Shown here: piece by piece, positions 1-54,665 of the stretch
Position numbering within the stretch: the first letter of the stretch is position 1
Layout of the letters: each line of letters starts with the position of its first letter
DNA from: a virus
Lineage: Duplodnaviria > Caudoviricetes
Length of the DNA stretch: 54,665 nucleotides
Strand: one strand, 5' to 3'
IMG/VR virus record: IMGVR_UViG_3300020045_008445
Location: 1 to 54,665 of that record
Program-made: the position numbers and the translations under genes
Notes under the pieces: model-generated
Seen by the model: the letters and a program-made list of their open reading frames with translations, nothing else
Told to the model about the DNA's origin: nothing
Databases searched by the model: none

Positions 1-1528
1 CTTTCGGCAAATCTTTTGGCAGGGCTTCTATATCGCTTTTCATAGCAAAAACATCATCAGCAGGTTTTGCAGGCAATGTTAACTTTACAGTTTCGGGGTT
101 GCCTTCCGGGATATCTTCGAGTAGAACATCAATCCTTTTTGCATTGGGCTTCTTAAGAACAAAACCTGTAGACTGCACCGACAGACTACCATCAGCACTA
201 CTCCATCCGGTTTCAGCATCATTGATGGTATTTCCCTGTGCATTCACCTGGGCCATGGTAGGCACAATATAAGGCGGGGTTTCACTGGTAGGGCCAGCGG
301 CAAACATTGCCAATGTAAAAGGGGTGCCGGCACCACCGTAAGTGCCGGGCGTGCCAATAAATCGCTGGGTGTAACTTACACCATCGTATAAATACACTGC
401 GTAGTATGTTTTATCAGCATCAGTAAATACACGCTCCACGCTATTAAGTGGCGTTAAATAATCATCGCTGGTTAACGTTCCAAGGTCAACGGTTACGGTA
501 TTTACATCATCTTCAATATCTGCGAGCGTTACAGGCCTTTGGCTAATGTATTTCAGCATTGATGGCACAATAGTACCGCCGCCATAACCCCATGCTCCCA
601 CAGGCGCGCTAAGCGCATACACAAACACGGTTAACACATCATCAATTGTCTGGCGCACATTTAGCAGTATTAACGAAGTAAGCGGCCCGCGCACGATAGG
701 CAAAGCACCTATTTGCACAATGCCGCCAAAACCAACGTTAGTATTTAAAATTTCAGCAAGGTTGGCAGGTTCCGCGCTCTGGCCTTCATCAAGGCGAAAG
801 GTTACGTACTTATCGGTAACCACAGTTGTATCTTCCTGCTCCAAAAGTTCAAAATCGGCTTCAACACTTTGCAGTTCTCCCACGCCATACGCGCCGGGCG
901 TACCCTTCCATAAATAAGACGTAGCCACACCATTAACGCTGCCTTTAAATATTGTAAAACCTTCGCTTTGCGGTTGTATTGTAATTTCGTTAGCCTGGGC
1001 ATTAAGCCATTGCCAAACGCTGGTTGTAGTGGTAAAGTCGATGGTTACGGTAGTAGGATTTGTTATAGCCCCGGCACTGCCGCCAATGGTTTCTATCAAC
1101 TGCATGTTATCAATAGTGATAGGCGTACCACCAGTACCGTACGTACCCTTACCAAGGCCAATAAGTGCGTAAGTTATAACCTTGCTATTGTAGAAGTCTT
1201 CTACTGCAATACAATCAAAGTATACCGTGTTAGTCTCGTTTACTGTAAAAGAAGGCCCCGCGTTAATTTTGGCAGGGATAGTAAAGATGGTGTCATCCAT
1301 TTCAATATCCACTGTAATCTTAATAGGTACGTTGTCCTGCGTGAAAGAAGTTGATGGGAGGCTCATCTTTTTTGAAATGCCATTTACAGATACCCGTATC
1401 AAGGCATCATTTAAATCGGCAAGCTCTGCATCCGGGAACTCTTCTGTTTTCTTGGCATTATTAACGATTTGGCCCAGTAAATTTTGTATAGCTACAAGGC
1501 GGTCTAATATTACAGGATCTATTGGCAT
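1..1528 (-). CDS. Tail fibre / receptor-binding protein, N-terminal part (runs off window start; continues at window end)
   Basis: Open frame from ATG at 1528 (MPIDPVILDRL...) to position 2, absent from the ORF track; four GxY/WGxG motifs; downstream of tail genes; joins in frame to 53677..54665. Confidence 0.75.
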   Translation of the reverse strand, partial: MPIDPVILDRLVAIQNLLGQIVNNAKKTEEFPDAELADLNDALIRVSVNGISKKMSLPSTSFTQDNVPIKITVDIEMDDTIFTIPAKINAGPSFTVNETNTVYFDCIAVEDFYNSKVITYALIGLGKGTYGTGGTPITIDNMQLIETIGGSAGAITNPTTVTIDFTTTTSVWQWLNAQANEITIQPQSEGFTIFKGSVNGVATSYLWKGTPGAYGVGELQSVEADFELLEQEDTTVVTDKYVTFRLDEGQSAEPANLAEILNTNVGFGGIVQIGALPIVRGPLTSLILLNVRQTIDDVLTVFVYALSAPVGAWGYGGGTIVPSMLKYISQRPVTLADIEDDVNTVTVDLGTLTSDDYLTPLNSVERVFTDADKTYYAVYLYDGVSYTQRFIGTPGTYGGAGTPFTLAMFAAGPTSETPPYIVPTMAQVNAQGNTINDAETGWSSADGSLSVQSTGFVLKKPNAKRIDVLLEDIPEGNPETVKLTLPAKPADDVFAMKSDIEALPKDLPK

Positions 1529-1552
1529 TTATTTGCGGATATTATGTTGCAA

Positions 1553-1560
1553 CAAATGTA
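1553..1560 (-). promoter_or_regulatory. Bacteroidetes -7 promoter element (TACATTTG) for tail-fibre gene
   Basis: Matches TAnnTTTG, ~25 nt upstream of ATG 1528. Confidence 0.6.
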
Positions 1561-1565
1561 AATAA

Positions 1566-1602
1566 AAATACGTTATTTAGAATGGTTCTAAATAACGTAT
1601 TT
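1566..1602. promoter_or_regulatory. Perfect 17-bp inverted repeat containing a Fur-box-like operator (ATTTAGAATGGTTCTAAAT)
   Basis: aaatacgttatttagaa-tgg-ttctaaataacgtattt; near-identical core at 16405-16423. Confidence 0.65.
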
Positions 1603-1639
1603 GCTGTAAATGTGTAATTTACTTTCTTAAATTTGCTAT

Positions 1640-1867
1640 ATGGGTTTTATAGCATTTCTATTTTTTGTACTTGTTTTTGGCGGCTGGGCCGTTGGCAAAT
1701 TAATCGGCAATATATTTTTTCCTGAACGCAACACCGGGGGTTATATCGACCGTTCCGTACATCATCACCATCATCACCATACGCATACGCATCAAAACCT
1801 TACTGTTATAGATGATGAAACCCATAAGCGTGCGCTGAAACAGGCTAAGAAAAATCTTAATACCTGA
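1640..1867 (+). CDS. Small membrane protein with poly-His tract (moron)
   Basis: N-terminal hydrophobic helix, HHHHHHHTHTH; opposite strand to tail genes; TAAATTTG -7 element at 1628-1635. Confidence 0.7.
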   Translation: MGFIAFLFFVLVFGGWAVGKLIGNIFFPERNTGGYIDRSVHHHHHHHTHTHQNLTVIDDETHKRALKQAKKNLNT

Positions 1868-3920
1868 TAAACCCACCTTCGTATTCTACCAATGCCGGGA
1901 TTTCTGTACTACTTTCATTAAAGCCATAAGCGCCATTTTCATTACTGTAAACGCCGCCGGTTTTTGTCATTTTAGCTTTTACAACATAAAGGTTGCTTTG
2001 CTCCAGCGGCCCTTCTACTTCAGGCAAAGAGTTCATAACATATTGCACACTGTCAATACTTACAATTTCATGCGATAATGCCATAACAATTTTACGCATT
2101 ATCTCTTTTGTTACAGGCTCAAATGTAAATTCATCTGATTCGTAAAGGTCAACTTTGCTTAGCCTGGTCGTGGTGTCTGTTCGCTGCATTTCACTCTCTC
2201 CATCTACAAGGCCGCCCACTTTAGTAAATAATTGGCGTATCCTGTGTGAAATACCGGTAGCATAATAAACATCGTTGTTGGTTAGGTTTTTATATGATAT
2301 ATCCAAGGTTCCGGCATGCCTTACCTTTACTGAAATAACCTCAGATAAATGCTGCAGGTCGGTAAATAAAGAATCCTCGTTATCGATGCGAACCCTTATA
2401 TCTTCATTGATAAAGTTTACCATATCGATGGTAAACTCGTAAATCTCATAGTTGAAGATATTGTAAATTGTGCTTACAATAATACTTACAGGAGCGCCAC
2501 CATAAGGGACCTCCAGCACAATTATATCAGCCCCGTACACATCATCATAGTAAATTTCTGAAACCTGGAACCACGCATTGTCTATCATAAATGAAGTGCC
2601 GAAAGTGGCCCAGTATGGCAGCGCCCCGTTTAAAGCATAATTACCGGTTGGCACGCCTGTATCGTAGTCATAGGTTTGGCCTGATTCAAAATAAATACCG
2701 GTTTTATTGTTCCCTAAATCTACTTTTATAGCATCACGGCTATCTTTAACTCCCATGTAATTTGATTTCTTAAGCACAGGGATATCCGTTTCGGCCCCGA
2801 TATCTTCATTAATTACGGTTGCAGTATTTACGGCATAATTGCTTTTAAACTGCGTGGTAATAATATCTGCAGTCTGGAACTGCTGAACCTCCATATAAGG
2901 CAAAGGCACATTTACTTCACAGCTTAGTGTATTTTCATCATTCTTATAGTTGGCAGCATCACCGAAAGTAATCCGATTTGCAAACCGGATACTGTTTGAC
3001 TTTGAAATATAAAAATACGGTGCCTGGCCTGCGCCAAATTCAGATATTGTGAAAGGCTTGTATTTCACGCACCCAAACTGATCTTTAATGTACAGCCAAA
3101 AATTACCTGGCAACAACCCTGTGAATAGATACCCATCGCTATATTCATCATCGGTAGGCACGTCCCCCGGCAATACAAAGATGTATTTAAAAATAAGGCC
3201 GTTTTGATTTGTATTCGATATAATGATCGTTGCACCGTTCGGGCTGTTATTTACATTTATCGTGTGGTTTTCCGGCGCTATCGATGCAGGTGTTTCAAAT
3301 GCCTGGGTTATAGTTATGGGCTGGGCCTGCGTGCTTTCTAAAATGATGTTTCCGGTGGTGCCGCGTAAATATTCAAAGTTAAATACCGCCGCGTTTACAT
3401 TTGTTGCTGTTACCGGCGAATACACATTTTTGATATTTATATTTGTGGTAACCCGAACTTTTACATGGGTGCATTTTTTTGCAGTATCATCCGGGACAAG
3501 GTATTCTATGCTTTCAATTAAAAAAGGTGTGTTGTTATTGTTGAATGCAAACGAGAATACCACATCGGCACCGCTTGGCCCTGGTCCAAAAGCATAACCG
3601 CTTTCCCATGTGTAGCCCGAAACATTTCCGTAATTTGAAATTATGGTAACCACATTTAAAGCACGGCTTACCTGGTGCTGGCCGGTGCCATTCATGTCAA
3701 GATTAAAGGCTGCAACAAAGTTAATGGCCGTGCGCTCCCCTATCGTATCAGTTGGCGTACCTTTTGTAACTTTATACGGGGCGTTACGCAAAGTGTCCCA
3801 CGTCCATGCCGGGTTAAGGCTTACGGTATTTATACCGTTCGAATATTGCCCGATAAGGCCTAATACTGAACCTTCTTTAAGGTCTTCGTTAAAAGTGATC
3901 GTTATTATATTTCCGGCCAT
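1857..3920 (-). CDS. Minor tail / tail-tip structural protein
   Basis: 687 aa, beta-rich, second gene after tape measure. Confidence 0.6.
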   Translation of the reverse strand: MAGNIITITFNEDLKEGSVLGLIGQYSNGINTVSLNPAWTWDTLRNAPYKVTKGTPTDTIGERTAINFVAAFNLDMNGTGQHQVSRALNVVTIISNYGNVSGYTWESGYAFGPGPSGADVVFSFAFNNNNTPFLIESIEYLVPDDTAKKCTHVKVRVTTNINIKNVYSPVTATNVNAAVFNFEYLRGTTGNIILESTQAQPITITQAFETPASIAPENHTINVNNSPNGATIIISNTNQNGLIFKYIFVLPGDVPTDDEYSDGYLFTGLLPGNFWLYIKDQFGCVKYKPFTISEFGAGQAPYFYISKSNSIRFANRITFGDAANYKNDENTLSCEVNVPLPYMEVQQFQTADIITTQFKSNYAVNTATVINEDIGAETDIPVLKKSNYMGVKDSRDAIKVDLGNNKTGIYFESGQTYDYDTGVPTGNYALNGALPYWATFGTSFMIDNAWFQVSEIYYDDVYGADIIVLEVPYGGAPVSIIVSTIYNIFNYEIYEFTIDMVNFINEDIRVRIDNEDSLFTDLQHLSEVISVKVRHAGTLDISYKNLTNNDVYYATGISHRIRQLFTKVGGLVDGESEMQRTDTTTRLSKVDLYESDEFTFEPVTKEIMRKIVMALSHEIVSIDSVQYVMNSLPEVEGPLEQSNLYVVKAKMTKTGGVYSNENGAYGFNESSTEIPALVEYEGGFIRY

Positions 3921-3927
3921 GATGCTG

Positions 3928-6207
3928 TTATTTTTTGTTGAAACTTAATAATTTCCATTTCCCGTTATCGTTGGGCTTAACATTGAATAAAAAGCCGCGC
4001 TCTTTTTCGCCTTTCTTATTTATAAACTCCACGGTTCCGTAAACATTCGGGATTGTTTTGCCTGCAATTACGGTGCTGCCATCAAGCATTTTGCTTACAT
4101 CGAAAGTTACTTCATGCTCAAACTCTATCCATTCCGGAATGTACCGGGCGCGCTCTAACTCTGAATTTACAATGTTGCCGTTTTCGGCATACTCATTGCC
4201 GTTTATATACGGGGCCGAAGGATTTACAGTAAGCTGCGTTTTTAGCCTGCTGTTTGCTTTTGATGCACCATACCTGATATAATCTGATGGGTACTTTGTA
4301 AGCCCGGCAGCAATGGCCCAGCCGTGGCGCAATAAAAGATTGAACGGAGAAAGCCTTAAATTGGTCGCCGTTTCAGGAGAATAAACACCTGTAGGTGCTT
4401 GCTGGAAATCATCCTGCCAAACCCTTTCTTCAAATACAGGGCCATCGCCACGCTTCAAATCCATTACAAAGATGTTATCATCATAGGTAGTGTCTTCACT
4501 TGGATAATTTACTTTTGGCTTGCGACGGGCAAATTCTTTACCGTAACTATCGGCCCGGTATTTACTCAGTTTGCTGTACGTATTTTTAAGCCTGGTAATA
4601 ACCGTTGTGTAATTAGATTTGATGTTGTATTCATCAAGGCCCATAGCTTCTTCATACTTTCCGTCCTGCTCATACCCTATCTCAATGGCAGAATAATAGT
4701 AATCTGTCGCAACGGTGCGGTGTTCTTTATTTACCTGGTTGGGCAGCCTAATTGTTACATTGCGGTTATAAAAATACTTAAGGTCTTCGATGCGTATATA
4801 TTCGCGGCGGCCTATGCGCTCTATCCCTAAGCCAATATTGCAAACAGCCTGCATAGAGGTATAAAAGTCATTCCACGATGTAGAAAGCGGCTTAAACGGG
4901 TTTATCTCCTGATCTGTACTTAACGGCAATTTGTCAAACTGGCGCACCCAAAACCCATGGGTAAACCCTAAGAATGCCCCGGGGCCGTTGCCGGCATATC
5001 CAATATCTGTGCGCCCGAAATAATCAGATTTTAGAATACCTGATTTGTTAGTCATTATTTCTACAAGCCTCGATGCCATTTCATGGGCCAAAATAAATTT
5101 AGATTGGCTTTGCTCTGCAAAACTATCTTCAATTACTGACATCTTGCCGGTTATGTTTGTAGCTGCTATTTTAAGGAAACCCTGATTATTTACCGGATGC
5201 CCCAACGTACTTTCAATATAGAATTCTAATGCAAGGCTTTCATCTTTTAGCAGGTCAATTGCGCCGCTCCATGTAACCTCATGGTTTGTAGCGGGACCTA
5301 AACCGCCACCGGGTATTGCCGGGCCGCCCAGCGCATCAATGCCGCCATTGCCATCGGTATCAAATATGATTATAGTATCACCGCGGCTATAATCGATACC
5401 GCCCCCGTATTTAGTAACAGAAAGGTAGAAGCGCGAATTTGAAGTATCGTTTTTTTGCTCAACGCTTGCGGTAAAAGAAACGTTCAGATTAATGTTTAAG
5501 GTTTTATCGGCTAATGCCGGTTCAAAAAACATAAATTCTGTGCCTCCTTCATTTTCATTTCCGTGGGTTTCAGGCGTTACACTTTGCGCCTCTTCGTGAG
5601 ATTGCGCGGTCATAATAAAGGGCACGCCTACGGTTTGCTTACGGGTATTGCCGTCCTGGCTTTCCACTCTAACGGTAGCCGTATTGTTATCAGGCTTTAC
5701 CTCATATCGTGTATCAAGTAGTATTTTACGGCCTTTAAGCAATACCGTTTCAACAGGCAGTTCCGGCAGCACACGGCCATCCATCGTATCGGCGCGGTCA
5801 AGCTCTGTATTTTCGCTTTCCCGGGTTTTTATTATTTGCTCAATGCCGCCGCTGTTAAACTTTAAAGACACGGTGTTGTCTTCAATATCCTTGGTAGACA
5901 AATCAAGCCATCCTTCATACCGCTGCTCCCAAAAATCTGTTTGCGGGTTTTGTTCACTTCTTGTCAGTCTTAAATCGGCGTTTACCCCGTAGATACCGTC
6001 AATAAGCAATATAAAGTCCATGGCATCGCCGCTAAACTTCAGGTTATTTGACAGCAGGGTAAACATGCCGTTGTAATCTTTATCCCGGGCATATTCTTTA
6101 TCATCGGTTTGCCATCCCTCCGGCTCCTGTATATCAAGGCTGCCGTAATCCCGGTGGTAAAGGGTGTACTTTACGCGCTCATCGTATGTTTGGTTAATTA
6201 GGCTCAT
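3928..6207 (-). CDS. Minor tail / tail-tip structural protein
   Basis: 759 aa directly after tape measure. Confidence 0.6.
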   Translation of the reverse strand: MSLINQTYDERVKYTLYHRDYGSLDIQEPEGWQTDDKEYARDKDYNGMFTLLSNNLKFSGDAMDFILLIDGIYGVNADLRLTRSEQNPQTDFWEQRYEGWLDLSTKDIEDNTVSLKFNSGGIEQIIKTRESENTELDRADTMDGRVLPELPVETVLLKGRKILLDTRYEVKPDNNTATVRVESQDGNTRKQTVGVPFIMTAQSHEEAQSVTPETHGNENEGGTEFMFFEPALADKTLNINLNVSFTASVEQKNDTSNSRFYLSVTKYGGGIDYSRGDTIIIFDTDGNGGIDALGGPAIPGGGLGPATNHEVTWSGAIDLLKDESLALEFYIESTLGHPVNNQGFLKIAATNITGKMSVIEDSFAEQSQSKFILAHEMASRLVEIMTNKSGILKSDYFGRTDIGYAGNGPGAFLGFTHGFWVRQFDKLPLSTDQEINPFKPLSTSWNDFYTSMQAVCNIGLGIERIGRREYIRIEDLKYFYNRNVTIRLPNQVNKEHRTVATDYYYSAIEIGYEQDGKYEEAMGLDEYNIKSNYTTVITRLKNTYSKLSKYRADSYGKEFARRKPKVNYPSEDTTYDDNIFVMDLKRGDGPVFEERVWQDDFQQAPTGVYSPETATNLRLSPFNLLLRHGWAIAAGLTKYPSDYIRYGASKANSRLKTQLTVNPSAPYINGNEYAENGNIVNSELERARYIPEWIEFEHEVTFDVSKMLDGSTVIAGKTIPNVYGTVEFINKKGEKERGFLFNVKPNDNGKWKLLSFNKK

Positions 6208-6210
6208 ATA

Positions 6211-9200
6211 TTAATTGTTGCGGCTAAGTTGTTTCATTTTCCAAAGCTCATGGTTAAGGTCGGTCTGTTTTTGTTGCTGAACAATAACGGTGGGCCTGTT
6301 GCTTTTTATGGCTTTCTCAATTGATTTAAGCTGATTTAACGTGTCAGCGTTAAAGGTGTTCTCAAACTGTTTCGCCTGAAATGTCTCCAATTTATGTTTC
6401 TCTGTAGCCATACCCTGCATTACCCGGGCGCGTTGCGATTGTTTAAAAGCGTCAACGGATTTGTGTACAGTATCACCTTCAAGAAGTTTAACGAGTGTGC
6501 TACGGGACGGTGTAATTTTTGTCTGACCGCTAACGCTTTCGATTACCTCAGATCGGCCACCGTCTCCAACTATCGCGAATTCCTCTTTACCGCCTTTACG
6601 CCCGTCTTTATATTTTGGTAACGGCGTAGCTAATATAGTTGCGGTTTGTGCTGCCGCTGTACCAATTGCCAAAGGAATATTTGCGATTCTGTAGGCAGCG
6701 CCACCTACGCCAAATGTAATGCTATCCAATGCTGCAGCTGCAAGATTTATAGCGGTCAATGTTTTGGCAAGGTCAACGCCTATTTGCCCTAATGCTAAAA
6801 CCTTATTGAAAATAGCAGCTTTTATTTGCTCCTTACGTTTTTTATCTTCAAGCTTTTCACGCTTCTTTTCGGCTTCTTTTTCTAACAGGTCTTTTTTAGA
6901 CTGGTCATCACCGGCCAATTCTATTTGCCTGTCGTAATAATCCTGCTGTTTACTTATTTCGTTATCAATAGCAGATATTCGCCTATCCAATAAAGCATTC
7001 GTGAGGTCTGCCAAAGAATCATATAGTTCTTTAGATAATTCGTTTACTGTCTCTGAAAACTTCTTTTCGGCCTGGGTCTTACGGTCAGTATTCCTGATGT
7101 AATCCCCCGTCTCTGTATCGCTATAGTTTTTTTTAGCGGTAGCCAGTGCATTAGCAATAATTTTTCGCTCGCCTGATGATAATCTATCCGATTCATCCTT
7201 TGCATCATTTGAGTCCAACAAGTTCTGCAAATCATTTATCTCTAATTGTAAAGATTTTAAATGCGCCTGCTTCTTAATTTCATAGATTCGATCTTCATGT
7301 TCTATCTGAGCACGCTCTAAAAGTTTTTGATTGCCTTTTGCTGCATCAAGTTGAAGTTTATATAATTGATTTTCTGCATCTAATGATTCCTGAAGTCTAG
7401 TATCTTCATCTAAAACTTTAGCATCAATTCCTTTTTTAATTCTACCTGCCTCCGCATCAATAATCTTCTGACGATTGAATGCCTCTTTTTTGGCGGCATC
7501 AGTTAACGAAGCCTGGTATTGCTCATAAATCAGCTTTTGCGCGGCGGTTAATTTCTCGCTGGTTTTGCCACTACGTAAAAGTTCGCTTATTTGCTTATCA
7601 GAAAGCTCACGTACAAGCTTGCCGGTTTCTTCATTGTATTTGCCAAGTTGCTGCAAAGAGTATTCTGCCTGCTCTTTATTTTTGGAATTTAATAATTGAT
7701 TTGCTTCGGCATTTGCATCAATCCGTTCTTCAAGATTAGATCTTTCGGCATCTACAATTTCCTGGTTAAGGTCAATGCTGTTTTGCAACCTGAACTGCCG
7801 AAGCTTAAATTCATTCTCCAGGGCGGTACGCTCGTCATTGTATCGTTCTTTCAACGCTTTTAAACGGGCGGCCCGGGCTTTTTTACTTTCCTCATCCTTA
7901 CTTTCAGCTTCTTTTAATACGGCATCTTTGTCAAGCTCTGCCAATTGCTTGTAAAGTCGCTTACGCTCTTCTGCTGAAAGCTCATTGCTTTTTCTAAATG
8001 CAGAAACTAATGTTGCACGCCTAATTTTCTCAGTCGCTATTTCATCCTGAAGATCATTATAGCGGGCGGGTGCAAGACCTGGCGCATCACGTTCTTTTCT
8101 AAGCTGCGCAAGCCTCTCATTGCTTTGGTCAATAACCTTTTTATTGTATTTCTGGCCATTGATGCTTATTTGAACAACGCTTTCAATGCTGGCCTGTAAA
8201 ACTGCTTTTTTCCTTTCTATTTCTTCATCATCCAGTTTTTTAGAATCTTCACCCTGAGCTTTACGCAGCTTCATTTCATATTCAATATCTCTAAACCGTT
8301 GCTGATTTGCTTTGTCGCGTTCTGTAGAATAATTCGCCTCGGTATTGCTAAGATATTTATTCGATTCAGCAATTGAATTTAGAAGCCTTTCATGTTCGCT
8401 TAGTTTTTCATTAAACACTACGTATGCTACGGCTACGGCTGCCAGCGCAGCTAATATTACACCCCATGGCGTTGCGGCAACGGCCACGTTCATTTCTTCC
8501 TGTGCCACGGTTGCGGCTCTTATTGCAGCGGCCTCAGCAAGCACGCTTTCTGTACCTATGCCGGTGGCTAATGCAAATCGTAATTGCGCAGCGGCAGAAG
8601 CGGCCTGTAGTGCCGTCCATATACTTGTAGCCAGGTTGATTGCTTTTTGAACTGCAAGGAAAGTAAGCAATACAGTACCGTATTTAACCACGGCGTTGAT
8701 AATACCGGAAAGGTTATCCCTTAAGTATCTTAAAGCGGTTGTGATTTTACCTGTGCCCTGGTTGGCATCATTAGTAACAAGTATATATTCCTGCCATTTG
8801 TCTTTGATATCGCCAAGTATCGAACTGATACTTTGTGAAGCGGCTTCAACTTCTTTATTCAAAGCGGCATTGGCCTTATATTCTTCGTTAGCGCTACTCA
8901 TTGCGCGTTTAAGCAAATCATAGTTTATGGCCAGTGAACCAACAACGGTAAATGCCCTTTTTTCTTTCAAGTCAAGATCATCAAGCACATTCTTAAGGTT
9001 GCCGCCTTCATTTTTTATTTTATTAAGACCGCCCACGAATTTTAAGAAGACCCCACCCGCATCACTATTAAACTGATCTGAAAGTTCTTTTTGTGTAAGG
9101 CCGGTAAGCTTCAGTACTTTTTGCAGGTTGGCGCCATTCGCTACAGCATTATTAATTACCGCGTATGTAGATTGTATAGCGCTACGGGATGCCTCAGCTT

Positions 9201-10380
9201 CGCCGCCAAGGGCAGCGGTTGCCGCACCTATACCAAGTATACTTTGTGCTGTAGAATTATATACAGCCGTACCCTTTTGAATCTCTGTCGCGTTCGCTAA
9301 TACTTCAGCCTCCGTGGCTGCAAAATTGTTGCCTAATTGCGTTATTACCGATGCCAGGCGGTCGGCGTTCTCAAAGCTATCAGAAGACACCTCAATGAAT
9401 TTTGCAAAGTTTTGAACCTGCTCTTCTGAAATGATATTTGATGTAAGCTTCAATTTTTCTATAGCCGTGGAAAACTTTAAAATGTTACCGGTACCACGCA
9501 CCCCTAACTGTCCGGCAACCTCTGATGCCTGCAATAACCCCTGAATTGAAACACCTTCAAGTTTACCGCCCAGGTCAACAACTTCACGGCCAAATTGCTT
9601 TAAAGCTTCGCCGGTAATGTTTGTGGTTTTACCTACGGCAATTATCTGCCTGTCTACGTCTTTTATTACGCTAAACACATCGCGCATAATGGTAGCAAAC
9701 AATGTAATACCGCCTACAAGTCCAAAGGCTGCAAATACACTCCGCAACGTCCCGCCCAGTCCATTAAACGCAGAAGCATAATTACCGATATTTCGAGTAT
9801 AGTTTCGAGTAGCGGCATCAACGGCGCGCAACCTGGCATCCAGCCTTTCAAATTCAACCGATGCCGCCCTGATTGCTGCTGGCTCACGGTTCTCTGCAGC
9901 TAATAAGCTTGCTAATGCAGCCTGAGCCTCATTCCTGCGTTTTACCAATAACGCATACGCACTATTTTGGCGGTTAAACGTGTCTATATTACGTTCGCGC
10001 TGGCCTTGTAGTCTTAATTCGGCAACCCTTTCGCGTTCGGCATTATTTGCAGAAGTCCGTGAGTTTCTTGCCGCTGTTGCATCTGCCCTGTTTCTTTGTT
10101 CCCGTGTTGTGGTTAACCCTCTCTCTGCGGTTTGTAATGCATTGAGCGCCGCAAGTGCTTTTTCATCAGCAATTCGCATTGCATCCCGCTGTGTGATATA
10201 TTGCTGATGGTTGCTTATTTTACCACTATTAGCCACGATTGCAGACAACTCTTTAGCAACAACAATTAATTTGTTATTTGCTTCTACCGCTTTATTAAGG
10301 TTGTTTGCATAGTCTGCCCCAAAGTTAAGGGCATCATCAGAGAACATGTCTTTTCTTGTAATTACCCCACCTTTAGCCAT
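6211..10380 (-). CDS. Tail tape measure protein
   Basis: 1389 aa, Ala/Lys/Glu helical, TP901-like TMP core, hydrophobic segments, C-terminal YKDGRKGG...AIVGDGGRSEVI motif. Confidence 0.92.
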   Translation of the reverse strand: MAKGGVITRKDMFSDDALNFGADYANNLNKAVEANNKLIVVAKELSAIVANSGKISNHQQYITQRDAMRIADEKALAALNALQTAERGLTTTREQRNRADATAARNSRTSANNAERERVAELRLQGQRERNIDTFNRQNSAYALLVKRRNEAQAALASLLAAENREPAAIRAASVEFERLDARLRAVDAATRNYTRNIGNYASAFNGLGGTLRSVFAAFGLVGGITLFATIMRDVFSVIKDVDRQIIAVGKTTNITGEALKQFGREVVDLGGKLEGVSIQGLLQASEVAGQLGVRGTGNILKFSTAIEKLKLTSNIISEEQVQNFAKFIEVSSDSFENADRLASVITQLGNNFAATEAEVLANATEIQKGTAVYNSTAQSILGIGAATAALGGEAEASRSAIQSTYAVINNAVANGANLQKVLKLTGLTQKELSDQFNSDAGGVFLKFVGGLNKIKNEGGNLKNVLDDLDLKEKRAFTVVGSLAINYDLLKRAMSSANEEYKANAALNKEVEAASQSISSILGDIKDKWQEYILVTNDANQGTGKITTALRYLRDNLSGIINAVVKYGTVLLTFLAVQKAINLATSIWTALQAASAAAQLRFALATGIGTESVLAEAAAIRAATVAQEEMNVAVAATPWGVILAALAAVAVAYVVFNEKLSEHERLLNSIAESNKYLSNTEANYSTERDKANQQRFRDIEYEMKLRKAQGEDSKKLDDEEIERKKAVLQASIESVVQISINGQKYNKKVIDQSNERLAQLRKERDAPGLAPARYNDLQDEIATEKIRRATLVSAFRKSNELSAEERKRLYKQLAELDKDAVLKEAESKDEESKKARAARLKALKERYNDERTALENEFKLRQFRLQNSIDLNQEIVDAERSNLEERIDANAEANQLLNSKNKEQAEYSLQQLGKYNEETGKLVRELSDKQISELLRSGKTSEKLTAAQKLIYEQYQASLTDAAKKEAFNRQKIIDAEAGRIKKGIDAKVLDEDTRLQESLDAENQLYKLQLDAAKGNQKLLERAQIEHEDRIYEIKKQAHLKSLQLEINDLQNLLDSNDAKDESDRLSSGERKIIANALATAKKNYSDTETGDYIRNTDRKTQAEKKFSETVNELSKELYDSLADLTNALLDRRISAIDNEISKQQDYYDRQIELAGDDQSKKDLLEKEAEKKREKLEDKKRKEQIKAAIFNKVLALGQIGVDLAKTLTAINLAAAALDSITFGVGGAAYRIANIPLAIGTAAAQTATILATPLPKYKDGRKGGKEEFAIVGDGGRSEVIESVSGQTKITPSRSTLVKLLEGDTVHKSVDAFKQSQRARVMQGMATEKHKLETFQAKQFENTFNADTLNQLKSIEKAIKSNRPTVIVQQQKQTDLNHELWKMKQLSRNN

Positions 10381-10963
10381 TGTGTTTGTCCTTTTTTAAT
10401 TGTTGTTCAAGCGACTTGGTTTTAGCCTCAACCTGCTTTTGTAGCGCAAAGAATTTTGTTACAGAAATTATATTGTAGTCATAATCAAACCCAAGTATAA
10501 GGCTGTAGCTGGCCAGTATGTCATCGATGCTTTCTTTATCGCCTTCAGGTTCGGTGCCATCTTCATTCTTTTTTGGCAGCTTAGCCTTAAGCATGTTTGC
10601 TTTTAAGATGAGGGATTTGCTTTCACGCTCAATACGCTCAATACTCTGCATATATGTCGAATTGTTGATGCGGTATCCATAGCTTACAAGTGTTTTATAT
10701 AATTCATCATCCCAGTCGAACTTAAGGCACTCGCATATCATTAAAATAGCCTTACGCTTTAGAAGTATAGCATCAATCTGAATATGAATTTTAAGGGTTT
10801 TAAAGCTGCCTTTATCCAGGTCGAGATACTTTGCGTACAGACCTTCCCACGCTTCTGCCAACTTTTCAAGATTCTTTTCTTTGGGGTTTAGCAATTGAAC
10901 ATTGCCAGTATCAATAATGGCAAGGCATGTTTTAATTGGCAATGTATCTAATGAGTAAATCAT
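10373..10963 (-). CDS. Putative tail assembly chaperone
   Basis: Immediately upstream of TMP. Confidence 0.45.
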   Translation of the reverse strand: MIYSLDTLPIKTCLAIIDTGNVQLLNPKEKNLEKLAEAWEGLYAKYLDLDKGSFKTLKIHIQIDAILLKRKAILMICECLKFDWDDELYKTLVSYGYRINNSTYMQSIERIERESKSLILKANMLKAKLPKKNEDGTEPEGDKESIDDILASYSLILGFDYDYNIISVTKFFALQKQVEAKTKSLEQQLKKDKHNG

Positions 10964-11409
10964 ATATCAAGTTCTTTGCGTATGTATTCTAAAAAGAAAG
11001 GCAATAGTTTTTCATCTATTACCTTTTGTAAATTTTCATCTGTAAGCCCGAAAAGTTCATCAGATAGCCATGCATCGCTTTTTAATATCACAGAGGTTTT
11101 AGGGTCGCTGGAATTGAACCGCAATACACCTGAAACTTCCTGCATATAGAATGCTTTTAACCAGTTGCCTGTATCTTTACCTGTAAACGGATCACCTGCT
11201 TTTTTACGGCCTCCTGTAATTAGGTCGGTAGCTTGCGAGTAGAATCCAATGGCTTTCCCGTAAATGTCCTGGCTGTCCTTTTCTATCTGATCCCGGTTAA
11301 GGTCAACGATATATTTTTCAATGCTGCGTATGTACCTGAATATATCTTTAGATACCTTGTTGTGGTTTAGCTTTTTCGCTTTCTGTAGCTGCTGGTATAG
11401 TGTTGCCAT
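10960..11409 (-). CDS. Putative tail completion/morphogenesis protein
   Basis: Position in tail module; DTG..L motif typical of virion morphogenesis proteins. Confidence 0.45.
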   Translation of the reverse strand: MATLYQQLQKAKKLNHNKVSKDIFRYIRSIEKYIVDLNRDQIEKDSQDIYGKAIGFYSQATDLITGGRKKAGDPFTGKDTGNWLKAFYMQEVSGVLRFNSSDPKTSVILKSDAWLSDELFGLTDENLQKVIDEKLLPFFLEYIRKELDI

Positions 11410-11569
11410 TTGCTGTAGCGATTTTGTGGGCTTTTTTCAATTCAGCTTCGCGTTCTTTTTCGGGAATGTTATTAAAAACATGGGTGTTTTCAAATTCCTC
11501 TTTAAACTCTTTTAGAGACTTATTGTAGTCATCCGGAAATGTGATTCCTTTATATGATTTTGGCTTCAT
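11348..11569 (-). CDS. Small hypothetical protein (tail module)
   Basis: Likely ATG at 11569, downstream of terminator. Confidence 0.55.
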   Translation of the reverse strand: MKPKSYKGITFPDDYNKSLKEFKEEFENTHVFNNIPEKEREAELKKAHKIATANGNTIPAATESEKAKPQQGI

Positions 11570-11584
11570 GATAAATTTTGTATT

Positions 11585-11616
11585 AAAAAACCCCACCCGG
11601 TTAATGGCTGGGGTTT
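11585..11616 (-). terminator. Intrinsic terminator after major tail protein gene
   Basis: aaaccccagcc/ggtggggtttttt hairpin plus U-tract on minus strand. Confidence 0.6.
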
Positions 11617-11651
11617 GTATTTTATATTGGATTGCAAGCGTAAATTAATTG

Positions 11652-12536
11652 TTACGGCGTAACAGTTATTACAAGTGGCTCAGGGCTTTCGTAGCTCATA
11701 TCAACCACGGTTACAACGCCATTTAGGGATACGGTAAATCCAGTCGCAAAACCGGTACCGGTAACCTGGTAAACACCATTAGGGTCAGCCTCTACAAATG
11801 TTGTTGTTACAAGTGCGCCTGCAAGGTTTCTAACCTCTACGTTAGCAGCAACAAACGTATCAATCAGCTCATCACCACCAGCGCAACCTGCAGTCGCGGT
11901 AAAGCGTATAATGCTTGATGTGGCAGATACTTCCGCAAGTGTAATATCGAATATGCCGTAGATATCAGCACCGCCCCAGCCATCAGGGCGAAGCTGTGCG
12001 CCATTGTTCTTGTACTCAGAAGGGTTTGTGTAGTTTACAGTTACAACAACCGACTGCGGCGTGCCTGATACAGCATCAAGCAGTTCGCCTACTTCAATGC
12101 GTGCGTTCTGGCCTTTGATGCCGTTGTCAGAAGTTGAAACAGCCTTAATCGCGCCGTCTTCTGTAAATTCAAACACCTGTCCCTCCTTTTTGTTGTAAGA
12201 GTTCAATGCTGAGTATGAGCAAAGCCCAATGATACTTCTGAATGTTCTCACCTTCTTTGCCGGCGTGGTCTCGTAGCGAGTGTTAAGACCTTCAAAGAAT
12301 GTACCTTCAGTATCAGCAATCGCGTACTCTTCAACATCGTAGAATGGTATCAGGTCTTTAGCCGCAATAGCAGCATTCCACGCATCAAGGCTTTTTGCTT
12401 CTGCAACGGTCTCAAACTTGAACGTTTTATCCGGGGCAAATGCATATTTTGTTGTAACACCTACAAGGCACTGTTCTTTAGCACCTGTATTTTTTGGTTT
12501 TACATTCTTATTGTTACATTCTTGGTATACTGCCAT
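11652..12536 (-). CDS. Major tail (tube) protein with C-terminal Ig-like extension
   Basis: 294 aa, Thr/Gly/Ala-rich, position after neck genes, followed by terminator. Confidence 0.65.
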   Translation of the reverse strand: MAVYQECNNKNVKPKNTGAKEQCLVGVTTKYAFAPDKTFKFETVAEAKSLDAWNAAIAAKDLIPFYDVEEYAIADTEGTFFEGLNTRYETTPAKKVRTFRSIIGLCSYSALNSYNKKEGQVFEFTEDGAIKAVSTSDNGIKGQNARIEVGELLDAVSGTPQSVVVTVNYTNPSEYKNNGAQLRPDGWGGADIYGIFDITLAEVSATSSIIRFTATAGCAGGDELIDTFVAANVEVRNLAGALVTTTFVEADPNGVYQVTGTGFATGFTVSLNGVVTVVDMSYESPEPLVITVTP

Positions 12537-12550
12537 GATTTAGATAGTAT

Positions 12551-13087
12551 TTAGCAATTAGTAGTTAAGTAATTTATAGTTCCTTTTATGGAAAATATAT
12601 GATAAGGATGGAAGTCTGAAAGCTTTATGTGCTTTGTGTCAAAATCTGATAAAACATTTTCCAGTCCCTTTGTGATCGTTAACGGCGAATTATTCGTAAT
12701 GCTGAAAATCTTTAACCTTCTTAAAATGGCCTCAACATGGAGTTGCGCATCTGTATCGGGTCTGTTATTAGCATCCGGATAAAGCTTTTTAAGGTTTACC
12801 ATGAACACGACAGAAACCTCTGCACTAAACTGGTGGCCGGTTGTTGACGTATGCTCATCATCATCAATAAAGAATACCATAGCATTCTTTTTATCATTTC
12901 TCAACACGTCCCTGTACTCCCCTTTACTGATATAAGCCTCAGGCACCACATTGCCTTCTTTAGATGGGTTTTTGTACACACGGCCATAAATATCAGTTTC
13001 GGCCCAGCCCAAATGCTTTTCCAAATGGTTTTGGATGCGCTGTATCTGGTAGTCAATGCCCTTTGGATTTTCTAAAGTGTAGTTCAT
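12551..13087 (-). CDS. Putative neck / tail terminator protein
   Basis: Position between head and major tail genes. Confidence 0.45.
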   Translation of the reverse strand: MNYTLENPKGIDYQIQRIQNHLEKHLGWAETDIYGRVYKNPSKEGNVVPEAYISKGEYRDVLRNDKKNAMVFFIDDDEHTSTTGHQFSAEVSVVFMVNLKKLYPDANNRPDTDAQLHVEAILRRLKIFSITNNSPLTITKGLENVLSDFDTKHIKLSDFHPYHIFSIKGTINYLTTNC

Positions 13088-13089
13088 AT

Positions 13090-13674
13090 TTACCAGAAGT
13101 CATTTATTACCTCGACGGTAATTGATTGTGGGAAAAACACTCTTACAACATTCCTTATAGCATTGTCGCGGTACCAGGTAAGGCCTTTGGCAACTAAAAT
13201 ACCGTTATCGTTGCGGTAACCTTCAAGCTCCAACTTTAAATTCTGTACGGCCATCTTAGTATTACGCTCATCAATGTTTGAACGCCTTGTGGATACATAC
13301 AACTGCAACACGCTTATAGCAACTACATACCCTATAGCATCATCAAATAAGGCTACACGACTGTTTATGCCGTTTGAATAGTCAAAGTCCGGGAGATAAC
13401 ATCTGTTACTGTCAAACACAGATGAAAGCACTGTTAATACGGCCTGTTTACGTATATCAGCAAGTTCAGCGTTCAATGTTTCAGCATCAAGATTGGTATC
13501 ATTAAGCGTTTGTGCGATGTATTCCACATCGATAAGCTTATGAAATGAATTGAAGTGTTTGCCAGAAGTGCCTTCTAAATTATCTGCATCTACCTCTAAG
13601 GTAAAGGTGTCAGATATAGGCTGTTTCCATGCAACTCTTTTTTCAAGTATTGATATGATCTCTTCGCTGTACAT
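13090..13674 (-). CDS. Putative head-tail adaptor
   Basis: Position after capsid genes. Confidence 0.45.
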   Translation of the reverse strand: MYSEEIISILEKRVAWKQPISDTFTLEVDADNLEGTSGKHFNSFHKLIDVEYIAQTLNDTNLDAETLNAELADIRKQAVLTVLSSVFDSNRCYLPDFDYSNGINSRVALFDDAIGYVVAISVLQLYVSTRRSNIDERNTKMAVQNLKLELEGYRNDNGILVAKGLTWYRDNAIRNVVRVFFPQSITVEVINDFW

Positions 13675-13675
13675 A

Positions 13676-14221
13676 TTATTCTGATGCTTCTAATGTTACA
13701 AGCTGTTTATAAACTAAGAAGGCCAATCTTTCAGCATCCAAATGGCTTACGTCATCGCCCGGCTGGTAGCTGTTTGCAGTTTCGCCCGGCTGCAGGTGCT
13801 TTACGGCATCTTTAAATGCTTTAGCTACTGTGTATTTACCGTTAGCACCATCATTAGCAGGCTTAAACGACTTAATGAAAGCCGAAAGGTCTGATTGCGT
13901 GCCCTTGAAGCCAAGTTCAGCAAGAATGCTGAAAGCAGCATTTACACCTTCGCTTTTAGCCTCTTTTGCTGCCGCTTTAGGCTTTTCAGCATCCTTTACC
14001 GCCTGTGGCACCGCTTGGGGTTTAGCCTCAGGAATATTTAAGGTAGCAGTACCGGTAAACTCAGGGTCGTTAAACTGCTCTTCTGTGCCTTGGTAACCCG
14101 CTTCAACAGCCATTTGATAAGCTGATTTTGTAGGCTCTTCAGGTTTGGCAGCGGTATTAGTAGCAGGGGCAGCCGTTGCGGCCGCTCCTGCTTTACTTGT
14201 ATTTCTTACACCTCTTCCCAT
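13676..14221 (-). CDS. Ala/Pro/Lys-rich head-associated protein
   Basis: KSAYQMAVEAGYQGTEEQF motif plus a second degenerate copy; directly after major capsid. Confidence 0.5.
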   Translation of the reverse strand: MGRGVRNTSKAGAAATAAPATNTAAKPEEPTKSAYQMAVEAGYQGTEEQFNDPEFTGTATLNIPEAKPQAVPQAVKDAEKPKAAAKEAKSEGVNAAFSILAELGFKGTQSDLSAFIKSFKPANDGANGKYTVAKAFKDAVKHLQPGETANSYQPGDDVSHLDAERLAFLVYKQLVTLEASE

Positions 14222-14223
14222 GA

Positions 14224-15306
14224 TTATGCCTGTGTTACGGTTGAATCAAGTACATAGATGGCATCTACGCCACCTATAACCGGAGCTACACGGGCAGCTG
14301 CTGCAGTAACCTCTTTAAGAGATGGTGTATTGTTCCTGTATTTAGAAACCAATGTGTACTGGTTTGCTGTTTGGTACTCAACACCTGCAACGGGGTGGTT
14401 CATTTCTGCAAGCTTAGCCCATGCAAGGGTGCCTACATTGGTAGTATTCAGGAATACTATCGAACCTGTTTTCCAAGGCTTAACAGATGTGATGGTTTTA
14501 TCCTTCTGATACCTTATACTTCTGTTTACTTCCTGGAATACAAAACCGTATTTATCCTGTACCGCGGTGTTAAGCGCAGAAAGAGTAGGTACAATAAGGT
14601 TTGTTCCAGCAAAGCCTATAGCATACGCGGCAAGCTCTTTAGCTTCGGTAGAACGAAGTATGCCGTTAAGCGTGGCCCTGTCAAGCATCGCTATAGTTGG
14701 AGAGTTACCGTCTGCATCTGCCTTATCAAGCAATTCCTGCATATCTGTAAAAGGTGTTGAATCAGCATCCGTGAAGGGTATTGTTGATTCAAATTTATTT
14801 GCAGTAGGGTAATTGTAGTTAAGGCGCACGGATGTACCCACATTGTCAGCATCCGGAATTTCGGTTATGCCTGAAGATAAACCTTCAAGGAATATAGCCT
14901 CATTTCTTTCGTCTATACCCCCTATAACTCTCGGTGTATCTGCAAAAAGCTTTTGCAGTATCAAACTTTCATCTGCTCCGGTAGCCACAAGCGTATCCAA
15001 AGCCGTAAGCTGTGTTTCATTAAGGTGTAGTTCCATACCTTGCTTAGGTATTTTACCATCGCTACTTGAAACAGTAGGCCTAGATTTAAGGGGTAGAGAT
15101 GCATCCATAGCTACCACATCGGCAGCTACAAGAAATCCATTAGATGAAATAGATTCCCATTTTCCATCTACAGAAAACTCAGGCGTTAGCATGGTTTTGT
15201 GAAGATAAGTTAGCGCCCTTTTTTCGCCGTTAAGCGTCTCCGTAACCGAAATTACTATGCCGGGAAAATACTTTTTTACCCAGTCAATAAATAATGATTC
15301 TTCCAT
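14224..15306 (-). CDS. Major capsid protein (lambda E-like, HK97 fold)
   Basis: 360 aa after scaffold and decoration genes; AADVVAMDASLPLKSR motif. Confidence 0.82.
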   Translation of the reverse strand: MEESLFIDWVKKYFPGIVISVTETLNGEKRALTYLHKTMLTPEFSVDGKWESISSNGFLVAADVVAMDASLPLKSRPTVSSSDGKIPKQGMELHLNETQLTALDTLVATGADESLILQKLFADTPRVIGGIDERNEAIFLEGLSSGITEIPDADNVGTSVRLNYNYPTANKFESTIPFTDADSTPFTDMQELLDKADADGNSPTIAMLDRATLNGILRSTEAKELAAYAIGFAGTNLIVPTLSALNTAVQDKYGFVFQEVNRSIRYQKDKTITSVKPWKTGSIVFLNTTNVGTLAWAKLAEMNHPVAGVEYQTANQYTLVSKYRNNTPSLKEVTAAAARVAPVIGGVDAIYVLDSTVTQA

Positions 15307-15704
15307 TAGTCTGCTCTTTGGTCGATTAGTGGCATAGCAGTTTTAAAAGCCGCTGCAATTGTAGCGAAGTCATAAGGTGCTGCCACCGGGTTAATAGTTC
15401 CGTTTACTACAATACTGGCCATTGGCAGCGCAGATTCTACAGTAGCCCTTAAAGCTCCCGCATAAGTGTGCCCAGAAGGTAGCGTTGCGTAAGCTGTAGC
15501 ACCACCGTTTACCGGCATTGGCTTGTATTCGCCTGTAGCGGTTTCTTTTATAATGACATGTCCTGCCTGTATCTTGGTTGGTGTGAATCCAGTTACATCG
15601 AGTGTACGGCCTCCGCGAATCTCGGCAAAAACATCTTTCCAGACTATGGAGTCAAATCCATCGCTAAAAATCTTAGCGGCTGAAGTCAAATTAGCATATG
15701 CCAT
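15306..15704 (-). CDS. Head decoration protein
   Basis: 132 aa between scaffold and capsid; GGRTLDV..IQAGHVI..Y.P pattern. Confidence 0.7.
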   Translation of the reverse strand: MAYANLTSAAKIFSDGFDSIVWKDVFAEIRGGRTLDVTGFTPTKIQAGHVIIKETATGEYKPMPVNGGATAYATLPSGHTYAGALRATVESALPMASIVVNGTINPVAAPYDFATIAAAFKTAMPLIDQRAD

Positions 15705-15719
15705 TTTTCTTAGTTTTTG

Positions 15720-16346
15720 TTAATTAGGTACAATGGTTTTTACAACATCTTTAATCACATCAGCATCCGCTTTAGCAGCACTCGTAGTTACAGGAGGCTT
15801 GCCGCCTGTAGGTGTAACATTAGCAATGTGCTGATACGTTTCTGTAAACTCTGTTTCAAGTCCTTTAACCTGGTCTTCAAGTGGAGTTTCCGAATTGACA
15901 TCAGCTCGGTTAATCCATGCTTGTTTAACAGCAGGCGGAAGTGCTTTAAGCGTTTCAGAAGCTTCAAACAATTCGGCGACAGTTTGCCTTTTGGTTTCCG
16001 TTACCTTTCCCGCTTCGATGTTGTTTACCTTTTCAATTAGGGTTTTTGCCCATGCAGGTGCATCGTCCGGGGCGGGTGCCGGCGCAGGTGGATCATTACC
16101 CGGTGGCGTGTCTTTTTTAGCCTTTGCCTCTAAGGTTCGCATCTTATCGTCATCTTTGGCGATATCTTCAAAACTCATAAAGTCATTAGCTGCATCAAGG
16201 ACAGCATCAACGGCATCATCATCTGCATCATCAGCAGGCTTGGTTGCAAGTTTAGCCGCAAGCGCGTCTAACCTCTCTTTAGATAAGTTAGCCTTAGGGT
16301 ATTTAGCCTTAAGTCTTGCCTTAATTTTTTCTGGTGTAACTGCCAT
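15720..16346 (-). CDS. Capsid scaffolding protein
   Basis: Acidic/Pro-rich with PAWAK motif; first gene of head operon. Confidence 0.7.
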   Translation of the reverse strand: MAVTPEKIKARLKAKYPKANLSKERLDALAAKLATKPADDADDDAVDAVLDAANDFMSFEDIAKDDDKMRTLEAKAKKDTPPGNDPPAPAPAPDDAPAWAKTLIEKVNNIEAGKVTETKRQTVAELFEASETLKALPPAVKQAWINRADVNSETPLEDQVKGLETEFTETYQHIANVTPTGGKPPVTTSAAKADADVIKDVVKTIVPN

Positions 16347-16381
16347 TCTGTAAATAGTTTGTGATTAAATACTTTGAATGA

Positions 16382-16389
16382 CAAATATA
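16382..16389 (-). promoter_or_regulatory. -7 promoter element (TATATTTG) for head operon
   Basis: TAnnTTTG ~35 nt upstream of scaffold ATG. Confidence 0.6.
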
Positions 16390-16402
16390 TAAAATAATTC
16401 CG

Positions 16403-16425
16403 TTATTTAGAATGTTTCTAAATAA
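16403..16425. promoter_or_regulatory. Fur-box-like palindrome TTATTTAGAA-TGT-TTCTAAATAA
   Basis: 10-bp perfect inverted repeat between divergent -7 elements (16382-16389 and 16437-16444). Confidence 0.65.
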
Positions 16426-16465
16426 GCTTTTTATAATATATTTGTAGAAATTAAATTATAACATC

Positions 16466-16739
16466 ATGAAAAGATTATTTTTAAGCCTGGCGCTGGTTGC
16501 CTGCATGTGTTTTGCGGTTGAAGTATCTGCAAAAGAGAAGAAGACTGTTATTAAAGAAGTGCCGGAATTGCACGCCATAGCCAGTAACGCACCCTAAGGC
16601 GGCTTTTATCCTGCCTGAGGTGTCAGAATATGAGTGCCTGATATTATCCTTTGAAGAAAGTAAATTATCTGAGGGTATTCAAAAAGAAAATAGCAGATCA
16701 GTTAGCATCCATCTAAAATACAAAAAGCCTGAACTCTAA
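16466..16739 (+). pseudogene. Small secreted moron protein, apparently frameshifted
   Basis: Signal peptide MKRLFLSLALVACMCFAVEVSA; stop at 16595-16597, but a shifted frame stays open to TAA 16737-16739 at the terminator. Confidence 0.5.
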
Positions 16740-16754
16740 ATTCAGGCTTTTTTT
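16722..16754. terminator. Bidirectional intrinsic terminator
   Basis: aaaaagcctgaa-N7-ttcaggcttttttt between convergent genes. Confidence 0.8.
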
Positions 16755-16762
16755 GTGGGGAG

Positions 16763-17176
16763 TTATTCTGATTTAAATAATGCTTCAAATCGTTTTTTCA
16801 TTCCGCTTATTTCATTTAAAATAATATTATGAGGGCTTTCATTACTCATAATTTCTTGAATTTTATATTCCTGCCTTATAGCAATATTAGCTCCTGCAAA
16901 TTCGTACGTCCATATTTTTATTAAAATATAAAAACAGTTATTTTTTGGATTAATCTCAATAGCGAAAAGAAGGTCGCCTTCCAATTGTCTATCAATATAT
17001 TTATATCTCAATAAATCATCATCCCCGACAATAAAGCCTATCCCTATTTTTTTGTCAATAGTTGTGATTAATGGATTTTCATAGATCTCTTTAACACATT
17101 CATCGACGCTTTTATCAATCAAAGCAATGACCTCATTATATTTTTCTTTGCTTAGTACTTTTGGTTTATCTTCCAT
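16763..17176 (-). CDS. Hypothetical protein (moron cassette)
   Basis: 137 aa, AT-rich. Confidence 0.6.
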   Translation of the reverse strand: MEDKPKVLSKEKYNEVIALIDKSVDECVKEIYENPLITTIDKKIGIGFIVGDDDLLRYKYIDRQLEGDLLFAIEINPKNNCFYILIKIWTYEFAGANIAIRQEYKIQEIMSNESPHNIILNEISGMKKRFEALFKSE

Positions 17177-17178
17177 AA

Positions 17179-17475
17179 TTACCTCTCATTATAAATTTCG
17201 TTTGCTCTTTCAATTGCCGCGGCGGTAGCTTCTGCCCTTGTCTTTTTTTATATCAACATTTGCCGGCCATTTACCCAAGACTCAAAATAACAAAAATTAT
17301 TTTCGTTAGCGCTGTCAAAGGTTGGCATTATATCAACGTAAAGTTGCACCGTGTCGAGCCAGTCCAATATCCATCCAATCTGACTATTAAAAGACTGCTG
17401 GTAAAACCGAGGCGGCATATCTTCTTGTTTCCTAAGCCAAATATTAAAATCAAACTCTGCTTTATCTGTTAGCAT
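17179..17475 (-). pseudogene. Phage hypothetical protein with internal in-frame TAA
   Basis: After TAA at 17248-17250 the same frame reads KKTRAEATAAAIERANEIYNER to a stop abutting the next gene. Confidence 0.6.
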
Positions 17476-17758
17476 GGTGGTTTGGTATTTGTTTGTTAAT
17501 CATTAAGCTTGAACCTATTTGTATGCCTCGCTGCATTACTGAATAAGTCCATGATTCAGGACTTATATTTTCCTGAATCTTTATGCCCCGATATTTTAAT
17601 TTGCCTATAGTGATTTCACCTTTAATCTTTGGGTAAGAATATTCTGAAACCGTTTCTAAGAAGAACTCTTCAACTGATTGGCTATGTGCTTTAGATTGTT
17701 CAGCTGAAATTTTATACATATTGTCAACTAAAGCCTGAATCTTTGGGTTATTATTCAT
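17462..17758 (-). CDS. Hypothetical protein
   Basis: 98 aa ORF in operon. Confidence 0.55.
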   Translation of the reverse strand: MNNNPKIQALVDNMYKISAEQSKAHSQSVEEFFLETVSEYSYPKIKGEITIGKLKYRGIKIQENISPESWTYSVMQRGIQIGSSLMINKQIPNHHANR

Positions 17759-17769
17759 GTTGAATTGTT

Positions 17770-18219
17770 TTAAAATTTATGTTCTTCTTTGGGCAGCTTG
17801 CAGGTTGGCGACTTGAAGAAGATGTTACTTCTCATGGCACAACCGCAATCAAGCGTAATGCTTTTTTTTAAAGGAATAGGCTGATTCATTATACCGTCAA
17901 TTCTTTCCTGCTCAACAATGTCTGATGCTTTAGTATCCTGAACAGAATATAACGTCTTAGATAATTTTTCTATATCATCAACATTTAAAGCCTGATTTTT
18001 TATAAAGTCTATTCTGGCTTTAGCATCAAACTCCATAGACTTTACCGCATTCAACTGCTCATAAACATAGATCATTCCCCGGGCCCAGGTTGGCAGGTCT
18101 TTGGATGGCTGTGTTTGATTCTTAACGCTATCAAGTGTCAAACCTACAATCTCAGCAATATCTTTGTTCTTTAGCCCTAAATCTTTCTTTAGCCGCTTCC
18201 AGTTTTCGTGTGTGTACAT
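17770..18219 (-). CDS. HTH (XRE-like) transcriptional regulator
   Basis: LKKDLGLKNKDIAEIVGLTLDSVKN helix-turn-helix; C-terminal CxC..C..H. Confidence 0.7.
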   Translation of the reverse strand: MYTHENWKRLKKDLGLKNKDIAEIVGLTLDSVKNQTQPSKDLPTWARGMIYVYEQLNAVKSMEFDAKARIDFIKNQALNVDDIEKLSKTLYSVQDTKASDIVEQERIDGIMNQPIPLKKSITLDCGCAMRSNIFFKSPTCKLPKEEHKF

Positions 18220-18392
18220 TATTCTGTTCGTTTTACTTCTACAATACCAATATAAATAATATCACCTACACTCATGCTATTTAGGTTTGAAATTTCATTT
18301 TCAGTTAAAGGCTCTACATCCGTTTGTAAGTTTTCATTAAGAAAATCTTCTAAGGTTGTTTCAAAATTATTATCTAATAATATCTTTTTCAT
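18219..18392 (-). CDS. Small acidic protein (57 aa)
   Basis: MKKILLDNNFETT...; TAATG coupling to HTH gene; below ORF-track size cutoff. Confidence 0.6.
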   Translation of the reverse strand: MKKILLDNNFETTLEDFLNENLQTDVEPLTENEISNLNSMSVGDIIYIGIVEVKRTE

Positions 18393-18432
18393 TACTTTTT
18401 ATTATTTAAAGGGCGGCGTTAACCGCCCGTGG

Positions 18433-18690
18433 TTAGTTGAAACTTTTAATATAATCGTAAGCCTGTTTTTTAGCATCGTCAGAAAACATGCCACTCCTAA
18501 AACTTACATATTTTCTACCTGAATGCTTTTTAGTAAAAGGGTTTATAACTTCTAATGTATCGGTGCAGACGTAAACAAAGTAAGTAACACCGCATTGTCT
18601 TGTGTGGCTAAATTGGGCGGTAACTTGTATTCGTTCTACAAACCTTACCGCCTTTACCTTTTTGCAAAAATGCTCCAAACTTAAATTCAT
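18433..18690 (-). CDS. Hypothetical protein
   Basis: TAATG coupling with upstream gene. Confidence 0.55.
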   Translation of the reverse strand: MNLSLEHFCKKVKAVRFVERIQVTAQFSHTRQCGVTYFVYVCTDTLEVINPFTKKHSGRKYVSFRSGMFSDDAKKQAYDYIKSFN

Positions 18691-18932
18691 TACGCTTGTA
18701 CATAGGGTTTCCCATTATAATGCCTTAAACCATCATTAGTAATTAGTAGCCCGAAAACATCTACTTTGCCTATAAGCCTAATCCCGTAAAGCGCAAGGCT
18801 TTCGTTTTCTGCCTTAAACATTACTGCGCCTGCCGAATTGCAAACCGAAAACTGATTAAAGCCCTCATCAAACATTACGTTATACGTAACATTATTTGAA
18901 GCGACACGGGAAGAAACGAAAGATAAAAGCAT
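18690..18932 (-). CDS. Hypothetical protein
   Basis: First ORF after promoter at 18994-19001. Confidence 0.55.
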   Translation of the reverse strand: MLLSFVSSRVASNNVTYNVMFDEGFNQFSVCNSAGAVMFKAENESLALYGIRLIGKVDVFGLLITNDGLRHYNGKPYVQA

Positions 18933-18993
18933 AATAAATAATTTAACCCTGACAGGCGGGCAACCTTTATATTTTGTTGTTGTTATCTGAGTA

Positions 18994-19047
18994 CAAATAT
19001 AGTAATATATATATTACAAAACAACATAAAAGTAATTTATTTATTAC
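18994..19047 (-). promoter_or_regulatory. Promoter (-7 TATATTTG) with two GTAAT-N6-ATTAC operators
   Basis: Palindromes at 19002-19017 and 19032-19047. Confidence 0.65.
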
Positions 19048-19089
19048 TTTATTTTATATCCACCCCGTGCAACATGTAGACCACAAACC

Positions 19090-19116
19090 AAAAAAACCAC
19101 CAGTTAAGAGTGGTTT
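19090..19116 (-). terminator. Terminator after portal gene
   Basis: aaaccac/gtggttt stem with T-tract on minus strand. Confidence 0.55.
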
Positions 19117-19134
19117 AAATATTAAAGTGGAGTA

Positions 19135-20550
19135 TTATACAGATGCAGCCGGTATCGGCGCTTTATTATCAACCTCAATTTGGCTGTTTATTGCCTGAAG
19201 CTCTTTTTTATTGTCATCTGTAAGGTCAAGAGTGTTAACGGCGGTTTCACGGCTTATTAAATTACCCTGTGCCGCTTGCGTTAACCATGTAACTGTTTCG
19301 GTAAGGTCGTTAGGCAGGATGCTGTTAAACTGAATGGCAAACAACAGGTCTTTAGACTGGCCAGCCATGGCAACGTTTGTCTTGTTGATGGTTCCGGAGA
19401 TCATCACGTTAAGGCATCGCTGTATAAAAGTCCTATTATCCCCTTCGTTCATCTTTGCTTTCAGTATGGCATCTAAGAACATGAGCTTTAAAGCTACTCC
19501 GGATACATTGCCAAGGCCTTTAAGATTGTCAAATGAAAGGTTTGGAGTAGATGACAGCGCATATATAAAGGCTTCTAGCTTATCAAGCTCAAGTTTAGAA
19601 CTTTCCGGGGCATTAGGATTAGTAAGGTAATCTGCATCGCCATGATTAAATTTACCCTGCTGCTCTACACTTTCTTTCATTGGGAAGTTCATAACCTTGC
19701 CGTCATCATCTTTATTCATGCTACCCAGCACTTCGCCATACAGCTTTAATATAGGATGTGCGGTACGGTCATTACTACCGGCAAGCTTCGACATCGCCGT
19801 CTCTAAACGGTCAATCATGCTTTGTACCTCAAACCATTCAGGGTAATCCTGGTCATCATAAACGATGGGGATGATAGCAAATCCGTGCGGTACTATATCT
19901 GGAACCCCGCCATTCTGTATTTTGTAGATGTTCTTTTTATCAAATACCCACGAATGATTAATAGTTTTGTCTAAAGTAGTTTCGCTAAACTCCCACATGA
20001 AAGCTTGCATATCGCCGAAGCTGTCAAAGTATGGATAGTACCGGCCATTCTCCTGGTCCAGAATACGGGATTTTATTTCCTTATTTTTATTGATGCCAAG
20101 AAGCTTGCCGATTAAACCTTCCGGCTTAAGGTCATCAATGTAAAACATAATGGCGCATTCGGTTTCGCTTTTCTTTGTCCTGATAAGACCCTGCAGCTTA
20201 CTATCCATTCTGTTTGTCTCCCAAAGCCTCAATATCTCATCGCTAAGACCTGATTGTTTGTTTGGTGTAATAGTTACCGCCTCTCCTACTTCAAAGGCTG
20301 TGGCAATACCTACTACACGGTTTTGAAAGGGAATTGTAATACGTGCAGCATGCACTAAGCGCTTTTCACCTTCCGGCCCGATAATCTTATCCTTTTGGGT
20401 TTTGCCGATTTGGGTTTGGCGTATGTTACGGTTCAACTCTTTAAACTCCTTCCGGAGCTTATCGATCTCGTACTTATCCTTTGCCCCGGTCTTAAAAACT
20501 GATATTGCCTTTTTGGGGTCTGATGCTATTAATGCCTGTATTTCATCCAT
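19135..20550 (-). CDS. Portal protein, SPP1 gp6-like
   Basis: 471 aa after TerL; TPNLSFDNLKGLGNVSGVALKLMF motif. Confidence 0.9.
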   Translation of the reverse strand: MDEIQALIASDPKKAISVFKTGAKDKYEIDKLRKEFKELNRNIRQTQIGKTQKDKIIGPEGEKRLVHAARITIPFQNRVVGIATAFEVGEAVTITPNKQSGLSDEILRLWETNRMDSKLQGLIRTKKSETECAIMFYIDDLKPEGLIGKLLGINKNKEIKSRILDQENGRYYPYFDSFGDMQAFMWEFSETTLDKTINHSWVFDKKNIYKIQNGGVPDIVPHGFAIIPIVYDDQDYPEWFEVQSMIDRLETAMSKLAGSNDRTAHPILKLYGEVLGSMNKDDDGKVMNFPMKESVEQQGKFNHGDADYLTNPNAPESSKLELDKLEAFIYALSSTPNLSFDNLKGLGNVSGVALKLMFLDAILKAKMNEGDNRTFIQRCLNVMISGTINKTNVAMAGQSKDLLFAIQFNSILPNDLTETVTWLTQAAQGNLISRETAVNTLDLTDDNKKELQAINSQIEVDNKAPIPAASV

Positions 20551-20572
20551 GGTCTATAATGGTATTTATATC

Positions 20573-21997
20573 TTAAAAATCTATTCCTAATTCAGATAAT
20601 GATTTGCTTGTAGTATGAGTGTGAGCCGGGTTATTATATGCTATGTGGCCATACCTTGCGGCATCCCACATGTGGTTAAACTGATCTAACGGCTCATTGA
20701 TGGGCGTGCCGTTTATCTCCCGTATACGGTAGTTTTCAGCTTCTACTTTAGCGTGCTTGTAAAGATGGTTCCGTACAATATGAATGCGCTTTGTCTTCAT
20801 GCTGTTAAGCCAAAACATAACAGTTTTGGTCTTAGATATTTTAAAGGCATTGAAATAACCCAGTTTTCGCAGGCCGGTAACCATTTCAACGGTACCCTGC
20901 TGGCCGGTGTACTTATCGGCACTATCACAAGGCAAAGGCAATTTCTTATCAATACCAATCGTATCAAAGTATGAGGCCAACGCATCCGGCGTTTCAATAG
21001 GTTCGTAGCTTAACAGTTCTATGTAAATATTGGTAGTGTCTTCAGCATACTTTACCAGGGCGTTGGGATCTGTTGTAAACCCGAAGTCATTGGCGTGTAT
21101 GTGGGATATATGAGAAGGAAACTCATCTATCCAGTTAATAAGCGGGAATATAACCCCACGCATAGATCCGCGTAAACCAAGGCCGTAAACCTTCCACATA
21201 AATTCATCAGCGGTGCCGTTGTCTATGTTGTTTGGGTGCGGCGGTGGGTAGTTATCTTTCCCCACTTCTTTGCCGCGGTACATAATCAGGTTGTCAAGTA
21301 CCTGATAGCTACCCGGTAACCAAGGTTCATAACTCAATATCTTATTGCGCTCCTGTATTGACAGTTTTGGATTATCTAAGAAGGTTGTACGCAGGAACCC
21401 TATATCTGGCCGTGTAAGTATTGAATTGAAAATAAAGTGTTCGGTTACCGATGGGTTATAGTCAAACCACCAGAACTTTTTACATCGCATTTCTGCCTGG
21501 TCGAATACTGCTTTGATTATACCTAAAGGCTCGTTAAGCCAAAGGTAATCACATTGCGCACCGTGGAATTTGTTAGCCTTATCCGCTCCAATGAAGTTGA
21601 TTTTATTTTTGCCTATGCGAAATGATTTAACCTCCTGGTTATCGAATGGGTGCGGTAACCCGAAGTATTCCATGCGCTGCTTAAAATCGTTGTACAGCGT
21701 AGTTTTAAATTCATTGTAGGTTTCCTTAACAATATTTATAACGCAATTTGTTTCAATATGCAGGCAGATGTAAATGATGATGTCAACACTACTCCAGGTC
21801 TTACCGCTACGGCTGGAACCTTCTAAGCCAGCCCCGCGCTTACCATCCAACAACTCCCCTTCTGCGCTATATTTCTGTGAAGTGATATAGTTTTGCAGCA
21901 AGGCGAAGTTTCTGTTTGTTTCATCATCAATAACAGCTAAACCCTCAATCTTTAGGAGGGTTTCAAGTTCTATTATTTCCGCATCGGTTAGGGGCAT
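20573..21997 (-). CDS. terL: Terminase large subunit (PBSX-like)
   Basis: Walker A EGSSRSGKT, LWLNE, DYNP, DFGFTTDP, NHMWDAARY. Confidence 0.93.
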   Translation of the reverse strand: MPLTDAEIIELETLLKIEGLAVIDDETNRNFALLQNYITSQKYSAEGELLDGKRGAGLEGSSRSGKTWSSVDIIIYICLHIETNCVINIVKETYNEFKTTLYNDFKQRMEYFGLPHPFDNQEVKSFRIGKNKINFIGADKANKFHGAQCDYLWLNEPLGIIKAVFDQAEMRCKKFWWFDYNPSVTEHFIFNSILTRPDIGFLRTTFLDNPKLSIQERNKILSYEPWLPGSYQVLDNLIMYRGKEVGKDNYPPPHPNNIDNGTADEFMWKVYGLGLRGSMRGVIFPLINWIDEFPSHISHIHANDFGFTTDPNALVKYAEDTTNIYIELLSYEPIETPDALASYFDTIGIDKKLPLPCDSADKYTGQQGTVEMVTGLRKLGYFNAFKISKTKTVMFWLNSMKTKRIHIVRNHLYKHAKVEAENYRIREINGTPINEPLDQFNHMWDAARYGHIAYNNPAHTHTTSKSLSELGIDF

Positions 21998-22005
21998 GGA
22001 ATATA

Positions 22006-22155
22006 TTATTTAATATGATGTGCGCTGTTCCATGCCTTAGATAAGTCTGAATTTTTCTTGCATTCTGAAAGTATTTTTTCAAGAAGATGATTTGTTTTTT
22101 TCCTTTCTTCTAAAGCTTCAGTAATTCCCAGTATATTTTTAAAATATTTTATCAT
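22006..22155 (-). CDS. Small hypothetical protein (49 aa) between terS and terL
   Basis: TGATG coupling to terS. Confidence 0.45.
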   Translation of the reverse strand: MIKYFKNILGITEALEERKKTNHLLEKILSECKKNSDLSKAWNSAHHIK

Positions 22156-22703
22156 CACATCTTATTTTTAAGTTCTGCAAGCCTTTTTTCCCTGTCTGTA
22201 GGGTCTAAGAAGCTATTCTTTTGCATATTGTCTTTTTCGTAACCCCCAAGGTGCTTCATTAGTTTTTCATAAGCCGCCAGCCTGTCTAATATTTTAATCT
22301 CTTTAGCGTAGCCTACGAACTCTTTATCCGAGCCTTTACCAGAGTATTCCTCAACGGTTTTTATCTGGGATATCATCGCCCGGGCATGCTTAGGAATGTC
22401 ATGGATACTCTTTAAATTACCCTTTTCATCATAGAGGTCTGCTATGTCAAAGCGTATCATTTTCGACATGCCTATGATAAGTTCATCTAAGGTCGCTTTG
22501 TTGCGTTCCTGCGCTTCAAGCCTGATTTGCTCAATTCTCGTTAAAATATCGTTGTTAGCGAATAGCTTGTAAGCGTTGTTGTTAACGGTAGCAGGCTTCA
22601 TGTTATCCACGCTGTAAACCTCCCTATAAGCCGCACTTTTATCACCAAGGCGAATGTACGCTTGGCAAAATGCTTCTTGTTTAGGGGTTAGTTTATTGCT
22701 CAT
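22155..22703 (-). CDS. terS: Terminase small subunit
   Basis: KLTPKQEAFCQAY...SAAYR N-terminus; DRLAAYEKLMKHLG. Confidence 0.9.
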   Translation of the reverse strand: MSNKLTPKQEAFCQAYIRLGDKSAAYREVYSVDNMKPATVNNNAYKLFANNDILTRIEQIRLEAQERNKATLDELIIGMSKMIRFDIADLYDEKGNLKSIHDIPKHARAMISQIKTVEEYSGKGSDKEFVGYAKEIKILDRLAAYEKLMKHLGGYEKDNMQKNSFLDPTDREKRLAELKNKM

Positions 22704-22708
22704 TGGGT

Positions 22709-22963
22709 TTAATTATATTCCGGGTCAATTTCCCCGCGTTCTACAAGGTCTTTGTATTCGGCTTCCCATAAAGGCGAAAGCTCATCATAGCATTGTTGGC
22801 AAAACCAGTTGCTATCATCATAGTTTACCATTGTTTCGATATCGAAGTTATATCCACATCCTAAGCATTCCTGTCGGTCATCATCAATATTTGCAGTAAG
22901 CAATGATGCGATGTACGCTACAAATGCTATTAAAAGCGCTAAGCCAATTATTGTTATCACCAT
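22709..22963 (-). CDS. Small membrane protein with Zn-ribbon
   Basis: TM helix followed by CLGC...CQQC. Confidence 0.6.
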   Translation of the reverse strand: MVITIIGLALLIAFVAYIASLLTANIDDDRQECLGCGYNFDIETMVNYDDSNWFCQQCYDELSPLWEAEYKDLVERGEIDPEYN

Positions 22964-22993
22964 GGGTTATTAGTTTTATCGTTATTAGTTTTG

Positions 22994-23065
22994 TGGACTT
23001 TCCAGGAATCGAACCGGGGCGGGCAGATCTTCAATCTGCTGCTCTACCTACTGAGCTAAAAGTCC
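22994..23065 (-). tRNA. trnF: tRNA-Phe(GAA)
   Basis: GGACTTT/AAAGTCC acceptor, TAGCTCAGTAGGTAGAGC D-arm, GCAGA-TTGAAGA-TCTGC anticodon arm, GGTTCGATTCC T-loop; one T-stem mismatch; no encoded CCA. Confidence 0.88.
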
Positions 23066-23095
23066 GTTTGGAAGTTTAACGCACTTCCAGGCGGG

Positions 23096-23287
23096 AAAAC
23101 CCTCACATGTGTTTTTAAAAAGCAGAAGTAGAAAACTACATGAAAAAAACCTTTTGCCTCAACGGTTATACCGATCACATTCCTCTATAAGCCCAGTCCT
23201 TTAATCACTAATAGCACGCATGATATTTACGAGGTGGTCAAACCCCGAAAGGTTACGTGTGCTGGCTTTGCCCAGCATGAGGGTTTT
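23096..23287 (-). ncRNA. Candidate structured ncRNA upstream of tRNA-Phe
   Basis: 10-bp closing stem AAAACCCTCA/TGAGGGTTTT, internal hairpins including a UUCG loop; no substantial ORF. Confidence 0.4.
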
Positions 23288-23294
23288 GAATATT

Positions 23295-23798
23295 TTATAT
23301 CTGGCGTTCAATGCTGCCATATTTTTCAAAGTATGGTTTGCTTTCGTCTACAGGCTTAATCAGAAACAGTACGTTGTTTGAATCTGCTGTAACTGATTTG
23401 TAACCTTCTGCTTTTAACTTTTGAAGCGATTCAATAACATCGTCTATGTCTTTATTTTTTATTTCTTCCGAGCTTATGCATTCTGTATTGCGTAACCTTT
23501 CAAAAATTTGCCTGTCTATCTCAGCAGCAATAAAAGCCCCTGCCATTGCAAACCTTCTTAATACGGGTTCATCACAAAGCCTTTTCCACCATTCCAAATC
23601 CCAGTTAAGAGGGCAAAATTCTTTGTAGTTGCTGGTTAACCCATCCTCAGGATCATACGCAGAAATCATGTGCGCCGCATTTATTAATTGTCCTTCCGCG
23701 TACCATTCAGGATGGTTGGCATGGTGCGCCGCTGTGAAACCGTGTTTTGCTATTTGATTAACCTGCCTTTCTTTGGTAATTAATTCTATACCTGTCAT
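23295..23798 (-). CDS. Conserved phage hypothetical protein
   Basis: ERQ..QI..HGFT...WWK...AGAFIAAEIDR family pattern. Confidence 0.65.
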   Translation of the reverse strand: MTGIELITKERQVNQIAKHGFTAAHHANHPEWYAEGQLINAAHMISAYDPEDGLTSNYKEFCPLNWDLEWWKRLCDEPVLRRFAMAGAFIAAEIDRQIFERLRNTECISSEEIKNKDIDDVIESLQKLKAEGYKSVTADSNNVLFLIKPVDESKPYFEKYGSIERQI

Positions 23799-23800
23799 GT

Positions 23801-23950
23801 TTACCACTTTCTTTTACGGTTAGACTGCATTGTTGTTTTACGCTCCAGTTCCCGGCGTTGGGCGCGTGATAGCTTACCAGTAGAATCGTAACGCTCTTTA
23901 TCTGAAATGTCAGTTACGTGATTATGAGAATCTAAAATTTCTGGGTTCAT
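23801..23950 (-). CDS. Small basic protein (49 aa)
   Basis: MNPEILDSH...SRAQRRELERK; fills operon gap. Confidence 0.5.
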   Translation of the reverse strand: MNPEILDSHNHVTDISDKERYDSTGKLSRAQRRELERKTTMQSNRKRKW

Positions 23951-23954
23951 ATAT

Positions 23955-24158
23955 TTATACTTTATTCACAGGCTTTAATACCTGTAGTTCTACTTTAAGA
24001 CCTTTGGTTATTATCATACGGTCGCGTGCTTTGGCTGCATCTATCTCGGTAAGGTGAGAACCGCAATTGTATGTTATGCCGGCGCTTCTAACGATGGCAA
24101 GATATGTGCGGTTAAACGGGGTGCCTTTAGCCGATACGCCTCTGTAAGTTTTAGCCAT
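23955..24158 (-). CDS. Stand-alone AP2-like DNA-binding protein
   Basis: YRGVS...YLAIV...GSHLTEIDAAKARD matches the AP2 pattern. Confidence 0.6.
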   Translation of the reverse strand: MAKTYRGVSAKGTPFNRTYLAIVRSAGITYNCGSHLTEIDAAKARDRMIITKGLKVELQVLKPVNKV

Positions 24159-24294
24159 GGCGTACTGATTTATCTTTTATAATAAGCTCAATGCTATTAT
24201 CTTCCAAGGCATCCATAAGCGCACAGCCAATCAATTCATGATTTACAGTCTCTTTACCTTCAACAAACACACGGCCATCTTTAACCTCTATCAT
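24151..24294 (-). CDS. Small hypothetical protein (47 aa)
   Basis: MIEVKDGRVFVEGKET...; overlaps next start. Confidence 0.5.
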   Translation of the reverse strand: MIEVKDGRVFVEGKETVNHELIGCALMDALEDNSIELIIKDKSVRHG

Positions 24295-24326
24295 ATAATT
24301 GCTGTTTTACTTACACACATGCTTTT

Positions 24327-24359
24327 AAAAAAAGCCCCCGGCGCACTACCACCGGAGGC
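24327..24359 (-). terminator. Intrinsic terminator
   Basis: gcctccgg...ccgggggc plus T7. Confidence 0.65.
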
Positions 24360-24396
24360 AAACCAATAACCAACTCAATAATAATATTTTCAATGC

Positions 24397-24780
24397 TTAT
24401 CGCATATAATCGTCAATGAGTAATTTAATGCTGTCAAACTCCCATGCAAAGCAGGCTTTATAGCTTTTAGCAGATAAAACCTTTAAGGCTTCCTGCTGCA
24501 ATTTTAAATGGTCGTTCTGACTGGCCTTAATTTCGCCGTTTTTCTTAAATGGAGTTTCAATCTTCAATTCAATGAATAATCCGGAAAAGCCTTTGCGCGG
24601 TTCCAGGATTAAAAGGTCAGGGCATTTAAAACCTGCCTTCTGAATTGATTTATTACGAGCCTGTTGAGTTTTCGTAAGCTTTAATGATGCCACAGTATCG
24701 GATAAGTACAATACCTTAGGGAATTGCAAATCCAAATACTGGCATACGGCTTTTTGAAGCTCATATTCAGGATGTCTCAT
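24397..24780 (-). CDS. VRR-NUC / Holliday-junction resolvase-like nuclease
   Basis: E..LQ...G.PDLLI...GLFIELK PD-(D/E)xK motif. Confidence 0.75.
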   Translation of the reverse strand: MRHPEYELQKAVCQYLDLQFPKVLYLSDTVASLKLTKTQQARNKSIQKAGFKCPDLLILEPRKGFSGLFIELKIETPFKKNGEIKASQNDHLKLQQEALKVLSAKSYKACFAWEFDSIKLLIDDYMR

Positions 24781-25086
24781 TTAAAAATAACGGTAAAGCA
24801 AATATGTATGCCTAAACAGTAGAAACCCGTCAGGACTTTGAAAAATGGTCGTAAACCAAGTAGCGGCTTAACTGACACAAATATAGTAAAATAGTGTTAA
24901 ATATCAGCGTTTTTAGGTGATATTTTTTAATCATATTTCTGTTTGGCTATGGCAATTAATCCTGCGATAGCAAACCATAGAAAAATGAATGTTGCAGGGT
25001 TTTCCTGTAGTAATATTATAAAATCTTTCATGGTGTTATTTTAATAAATGTGTTTTAAATTGCTTTTTTAAATAATCTTTAAATTT

Positions 25087-25425
25087 ATGATAAAACCGCC
25101 CCCGCATACCGGATACTTAATATCTGCTGTATTTATTCCTTTGCAAGATGTTACACACTATATGGTGCATAAGCATTTAAATCCGGGCATGTCCATAGCT
25201 GTAAAAATATCAAAGGCAGAAGTGATTGACCTGGTCGAAAATTCAGGCTTACCTGTTTGCATTTTAGAATGGAACTATGAAGCAGGTCGTTTTTTTATTG
25301 GTAAGCAAGTTAAATGCAATATGGACTACAACGGCAAAAAATACCTATGGATTAATGCTAAGGATCCTAAAACAAAAGACCTTAAGCACCTGATTAAAAT
25401 GGATTGGTTTAATACACAGGTTTAG
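25087..25425 (+). CDS. DUF3892-like protein (moron)
   Basis: YLISAV...THY..H...SKAEVI...WNY...G..V...GKKYL...L.HL pattern; opposite strand. Confidence 0.55.
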   Translation: MIKPPPHTGYLISAVFIPLQDVTHYMVHKHLNPGMSIAVKISKAEVIDLVENSGLPVCILEWNYEAGRFFIGKQVKCNMDYNGKKYLWINAKDPKTKDLKHLIKMDWFNTQV

Positions 25426-25831
25426 GGTATTCAACAACAGGGCGGTAGTGAGTACATCCAGTATCAAAATAATATTCTACTGATTGAAAATCTACTTTAG
25501 AATTAACTTCAAAGAAAATTCCGCTTTTTGTCATCTTACCAACAACATACACACCCTCAACAGGCAAATTACTGCCATCCTGCTCTATACGCATCCATCC
25601 GTTATTATCATCGATGCCTGCAAGGGATTTAGGGCGGCTACCAGATGTTTTACGCTCGCTTTTTATTCTTGGAGTTACACCAATAAATTGCCAAGCATCG
25701 AATAGTTCGTCAGATATTAAATCAGTGTCTCCTACAAATACACCTTCGCAGTTAATAAATTCTTTTAAGGCTTCGTAGTACTCCCCATACGCCTCCTGTA
25801 TGGCTTGCTGTTTTAGTTGTTCGTTTGTCAT
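25409..25831 (-). CDS. Phage hypothetical protein
   Basis: RPKSL.GI..NNGW..I...THYRP motif. Confidence 0.65.
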   Translation of the reverse strand: MTNEQLKQQAIQEAYGEYYEALKEFINCEGVFVGDTDLISDELFDAWQFIGVTPRIKSERKTSGSRPKSLAGIDDNNGWMRIEQDGSNLPVEGVYVVGKMTKSGIFFEVNSKVDFQSVEYYFDTGCTHYRPVVEYPKPVY

Positions 25832-26028
25832 GGCACTATAGTATATTGATCGGAACTTAATTTTACATCAAGAAACGATTCTGTTTTTTTAATACATTCT
25901 TCTGGCGTATTGCCTGCTATTGTTGTTTCAGTTTTCATAGGTTCAGTAATTAAAAACTCTGCAACATATTTTCGTTTTCTAACTATGGGCTTAATTGTTA
26001 TATGCCCAAATTTTATTTCTTTGCTCAT
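25828..26028 (-). CDS. Hypothetical protein
   Basis: ATGA-coupled in operon. Confidence 0.55.
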   Translation of the reverse strand: MSKEIKFGHITIKPIVRKRKYVAEFLITEPMKTETTIAGNTPEECIKKTESFLDVKLSSDQYTIVP

Positions 26029-26387
26029 TGTTTAAATGTTTGGGTGTAGTATTGTTCGGCTTCCTCGTTGGGCTCTGCGCCATCATCCACCTTTTTGAAT
26101 TCGGCTTCTGTTTTGCTCCAGTCGTGCTGCGGGGCAATATCTTTTATCATCGAGAAGATGTTTCGTTGCCCCTCGTGATAGCCCTCAATTATATCCTGCT
26201 TTTCGATTTCAAGAAAATCACAGGCGGTCTTCCAGGCATCCCTGGAACTGTACATTTTTCCCTTTGCTTTTTCAAGCTGTCGCAGGTTAGTATTTTCTTG
26301 TTGCTGTAGATTTTCGTAAATGGCCTTGTCTTGCTCAAAGCGTTCCCCAAGCCTTTCGATAAGCTGCTGTAATGCGGTTTGTTTCAT
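26025..26387 (-). CDS. Phage hypothetical protein
   Basis: KQTA...EKQDIIEGY...AEQYY..TF motif. Confidence 0.65.
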   Translation of the reverse strand: MKQTALQQLIERLGERFEQDKAIYENLQQQENTNLRQLEKAKGKMYSSRDAWKTACDFLEIEKQDIIEGYHEGQRNIFSMIKDIAPQHDWSKTEAEFKKVDDGAEPNEEAEQYYTQTFKQ

Positions 26388-26389
26388 AA

Positions 26390-26656
26390 TTAATTTTCAG
26401 GTATTAGGCAAGATCCTTTAAGAGCGTATTTTATGGCATCAGCCATTGTGTGCAGATCTTGCCATGTGTTTACTTCTAATTGACCGGATTTTGCCCTTAC
26501 ATCAATATCGTATCTCTTAAGATGTTTTTCTTTCGGCATACCGTGCCCGTGGTCAGTAGTTATACAAATACGACTGCCCTTGTATGTAGCGGTAAATTGT
26601 TTTTCTGTATTTTCTTCAATAAATTTATTGAATATGGTGCATCCTGCTATTTTCAT
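26390..26656 (-). CDS. Hypothetical protein
   Basis: ATGA-coupled in operon. Confidence 0.55.
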   Translation of the reverse strand: MKIAGCTIFNKFIEENTEKQFTATYKGSRICITTDHGHGMPKEKHLKRYDIDVRAKSGQLEVNTWQDLHTMADAIKYALKGSCLIPEN

Positions 26657-27075
26657 TTCTTAATATTTAAAGGTTGTTTTTTGAGGGCGCGGTAAAGGTT
26701 TTGTAGTTGGTGGACGTAATACCATTTTTTAAAAAAGTTGAATTGATTTTCTATTGTAACAAGTTCTACCTCAATAAAGTCCTGAACCAAGTAAACAACT
26801 ATATCGTCTAACTGAAAGTAGAATATTTCAATCACTATGGCTTTTGTAAACCATAACTTTTTCACAAACCCCAACTTGATTAACCAAACTTCGGTTATTG
26901 GTATGGGCTGCAGGTATTCTACATACTCGGTTAGCGGATGCTTATTTGGTTCACGCTTTTCTGAAATCTTGTTGTGGTATTCCCAATGGTCGATTTGCAG
27001 GACTTTGCCGCCTCGGTCGAGTACGTAGTTCCCGCGCATTAATTCGTCTGGTGTTATTTTATTAATGTTTTCCAT
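26653..27075 (-). CDS. Phage hypothetical protein
   Basis: ELMRGNYV...PIPITE.WL.KLGF...YVHQLQNLY motif. Confidence 0.7.
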   Translation of the reverse strand: MENINKITPDELMRGNYVLDRGGKVLQIDHWEYHNKISEKREPNKHPLTEYVEYLQPIPITEVWLIKLGFVKKLWFTKAIVIEIFYFQLDDIVVYLVQDFIEVELVTIENQFNFFKKWYYVHQLQNLYRALKKQPLNIKK

Positions 27076-27548
27076 TTTATAGGTTGTAGTTCTTTAGAGA
27101 GATACAGAGGGTGTTTAGGGCAATGTGTTTTTGATATATCTATGTAGTGTAATTTATTTAAAGAATGCGTTAACATTCTAAAAGCAGATTTCCTTTTCAT
27201 TAATTTATCTACTATGGGATAGTTACCCCATGCAGTAATTACTTTTTCTACATTTGTACATGCCTTACTTACATGATCTATGTTTGAAACTCCTATTGGA
27301 TCTTTACACTTTAGTAATTCTTTTGGATTGGTTGCCCTATAAGCAAATAGATTACAAACTATTAGTCCTCCATAACCCCAGCTTTTTGCAAAGCCTATAC
27401 AGCGCCTTATTGTAGGGTCATCATTATCCGCATCCGCTGTAGACGGATTAAGCATTATGAACAATATTTTAGGCATTGATTCATCCCAAGTTCGGGTTAA
27501 TTCATACCTATATTGCTTACATTCTGATATTATAGCCGTCTTTACCAT
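27054..27548 (-). CDS. DUF1643 family protein
   Basis: YRYEL.R.W...FIMLNPSTAD...DDPTIRRC...NLFAYRATNP...AWG...PKHPLY. Confidence 0.85.
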   Translation of the reverse strand: MVKTAIISECKQYRYELTRTWDESMPKILFIMLNPSTADADNDDPTIRRCIGFAKSWGYGGLIVCNLFAYRATNPKELLKCKDPIGVSNIDHVSKACTNVEKVITAWGNYPIVDKLMKRKSAFRMLTHSLNKLHYIDISKTHCPKHPLYLSKELQPIKWKTLIK

Positions 27549-27997
27549 ACTACACTAATTACCTGGTTATTTTCAATTGTTACTGACTCGGGGATGCTCA
27601 ACTCGCCCATTTGGTCAATATAACACATTATCCCTTTTAAACTGCTCAGATGGCTTGATGCGTATTTCATGGCTTCGACTAGCTGCTCCCTTGTAAACTC
27701 GTTAGGGTTGGCGTTGTAGCCTGCTGCATATCCCAGCGTGTAGTCTACCTTGTCAACGTTTAGCTTACATGTAGAATGGTTTGATGTAGCAAGTTGTAAC
27801 ACATCCACCGGCTTGACAAACTCCTTACGGTCGAGCTGCGGGATTCCATCTATTTGCTGAGTAGAATATACGAAGTGTCCATTTTCATTAATTATAAAGA
27901 TGCCTCCTTGATTTGATAGCTCAATGCTTTCTTTTGTGAATGTTTGTTTCATTTTAATTGTTTTATCGAGATTCTTCGATAATCTCGCAGTTTTCAT
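27542..27997 (-). CDS. Hypothetical protein
   Basis: 151 aa ORF in operon. Confidence 0.55.
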   Translation of the reverse strand: MKTARLSKNLDKTIKMKQTFTKESIELSNQGGIFIINENGHFVYSTQQIDGIPQLDRKEFVKPVDVLQLATSNHSTCKLNVDKVDYTLGYAAGYNANPNEFTREQLVEAMKYASSHLSSLKGIMCYIDQMGELSIPESVTIENNQVISVVW

Positions 27998-28263
27998 TCC
28001 TCAATTTTAAAGTGGTTATCAAATAGGTGTAGAGGGTTAGATTGGTTTTGAAAATAATCAACATCATATTCGGAAAAGCTGATGTCTTTAGGATTTTTAT
28101 CCCAATATATATAAGGCTTATCTATGTGTTTTATATTCTCTTCGTTATACCTCCACCACCGATATCCCATTTTAAAAAGTTCCCTTTGCAGTATTTCGCT
28201 CTGCTGTGGCGTTACCTCCATCTTACCTGAAGATTGGAGGGGAAGGATTAATTTAATTGTCAT
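27994..28263 (-). CDS. Hypothetical protein
   Basis: VTPQQSEILQ..LF..GY.W motif; ATG at 28263. Confidence 0.55.
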   Translation of the reverse strand: MTIKLILPLQSSGKMEVTPQQSEILQRELFKMGYRWWRYNEENIKHIDKPYIYWDKNPKDISFSEYDVDYFQNQSNPLHLFDNHFKIEE

Positions 28264-28384
28264 CGGCAAGGTCTTTTATTGTTGTAACTATAAACCCGTT
28301 ATCACAGCATGGTGCAAAATGCACGATTCCAATTTGTTTATGGCAAATACATTGGCAAGGTGTTTTAAATACTTGGTTTTCCAT
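28253..28384 (-). CDS. Tiny Cys/His-rich protein (43 aa)
   Basis: MENQVFKTPCQCICHKQIGIVHFAPCCDNG...; fills operon gap. Confidence 0.55.
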   Translation of the reverse strand: MENQVFKTPCQCICHKQIGIVHFAPCCDNGFIVTTIKDLADDN

Positions 28385-28391
28385 AACTATT

Positions 28392-28889
28392 TTATTTTAA
28401 GTTTATCTCTTTACCTATTCCACGTTCAAGAAAATTCATCGTATCGAAGTGCCAAGCGTACATTTTGGCGAATAGGGATTGCTGGTTTTTAACCGTGAAT
28501 GATTTTTTACCTGATATTAATATGAAAGACATGCTTTTACCTAAGTAAAACATTTCAGTTTCATATTTCATATACCCGTCCTCTATGATATACGGAACGC
28601 TTGTAGATAGTTCAGCAATCGTAGCCAGCTCCACAATCGGCACCCCTACCCCTTCTATTTCGGTTGTTAGCCTTGAAAGGGGGTGTACTGCAACCCAAAA
28701 AGATTTGCCTATTTCTGAGGGTTCAATATAATCCCTGTCGTTTTCGCCAAAGGTTATCCTTAATCTACCAGTATGCATTATTGCGCTTATCTCAAACTCC
28801 TGCCCCTCGGCATCCACCAGCCTATAGCCGTAACCATACAGCAAACCCGCTTCTGTTTTTGTTAGTGGGTTAGTCTGCATTTCCCTCAA
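28392..28889 (-). CDS. Phage hypothetical protein
   Basis: HPLSRLT.EI...WHFD...L.RGI motif. Confidence 0.6.
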   Translation of the reverse strand: MREMQTNPLTKTEAGLLYGYGYRLVDAEGQEFEISAIMHTGRLRITFGENDRDYIEPSEIGKSFWVAVHPLSRLTTEIEGVGVPIVELATIAELSTSVPYIIEDGYMKYETEMFYLGKSMSFILISGKKSFTVKNQQSLFAKMYAWHFDTMNFLERGIGKEINLK

Positions 28890-29070
28890 AGTATTTGTTA
28901 GTGGCGGTTACAGTGGATAGTACAGCAAAAGCTGCATCGGTCATAAGCATTTCAATATCATCAGGAAGGAAACCAATACCGTGGTCTGATTCCGTTTCGG
29001 CTTCTAAAAATTCTTCAATTTTAGAGTGAAGCCTTAGTTTTATCTGTTGTTTTTCTAATTCGGTTCTCAT
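28870..29070 (-). CDS. Hypothetical protein
   Basis: 66 aa in operon. Confidence 0.5.
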   Translation of the reverse strand: MRTELEKQQIKLRLHSKIEEFLEAETESDHGIGFLPDDIEMLMTDAAFAVLSTVTATNKYFEGNAD

Positions 29071-29106
29071 ATTCTCTTTATTTTTTAGCCTTTCGGCATA
29101 GGTTAG

Positions 29107-30009
29107 TTAAAAATTACACACGCATCCAGGTTCTTCCATTTCGTCGGTTTCTAACCTGATTTGCGTATCGTTCTCTGCTATTTTTATAAGGTCGTCAAGT
29201 GAGTAATTTTCCCTAAAAAACATATTGCCGTATAACTCTTCTTGAGTTCGGAAAAAGTTTTTTGTTTCCTCTCTAATTCCATGCTTAATTCGGGCGATAA
29301 GATTGCTTAATGGTGCTTTATGGCATAACTCACAATTATCAAGTTTGGAACTTATCTGTAGCCTAAAAGGTTGAGTGTCGAAATATTCTGAAAGTTGACG
29401 AAGTCCCACTGGAACATCGTAATCAGTAAGCAGCGGGGCTATTCTTGTGCCATCTTCTCTAAGCTCAGCCCATGTAATACGTTTTGGCATATCTTCTTTC
29501 CTGTAACCAATAGCTTTTAAGTAACTTGCAGTCCCAAATATTGTTCGCGCAAAAGAATGTGATACCCGAGTTTTAGTGTACTCAGAGCAGTAAGGAATTG
29601 CCTGATTAAAAACTCCATGCCATACAAATTTATTCATGTGCCTGATAGCGCCTTTAAGCGGTTCACTGGTCATATTTAAATCTGCAAAATCATTTATCAC
29701 CTTATGCCTTACCCCGATACCTTCTTCCAACGAATAAACACCCTCCAGCATTACTAATGGTAGCCCCCAATAATGCACCATATCTTTCAAAAACTGTATA
29801 GTTTCAGGTTTTTCCTGTCCTGTATTACAGAAAACAAATAGCTTTTCATAGTGTGCGTAATCGGGTGAGGTTTGAATATGCCTTGCCATCATTGCGCTGG
29901 AACGCCCCCCCGACACGGCCACCAGCAAATAATTATTATCAGGCGCAGGCTTAGCTATCTTTTTCTTTTTTTCTTTAGGGACTTCAACTGTGCCAAATAA
30001 TGTTTCCAT
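29107..30009 (-). CDS. PAPS-reductase-like (PP-loop) protein
   Basis: VAVSGGRSSAMM, FCNTGQE, C..C and C-terminal CxC. Confidence 0.8.
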   Translation of the reverse strand: METLFGTVEVPKEKKKKIAKPAPDNNYLLVAVSGGRSSAMMARHIQTSPDYAHYEKLFVFCNTGQEKPETIQFLKDMVHYWGLPLVMLEGVYSLEEGIGVRHKVINDFADLNMTSEPLKGAIRHMNKFVWHGVFNQAIPYCSEYTKTRVSHSFARTIFGTASYLKAIGYRKEDMPKRITWAELREDGTRIAPLLTDYDVPVGLRQLSEYFDTQPFRLQISSKLDNCELCHKAPLSNLIARIKHGIREETKNFFRTQEELYGNMFFRENYSLDDLIKIAENDTQIRLETDEMEEPGCVCNF

Positions 30010-30015
30010 ATCTCT

Positions 30016-30405
30016 CTATTTTAAAGGTTCTTTTTTAACTGCAATCCCCGCATCAATCAGCCTTTGGAAGTCGATATGCGCTTCTGCCATTGCTTGTATG
30101 GCGGCGTAGGAGCACTGCAGCAATGACTTCTTATAGTTCGCGAAGTCTGAAACCTCTTCTGCTATTGTTATATCCCAATCAGTATTATTCATTATGAATG
30201 GGGATGCTAAGTCAAAGCATTCATCCAAGCTGTACAGGAGGGGTTTATGCCCGATACCAGTTATTAGGCTATGAACATTAATCGTTGTTAAATTTAGTTG
30301 GGGGCACATAACCAAAGTTCTGATTACGCTGCCTCCGCTCTGTACCTCCAATTTAAAAGGCACGTAAGGGTTAATGTGGTGTAGGGTGAGGGTGGTTACT
30401 GGCAT
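30016..30405 (-). CDS. Phage hypothetical protein
   Basis: PY.P..L...KPLLYSL...HIDF..LI..GIAV motif. Confidence 0.6.
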   Translation of the reverse strand: MPVTTLTLHHINPYVPFKLEVQSGGSVIRTLVMCPQLNLTTINVHSLITGIGHKPLLYSLDECFDLASPFIMNNTDWDITIAEEVSDFANYKKSLLQCSYAAIQAMAEAHIDFQRLIDAGIAVKKEPLK

Positions 30406-30683
30406 CAGAATTTGGTATTATAATCAATTATTAATTCCTCAATAGTTTCTCCTGAAAATCTTTGATGCCAATCTTTTTCAAGTGTAGGCAATTCTCGATG
30501 CAGAAAGTTTTCCGCGCTCTCAATTAATATTTCATTGTTGTCATCATTAGAGTTATCTACCCAGCATCGAGGGTAAATCTGCCTGTTAATTAATGACAGG
30601 TGGTATCCGCTATCGTCAGACTCAAATCGGTATGCGGTGTCTGTTCTTTTTAAATTCTCGAATATTTTTATTAGCTTATTCAT
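30405..30683 (-). CDS. Hypothetical protein
   Basis: Coupled ORF. Confidence 0.5.
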   Translation of the reverse strand: MNKLIKIFENLKRTDTAYRFESDDSGYHLSLINRQIYPRCWVDNSNDDNNEILIESAENFLHRELPTLEKDWHQRFSGETIEELIIDYNTKF

Positions 30684-30958
30684 ACTTTCTCGGTGTTTAC
30701 AGCTAAGGGCGCGTTTTCAATGTATTCTCTTACTGGTTCTCTTAGTGTAAAGTGCAATGCTTTGCTACACAATATTCGCTGCTCCTTACACGCTTCTTCA
30801 GCGTATAGCGTGGCGGCTTCGTTCTCAGCATCTAAAAAGTGTTGGTTAATCTGAGGGTTAAAAAAGCCCTTAAATGCTTCAAACCTTACAAACTCAAGCC
30901 AGTTTTCTGAGCCATACTTTACAGCCACAGCATCCTTATAAAATTGTAGTGTGTTCAT
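30680..30958 (-). CDS. Hypothetical protein
   Basis: Coupled ORF. Confidence 0.55.
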   Translation of the reverse strand: MNTLQFYKDAVAVKYGSENWLEFVRFEAFKGFFNPQINQHFLDAENEAATLYAEEACKEQRILCSKALHFTLREPVREYIENAPLAVNTEKV

Positions 30959-31146
30959 TACAAGTAATTTTTTTCAATATAGATTATACATTCAGGGCTG
31001 CATATTTCTTCATCAGGCATGCCGTGCACCTCTATTCTTTCTCGCCACCTAAGACCTCTTATGGTGTGATAGCTTTCGTGCAATACTTCATCTTGAATCC
31101 AAAAATGATCGTGCCGTTTGTCCTTTCGTAGTGTCTTAGATTCCAT
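30958..31146 (-). CDS. Hypothetical protein
   Basis: Coupled ORF. Confidence 0.5.
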   Translation of the reverse strand: MESKTLRKDKRHDHFWIQDEVLHESYHTIRGLRWRERIEVHGMPDEEICSPECIIYIEKNYL

Positions 31147-31576
31147 ATATTTCTTTTAAGGCTGTGGGGGTGATTAGGGGTTCGCATTCGTTTACTAATT
31201 GTTCAATTGTTTCAAAATGCCAGTATTGCCTGCTATAATTTACATCGGTATTTACAATTTGAGTATCTGCCAACCAGATAGCGCCATTTACTGTGCTATT
31301 AGGTAATAACTCAAATTTTGCTCCCTCAAACAGGCATCGCTCTTTGGCGGCTTGGTAATCCTCCGCTATTGGATGCCCTGAAAAGGTTTTAATTTCTTCC
31401 TCTGTTGGGACTATTCCGTTAGGCATAACAGGCACAAACATACAAAGTTCAAGTTCGCGCTGTAGGAAGGTGGCGTAATTAACTATCGTGTGCAATACAT
31501 CAGATCCGTTGGGTGCATTTTTAAATTCATGCACCACAAAGTCGCTACACGGGATAAGTCTTTCTATTTTTTGCAT
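31136..31576 (-). CDS. Phage hypothetical protein
   Basis: NYATFL...L.MFVP...YQAAKERCLFEG motif. Confidence 0.6.
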   Translation of the reverse strand: MQKIERLIPCSDFVVHEFKNAPNGSDVLHTIVNYATFLQRELELCMFVPVMPNGIVPTEEEIKTFSGHPIAEDYQAAKERCLFEGAKFELLPNSTVNGAIWLADTQIVNTDVNYSRQYWHFETIEQLVNECEPLITPTALKEIYGI

Positions 31577-32031
31577 GGTGTTACATTCTTAATTATTACA
31601 AGTTTCTCAACTACGCTCTGCTGGGCTGCTACCCAGTTTTTATAAGCACTGTTCCCATAATCCCAATCGTCATAATCATCAGGCACAGGTCGGTTGCCTA
31701 ACGGATTCACAAAATAATATCCCGCGGTTTCTATAGCTGTCTTGAACGAAGCGTCTGAACTCGTCAATAAATTATCCCCAGTATAGTTATAGTATAAGTC
31801 CCCATTTTCTAATGAATGCTTATCCACTATCAGCTTGGCATCAAAATCAATATAGTCTTTCGTGCAGGTGCCTAAGAGTTCAAAACCCATTAGCGATATA
31901 TTTGTGTTAAACACGTTATTTTTAGCATCGTGCGCCCGCATTATATTTCCGCTGCTTTTACTGAATGTGTGCCAGTCTGCAGGCAAAGGAATAGCCCATA
32001 TATCTGCTGTGGTTATTGGTAGTTGATTCAT
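31564..32031 (-). CDS. Hypothetical protein
   Basis: 155 aa in operon. Confidence 0.55.
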   Translation of the reverse strand: MNQLPITTADIWAIPLPADWHTFSKSSGNIMRAHDAKNNVFNTNISLMGFELLGTCTKDYIDFDAKLIVDKHSLENGDLYYNYTGDNLLTSSDASFKTAIETAGYYFVNPLGNRPVPDDYDDWDYGNSAYKNWVAAQQSVVEKLVIIKNVTPCKK

Positions 32032-32234
32032 CCTAAAAGCTCTTTAATAATTTCACGTTCAACATTATTTGGCTTACGGGTTGCCAGCCAAACATCATAA
32101 GTCATATTCTTTGCCTGAACATACTGCTCACTTAAGGTTCTCATATTGGCACCGCTGCCATATATCTTTTTTTTAAAGCCCTCCATATCGCGGAAGGCTT
32201 TGGTGTTTTCTATTGTGTTACGGTAATTTGTCAT
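32028..32234 (-). CDS. Hypothetical protein
   Basis: ATGA-coupled. Confidence 0.5.
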   Translation of the reverse strand: MTNYRNTIENTKAFRDMEGFKKKIYGSGANMRTLSEQYVQAKNMTYDVWLATRKPNNVEREIIKELLG

Positions 32235-32518
32235 AATCCGATCTCTTCTTTTATATGCTGCAATGTGCGCCAGTTGGCAGAAAGCCCCGATGGTATTTTA
32301 CCCTCATTATCCAGCACATTGAACATGGGTTTTTTATCTTTATTCGCGGCCATAAATACCCAGTATTGGCCGTGTGGCACATAGTACTGGGCTTTGTAAT
32401 GTTCCTTTACAGGCCGCCCATCGTTAAGCATATCTATAAGCACATTTGCGCTTACAACAACTACCGTTTCATCAAACATTGGCAGCAGACTTAACTGGGT
32501 TCGGTTATGGGGTTTCAT
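32231..32518 (-). CDS. Hypothetical protein
   Basis: ATGA-coupled. Confidence 0.5.
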   Translation of the reverse strand: MKPHNRTQLSLLPMFDETVVVVSANVLIDMLNDGRPVKEHYKAQYYVPHGQYWVFMAANKDKKPMFNVLDNEGKIPSGLSANWRTLQHIKEEIGL

Positions 32519-35423
32519 GCTCTAAAATGTCAAACAGGCTCGGAACATTTATTTTGTACTCAATGGATTTTAAGTAAAACAAACCATCATCGTAGTAATC
32601 CGGGTTAAGCTCAGCAGATATCGCCTTACGGTTCATTTCAAGTGCGGTATAAGCGGTAGAAAATAAACCTCCGAAAGGATCATCTACTACATCGCCCTCG
32701 TTGGTAAATCTGTAAATCAATCGCTTTATGATGTCGAGCTGCAGGGGGCAAATGTGCTTTTCCTTTTTACGATTCGCCTGGTTTGCATTTAGCGTGTTCA
32801 TACGGTTAATGTCTGTCCACACAAGATCATTTCCGCTTGTAGGTGGGATAGTCATAAACAGCTTAGAAAGTTTGCCATTTTTGTCAAGATCTTCACATAC
32901 TCTCAGGTGTTCCTGAAAATCGTAAATTGCTTTTTTGTCGTAATCCCTCCAAACATTAAAGATGGTTTTCATATCGGCGGTAAGCATTTCCTGTGAACTT
33001 AGAAAACGGTCGCCGCTGGACTTCCAGTAAGCGTGCGCGTCGAGCTGCCAAAGCGATAACAGGTATTCATCAATCTTTTTGACAACAGGGTCATCAGCGT
33101 AGGCGTTATTACTTTCAGTAGGAGATTTGCGAAATAGCAAAACATATTCAGGCAATCCAACTCCCATTTTAGTAGCATCTTTGCGCTGCTCTCCCCATGT
33201 AAGGCGGTAGGTCTGGTTATTCTCCCGCACTACATCGGTAGTGATGGTAATCTTACCTACAAGATGGAAGCGATTTTTATAATCAGCCTCAAGGCTTATA
33301 AGCTGATATTTAAGGTAGCTTATTTTCTTTAATTTACTTTTTAGTAATTGATAAGACAAATTAGGTTTTGATCTGATAAAATTTTCAATTTCATCTATTT
33401 CATCTTTTATGAGGTCTATTTTAAGCTTTACTTTATCTTTTGTAAAGTGCGAAACCGTACGGCCAGAGAAGTCTTCAATGCTGGTAAAAGACGTACCATT
33501 TTGGTAACTGTAACGAATCCTGTCTTTAACGTGTATAGCAGCAATGCGCCCCGGCTTAAGAGTACGCAGCAGGTGCGGTGTCAAGTAATCCATTTGCTTA
33601 AAAAACTCTTCATTGCCGTGATTGTGGCCGAAGTCGTTGTAATTGTCGCTGTACTCGTAATGGTCGCCAAACGGGATTGATGTAAGTATCATGCCGGTAG
33701 AATTATCGGGCATATCTTCATGAACCCTTACCGTATCGTTGTTGTAAACTGTAGCACCCCCTATAACGGCCATGCGCGGCTTTTCAAATATTTGTCTTTT
33801 CATATCTGCAGTTACTTTGTCGGAGTTAAGGCCGTACTCCCGGACCAGGTTTATCATTTCGGTTTGTAATTCAATATGCTTTTTCCACTTTTCTTTAAGC
33901 GTTTTAAGTACCTCCCTTTCATTGTTTGTAAATATGGCATATACATTTACCTCAAAGGCTTGTTTAAAGCGGTACAGCCGGTGTATGGCCTGTATGAAAT
34001 CATTGAATTTATAATCAATACCCACAAATATCATGTTGTGGCAGGCATGCTGGAAGTTGCATCCTGAACCTGCTATTTTTGGCTTAGTACTTAAGAACTG
34101 GTATTCTTTGTGCTTGAAGCCAATTAGAAGATCTTCTTTTTCTTTATTGGTTTGGGAGCCGTAAACAGATCGTAAATCGGCGTTGGTGCCTTTTGTGGCT
34201 TTAAGTATTTCGATCTCATGTTCAATTTCTCCATATTCCTCTGAAAGCTCTGCAAATTGTTTACTGCTTTCAAGTCTTTCAAGCTCTGACTTAAGCCACT
34301 TATCAAAATTGAATCGCTTTTCAATAGCAGTTCTTTCAGCCTCCAGGTGATGCCATAATATCCAATTATCATCTGGTGCGTTTTCCTGAACAATATCAAA
34401 GGCTTTTTTCACGCGGATATCTACCGTGGAAGATTTCTCCCGGCTGGTGTCAACAAGGCTTTTTGTAGTGTCTTTAAACAATACTATTTTGCCCTCTTTG
34501 TTGGTAATCACATCATCCGGTAGGTTTTCAATCTCAACCTCATTGAAGTTTAGTTTTGGCAGGTTGTAACCGGTGTCATCATAACCAAGATCAGAAGGCT
34601 TATTGATAAATACCGCCCATGTAGAAACCCATTTCCAAAACTCTTCTTTTTTGTTAGGGTATAAAGTAAGGTGTCCGGCCTTTGTACTGTCCCTTTGAAA
34701 GAAACGTGTAAGAGCATGGCCACGGTCAATTACTCCAAGGTAATCTGCATAGTTTAAGATTTCAATAAAGTCGTTAGGCGTAGGTGTGGCTGTGGCAACT
34801 AATCTGTAAGGCACATCTTTAAAGCGCTTCAGTATAAAATTTGTAGTTTCAGTTTTAAGGTTACGTAAAACAGATGCCTCATCGAGGGATGTACCTCCAA
34901 AATAATCAGGGTCAATATCCCCTTTTCGGATACGTTCGTAATTCGTTACATAAATAGCCTTTTCAAAATTAAAATCAATTGGATTTTGAGAACCTAAAAC
35001 ATTGATATAATTTTCAGTTAAGCTCTCAATATCGCCATGCAATTCGTTTTCCACAGCTATGATAACTTTTTGCTCAGCATTTTTTACAGGCAGACTATCT
35101 GTGTCTGATATATACCTAATTTCATATCCGGTATTCAGCATTTCGTTATCTTCTCTGAACTCTCCTACAACACCTAACGGCATCCCAATAAGAAAAGGCT
35201 TTCCAGTGATGCCTATAACCATCCGTGCATACTCAAGCTGCATCACTGTTTTACCAAGCCCAAAGCTTGCGAATATTGCACGTCGCCCTCCACATAAACA
35301 CCATAACACAATATCCGTCTGGTGGGGTAATAATAGAGGGTTTAAATATTTTCTATCTATTTCGCAGCCAAAGGTGCCGGCTGCTACAATTTTGCTTTCC
35401 AAAAATGCAGTGTAATCTTGCAT
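32505..35423 (-). CDS. SNF2-like helicase fused to N4/N6 DNA methyltransferase
   Basis: GLGKT, DEAS, TATP, HRLYRF helicase motifs; TSIPF and DPFGG methylase motifs; ATG at 35423 preferred. Confidence 0.85.
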   Translation of the reverse strand: MQDYTAFLESKIVAAGTFGCEIDRKYLNPLLLPHQTDIVLWCLCGGRRAIFASFGLGKTVMQLEYARMVIGITGKPFLIGMPLGVVGEFREDNEMLNTGYEIRYISDTDSLPVKNAEQKVIIAVENELHGDIESLTENYINVLGSQNPIDFNFEKAIYVTNYERIRKGDIDPDYFGGTSLDEASVLRNLKTETTNFILKRFKDVPYRLVATATPTPNDFIEILNYADYLGVIDRGHALTRFFQRDSTKAGHLTLYPNKKEEFWKWVSTWAVFINKPSDLGYDDTGYNLPKLNFNEVEIENLPDDVITNKEGKIVLFKDTTKSLVDTSREKSSTVDIRVKKAFDIVQENAPDDNWILWHHLEAERTAIEKRFNFDKWLKSELERLESSKQFAELSEEYGEIEHEIEILKATKGTNADLRSVYGSQTNKEKEDLLIGFKHKEYQFLSTKPKIAGSGCNFQHACHNMIFVGIDYKFNDFIQAIHRLYRFKQAFEVNVYAIFTNNEREVLKTLKEKWKKHIELQTEMINLVREYGLNSDKVTADMKRQIFEKPRMAVIGGATVYNNDTVRVHEDMPDNSTGMILTSIPFGDHYEYSDNYNDFGHNHGNEEFFKQMDYLTPHLLRTLKPGRIAAIHVKDRIRYSYQNGTSFTSIEDFSGRTVSHFTKDKVKLKIDLIKDEIDEIENFIRSKPNLSYQLLKSKLKKISYLKYQLISLEADYKNRFHLVGKITITTDVVRENNQTYRLTWGEQRKDATKMGVGLPEYVLLFRKSPTESNNAYADDPVVKKIDEYLLSLWQLDAHAYWKSSGDRFLSSQEMLTADMKTIFNVWRDYDKKAIYDFQEHLRVCEDLDKNGKLSKLFMTIPPTSGNDLVWTDINRMNTLNANQANRKKEKHICPLQLDIIKRLIYRFTNEGDVVDDPFGGLFSTAYTALEMNRKAISAELNPDYYDDGLFYLKSIEYKINVPSLFDILEHETP

Positions 35424-35496
35424 AATGTAGGTTTGTTTAGCAAATATGGTCGGGCAAATCAAAGTGCGATTTACCGCTATAGGATTATTTTATAAG

Positions 35497-36306
35497 CTAA
35501 TCCTTAGGCTTTTTTGGGAACTCTCTAACTCTTAAATTTTCAGGCCATTCATCAATATTGCCGCCATGCCGGTCAGTCAATTTTAAAGCTTTTGAAAGAT
35601 GCGTACCCAATTGTTTTACAAAAACCGGCACGCTAAAACCATTACATTGAGTGATAATGCTTTCAATCCAAGATAATTCACAAGGACGGTACAAATATTT
35701 ACCATTTTCGTTACCGCTTTCGCCCCCTACAATTATCCAGTCAATCAAATCAATAAGCCGGGTTCGGTTTTCCGGTGAAACGCTTCTAATTAATCTTTCC
35801 GGAAAATAGTAATCATGCAGCGATACCGGACCATGCATCGGCTCAATAGACAAAAATTTTAACTTAGCAGGGAGCGAAATATCAACCAAATCACGCACCC
35901 GTTTTATACCGTCCTGACTACCCACCGATGTACCTAGCCAAACATTATCCCAACCTTTACCCCAATCAGGGGGCAAACAGTCCTTAATTCGCTCCGGGCG
36001 TTTTGTAAGTATTTGAAAGGTATGCTGAGGGCATTTTCTAATAATATCCCACATCTCGTGCCTGAAACCATCAATCTCTTCAAGAAAAACGTCAGTAAGG
36101 CTTGAAACAAAAATTCTTGCAGGCTCTTTTATTTTTAACGGAAGGTTAAAAACCGTTTTGGTTTTACGTATTTCCCGGGGATCATATCTAGTACCATTAA
36201 GACTGCCGCGATACATATAGCAAAACTTACAATCTGCATCCACTTTTTTACAGCCTACCGCAATATTCCATGTGTGGTCTGTCCATTGTATTTTTGAATT
36301 TTCCAT
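35497..36306 (-). CDS. Gp37/Gp68 (DUF5131) radical-SAM-like protein
   Basis: SKIQWTDHTWN, GCKKVDADCKFCY, FQILTKRPER, WIIVGGESG. Confidence 0.9.
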   Translation of the reverse strand: MENSKIQWTDHTWNIAVGCKKVDADCKFCYMYRGSLNGTRYDPREIRKTKTVFNLPLKIKEPARIFVSSLTDVFLEEIDGFRHEMWDIIRKCPQHTFQILTKRPERIKDCLPPDWGKGWDNVWLGTSVGSQDGIKRVRDLVDISLPAKLKFLSIEPMHGPVSLHDYYFPERLIRSVSPENRTRLIDLIDWIIVGGESGNENGKYLYRPCELSWIESIITQCNGFSVPVFVKQLGTHLSKALKLTDRHGGNIDEWPENLRVREFPKKPKD

Positions 36307-37359
36307 TTAAGATTCTTTATTAAAATATACAAGATAATAGTACATCTGCTTTTCTTCGTCCCAGCCTTTTTCTACATACTGCTCGGCGCTTTGAGGGTTC
36401 ATAAAGTCCAGCTTTATAGTGATGTTGGTATCAAGATTGATAACAGGCTTAATCTTCTTACAGGCATCGGTTACCGCGCTGTTTGATATCGGGAAGCTGC
36501 TCACGTCTTCAATGCTGTACTTCGGCGCTTTCTCAACCTTATAGTTTTTGAACTCCGGCAGCAAATCAGGATTGTCGAGTACTTCATTAAGAAAGGCGCT
36601 TTCTTCAAACTCATCGTTTTTGGCAAAGTAGTTTACCGACCGATTCATAAACATTACCTCTTCTTTTTTGTCTTCAGCAGGCAGTACCACATCTTTTGCA
36701 AAGTCCTGAACGAACTTCATATATTTTTTAGTCAGGAAGTTTTCATCCTGCGATACATCCACGCCAAGGAAATGTTCTAACCAGTAGCGGGAATCATATT
36801 TGTTCTGGTCGATGGTCAATATTTTATAACCATCTTCGGCCTTGTAGTTGAATATGATGCAGCCTTTGTCAAGTTTGTTAAGCGATATGCCCTGCTGCAA
36901 AATAAGTTCAAGGTTATCGGCCTTTTCATCAAACTGGATAAAGTCTGATTTAATCTCTGATTTGAAAATACCTACAGCATCAACAGGGTTATTGTCAATG
37001 GTCAGGTTGGAGATATGCAGCACATAAATTTCGCCTGATTTGATGTGTGGGTGGTTCGACTGATCAAACAGATGCTCGGTAATTTTACGGGAAACAGCAT
37101 GCGTGTTACCTGGATTTGTAAAAATGTCTTTTGCAAAGTTGAACATGAAGTGATAATCTAAATGCACATCGTGGGCAAACTGAAAATAGTTTTCTTCTTT
37201 GTCGCGGAATGGCTTAAAAAAGTACTCTTTTAGCAGCGGGGTAATTTCATCGTTTAGCCTGTAAGGTTCAGCAGATAAGAATATGCTTTCGTTCCTGCTT
37301 TTGTTCCCAATTCTGTGGATTGAGATACTGTTTATCTGGGCATTGAATAAGTTTATCAT
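36307..37359 (-). CDS. Nucleoid-associated protein (NdpA/YejK family), host-like
   Basis: SIHRIGNK, QSNHPHIKSGE, KLDKGCIIF, YWLEHFL; resembles the Flavobacterium chromosomal gene. Confidence 0.85.
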   Translation of the reverse strand: MINLFNAQINSISIHRIGNKSRNESIFLSAEPYRLNDEITPLLKEYFFKPFRDKEENYFQFAHDVHLDYHFMFNFAKDIFTNPGNTHAVSRKITEHLFDQSNHPHIKSGEIYVLHISNLTIDNNPVDAVGIFKSEIKSDFIQFDEKADNLELILQQGISLNKLDKGCIIFNYKAEDGYKILTIDQNKYDSRYWLEHFLGVDVSQDENFLTKKYMKFVQDFAKDVVLPAEDKKEEVMFMNRSVNYFAKNDEFEESAFLNEVLDNPDLLPEFKNYKVEKAPKYSIEDVSSFPISNSAVTDACKKIKPVINLDTNITIKLDFMNPQSAEQYVEKGWDEEKQMYYYLVYFNKES

Positions 37360-37370
37360 TGAGTTGATAT

Positions 37371-37919
37371 TTAATAGGTTAAATATTGTGTTATATGCTT
37401 TAAAAAATCCCTGTCTGATTTTATGTTTTCAGGAAATACATAGTCTTTAAATTCTCGGTTATCATAATCCTGATACACCCAAAGGCGTTGCAGTAAGTCT
37501 TTTACTTCGTCAAAAGCCCAAGTATCTCCTGCTTCTTCTTTCGTGTAACAGAAAGGCATTATACCGCTACTGCCGCCGTAGTCGTTATCATACTCCCAAT
37601 ACCAGCTTAACCTACCGTTTTCATCAAGATAAACAGGCGAATCACCAAAATCATAATTTGCCGTTTTTTGAATAATAAACTGGATTTCTTTTTTGTATTT
37701 CAGTAGGAACATTAACATCCGTATAGCTAAACGCCAATGCTTGTAATCAGAAGCGAGATGGCAGGATGTAATTCCGTCAAAGCTTCCGTGATTTACACTT
37801 GAAGGGAAAGCAGAATAAAGTTTCTTTAATTCCTTTTTCTTTTTCCGGGGCAGTTTTTGTTTTTTGCAATCATGCCCGCAAAAGCATGCAAAGCAACCAT
37901 GAAGTTTAATATTTTTCAT
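37371..37919 (-). CDS. Hypothetical protein, N-terminal Cys cluster
   Basis: CFACFCGHDC then KLPRKKKK. Confidence 0.55.
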   Translation of the reverse strand: MKNIKLHGCFACFCGHDCKKQKLPRKKKKELKKLYSAFPSSVNHGSFDGITSCHLASDYKHWRLAIRMLMFLLKYKKEIQFIIQKTANYDFGDSPVYLDENGRLSWYWEYDNDYGGSSGIMPFCYTKEEAGDTWAFDEVKDLLQRLWVYQDYDNREFKDYVFPENIKSDRDFLKHITQYLTY

Positions 37920-38278
37920 TGAAAGTTTAAGTTAGTTTGATTTTTCAAAGGCGATAGCCTGTTATGCTGTTGCTTAATGCGGTATTCGTGGCTTATCCAA
38001 ACCGTTAGTATCCGGCTGTGGGCGCGCTTTAATCTTGCCGGGGCATAGCCATGCTGATAAATCAGTTTATCCCTCGACATGTGATTCATTACCGAACCGT
38101 AAACGTTTGGCTGATACGGCGGTTCATTGCCAACCAGGTAAGCGGTTTTCAAATCTTCAGAAGTAAATGTTCGCATTTGCACACGAACCCATGAAGCGGC
38201 AAATGCCCGTATTTTCTCGTAATCTTCCCTGTTTTTAACCTTGACGGCCTGCAGGATATTGTCGAGATCTGATTTCAT
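37916..38278 (-). CDS. Hypothetical protein (possible winged helix)
   Basis: FTSEDL...P..PNVYGSV pattern. Confidence 0.55.
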   Translation of the reverse strand: MKSDLDNILQAVKVKNREDYEKIRAFAASWVRVQMRTFTSEDLKTAYLVGNEPPYQPNVYGSVMNHMSRDKLIYQHGYAPARLKRAHSRILTVWISHEYRIKQQHNRLSPLKNQTNLNFQ

Positions 38279-38291
38279 AGGCTGGGGGGGG

Positions 38292-39242
38292 TTAATTTCT
38301 TAGGCTTTTGCCTTTTAATTCAATGATATTGAACATTTCAAAACACCTGTCGTAAACCCTGTTACCGTATTTAGCGCTCATGGCCTGCATTGTTTCAAGT
38401 GATGATAATTGTTCGCTATTTTCAACCGCATAGTTTAGGCTGGCCATGGTTCTTTTACGTCCATCATATCTGAACTTTAGAATGTCTTCAAAAATTTCTA
38501 CTTTGCCGTAGTTGCTGGCCTGTCTCTCAGTCATCAGGTCATCAAAATATAGCCACCCGTTTTTCATTGTGTTCCAAAAACGGTCTTTTTGCTGCTGGTC
38601 TGAGCATCCTTCAAACATCTGCACCACATCTATAGCAGAGAAATAGCCAAACTTCCTACGGTACCGGTGCAACAAAACATCATCGCCGTCTACATCTTTA
38701 ACCGTGATGTTGTTATCTCGTTCAGCATCAAAGAATAACTTCTTAAGAGCCTTGAATACTGATGTTTTACCACATCCATAGTCCCCAAAAACTAAAAGCC
38801 CTTTCATAACGTGCGGCTCATTTATGGTTTTATTTAACAAAGGGCTATCCATGAACTTTATATTGTTGAAGAAGTAGTAAATAAGCGTAAAAGCCAATAT
38901 TTTAGTTTCCCCGTTATTTGCTTTAGGATCAAATATATTGCCCGTTACATCAAAGTATTTTTCTTTAAATGCATTGTAAACGCTTAAGAAATCTACTTCT
39001 GCTAATGGTTTTAGTGGCTGTTTTGAATCCGGTTCTTTCGCTGGCCTCTGGCTGTCCCAGTAATCATTCCAAGCCTTAAAGTCAGCTTCATAACGCAATA
39101 CCAAATTATGCTCAGGGTTGGTTTTCTTTAGCATGTCGTAGGTAGACGGTCTTCTTGGATGCCTGGGAACATCTGCCGGTAAATTTAATTTATCGATTAC
39201 TGTGGAAATTTGCTCTGGTTCCTGTGGCTGTTGATTTTCCAT
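38292..39242 (-). CDS. DnaC/IstB-like ATPase (helicase loader)
   Basis: GDYGCGKT, FDDL..E, YGNRVYDR..EMFN.IEL.GKSLR. Confidence 0.82.
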   Translation of the reverse strand: MENQQPQEPEQISTVIDKLNLPADVPRHPRRPSTYDMLKKTNPEHNLVLRYEADFKAWNDYWDSQRPAKEPDSKQPLKPLAEVDFLSVYNAFKEKYFDVTGNIFDPKANNGETKILAFTLIYYFFNNIKFMDSPLLNKTINEPHVMKGLLVFGDYGCGKTSVFKALKKLFFDAERDNNITVKDVDGDDVLLHRYRRKFGYFSAIDVVQMFEGCSDQQQKDRFWNTMKNGWLYFDDLMTERQASNYGKVEIFEDILKFRYDGRKRTMASLNYAVENSEQLSSLETMQAMSAKYGNRVYDRCFEMFNIIELKGKSLRN

Positions 39243-39990
39243 TTTCAGTTTTTTTGTTTGTTATCGCATCGAAATGAGAACTAAGATTTTTAAGCAGGAA
39301 ATTGCTTTGCATCCAGGTGTCTGCCCATGCATTCGCCAAAAACTTATCAAGCGACCTTTTGGCAATATCTTCAGTCCATTCTATTTTTTTTGATTCTGAC
39401 AATTTTTGAAGTCTTGTAACAATGCTTTTAAAGCTTTTAGCTGATACGCCGTCAAATGTTGGTTTTGATTTAAATTCTTTTTCGTAGAAAGTAAGCCACA
39501 CATCAATTAAAATATGCCAATACAAAACCTCAATTTCTTTTTTCGCTGGCGGCTTGCCGTCAGAATGAGATTTAGATAATTGTTTTTGTTTAGTTTTGTT
39601 TAGTTTATTTATTGTATCAGCAACCGTATCAGCAACCGTATCAGCAACCGTATCAGCAACCGTATCAGCAACCGTATCAGCAACCGTATCAAATTTTGAT
39701 ATGGTTAACAGTTTATAAATAGTACTTCCGTCTAAACCTTTCGAAGCTTTATCAGGCGTTTTAAAGTCTATTAGTCCAAGTTGCTTAAGCTTGTTTTTAG
39801 ACGCTCTTACAGTGTTAACAGATATACCTAATTGAATAGCTATATATCTATCGGAATGCTTAAATGTTTCCTTCCAGCCTAATGAGTTGCATACTTTTAC
39901 AAGATAAAAGTAGAGCGCAATTCCATTACAACCGATTGGAATTTCAGTATTGCATGTCCAAAACTGTTTTATTAGTTCTATGTAGTTCAT
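39190..39990 (-). CDS. Replication initiator protein
   Basis: N-terminal wHTH (ALYFYL...N..GW), internal 12-bp repeats, upstream of loader. Confidence 0.8.
   Translation of the reverse strand: MNYIELIKQFWTCNTEIPIGCNGIALYFYLVKVCNSLGWKETFKHSDRYIAIQLGISVNTVRASKNKLKQLGLIDFKTPDKASKGLDGSTIYKLLTISKFDTVADTVADTVADTVADTVADTVADTINKLNKTKQKQLSKSHSDGKPPAKKEIEVLYWHILIDVWLTFYEKEFKSKPTFDGVSAKSFKSIVTRLQKLSESKKIEWTEDIAKRSLDKFLANAWADTWMQSNFLLKNLSSHFDAITNKKTENGKSTATGTRANFHSNR
39614..39691. repeat. 6.5 x 12-bp tandem repeat GTATCAGCAACC (probable origin iterons)
   Basis: Perfect repeats encoding (DTVA)6 inside initiator, next to an A/T-rich tract. Confidence 0.85.
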
Positions 39991-40154
39991 TACAATATAT
40001 TTTCTCTGATATAAATTGTTTCTTCAGGTGTCAACTTATGGTTGGCGCTAAAGTTTACGCCGTTGCCTGTCAGCACTATTTTAACCTCCTGCCCTGTAGC
40101 CCTAAAAATGTAAAATGTATTCCCATCGTTAAGGCTTGTTGCAATAGTTACCAT
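39990..40154 (-). CDS. Small hypothetical protein (54 aa)
   Basis: TAATG coupling to initiator. Confidence 0.5.
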   Translation of the reverse strand: MVTIATSLNDGNTFYIFRATGQEVKIVLTGNGVNFSANHKLTPEETIYIRENIL

Positions 40155-40156
40155 GA

Positions 40157-40366
40157 TTAACCCGTCAGTGTGTTTTGCTTCGCTATGCCGCCTGCTTTAG
40201 ATAATTTACGTATCTCACGGGCGATGGCGTTTTCTATGGCGGCAAAGGGCTTTAAAATGCTTTGAATTTCAGAAGCATCTATTTCACCTCTGCTGATTAC
40301 AAGTTCAATCCCTAAATGGGTAATTGACTTCTTGGCCTGCTGTAGTTTTTCTATGGTTGGGGTCAT
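40157..40366 (-). CDS. Hypothetical protein
   Basis: Likely ATG at 40366. Confidence 0.5.
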   Translation of the reverse strand: MTPTIEKLQQAKKSITHLGIELVISRGEIDASEIQSILKPFAAIENAIAREIRKLSKAGGIAKQNTLTG

Positions 40367-40376
40367 ACAATTTGAT

Positions 40377-40754
40377 TTAAAAAACGTTAAATTCCTTAAA
40401 ATGAATACATTCTTTAGGCATTGGTTCTTGGTCTTCATAAGTATCTGGATATTTTTCAGGCCAGCCTTTTCGCTCTACATCATAAGGGTACATGTCTTTG
40501 TTGAGGGCGGCGCAATGGAAAACCTTTACATCAACATCCTTTCCTTTATCGGGATCATCATAAATAGGATGGGCAAACCAAACAGATTTCGTATTCCGTT
40601 GCAAGTGTTCACATTGCCCACAATCAAAGCAACGTGGAATGTTTACAGGATTTTGGCTGCAAGCTTTTTCATGTTTCTCCATGGCGTGTTGCACAAATAA
40701 GATCTTTCTGCAATGCTCACAATGATAGGTTGTTCGGTTTTCTCTAACTATCAT
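40377..40754 (-). CDS. Cys-rich Zn-finger protein
   Basis: YHCEHCRK...HEKAC..NP...CFDC..C. Confidence 0.65.
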   Translation of the reverse strand: MIVRENRTTYHCEHCRKILFVQHAMEKHEKACSQNPVNIPRCFDCGQCEHLQRNTKSVWFAHPIYDDPDKGKDVDVKVFHCAALNKDMYPYDVERKGWPEKYPDTYEDQEPMPKECIHFKEFNVF

Positions 40755-41056
40755 GCTTTCTTTATGTTTTTAGCGAAAATGTTATTAAATCGGGTGCCAA
40801 AGCCGCGGGATGATTTAGCCTCATAACTGATAGCTACCTGAACCTTATCTTCTATATTGAAAACGTCAAGCCTTTTAATCATAGGCCAATGCCTGAACTC
40901 CACAAAAACACTTTGTTTACCATCAATAGATATTGTGGCAATCTTCTTTGGATGTTCGCTTAAAAGCTCATCTTCGATGTTTATAATCGTTCCGGTAATT
41001 ATTTGTGCCTCCATGATGTTACAGGTAAAGTTTTCGGTTTTCAATTTGTATTTCAA
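40751..41056 (-). CDS. OB-fold / SSB-like protein (DUF3127-like)
   Basis: ITGTII...VEF...D.VQVAI......FNNIFA beta pattern. Confidence 0.45.
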   Translation of the reverse strand: MKYKLKTENFTCNIMEAQIITGTIINIEDELLSEHPKKIATISIDGKQSVFVEFRHWPMIKRLDVFNIEDKVQVAISYEAKSSRGFGTRFNNIFAKNIKKA

Positions 41057-41453
41057 TTTCCCTGATTGCTACCAGGTCTTTAGGCTCCGGCAGGTAGATG
41101 CCTGCCTCGGTTGCTGAATAGTTCCTAAATCGTTCTATTGCTAAAGTCAGTTCAGCGGTGTCAAGGCTGGCCGTGCTGCGCCACCTTTCAATCTTAACCA
41201 GTTCGCCGTGTTCACCGTCATAGAAAGTATTAGGGTTTACTATCTTCTTAAATATCTCCTGTTTTACCTCTTCTGCTGTATAACCTGTTTCAATAGCAAA
41301 CCATGAAAACAAAAGGTGCATGTAGCTATTTTGAGGTATCGACCGGCGCGGCCTTTTTTCTTTAAGCTCGAATAACTTGCCTTTATTGATGTAATGCTGC
41401 AAGCTGGCCGTAGCTCTTTTTACATCAAGTGGATTTGCAGGATTGTAGAACAT
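41019..41453 (-). CDS. NinB/YbcN-like recombination protein
   Basis: RSIPQNSYMH...STASLDTAEL...IYLPEP. Confidence 0.65.
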   Translation of the reverse strand: MFYNPANPLDVKRATASLQHYINKGKLFELKEKRPRRSIPQNSYMHLLFSWFAIETGYTAEEVKQEIFKKIVNPNTFYDGEHGELVKIERWRSTASLDTAELTLAIERFRNYSATEAGIYLPEPKDLVAIREIEIQIENRKLYL

Positions 41454-41761
41454 TACTCAGTTGCTTTTTTAATAGCTTCCCTTGCGCGTTCTACTGCTGA
41501 AAAATGCCCCATCTCATTTTCCTCCATTCGTGCAACACAGCGGATAAGATTTTCTAATAAGTCTGGGGCTGATGCGATAAGCTTTGCTTTTTCAATACTG
41601 CCTACACTTTCGCATACCAAATAGCCTCCGTAATAATCGACTTCATCATCTGTACTTTCAGATGCATTTAAGGGAGTTTGAAAGTTTGTATTTATTTGCT
41701 TAGTGTCAGACACAACCGTTGAAGGATGTGAGCCGACTTTCCATTTTTCAGTCATAATCAA
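41453..41761 (-). CDS. Phage hypothetical protein
   Basis: AKLIASAPDLLE...AREAIKKA motif. Confidence 0.65.
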   Translation of the reverse strand: MIMTEKWKVGSHPSTVVSDTKQINTNFQTPLNASESTDDEVDYYGGYLVCESVGSIEKAKLIASAPDLLENLIRCVARMEENEMGHFSAVERAREAIKKATE

Positions 41762-42498
41762 AAAGGGTATTTACCAAATGGTATTTCTATTCCGTTACAC
41801 GCCACGGTTACGTTTTTTCCTGTAAGCTCGTGGACTTCTTTTTTAAACTGCAGTTCGTTACTGTTGCCATCACTTAGGTGGATAAGCACAATATTATTTA
41901 CGGCGGTAAGGTCATTAGCCGCCAGCATTTCTTTGCAGTTGGCCAGCGAAAAGTGAGACTTCAAAATCCTGTCCCGCAAAAACATCATATCTGATTCAGG
42001 GCCGAATCTCCTATCAATAATCTCTTTGCTGTAGTTGGCCTCAATAATGATGTTGTTAAGGTTTTTAAATTTGTATTTGCAGTAGTAAGTGTCAGTAATT
42101 AGGCAAAACCTGCCGCATTCAGGATGTTCAATCAAGAAACCCAAACACGGCACGTCATGTTTAACATCAAAAGGCAGCACTTTAAAGCTATCAACTTTCA
42201 AAGTCTCGCTAGATGTCAAAACTTTTGCCCTATAATTATTTTCTAAGCCTAAATATTTCTTATCAAATTCAGACATATAAACATCTATTCCATACTTGAT
42301 AAAATCCTTTGAGAATTTACAATGATCTCCGTGCGAGTGAGTTTGTAAAGCCGCTGATATGGATTCTAACTTAAAATCAACTGCTTTTTTAACTTCTTTG
42401 AAATTAATGCCGCAGTCGATGATTAGTGACTTTCCAGATTCTGGCTTAAATAGGTAACAATTACCGCTGCTGCCTGTTCCTAATACTTTTAGTATCAT
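41758..42498 (-). CDS. MBL-fold metallo-hydrolase (exonuclease partner of RecT)
   Basis: GTGSSGNCY, THSHGDH, HDV, TDT, EANY, HLS. Confidence 0.9.
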   Translation of the reverse strand: MILKVLGTGSSGNCYLFKPESGKSLIIDCGINFKEVKKAVDFKLESISAALQTHSHGDHCKFSKDFIKYGIDVYMSEFDKKYLGLENNYRAKVLTSSETLKVDSFKVLPFDVKHDVPCLGFLIEHPECGRFCLITDTYYCKYKFKNLNNIIIEANYSKEIIDRRFGPESDMMFLRDRILKSHFSLANCKEMLAANDLTAVNNIVLIHLSDGNSNELQFKKEVHELTGKNVTVACNGIEIPFGKYPF

Positions 42499-43123
42499 TC
42501 TCTGTAATTTTAGGAGTTGTTAACGCCTTTTCTAATGTCCATTTTCTAAGCCTTTTATCTAAAGTAGATAAATGTATTCCGAGCTTATTCGCCCAATCTT
42601 GAATGCACATTCTTTCGCCTTTGAACTCTATAAAACGGTTGTCCGTTTTATTTCGGCTTTGAGTTTTCATATCAACCCATCTGCAGTTTTCGGGACAATA
42701 ATCTCCATCAACATCAATCCTATCTAATGATAAACCTTCTTTGTATCCGTTATTTATTGACCATTCGTAAAAAGGAACAAGAGAATTAGACCATTGTTCA
42801 CATACACTTATACCCCTACCTCCGTAATACTTATAAGCGTGGCAATTTGGATTGGCGCATCTTTGTTTCATAGATTGCCAAACAAAATTTAACTTTGTCC
42901 TACTTTTAGAATGAGAAGTATTTATTTCAAGAAACCTTCTTTTTCTTAAACAACCACAACTTTTAGTTTGGCCAGATGTTAGTAATATAAGTTTATGAAT
43001 ACCTATATGCCCACAATCGCATTTACAAAGAAATTGCCTTTGCTTTTTGTGAGCTTCCTTTTCCTCAATAATCGTCATCATATTAAATTTCTGTCCGATT
43101 ATTATGTTTAGTCTGCTAGCCAT
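42461..43123 (-). CDS. HNH-type homing endonuclease-like protein
   Basis: CKCDCG, SCGC, MKQRC, YGGRGI.VC, DRIDVDGDY.PENCRW. Confidence 0.8.
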   Translation of the reverse strand: MASRLNIIIGQKFNMMTIIEEKEAHKKQRQFLCKCDCGHIGIHKLILLTSGQTKSCGCLRKRRFLEINTSHSKSRTKLNFVWQSMKQRCANPNCHAYKYYGGRGISVCEQWSNSLVPFYEWSINNGYKEGLSLDRIDVDGDYCPENCRWVDMKTQSRNKTDNRFIEFKGERMCIQDWANKLGIHLSTLDKRLRKWTLEKALTTPKITENDTKSIRNRQQR

Positions 43124-44004
43124 CAGAAGCCTGGGCCGTCATTGGCTGGTTCGGTAAACAATTCGGCAGACTGCGCCGGCTGTTGTACAAATTCAGGATC
43201 TACTACCTGCGCATCTTCTGCCTTGAAGTCAATTTGCTGCCTGTTGGCCTGTGTTTTTACTTCGTGCTGAACATCTTCGGCCTGTACGTCGATTGCATTA
43301 TCTTCATCTAACGGATCGTATAGAACGCTATCATCAGAACTGCTTATCAAAAGCTTGCAGGCCCTGTTGAGTACGGTTTTAATAGCCATCTGGTCTGCAA
43401 AGTTTTTGTGTGCAGGCGAATTGCCTTTTGAACCGCCCTGGCCCCACGCTGTTTGTATTTGGTTAATATTCATAACCTCTACATCAACTGAACCATCATT
43501 AAGCTCATATACAGCATAAGCGCCCCTTATTTTGTTTGTGCCTACACTATCAAGGGTTTGAGCGTGATTGATGATCTTGCGGCGGCCTGTGGTCTGGTCA
43601 ACTGCAAATTCAAAGGTGTCTCCCTCAAATATTGCATTACCCTTTATCCATTTCAGGTTGCCGTATCGCTTTGCTATGGCAATGTTGCCGGCATAAGAAA
43701 TACTGCATTCGAGTTTTTCGCCGTAAGGGATAAAGTAACATTGCTTTTTAATCGGCGATACACCGTAGATAACCATCTTTAAAAGCGCTTCGGCAATTGA
43801 AGACTTATCGCACTTGGCAAGTATATTATTCTTTGGATCTGACAGAATAATGTAAGCCGATTTCAAAGCGTTCTCTACATTATAGCCTTTCGGTATTGTA
43901 AGTTCTCCGCTGGATTGAAAGGCATCTATTTTTGCAAGAACCTGCGTTGATATATCTAATTTTACCTGCTGTAGCGCCGGTGCTGTAGTGGGAGTAATAC
44001 TCAT
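43123..44004 (-). CDS. recT: RecT-family single-strand annealing recombinase
   Basis: KQCYFIPYG, SY.G, AHKNFADQMAIKTV..RACK. Confidence 0.88.
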   Translation of the reverse strand: MSITPTTAPALQQVKLDISTQVLAKIDAFQSSGELTIPKGYNVENALKSAYIILSDPKNNILAKCDKSSIAEALLKMVIYGVSPIKKQCYFIPYGEKLECSISYAGNIAIAKRYGNLKWIKGNAIFEGDTFEFAVDQTTGRRKIINHAQTLDSVGTNKIRGAYAVYELNDGSVDVEVMNINQIQTAWGQGGSKGNSPAHKNFADQMAIKTVLNRACKLLISSSDDSVLYDPLDEDNAIDVQAEDVQHEVKTQANRQQIDFKAEDAQVVDPEFVQQPAQSAELFTEPANDGPGF

Positions 44005-44040
44005 ATTAGTGTAATTATTGAATTAGTAAATAGTTTTTAA

Positions 44041-46059
44041 TTAAGCAACCCTTAGTTCTTTGTCTACCTCAGATACAATCAGGTTTACAAGCTGTGATTT
44101 AGTATCGATAAGCTTAACAACACTTTCGCGGTTGTCTAAGAATACCGGCGCAGTTACCTGGTAGAAATCGCAAAGGGTATTGATAATATCAAGCCCGGCA
44201 TTGATGCGTGATGCGGTATTTGCATCGGTAAATGGTACGCCGCCTATCATCGGTTCGCAGCATTCTGCCACGCCGCCGTTGATCTGATCTTCAAACATCC
44301 TGAACTGAACAAAATTGAATTTGCTATTTATCTTGGTTTCAAGCGCATCAATTTTTAGCTTGTTGAAGTTCTCAATGGTAAAGTGAATACGCTCTACATC
44401 GGCAATTTGTTGGGCTAAGGCATTTTCTTCGGCAAGCAATTCAGCTTTGCGGGTGTCAGCGGCTTTTATCTGTGCTTCATTGCGCAGCTTAGTTTTGATG
44501 CCGTCGATGTCAAAAACAAGGCCGTTGCGTTTAGATTTTAATTCTCCATTGTCTACCGTTGGCACCTCTTCAATCCTACTTTCAATATCGGTTATCTGGA
44601 TAAGCATTTCGGTGTAGCTATCATGTTTCAGCAGTATGCTGTCAATGATACTTTCACGGCCCGGCATATCCCCTACATCGTTAAGCTTACCGGCCTCAAT
44701 TTCGACGGTACCTTTTAAAGCTGTGATTTCAGTTTCTAAAGCTTCTACCATACCTTGCCCGGTCCCGATCCTTACCGAAAGGTTATCGCGTTCCGCTTCA
44801 AGGTTTGTTTTTTCCGCTGCCAGTTGCTGGCCTTGTGTTTGGATATTATAAAGCGCAGCCGCCTTAGCCGTGTTGAAATTGGTTTGGAGTTCTAGTTTCT
44901 TACCGTCAACATCTGAAGCTTCAAAAGCACGCTTGCAGGTTGGGCAGCAGAAGTCATTATCATTAAAGGTTAATACCTTTGCGTTCTCTTCGGCCCATTG
45001 TTCACGCTTGGCAGTCATTTGCCCGGAAAGCAAGGCTATCTGTTTATTGATGCCATCCTGTTTATCACTTAATGTTTTAACGCCGCCTTTAGCTGTAACA
45101 AGTTCGTTTTCTTTTTGAGTAAGCATTGTGCGGTGTCCGGCAAGAATGCTATCATCCGGCTTTAACCTGATATCGGCTTCACGTTCGGCGGCTTGCCTTA
45201 TGGCCTGTGTTTCAGCTTTTAGACTGTTGGCCTGTAATTTCTTAGCATTTATTTCCTGAAGCTTTGCATCAAATGCCTTGCCTGCATCTTGTAGTTGGGC
45301 ATCAATCTGCGCAAGTTCAGATTCTTTAGCTTCCAGGTCTTTTTTTAGTCCAGTAAAGTCAAAGCTTTCAGGCTTGCCGCGTTCTACTTCTGCAATGCGG
45401 GGCTGTATCTCTTTGATATCATCCTTAGCTTTTTTAATAGAAGCTGATATCTGCTTTTTAAAATCTTCAAGGGTTTTGCCTTGTGTAAGCTGGGCCAGCA
45501 GGTTCATGTACTCGGTATTTCCTGCGGCAAGTTCGGCATCCGGTGTCTCCCCGGCCATCTTTATAAGAACCTGGCGGCGTTCCTGCCATTTAAGGCTGTT
45601 AAATGCAAGCGGGTTGGTAATCATTTTGAATACCTGCTCATTTAAGATACCTCCCACCTTGGCGTTGAATTCTGTTTGGTTTACCGGTACACCATTCCAG
45701 TAGTATTCAGTAACATTGCCTTTAAATTCCTTTTCAAGATTACCTTTCTTTTTAACCCAGTTTTCTTTTAGGAGGCGGCGTATTGCTATGGTATCGCCAT
45801 CCACTTCAAGCATGGCAGCAACCTCGTGGTCTATTTCAGGTATTACTTTACCATCGGCTCCCAGCGTTTTAACCTCAAAGTCTTTACGGTCATTGCTGTC
45901 TTTGCCAAAAAGCAGGAAGGTAAAGGCATCGAATATCGACGTTTTGCCGGTGCCGTTATCGCCGTATATGTCGGTGTTATGCCCGGTAAAAGGAATGTTT
46001 AAATTTCGCTGCCCTTTAAAGTTTATCAGCTGTAGTGATTTTAGTGTTATTGATTTCAT
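44041..46059 (-). CDS. Rad50/SbcC-like AAA ATPase
   Basis: NFKG, GDNGTGKTS, coiled coil, CPTC Zn hook, PVFLDNRES. Confidence 0.88.
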   Translation of the reverse strand: MKSITLKSLQLINFKGQRNLNIPFTGHNTDIYGDNGTGKTSIFDAFTFLLFGKDSNDRKDFEVKTLGADGKVIPEIDHEVAAMLEVDGDTIAIRRLLKENWVKKKGNLEKEFKGNVTEYYWNGVPVNQTEFNAKVGGILNEQVFKMITNPLAFNSLKWQERRQVLIKMAGETPDAELAAGNTEYMNLLAQLTQGKTLEDFKKQISASIKKAKDDIKEIQPRIAEVERGKPESFDFTGLKKDLEAKESELAQIDAQLQDAGKAFDAKLQEINAKKLQANSLKAETQAIRQAAEREADIRLKPDDSILAGHRTMLTQKENELVTAKGGVKTLSDKQDGINKQIALLSGQMTAKREQWAEENAKVLTFNDNDFCCPTCKRAFEASDVDGKKLELQTNFNTAKAAALYNIQTQGQQLAAEKTNLEAERDNLSVRIGTGQGMVEALETEITALKGTVEIEAGKLNDVGDMPGRESIIDSILLKHDSYTEMLIQITDIESRIEEVPTVDNGELKSKRNGLVFDIDGIKTKLRNEAQIKAADTRKAELLAEENALAQQIADVERIHFTIENFNKLKIDALETKINSKFNFVQFRMFEDQINGGVAECCEPMIGGVPFTDANTASRINAGLDIINTLCDFYQVTAPVFLDNRESVVKLIDTKSQLVNLIVSEVDKELRVA

Positions 46060-46093
46060 TAGAAGTAATTATTTAAAGTTGTTGATTAAGTGG

Positions 46094-46300
46094 TTAAAGG
46101 TTGTGGCGGTTTTTCCAAAGGGAACGGCACAGGATGTACAAGACCGCTATGCCCAGTAAGAGAAAGATGCCGGAGGCTATCATGATGCGGTAATCAAAGA
46201 TGCCACGGCCATACGCCACAAGCCCTAATGATCCAAGGAATAAAAGCATGGCTATAATAAGCACAAGCAAATCGGTTATTCTGTTTTTCCTGCTGTACAT
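46094..46300 (-). CDS. Small two-TM membrane protein
   Basis: Two hydrophobic helices. Confidence 0.6.
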   Translation of the reverse strand: MYSRKNRITDLLVLIIAMLLFLGSLGLVAYGRGIFDYRIMIASGIFLLLGIAVLYILCRSLWKNRHNL

Positions 46301-46434
46301 AAATAGGAAGGTATTTTGTTGTTGAAGGTTTCAGTTAACGGGCCCAGCATGTCGGCATACACCGGCTGGCTGTCATTTATGAACCGGGTGGCCTGCTGCA
46401 GGTTAAACCGGTTGGTTACGCTGTGTACGCTCAT
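46276..46434 (-). CDS. Small hypothetical protein (52 aa)
   Basis: MSVHSVTNRF...; bridges neighbouring genes. Confidence 0.4.
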   Translation of the reverse strand: MSVHSVTNRFNLQQATRFINDSQPVYADMLGPLTETFNNKIPSYLCTAGKTE

Positions 46435-46657
46435 ATAGTAGTTTTTGGGTTGCCTGCCTTTCTTTCTCTATTGCAAATTCGTGGTTGCTTAGGTATTCTA
46501 ACTTGGCTTCAAGAAGTTCACCTATAAAATGATCGTGCTTTTCAATGTGCTGCCTTTTATCGGCACCATCCGGCCATTTCTGTATTTCTGCTAATTCAGA
46601 AGTAAACTCCGCAATCTGCTCATTTATATCCTTAAGTTTTTTGTAGGTTGTTTTCAT
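46403..46657 (-). CDS. Hypothetical protein
   Basis: 84 aa, helical. Confidence 0.55.
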   Translation of the reverse strand: MKTTYKKLKDINEQIAEFTSELAEIQKWPDGADKRQHIEKHDHFIGELLEAKLEYLSNHEFAIEKERQATQKLLYERTQRNQPV

Positions 46658-46826
46658 TTGTTGGTTGGTATTTATTATCTATATCCTTTAAATCACCAAT
46701 AAATTCATTGATAAAGCGCAAACACGCCTGAATCTTTTGAAGTTGATTAGGGTCGGTAGTAACATGAGAAAGACCGATTAATGTATCTTTCTTTATTTCG
46801 TATTTTTTTAATATATCTGTTATCAT
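46632..46826 (-). CDS. Hypothetical protein
   Basis: 64 aa. Confidence 0.55.
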   Translation of the reverse strand: MITDILKKYEIKKDTLIGLSHVTTDPNQLQKIQACLRFINEFIGDLKDIDNKYQPTNENNLQKT

Positions 46827-46847
46827 AATATGTTTTATTTACTTAGA

Positions 46848-46924
46848 ACCCTTTGCCGGTAAACGAACCGGGTAACATCAGCTTTTAAGGAATTGGAATC
46901 GGTTTAGGCTATATTTCAAAGGGT
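46848..46924 (-). ncRNA. tRNA-like element (acceptor stem plus T-arm mimic)
   Basis: ACCCTTTG...CCGGT-TCGTTT-ACCGG-CAAAGGGT, 77 nt. Confidence 0.4.
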
Positions 46925-47065
46925 GCGGGCATTTTCATCTTGCAGCGGTTTACAGATAAGTTATTGCCCAACTCATACGCTTGGATTTTAGTTTTATGCT
47001 TTAAGGTTTTTGCTTTTCAACGATTTAGCAGGTATTCCTTAAACCCATACGTTTATAAATTTTTA

Positions 47066-47082
47066 CAATATTTCAAAGAGCG
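47066..47082 (-). promoter_or_regulatory. boxA-like antitermination sequence CGCTCTTTGAAATATTG
   Basis: Resembles rrn/lambda boxA (GCTCTTT); non-coding early region. Confidence 0.45.
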
Positions 47083-47089
47083 ATAATTG

Positions 47090-47614
47090 TTATATTTCGA
47101 AGCTTAACAGCTTTTCTAAGACAATTGATGATAGTTTTGATTGACTATCTAAGGCAATACTAACTATTAATGACTTTTTCTTTTTCCCATATGCTTTGGT
47201 AGCTTCTTGCTCTGTTTTAAAACAGCCTATGTATTTACCTGACATTTGAGCTTGATATCTATTTCTTATAAAAAATATTCCCTTATTTTTTATTCCAGAT
47301 CTTGACCTTATAATTAGAGAGTTCAATCTGCTTGGTAAAAAACAACAAGTTTCAGGACTATATAATTTTAAGTCTTCACCTAAAAGGTCTTTATCTATAT
47401 GCCATCCTTCAACACGATTCTCATGATACCATTTTGCGAATACCTGAAAGTCATGCCATTGATTACAAACTTTACAACCAATGTATGTGGGGAACTTTTT
47501 CAAATAACTTTTAGAATAACATCTATCCATCATACCAAGCCATGGCTTATAAGCGATGTCTTTATATGTGTACTTTCCTATCCCAATAAATCCCTTACCA
47601 TGTATCATAATCAT
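47090..47614 (-). CDS. HNH endonuclease-like protein with AP2-like C-terminus
   Basis: W..MMDRCY, Y.GC.VC..W..FQ.FA.W, IDKD, YSPETCCFLP; ATG at 47614 or 47608 preferred. Confidence 0.75.
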   Translation of the reverse strand: MIMIHGKGFIGIGKYTYKDIAYKPWLGMMDRCYSKSYLKKFPTYIGCKVCNQWHDFQVFAKWYHENRVEGWHIDKDLLGEDLKLYSPETCCFLPSRLNSLIIRSRSGIKNKGIFFIRNRYQAQMSGKYIGCFKTEQEATKAYGKKKKSLIVSIALDSQSKLSSIVLEKLLSFEI

Positions 47615-47623
47615 TACTTCTAT

Positions 47624-47835
47624 GTGGCAGCCCGGGAAACGAACCCGGTTTACTAAGCGCCTAAAACCTAACCTAACAACACACAAAAAACATTTGCTTA
47701 GTAAATTCCAAACCCGCCGTATTTGCCCGTCTATCCGGGCTGTCTATCTCTTTTGTGAAACGGAAACAAACCAGTTAAGGAATGTTTAAAAAAAGAAATG
47801 TAAGAACGTATCTCCCGGCTATATGGCTGCCCGGG
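47624..47835 (-). ncRNA. Candidate structured RNA ending in a T-arm/acceptor-like element
   Basis: CCGGG-TTCGTTT-CCCGG-GCTGCCA, 10-bp stem 47649-47658/47696-47705, further GC hairpins. Confidence 0.4.
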
Positions 47836-47888
47836 CGCAGCGGTTTGTCATAATCTTTTAGAGTTGGATTTAAGGTTATTATATCGTG

Positions 47889-48116
47889 TTACTTCAACTT
47901 TAGCTTTATAAAATCCAGCTTTTCCTGCTTAGTTTTTAACTCTGAAAATCCTTTAATACCCCGGCGGCTTGGGGTGGCCCTTTTTTTGACAACCCCATTT
48001 GCCGGCAGTAGCTTTGTGGCATTCCCCACAAACTGGCTAACCAACTCCCTCAAGTTGTTTACTTCTGCCTGTAGCGCCTTTAAATCGCTTTCGGCTATGC
48101 TTATCATCTTTGCCAT
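47889..48116 (-). CDS. Early hypothetical protein
   Basis: 75 aa. Confidence 0.55.
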   Translation of the reverse strand: MAKMISIAESDLKALQAEVNNLRELVSQFVGNATKLLPANGVVKKRATPSRRGIKGFSELKTKQEKLDFIKLKLK

Positions 48117-48129
48117 GATGCAGGATAAT

Positions 48130-48339
48130 TTATGTGTTGTAGAAAAGCATTGCTGCCCTGTCTTGTATGTGGTACTGTTGATGTTTGCCCTGCTCCTGCA
48201 TTCTCAGTGTTTGCAGGCGGTTAAAAAGCCTCATGAACTGCATTAGCTTTTTGCCTGTGTAAAGGTTAATGGCCTTTAAGTATTGGATGTAGGCAATGCG
48301 TTTGTTGATAGTGTCGAGTGTGGTTACTGGTGTTTTCAT
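48130..48339 (-). CDS. Early hypothetical protein
   Basis: 69 aa. Confidence 0.55.
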   Translation of the reverse strand: MKTPVTTLDTINKRIAYIQYLKAINLYTGKKLMQFMRLFNRLQTLRMQEQGKHQQYHIQDRAAMLFYNT

Positions 48340-48341
48340 TA

Positions 48342-48611
48342 TTATTGAGTTTTTAAATAGTCGTTTAAAACCTGGATAATGGCATCTTGCTTGGCGGCCG
48401 GGAAGCTTTCCATATGGAACCAGTTGATGCGGATTGTTGAAGGTGATACGCTTAGTTTTGGTGCTGCGTACTTGAAAAATGATGTGTGAACCTGAACATT
48501 TTTGAAAAGTTCTAAAATTAATTCAGGCTTAGTTTTTTCTTTAGCATCCCCAATAGCAGGTATTTTTACAGCTTTTGGCATTTGTTTAACGTTTAATATT
48601 TCTGCTTTCAT
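48342..48611 (-). CDS. Cro-like regulator
   Basis: Divergent from cI; AAPKLSVSPSTIRINWF HTH-like segment. Confidence 0.6.
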   Translation of the reverse strand: MKAEILNVKQMPKAVKIPAIGDAKEKTKPELILELFKNVQVHTSFFKYAAPKLSVSPSTIRINWFHMESFPAAKQDAIIQVLNDYLKTQ

Positions 48612-48644
48612 ATCTTTGCGCTGTTGTTGTTATTGTTTCTAACT

Positions 48645-48734
48645 GAGAACAAATATAGAGAACATTTTGAGAACAAAAAAACTTTTGCAGAACAATTTGA
48701 GAATTTATTTCTTATTTAAATTAATTATAAATAA
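48645..48734. promoter_or_regulatory. Immunity control region: -7 element for cro, five (G/C)AGAA(C/T) direct repeats, degenerate Fur-like box
   Basis: caaatata 48650-48657; repeats at 48645, 48658, 48669, 48688, 48699; ATTTA-N9-TAAAT at 48714-48732. Confidence 0.6.
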
Positions 48735-48747
48735 AAATTAGCTATTA

Positions 48748-49095
48748 ATGAATGCATTGCAAATAGCAGTAAATAAGCTTGGTATGCGTTTTCCCGGAAA
48801 ACAGCTAAGTCAAGATTTAAATATTTCCAAAGGCGTGGTATCGGAATACCTCAATGGCAAACGAGAATTAAGTGAGAATTTTAAAAGTAGTTTTCATAAC
48901 CATTATGGCATTGATTTAGATAAAATCGATGTTAATGACCTGACGGAAGATTTAAAAGATGATGAAGTTGCTGAATATATTTATCAAAACATTGACAGAC
49001 TAAAGAGTAATAAACGATTTAGAATGTGGTTTGACTACGAAATAGAAAAGGCCAAAAATGACCTTTTAATTAAGTTAGAAAGAAGTAGTAGATAA
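48748..49095 (+). CDS. CI-like HTH repressor (no peptidase domain)
   Basis: QLSQDLNISKGVVSEYLNGKRELS XRE HTH; divergent from cro. Confidence 0.8.
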   Translation: MNALQIAVNKLGMRFPGKQLSQDLNISKGVVSEYLNGKRELSENFKSSFHNHYGIDLDKIDVNDLTEDLKDDEVAEYIYQNIDRLKSNKRFRMWFDYEIEKAKNDLLIKLERSSR

Positions 49096-49355
49096 GATTT
49101 TTGTAGTGAGCTTTTTTAAGAGGAGTTTATTTTCTTCTTTCAATTTTTTAGTTCTGGTTAAAAACTTTTTTGGGTCATAACGTCTCATTAATAATTTGGG
49201 TATAAATATTGTTGGTTAACTGGTGGTTGGCTCTAACAATAAGAACTGTAAAGCTAATCACTAAAACGTTATCGCAATTTATTATTGTATATTAAACACT
49301 TAATTTATTATACGTCTAAATAGTTAAAGGAATGTTAATTTAAAAACCAACCAAT

Positions 49356-50330
49356 ATGAAACGAATATTAATCTTTTTTTTTCTCGGATGTAATATCTTG
49401 CTAAAAGCTCAATCTAATTACAGTGTATCCGCAAAATCGGAAGATAAACTTCAACAAAGACTAAAAATTGAAGCACAAAAGAGAGAATCTTTTGGAGATT
49501 GTATATATATAAATACTTATAATTTTAAAGAAGGCGATAGATTTATATTTGAAGATTTTAGTGATAAGTCTTATATATCAGATTTTTCAGAATTGGATTT
49601 TCACTTCTTCAAACTTACTGGAAAGAAAAATAATATTCCTAAACAATTGCTGGCTAAGGAGTATAGCAGTAGGATTGTACATATTGTCAATATTGAAGAG
49701 CCTAAAGATTCTTTTAAAGATCGTATTGTAACTTTTATGGTTGAAGGAACTAATGATTATATTTATTTAAAGACCTATTCAACTAAATTTATTAATGAAC
49801 ATGATAAAAATAATTATCATAGAGGGGAAACTTACACTTTTCCAGATTTAATATATTTAGCAGATATTGATGCATTCAAGACTAAATATTTAGGAGCTGA
49901 GTTTTATACAAAATTTAAGGCAGAAGGTAAGAAGTATTCAAAGGTTAAGGTGATTAATGTCGGTGCAGGTTCCGAAAATAGTCCAATAAAGGTTGTATAT
50001 GAAAATGAATCCGGGAAAGAAGGAGAAATTGAATTTTGCACATGTGGTAGTAATTTGACTTATGATAACATTGAATCAAATTATTTCGATAACCATTTCC
50101 TTCTTAAAAATCCTAAGGACCAATATAAGGGCTCTCAAAAGTTCTGGGATTTAATTCAAAAAAGTTTAATTGATATTGGAATGAGTGAAGATGATCTTTA
50201 TTTATCACTTGGCAAACCCGATGATATAAATGAAACCGCTACATCAGGATTAATAATTACTCAGTATGTATATCCTCATCTATTTGTATATATTTCAAAA
50301 GGAGTAATAACTTCATATCAAACTTACTGA
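49356..50330 (+). CDS. Secreted/periplasmic moron protein
   Basis: Signal peptide; AT-rich; C-terminal IGMSEDD...LGKPDDIN (SmpA/OmlA-like pattern). Confidence 0.7.
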   Translation: MKRILIFFFLGCNILLKAQSNYSVSAKSEDKLQQRLKIEAQKRESFGDCIYINTYNFKEGDRFIFEDFSDKSYISDFSELDFHFFKLTGKKNNIPKQLLAKEYSSRIVHIVNIEEPKDSFKDRIVTFMVEGTNDYIYLKTYSTKFINEHDKNNYHRGETYTFPDLIYLADIDAFKTKYLGAEFYTKFKAEGKKYSKVKVINVGAGSENSPIKVVYENESGKEGEIEFCTCGSNLTYDNIESNYFDNHFLLKNPKDQYKGSQKFWDLIQKSLIDIGMSEDDLYLSLGKPDDINETATSGLIITQYVYPHLFVYISKGVITSYQTY

Positions 50331-50362
50331 TACCCCACCCTACCACCCTTAAAAACCCAACC

Positions 50363-50539
50363 ATGAGAAAACTTATACTATTACTACTATTACCGCTGCT
50401 GTTTTCATGCACCAATTATTATTATGTGCAGCTTAATGAACCGGCTACTTTATATTCAGATGCCGCCGCAAGTAATGATGTAGAAATTATCCCATCCGGA
50501 TATCATGTAATGATAAAAGGTAAAAAGGCTAAACAATAA
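50363..50539 (+). CDS. Small lipoprotein (58 aa, possibly truncated)
   Basis: MRKLILLLLLPLLFSC lipobox; stop overlaps first att arm repeat. Confidence 0.6.
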   Translation: MRKLILLLLLPLLFSCTNYYYVQLNEPATLYSDAAASNDVEIIPSGYHVMIKGKKAKQ

Positions 50540-50731
50540 ACTTGTTATAAAACTTGTTACAAAACATATAAAATCAACTCCCTAACATATCTAAGGGGTT
50601 TTGATTATCAGTAGGTTACAAAACAGTAAAGCGGCCTTAGAGTTTCCCTCTTTTTCCGCAAGTTCTGAAACCCCTGTAAATACAGGGGTTTTCGGTTCTT
50701 TAAAAATTACTTGTTACAAACTTGTTACAAA
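50538..50731. other. attP: core resembling tRNA-Ser 3' end (50645-50660) with flanking ACTTGTTA(C/T)AA arm repeats
   Basis: TCCCTCTTTTTCCGCA followed by hairpin 50668-50691; tandem repeat pairs at 50538-50564 and 50709-50730; adjacent to integrase. Confidence 0.72.
50668..50692 (+). terminator. Terminator hairpin after att core
   Basis: aaacccctgta-aa-tacaggggtttt. Confidence 0.7.
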
Positions 50732-50769
50732 CTGGATAATCAACTCCCTCAGATTAAATCCAAGTTTGT

Positions 50770-51957
50770 ATGAAAATCTACTCAAAGCCCAAATTAGTCA
50801 AGTATGAAGGTTCGCAGGGCCTAAAAAAGACTTGGTATGTTTATTTCAGATATAAACAGCCGGATGGTACCTGGAAAATAATAAAACGCACAGCAGACAT
50901 CAATAGGCTCACTACTTATAAAGAGCGCCTTGAATATGGAATTATTTTAGAGAAGGCTGTTTTTCAAAAGTTGCAGGATGGTTGGAACCCTTTGGTTCCC
51001 GATATTGAGGAAGTTCAAGCCACAGGCCACACGCTTTATCAGGCCTTAGAATTTGCCCTTGATAAAAAGAAAGAACATCTTGTAAGCAAGACATACTCAA
51101 CCTATGCCGGTACGCTTAGATTTATAAGAACTGCTATTAGCGATAGTGGTTTGGGTAATCTACTTATACAAGATACTAAACGTGCCCATGTGCGTTTGAT
51201 ACTTGATAGTATTAGAAAATCTCGAAATGGCACGAATAATTCATATAACAGATGGCTGTCTCATTTTCAGGCCATAGCTTCTGAATTGATACAATGGGAT
51301 ATCATAGAAAATAACCCGTCACATAAAATAAAGCCGTTAGCGGTTGTAGAGAGTATCGCTAACACCGCCCCTGAGCCAGAAGACTATGATGAAATTGTTT
51401 CGTTTCTATCTGAACACCATTATTTTTTCTACATCTACATCATGATGATTAAGCATACAGGCATCAGGCCGGTTGAGCTTACACGTTTAAAGCTGTCTAT
51501 GTTCGACTTAAAAAAGAAAAGAGTGGTGTTACCTGCTGAGATAACTAAAAGCCGTAAGAAAGGCAGGATAGTTCCTTTAAATCCCTTTATATGGGAGTTG
51601 ATACAATCATACATCACAAGTGGCCTGCCTGGTGATTGGTATCTATTCGCAAGCGGTCGGATATCAGGTCGCGGCAATGAAGGTAAGTTCATGGACTTTA
51701 TACCTGGCCCTACTTTATTGAAAAGGGATACAGCAACTAAACGATGGAAACGTTTAATTATAGATGGCCTTGGTATAGGTAATTCAATGTATTCAATGAA
51801 GCGTTACGGCGGTGATGATATGTACCGCGCAGGAATATCTTTAGAAGCCATACAGCTGATGTATGGGCATAGTGAAAAACAAACTACTGAGATTTACGTA
51901 CGCGCAATGCAGGAAGCATATATGAAACAAATTGTAGAAAAAAGCCCCGGTAACTAA
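50770..51957 (+). CDS. int: Tyrosine recombinase / phage integrase
   Basis: TGIRPVEL, K, YSMKR (H-x-x-R variant), YGHS, TEIY. Confidence 0.93.
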   Translation: MKIYSKPKLVKYEGSQGLKKTWYVYFRYKQPDGTWKIIKRTADINRLTTYKERLEYGIILEKAVFQKLQDGWNPLVPDIEEVQATGHTLYQALEFALDKKKEHLVSKTYSTYAGTLRFIRTAISDSGLGNLLIQDTKRAHVRLILDSIRKSRNGTNNSYNRWLSHFQAIASELIQWDIIENNPSHKIKPLAVVESIANTAPEPEDYDEIVSFLSEHHYFFYIYIMMIKHTGIRPVELTRLKLSMFDLKKKRVVLPAEITKSRKKGRIVPLNPFIWELIQSYITSGLPGDWYLFASGRISGRGNEGKFMDFIPGPTLLKRDTATKRWKRLIIDGLGIGNSMYSMKRYGGDDMYRAGISLEAIQLMYGHSEKQTTEIYVRAMQEAYMKQIVEKSPGN

Positions 51958-51971
51958 CCAGGGCTTTTTTT
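51938..51971. terminator. Bidirectional terminator between int and lysis genes
   Basis: aaaaaagccccggt...accagggcttttttt. Confidence 0.75.
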
Positions 51972-52602
51972 ATTTCGCGAGTAACCCCGCTCCTATTCCT
52001 ACAGCTAACCATACGTACCACTTTTTATATATTGGGGCCGGTATGGTAATTTCAGCAGCCTTGATATCGGTTACTTTGATGTAAGGGTTTGTATTTGTAA
52101 TATCGGTAGTAAGGGTTTCTTTACCTAAAAACCATTTACGCTTAGTGCCTGTTATTACCGTGGCTGTATTGGGCACTTCAAAATTAGCCGCTGTAAAGCC
52201 GTTTTGATTTGAAAGATAAGTAAACCTATACCACTTATCCTTAACCTCCCCTGAGCGCTCAAATACGCACGGCACGGTGTCGTGGTAGGCAACCGCAATG
52301 GTATCAATATGCGTTACCGTTTTATACTTAGTTATAGCATGCACCCGGGCGAATTCCTTTGCGAGTGCTGTCAGTTCCGCATCTTTTTTAAGTAGCAGAT
52401 CCTTTGCCTGCTTTTTGTCGAGCTGCAGGGTGGCAATACTGGCCGTGGTCGTGCCTAAACGGTTTTTGTAATAATGCACGCTATCGGTTAATGCGTTGAT
52501 GGTAGCGACATCATTGTCATTACCATAGCTGCATCTGCCTACTGCAAAAAACAATGCCACCACCAGGGCGGCAATTGTTAGATATGGGATTATACTTTTC
52601 AT
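51970..52602 (-). CDS. Lysis accessory / spanin-like membrane protein
   Basis: N-terminal TM, coiled coil, beta region, C-terminal hydrophobic tail; downstream of endolysin. Confidence 0.55.
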   Translation of the reverse strand: MKSIIPYLTIAALVVALFFAVGRCSYGNDNDVATINALTDSVHYYKNRLGTTTASIATLQLDKKQAKDLLLKKDAELTALAKEFARVHAITKYKTVTHIDTIAVAYHDTVPCVFERSGEVKDKWYRFTYLSNQNGFTAANFEVPNTATVITGTKRKWFLGKETLTTDITNTNPYIKVTDIKAAEITIPAPIYKKWYVWLAVGIGAGLLAK

Positions 52603-52603
52603 T

Positions 52604-52771
52604 TTAATTCATTAATGGTAATTCGCCACGATTCGCCACGAACTCGTTAAATTGTTTTAGCGATATTTCAAACCCCTTCATACAACAAAAGTTATGCTTA
52701 ATGTTACCAACCTCTACTTGTTCAGGCTTCTTATCACATTTATTTTCCGGACAAACTTGTACTACTTTCAT
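52604..52771 (-). CDS. Small Cys-rich protein (55 aa)
   Basis: MKVVQVCPENKC...FCCMKG; fills gap in lysis module. Confidence 0.45.
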   Translation of the reverse strand: MKVVQVCPENKCDKKPEQVEVGNIKHNFCCMKGFEISLKQFNEFVANRGELPLMN

Positions 52772-52830
52772 AAATTTTTAATTATGGCGAATTCGCCGTT
52801 TTTAAAGGTGTCGAATTCGCCGGTTTTAAT

Positions 52831-53385
52831 TTAAGCCTCATTTTCGCTAACCGCGCCGGTAGCCGTTAAAAATATCCGTTTTACGCTGGCGGGCTTACCT
52901 ATGCTGTAATCAGGACGGCGGGCACCGCTTAACCTGTTCTTAGCTATGCGAACCACGCTAAACTGGTTACTTTGGTTGCCGCCTGCTACATGGTAATATA
53001 AATCATCTTCACCCACGTACAGCCCAACGTGCCCGCCGCCATCGCGTGTAAATACAAGTACATCGCCAAACTCCGGTACCGCGATAGCAGAACCAAACGT
53101 AAGGAACGATTTTGCACGTAAGCGGTCGTAACCTTTAAACGGTACCTTTTTGCCGGCACGCAAAGCAATAGCCACCATAGCGACCGCACACCAGGCAGTT
53201 TCATCACTTTTATAGATATCACTTACCCCGGCTTCTTTTGCAAGTGCCATAATTTCGGCGTTGCTTTTAGGGCCTTTAACCTCATTGGTATTAAGTCGGC
53301 CTATACTTACCGCCTCTTTAATCATTTTTGGTGCATCGGCTATATCGCCCAGCCAATCATATTGCGCGCTAATCTTTGCCATCAT
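52831..53385 (-). CDS. Endolysin, TIGR02594-family (NlpC/P60-CHAP-like) peptidase
   Basis: DETAWCA, GDVLVF.R.GGGHVGLY, GGNQSN. Confidence 0.88.
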   Translation of the reverse strand: MMAKISAQYDWLGDIADAPKMIKEAVSIGRLNTNEVKGPKSNAEIMALAKEAGVSDIYKSDETAWCAVAMVAIALRAGKKVPFKGYDRLRAKSFLTFGSAIAVPEFGDVLVFTRDGGGHVGLYVGEDDLYYHVAGGNQSNQFSVVRIAKNRLSGARRPDYSIGKPASVKRIFLTATGAVSENEA

Positions 53386-53677
53386 CTTTAGTATTAAATT
53401 TGTTTATAAAAAATAGGTATATCGTTTCAACGGCTTTAAGGCCACCATAGCCCAGCAGGAACCCGATACCGTAAAGCACATCATCGCCCAGGTCGAGCCA
53501 GCGGCCAACAACCGGCGTTAAATAGTTTGCAGCAAAGCCGCCACTAAGCACTGATATGAACTTCTGCCATTTGCTTAATTGGGTACTCTTAGTAAGTGAT
53601 GCAATGCCGCCTGCAAAGCCTGCAAAAAGCAGTATTACGTCTAATCCCAGGTATTTTAAAAAGTCAATCAGTTTCAT
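53369..53677 (-). CDS. Holin
   Basis: 102 aa, three TM segments, upstream of endolysin. Confidence 0.75.
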   Translation of the reverse strand: MKLIDFLKYLGLDVILLFAGFAGGIASLTKSTQLSKWQKFISVLSGGFAANYLTPVVGRWLDLGDDVLYGIGFLLGYGGLKAVETIYLFFINKFNTKDDGKD

Positions 53678-54665
53678 TACACTTCAGGATTATAAGTTAT
53701 CAGTATTTTATCTAAGGTCAAATCATCGGCAGCATTAGCCAATTGCCCTGTTACAAACAAATAATTGTCAACCGCAGGGTTAAAAGCATTCGAAACCATA
53801 CTGTTTGTTGATGCAGCAAGGCTATCGGTATAAGAACTGGCACCGGGGTTAAACATTCTTATTGTATTTCCCGCCCCTATATCGCCCCGCAAACGTTCAA
53901 AGCTGAAGTTTCTGGAAGTAGCCGCCGCCGAAAACATCGCAATTACAGAACCCGCACTGATATTGTTTGCGGTGTTACACCTGTAGCGTACGGTTTTTGT
54001 ACCGGCAACGCCTGAGGCAGAAACCGTAAACAGCGCCTGAAAAACAATTGAACCGGATGCAAATGTATTTGCCGGGATTAGCACCGCCGCCAGTATCTTT
54101 TCGGTTGTTCCGTCTGTAGATCCTGTAACCGTTGTAACTATGCGCGGCTTATTGTAGATTATCTTTTGTAGGCTTAATACTTTGCCATCAGTGTAGGCAT
54201 GCAGCGCCGCTGTATATGCAGGCGAAATACTGATTACCGGGGTTGTTGTTCCGGTAGCAACAGAAATTTCATTAGTAGTGCCACTTACAGAAGTTACACC
54301 GCCGCCGCCAGAAATAGTAATATCGCCTGTGCCGCGTATCTCCTGGCCGTTTATGGTTTTAAAAGACTGGTCATCTTTAAAATCGCTAATCTTAGTGCGT
54401 TGCTTTTCCTTTTGTACTTTGTTCGGGTTAGAACCGGGCGAACTGTAAACCTCGATTATTTTTTGAAACGTTGTAAAGTCTTTATAACTACCGGACCATA
54501 GCCCGGCTGTAGACGAGCCTTCACCGTTAAGATATATGATACCATCACGAGTAATGGTGTTGTCATTCGTAAATTGCTCTGTCAGTGGAATACTCTCTTC
54601 CAGTACTAAGGTTGCGCAGTCTATCCTTATTAGAAGCTTATTTGCAGCTGTAGTTCCTGTAGTGT
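53677..54665 (-). CDS. Tail fibre / receptor-binding protein, C-terminal part
   Basis: Frame is open from the window end (longer than the 135-aa ORF call); KTINGQEIRGTGDITISGGGG motif; in frame with 1..1528. Confidence 0.75.
   Translation of the reverse strand, partial: TTGTTAANKLLIRIDCATLVLEESIPLTEQFTNDNTITRDGIIYLNGEGSSTAGLWSGSYKDFTTFQKIIEVYSSPGSNPNKVQKEKQRTKISDFKDDQSFKTINGQEIRGTGDITISGGGGVTSVSGTTNEISVATGTTTPVISISPAYTAALHAYTDGKVLSLQKIIYNKPRIVTTVTGSTDGTTEKILAAVLIPANTFASGSIVFQALFTVSASGVAGTKTVRYRCNTANNISAGSVIAMFSAAATSRNFSFERLRGDIGAGNTIRMFNPGASSYTDSLAASTNSMVSNAFNPAVDNYLFVTGQLANAADDLTLDKILITYNPEV

Follow-up and report, generated by a model that had tools for sequence, protein, structure and literature searches.

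Candidate host Fur operators at the late promoters and cI-like leader of a temperate Caudoviricetes phage

The window analyzed here is the whole 54,665-nt viral record IMGVR_UViG_3300020045_008445 (Duplodnaviria; Caudoviricetes). It holds two 23-bp palindromes, box 1 and box 2, separated by a stretch of 14.8 kb. Around box 1 the features are as follows.

1573..1595 (19-mer core 1575-1593), no strand: box 1, a Fur-type 23-bp palindrome between the tail-fiber/lysis promoter and the promoter of a divergent histidine-rich ORF; relatives carry syntenic copies
1553..1560, minus strand: -7 element TACATTTG of the predicted tail-fiber/holin/endolysin operon promoter, 14 bp from the 19-mer and 12 bp from the 23-mer of box 1
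1628..1635, plus strand: -7 element TAAATTTG of the divergent histidine-rich ORF, 34 bp from box 1
1640..1867, plus strand: histidine-rich ORF, 75 aa, with an N-terminal membrane helix and a histidine run
2..1528, minus strand, crossing the record ends into 53677..54665: tail-fiber-like gene, 838 aa in total, with its first 509 codons in 2..1528 and the rest in 53677..54665
53369-53677: holin gene, downstream of the tail-fiber-like gene
52831-53385: endolysin-like gene, downstream of the tail-fiber-like gene

With a 19-bp spacer, the -33 position of the tail-fiber promoter would read TTC and fall within the proximal half-site of box 1. On the divergent side, the ATG stands 4 nt past the -7 element, so the mRNA of the histidine-rich ORF would be near leaderless. 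The place and orientation of this ORF are kept in 33 of 60 sources; family searches found no family for it, and its best Protein Atlas score, 0.79, gave no usable lead. The idea that the tail-fiber protein is an iron-binding fiber was dropped, since HxH motifs are absent from the protein and there is thus no link to iron-binding fibers. The features around box 2 are these.

16403..16425 (19-mer core 16405-16423), no strand: box 2, a 23-bp palindrome 5' of the scaffold/capsid/tail operon
16382..16389, minus strand: -7 element TATATTTG of the predicted scaffold-capsid-tail operon promoter, 15 bp from the 19-mer and 13 bp from the 23-mer of box 2
14224..16346, minus strand: first genes of the operon, namely a scaffold-like gene (15720-16346), a 132-aa gene and the major capsid protein gene (14224-15306)
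after the major capsid protein gene, reaching down to 1857: tail genes, in the same operon behind box 2
16437-16444, plus strand: second -7 element TATATTTG, 13 bp from box 2
16466-16597, plus strand: 43-aa ORF with a lipoprotein-like signal

The 43-aa ORF was not seen in relatives, where a terminator-like hairpin takes its place. As the first-pass annotation had claimed, both boxes lie in divergent promoter regions, with plus-strand -7 elements at 1628-1635 and 16437-16444. The spacing of 12-13 bp that it gave to the minus-strand -7 elements holds for the 23-mers (12 and 13 bp) and not for the 19-mers (14 and 15 bp). Measured from the 19-mers, the boxes end 14-15 bp upstream of the near-consensus -7 elements and overlap the promoters, which are predicted by consensus only.

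Four palindromes had been proposed, at 1575-1593, 16405-16423, 48714-48732 and 49303-49321, and the window sequence bears out all four positions. They had been said to match 17, 17, 15 and 14 of the 19 positions of the Riemerella Fur box; a manual recount against the published consensus returned the same figures, and the consensus itself, ATTTAGAATTATTCTAAAT, stands in Table 5 of PMC5609570 in exactly the form given. In boxes 1 and 2 both mismatches to ATTTAGAATTATTCTAAAT are central. The observation of two strong palindromes is confirmed as real and far above chance. With up to three mismatches, ATTTAGAATNNTTCTAAAT has 7 strand-matches in the window against 0.91 ± 1.06 expected, a count reached in 0 of 100 shuffles, and the refined motif ATTTAGAATNATTCTAAAT has 3 (at 1575, 16405 and 48714) against 0.13 ± 0.34, with at most 1 per shuffle; the perfect 23-mer common to both boxes, TTATTTAGAA-N3-TTCTAAATAA, is matched twice against 0.00 expected. 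The consensus of the sites in the phage family is ATTTAGAATGATTCTAAAT.

The two weaker sites fared differently. The site at 49303-49321, assigned by the first-pass annotation to a secreted moron, is at chance level, with 4 mismatches to the refined motif by manual count and without comparative support. The other precedes a cI-like gene.

48714..48732, no strand: weak box, 3 mismatches to the refined motif, 15 nt 5' of the cI-like ATG
48748..49095, plus strand: cI-like repressor candidate, 115 aa, with a weak HTH_3 match

Taken alone, this site is not convincing, but it gains support from synteny: a box lies just 5' of a cI-type gene start in 7 of 7 relatives examined (overlapping the start in one), and these syntenic boxes match the motif better than the window's does. 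The cI proteins of the 7 relatives range from 132 to 257 aa and their operator-like repeats differ, while the box is unchanged; the window's own switch-region repeats are GAGAACA repeats at 48645-48705. A role for the box as the operator of the phage's own CI or Cro was rejected on this ground, the box being constant while cI and the switch-region repeats differ between relatives.

Relatives were gathered by a profile of a 759-aa structural protein, which yielded 60 records, 50 of them searched whole (L087-L095 and L002 left out). A capsid-protein search for related loci had returned 1 locus in genomes and 1 in viral contigs, and when 8 kb of the window was compared with cultured phages for near-identity, no match came up. 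The box, with up to two mismatches, is present in 28 of the 50 records, against 0 of 50 for a reversed-pattern control; it is held by 13 of the 20 records at least 90% complete, 11 of which have a pair 14.2-14.7 kb apart, much like the window's pair. Protein identity in the relatives is only 43-63%, and the 19-mer recurs at the same two places in relatives at no more than 45-55%. The element TAnnTTTG follows the box at 13-16 bp in 35 of 38 family sites, the distance being exactly 14 bp in 21 of them, while the spacer itself varies in sequence; on the divergent side, the relatives' box stands 33-35 bp from the -7 element of the histidine-rich ORF. Conservation of the motif's position, which the first-pass annotation had proposed as a check, is thus found at both late promoters and beside cI. 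Of the 20 near-complete relatives, 7 have no box, and the ones with structural proteins among those most similar to the window's belong to this group; some relatives have altered palindromes with a different half-site spacing, onto which a Fur dimer should not fit. In some relatives the boxes agree with the Riemerella Fur box at 19 of 19 positions, and viral contigs contain the exact box in at least 124 stretches, with widely varied surroundings.

For the host side of the question the evidence comes from stand-in Flavobacterium genomes. A match with at most one mismatch is present in 71 of 101 of them (108 matches, against 5 for the control). Thirty of the host loci were examined for their flanks: hemA with a divergent AraC gene (6), a cysteine desulfurase (class-V)/beta-lactamase-family gene type of locus (5, with the desulfurase itself seen in 3), multiheme cytochrome c (4), NqrA (2), TonB receptors (2), COX1, nuoA, class I fumarase, a thioredoxin-like gene, DoxX and a prophage-like locus (one each), and nothing recognized (5). 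This distribution shows the motif to mark a predicted host regulon in Flavobacterium, with many sites flanking iron-using genes. A looser pattern (N3 center, up to two mismatches) was uninformative in F. piscis, with 27 matches against 26 for the control. The host sites also differ in layout. At desulfurase promoters the box comes directly after the -7 element, that is, on the start site, and some host boxes lie 18-47 bp upstream of the -7 element; the phage spacing of 13-16 bp occurs at 0 of 29 host sites, so the phage layout has no host precedent. At the feoA promoters, examined in 30 Flavobacterium genomes, the -33 region has another palindrome, TGATAATTATCA or a variant of it, and no more than a degenerate box-like element lies at the start site, in 27 of 30 (manual count); feoA is therefore no clean test.

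One clear Fur-family gene was found in each of five Flavobacterium genomes, its product being closest to Fur in NCBIfam and PDB; the protein scores 71 bits on the Fur model, which is below the cut-off, and 43-45 bits on two Irr models with cut-offs of 150 and 170. The first-pass annotation had named Fur or PerR as the binder. A Fur-family host regulator is still the best reading, while a separate PerR is unlikely, given the single clear Fur-family gene in 5 of 5 genomes. Two Flavobacterium genomes with the window's exact 19-mer were considered as hosts of a close relative, and were set aside when the box region alone matched in one and nothing in the other.

The first-pass annotation had also foreseen that a phage-encoded regulator might bind the boxes instead. 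Such a protein is real in a cousin, the Polaribacter phage Danklef_1, and no Fur-family gene was found in the window: PF01475 against all six frames gave no match at E up to 10, and in a tblastn search with host Fur and the Fur-like proteins of the phages Danklef and G117, one short ORF alone matched. At a limit of 0.01, 49 of the 50 relatives likewise have no Fur-family match.

24151..24294, minus strand: ORF X, 47 aa, resembling the C-terminal 48 residues of the Danklef_1 Fur-family protein; candidate factor acting on Fur

The Danklef_1 protein has a Fur-family DNA-binding domain (Pfam FUR 32.4 bits, cut-off 23.1) and shares an RVSRAT stretch with host Fur. Danklef carries 3 boxes, among them boxes before portal and tail-fiber-like genes, at 3-16 bp from -7 elements (3-5 bp at 2 of the 3 sites). 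Since Danklef encodes its own Fur-like protein, a phage protein can be the binder in the wider group. In the relative G117, X is fused to a Fur-like winged helix, so that two phages join X to a Fur-like DNA-binding domain, one in the reverse order of the other. Counted over the near-complete relatives (at least 90%) and not corrected for kinship, 8 have both box and X, 5 the box without X, none X without the box, and 7 neither. A predicted complex of X with a Flavobacterium Fur scored 0.33, the best of 3 controls scoring 0.00 (own alignments, stand-in Fur); the runs agree in at least 95% of contacts, with partner pLDDT of at least 72. Of the solved complexes, 116 of 157 passed the mark used for such predictions, as did 2 of 215 mismatched pairs; with a score no higher than 0.60, only 18 of the 157 solved complexes passed it, and so did both of those mismatches. 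The prediction weakly favors X binding Fur. A profile comparison of X with Fur lends no support (probability 5%).

We consider it somewhat likelier true than false that the boxes are host Fur-type operators, on the late promoters and in the cI leader, bound by the host's single Fur-family regulator and probably repressing. No Fur-family gene being encoded in the window, the boxes are most likely bound by host Fur, and the virion production of a temperate phage of Flavobacteria-like hosts would then probably depend on a host metal sensor. At the late promoters box and promoter are interleaved, the -33 position lying within the half-site nearest the -7 element, so bound Fur would keep RNA polymerase off, and the capsid/tail and the tail-fiber/lysis operons would be repressed; at the weaker box in the cI-like leader the same regulator would damp repressor synthesis. 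The same box also stands 34 bp 5' of the promoter for the conserved small histidine-rich membrane protein. If Fur acts as in Riemerella, metal-bound and repressing, then in iron-replete cells cI would be damped and the late promoters shut. The late promoters may open once Fur is displaced, by falling iron, by titration on replicating phage DNA or by a phage factor such as X. The binding by host Fur, the sign of the regulation and what relieves it are points that we infer from sequence comparison. A lock made of Fur alone would have an iron-starved lysogen express its lysis genes, which suggests a further layer of control; none was found. The first-pass interpretation as a whole, of host Fur or PerR coupling iron or oxidative status to virion genes, a moron and possibly the lysis-lysogeny switch, is partly supported.

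An extension of the Fur-repression reading, which we hold to be unlikely, gives X a definite part: host Fur would lock the late promoters and damp cI, and X would bind Fur and either remove it or change its action. X itself seems to be a remnant of a Fur-like phage protein, derived from its C-terminal part. If this were true, X would open the late promoters at any iron level, with host iron uptake switched on as a side effect, and Danklef and G117, with a whole Fur-like protein each, would rely on their own binder in the same circuit.

Other explanations ascribe a different action, a different binder or no binder at all to the same sites. Since many host sites lie beside iron-using genes, activation by Fur is conceivable as well: Fur could act as an activator of late promoters poor in the -33 region, with virions and lysis produced only when there is enough iron, as an iron-sufficiency checkpoint. 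The box-to--7 spacing, nearly fixed at 13-16 bp despite the varied spacer, is consistent with such a role, as are the TTC in place of TTG at the -33 position, the iron-using genes beside host sites, which are expected to be on at plentiful iron, and the upstream placing of some host boxes and of the box before the histidine-rich ORF. However, the center of the box lies at about -36, over the -33 position, which would typically be a repressor's placing, and the close Danklef spacing of 3-5 bp also argues against it. The only tested boxes, those of Riemerella, work in repression, and activation by Fur would have the lysis genes turned on in a lysogen that grows with iron. We judge activation improbable. 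A slightly more doubtful alternative keeps the operator and changes its owner: the binder would be a phage-encoded protein, for example an unrecognized DNA-binding protein acting with X, and the likeness to the host box would descend from a phage Fur-like ancestor. The Danklef_1 domain with its RVSRAT stretch and three boxes, the X fusion in G117 and the co-occurrence of X with the box (8 of 13 near-complete relatives with it, 0 of 7 without) all speak for this, and a candidate lies at hand in a 67-aa ORF that overlaps the end of X, is found after X in 4 relatives and bears a weak likeness (E 0.0028) to a DNA-binding part of HNH endonucleases. Yet the Fur-family searches of the window returned X alone, five near-complete box-bearing relatives are without X, and an unrelated DNA-binding fold is not expected to read the very motif of a host regulon. 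An HTH-like 149-aa protein (17770-18219), tried as box binder, was rejected: it is present in 6 of 50 relatives, 5 of those without the box.

The boxes could also serve mainly as a decoy, replicating phage DNA titrating Fur so that host iron uptake and TonB receptors are turned on and promoter control is secondary. The density of consensus-grade sites, 2-4 per ~50-kb phage genome against ~1 per host genome (2-6 Mb) at the same stringency, would suit such a sponge, and so would the exact box in varied viral contexts. But a decoy needs no fixed place, whereas 35 of 38 sites keep their distance from a -7 element at two syntenic promoters, and 2-4 sites per genome make a small sponge; we regard this account as quite improbable. 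Least credible, and very improbable in our view, is that the palindromes are nucleic-acid hairpins, either terminating the upstream operons or serving as a structural signal, rather than protein sites. Box 1 with its flanks does fold to a 13-bp stem of -12.2 kcal/mol followed by a T-rich run on the minus strand; in several relatives the flanks lengthen the palindrome with different letters, and some relatives have a shorter palindrome made of the outer half-sites only. Against this stand the A+T-rich stems and the weak folding of box 2 (-6.2 kcal/mol), where an intrinsic terminator at an operon end would have a G+C-rich stem followed by a U run. The stem letters are invariant, do not co-vary and are identical to the host promoter motif; complementary flanks exceed expectation modestly (0.36-0.61 against 0.25-0.49), and the relatives have, ahead of box 2, a distinct G+C-rich terminator hairpin followed by a T run.

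Should the favored reading of repression by host Fur be true, the cell's iron state, or a phage factor acting on Fur, would gate the making of virus and perhaps also the lysis-lysogeny decision. Flavobacteriia are main degraders of algal-bloom carbon, in waters that are often iron-scarce, so such a link would bear on the timing of their killing and on the release of iron and carbon. The circuit could be tested with the cultured Polaribacter phages Danklef and Freya and with box-carrying Flavobacterium phages.

The nearest known system is that of Riemerella anatipestifer (Flavobacteriales), where, as in the window, the Fur box is a 19-bp palindrome in promoter regions that overlaps core promoter parts. 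There, the heme-uptake gene rhuH is reported to be derepressed by deletion of the box, by deletion of fur or by iron limitation (PMC11967795), and Fur to shift the rhuB promoter in EMSA (PMC10986502). Unlike the iron- and heme-uptake targets of Riemerella, the window's candidate Fur boxes stand at phage capsid/tail, tail-fiber/lysis and repressor promoters, and the host of this phage is not Riemerella. A second likeness is to the iron control element (ICE) TTTAGAA-N3-TTCTAAA, bound by Irr in Bradyrhizobium and other alpha-proteobacteria, with a regulon of suf, hemA, nuo, fumA and cytochromes on which Irr acts positively or negatively by position; PMC1698941, the source of this account, reports no ICE outside the alpha-proteobacteria. 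Boxes 1 and 2 have a core identical in every letter to the ICE consensus, and the kind of regulon is the same. But Irr binds at low iron and Riemerella Fur represses at high iron, and the Flavobacterium regulator fits the Fur model better than the Irr models, scoring below the cut-offs of both, with no Irr orthologue among the matches to these models. With an ICE core and no Irr orthologue, the system would work like ICE without being a member of it; as a by-product, the Riemerella-type Fur box is seen to define a Flavobacterium regulon of iron-using genes in the letters of Irr/ICE. Danklef_1 (Forsetiviridae), whose Fur-family protein is annotated in GenBank, is a distant relative, with 25-26% identity in the 759-aa protein, and differs in having its own Fur-like DNA-binding domain, where the window has none; a whole-word search of the main text of the Danklef paper found no mention of Fur or iron (PMC8776804).

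The literature searched contained no paper that places Fur at phage late or structural promoters. Late promoters that need a phage activator or antiterminator are familiar from P2 (Ogr), Mu (C) and lambda (Q). The window resembles these in that its head/tail and lysis operons stand behind a few conserved promoters, all of which carry a conserved element upstream, and differs in that the element is a host regulator's site and a phage late activator was not identified. Prophage cargo under host metal regulators is likewise familiar, with Fur at stx1 and DtxR at tox of corynephage beta. In those cases, too, a host metal sensor has its site on a temperate-phage promoter, but what is controlled is a toxin cargo gene and not morphogenesis, lysis or the repressor, and the site is not known to be a conserved part of late promoters. 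The arrangement proposed here would be different from such toxin-cargo control: a host Fur site in the promoters of head, tail, lysis and repressor genes, conserved in a family of Flavobacteriia phages.

All four Fur-box-type palindromes proposed in the first-pass annotation are present in the window, and its two strong sites, box 1 (19-mer core 1575-1593) and box 2 (core 16405-16423), stand far above chance. The two boxes have in common a perfect 23-mer, TTATTTAGAA-N3-TTCTAAATAA, and each lies close to a minus-strand -7 element: TACATTTG (1553-1560), 14 bp from box 1, and TATATTTG (16382-16389), 15 bp from box 2. The layout described earlier is thus retained, with its spacing of 12-13 bp corrected to 14 and 15 bp from the 19-mer. 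Bacteroidota promoters usually have a spacer of 19 bp, and with such a spacer the -33 position falls on the TTC within the box half-site nearest the -7 element. The other candidate promoters listed for the window (early leftward, 48650-48657; 24885; 19001) carry no box. An ORF for a 43-aa product that has a lipoprotein-like signal peptide (16466-16597, +) reads away from box 2, its -7 element 13 bp from the box; this ORF was not seen in relatives.

PHROG and Pfam scans of the window give the gene map of a temperate siphovirus transcribed mostly from the minus strand, with box 1 at the tail-fibre, holin and endolysin promoter and box 2 at the scaffold, capsid and tail promoter.

Features of the window
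from 48611: early region, recombination and replication genes (PHROG/Pfam)
after the early region, before the terminase genes: tRNA-Phe gene
22703 to 19135: small terminase, large terminase and portal genes (PHROG/Pfam)
16347-16762: gap ahead of the scaffold-like gene
after the gap, down to 1857: scaffold-like gene, major capsid protein, tail genes, tape measure, two large virion proteins
start at 1528: tail-fibre-like gene, then holin and endolysin-like gene
48748, plus strand: cI-like gene
49356, plus strand: secreted 324-aa protein
50770, plus strand: integrase

The record, 54,665 bp in length and covered in full by the window, is linear and 100% complete in the IMG/VR classification. The tail-fibre-like ORF runs from 1528 to base 1 and then, in frame, from 54665 to 53677 (838 codons, no internal stop); the record is therefore a circular permutation. 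Homologues of its 759-aa virion protein, approximately 50% identical, sit in records named Flavobacterium and Aquimarina, which makes a host within the Flavobacteriaceae probable. On the minus strand, three genes of cargo or replication type stand out: a 985-aa fusion of helicase and DNA methyltransferase (32505-35462), an NA37 homologue (37-kDa nucleoid-associated protein; 36307-37359), and a PAPS-reductase-like gene (29107-30009). A 12-nt unit (GTATCAGCAACC) is repeated in tandem approximately seven times at 39614-39697, within a replication-initiator-like ORF (39190-39990); these repeats are possibly origin iterons.

Scanning related phages for conserved position, a check proposed together with the four sites, finds the 19-mer at the same two syntenic promoters, one preceding the scaffold/capsid module, the second in the stretch that separates the last large virion gene from the tail-fibre gene. 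The related set comprised 59 viral loci gathered with a profile of the 759-aa protein, and the whole-record search covered 50 of 60 records. The box (two mismatches at most) was found in 28 of the 50 records, versus none of the 50 with the reversed motif as control. Twenty records reach a completeness of 90% or more; 13 of them have the box, and 11 of these 13 have a pair 14.2-14.7 kb apart. TAnnTTTG follows 13-16 bp beyond the box at 35 of 38 family sites (exactly 14 bp at 21), across a spacer of variable letters; in relatives, a G+C-rich, terminator-like hairpin precedes box 2. More widely, at least 124 stretches of viral contigs contain the exact box, and among 81 such sites examined, 12 have the late-promoter layout of the window's phage family, while the rest fall in other recurring contexts. 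Some relatives depart from the common form. Two loci, L054 and L082 (at approximately 14,990, and in L082 also at 193), carry a variant palindrome, TTATTTATAATTAATATAAATAA, 14 bp before TACATTTG, with symmetric changes at the box's G and C that may reflect a host whose regulator has another specificity. A shorter palindrome, ATTTAG-N-CTAAAT, takes the place of the 19-mer in L268 (genome G117), L052, L088, L090, L093, L095 and L057, with arms extended to 16 nt in one case.

On the opposite side, box 1 lies 33-35 bp from the -7 element of a small divergent gene (1640-1867, +, in the window), which was recovered by HMM in 33 of 60 sources, invariably at the place of box 1. Its start codon is only 4-5 nt past the -7 element, making it near-leaderless, and its product of 65-77 aa combines a histidine cluster with a membrane helix. 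Searches placed this ORF in no family and gave it no function; a role in metal binding would be in keeping with control by Fur.

Boxes also occur beside repressor genes. Seven relatives were chosen because they have a box outside the late pair; in every one of them this box precedes a cI-type gene, a few to approximately 25 bp ahead of its start codon (overlapping the start in one), and in two of them a second box follows 125-145 bp further on. These cI-type genes encode HTH_3, with Peptidase_S24 as well in five. The weak site at 48714-48732 in the window is probably a decayed member of this cI-adjacent set, since it sits 15 nt ahead of the cI-like ATG. Between the cro-like and cI-like genes (48645-48705) there are also five GAGAACA-like words, 11-19 bp apart, which flank the candidate early leftward -7 element TATATTTG (48650-48657, -) and are probably the phage's own operators. 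The reading put forward in the first-pass annotation is partly supported. Comparison speaks well for a Fur-type operator at the late promoters and next to cI; the site before the secreted protein gene (49303-49321) drops out, having more than three mismatches to the refined motif (four by count), a chance-level match with no support.

The Riemerella Fur box on which this reading was built agrees with the published motif. In PMC5609570, the motif is the RegPredict-predicted Fur box of Riemerella anatipestifer, and fragments carrying it were shifted by Fur; the abstract gives the E. coli consensus instead of the Riemerella box. Two further papers report that rhuH mRNA rises after deletion of the box in the rhuH/rhuR promoter, deletion of fur, or iron limitation (PMC11967795), and that a rhuB promoter with a one-mismatch box is shifted by Fur (PMC10986502). 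The rhuH and rhuB results thus indicate that a Flavobacteriales Fur-family protein reads the motif and represses when iron is available. In 101 Flavobacterium genomes, the motif with at most one mismatch gave 108 matches versus 5 for the reversed control, with at least one match in 71 genomes. The expectation that it would lie at host iron-related genes was borne out, as TonB receptor genes and iron- or haem-using functions adjoin most of 30 host sites (one of the 30 resembles the late promoter of a prophage, and beside five no gene was recognised). Each of five Flavobacterium genomes has one clear Fur-family gene. The approximately 3.4-kb loci around these fur genes hold no box with three mismatches or fewer, so there is no sign of fur autoregulation through the motif. 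On contig 3 of genome G014 (L128, L106), a perfect box (77548-77566) lies 2.4 kb from a fur gene (74770-75132). At the feoA loci of 30 Flavobacterium genomes (L007-L036), a different palindrome, TGATAATTATCA, occupies the -33 region (exact in seven, variants elsewhere), and a conserved element, ATCTAAATTCAATCTAAATAAG, lies directly past the -7 element; within a few kb to approximately 30 kb there is also a DtxR-like gene that includes a FeoA-type domain, and a second metal regulator may therefore operate at these loci.

What binds the boxes in this phage family can be narrowed by comparison. It is unlikely that the palindromes act as hairpins: their stem letters are invariant, with no co-variation, the stems are A+T-rich (-12.2 and -6.2 kcal/mol), and the excess of complementary flanks is modest. 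A role as the phage's own operator is ruled out, the seven relatives with cI-adjacent sites differing in cI and in operator-like repeats while the box is identical. The one HTH candidate tested was also rejected as binder, being found mostly in relatives that have no box. A phage-encoded regulator, named in the first-pass annotation as the alternative, has a basis outside the window. A 53-nt query around box 1 matched 163 cultured phage records, including 74 Flavobacterium, 17 Polaribacter and 7 Cellulophaga phages. Polaribacter phage Danklef_1 has, directly upstream of its small terminase gene, an annotated ferric uptake regulator family protein with a Pfam Fur DNA-binding domain (32.4 bits against a cut-off of 23.1) and an RVSRAT stretch in common with host Fur. 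The phage carries three boxes, two of them perfect. A whole-word search of the main text of its description (PMC8776804) found no mention of Fur or iron. Given this domain and these boxes, it would appear that a phage protein can read the box in the wider group. In the window itself, six-frame comparison gave no Fur-family match at E up to 10, and 49 of 50 relatives had none at a limit of 0.01, the sole match (15.6 bits) being below cut-off. With no phage Fur gene, the own-operator reading out, and the HTH candidate mostly in box-less relatives, host Fur would be the most economical binder.

A small phage protein may nonetheless take part. ORF X (24151-24294, -; 47 aa) is 46% identical to the last 48 residues of the Danklef_1 Fur-like protein (E 2.5e-5), and 15 of the 17 relatives with a homologue, among 50, are box-bearing. 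Among near-complete records, eight have box and X, five the box only, none X only, and seven neither (one-sided Fisher approximately 0.01, uncorrected for kinship). In G117 (L268:1270-1614, -), X is fused ahead of a Fur-like winged helix, and the box is replaced by a shorter palindrome that keeps just the outer half-sites; this points to a phage-encoded binder whose half-site spacing differs. Because X is linked to the box, to the Danklef_1 protein and to the G117 fusion, it may be a module acting together with a DNA-binding domain of the Fur type, in this phage the host's. Comparison of X with the Fur profile gave no support, and a complex predicted with a stand-in Flavobacterium Fur had weak support. 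X overlaps by 8 nt a 67-aa ORF (23955-24158, -) with weak likeness to the DNA-binding part of HNH endonucleases (phrog_99, E 0.0028), and the pair recurs near the small terminase gene in four relatives.

Since the box overlies the -33 position of both late promoters, a bound dimer would keep RNA polymerase out. If the half-site nearest the -7 element doubles as a weak -33 element, the near-fixed spacing would be accounted for; the phage spacing of 13-16 bp was found at none of 29 host sites. With the polarity seen in Riemerella, cI would be damped and the late promoters shut in an iron-replete cell; low iron, a phage factor, or replicating genomes that titrate Fur could lift this control. Under a simple lock, a lysogen starved of iron would switch on its lysis genes, which makes a further layer of control likely. 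The main rival is that Fur activates the late promoters: the host regulon includes many iron-using genes, a hint that Fur may activate as well as repress, and the sign at the phage promoters could therefore be either. That host Fur both binds the boxes and represses is, taken as one claim, slightly better than an even prospect.

In the literature searched, Fur was found at stx-type cargo genes only; no paper dealt with phage-encoded Fur proteins or placed Fur at the structural promoters of a phage. The host regulon has the make-up of the Irr regulon of alpha-proteobacteria, whose ICE consensus has identical core letters (PMC1698941). However, the Flavobacterium regulator differs from that system in being nearest to Fur and falling below the cut-offs of the Irr models.
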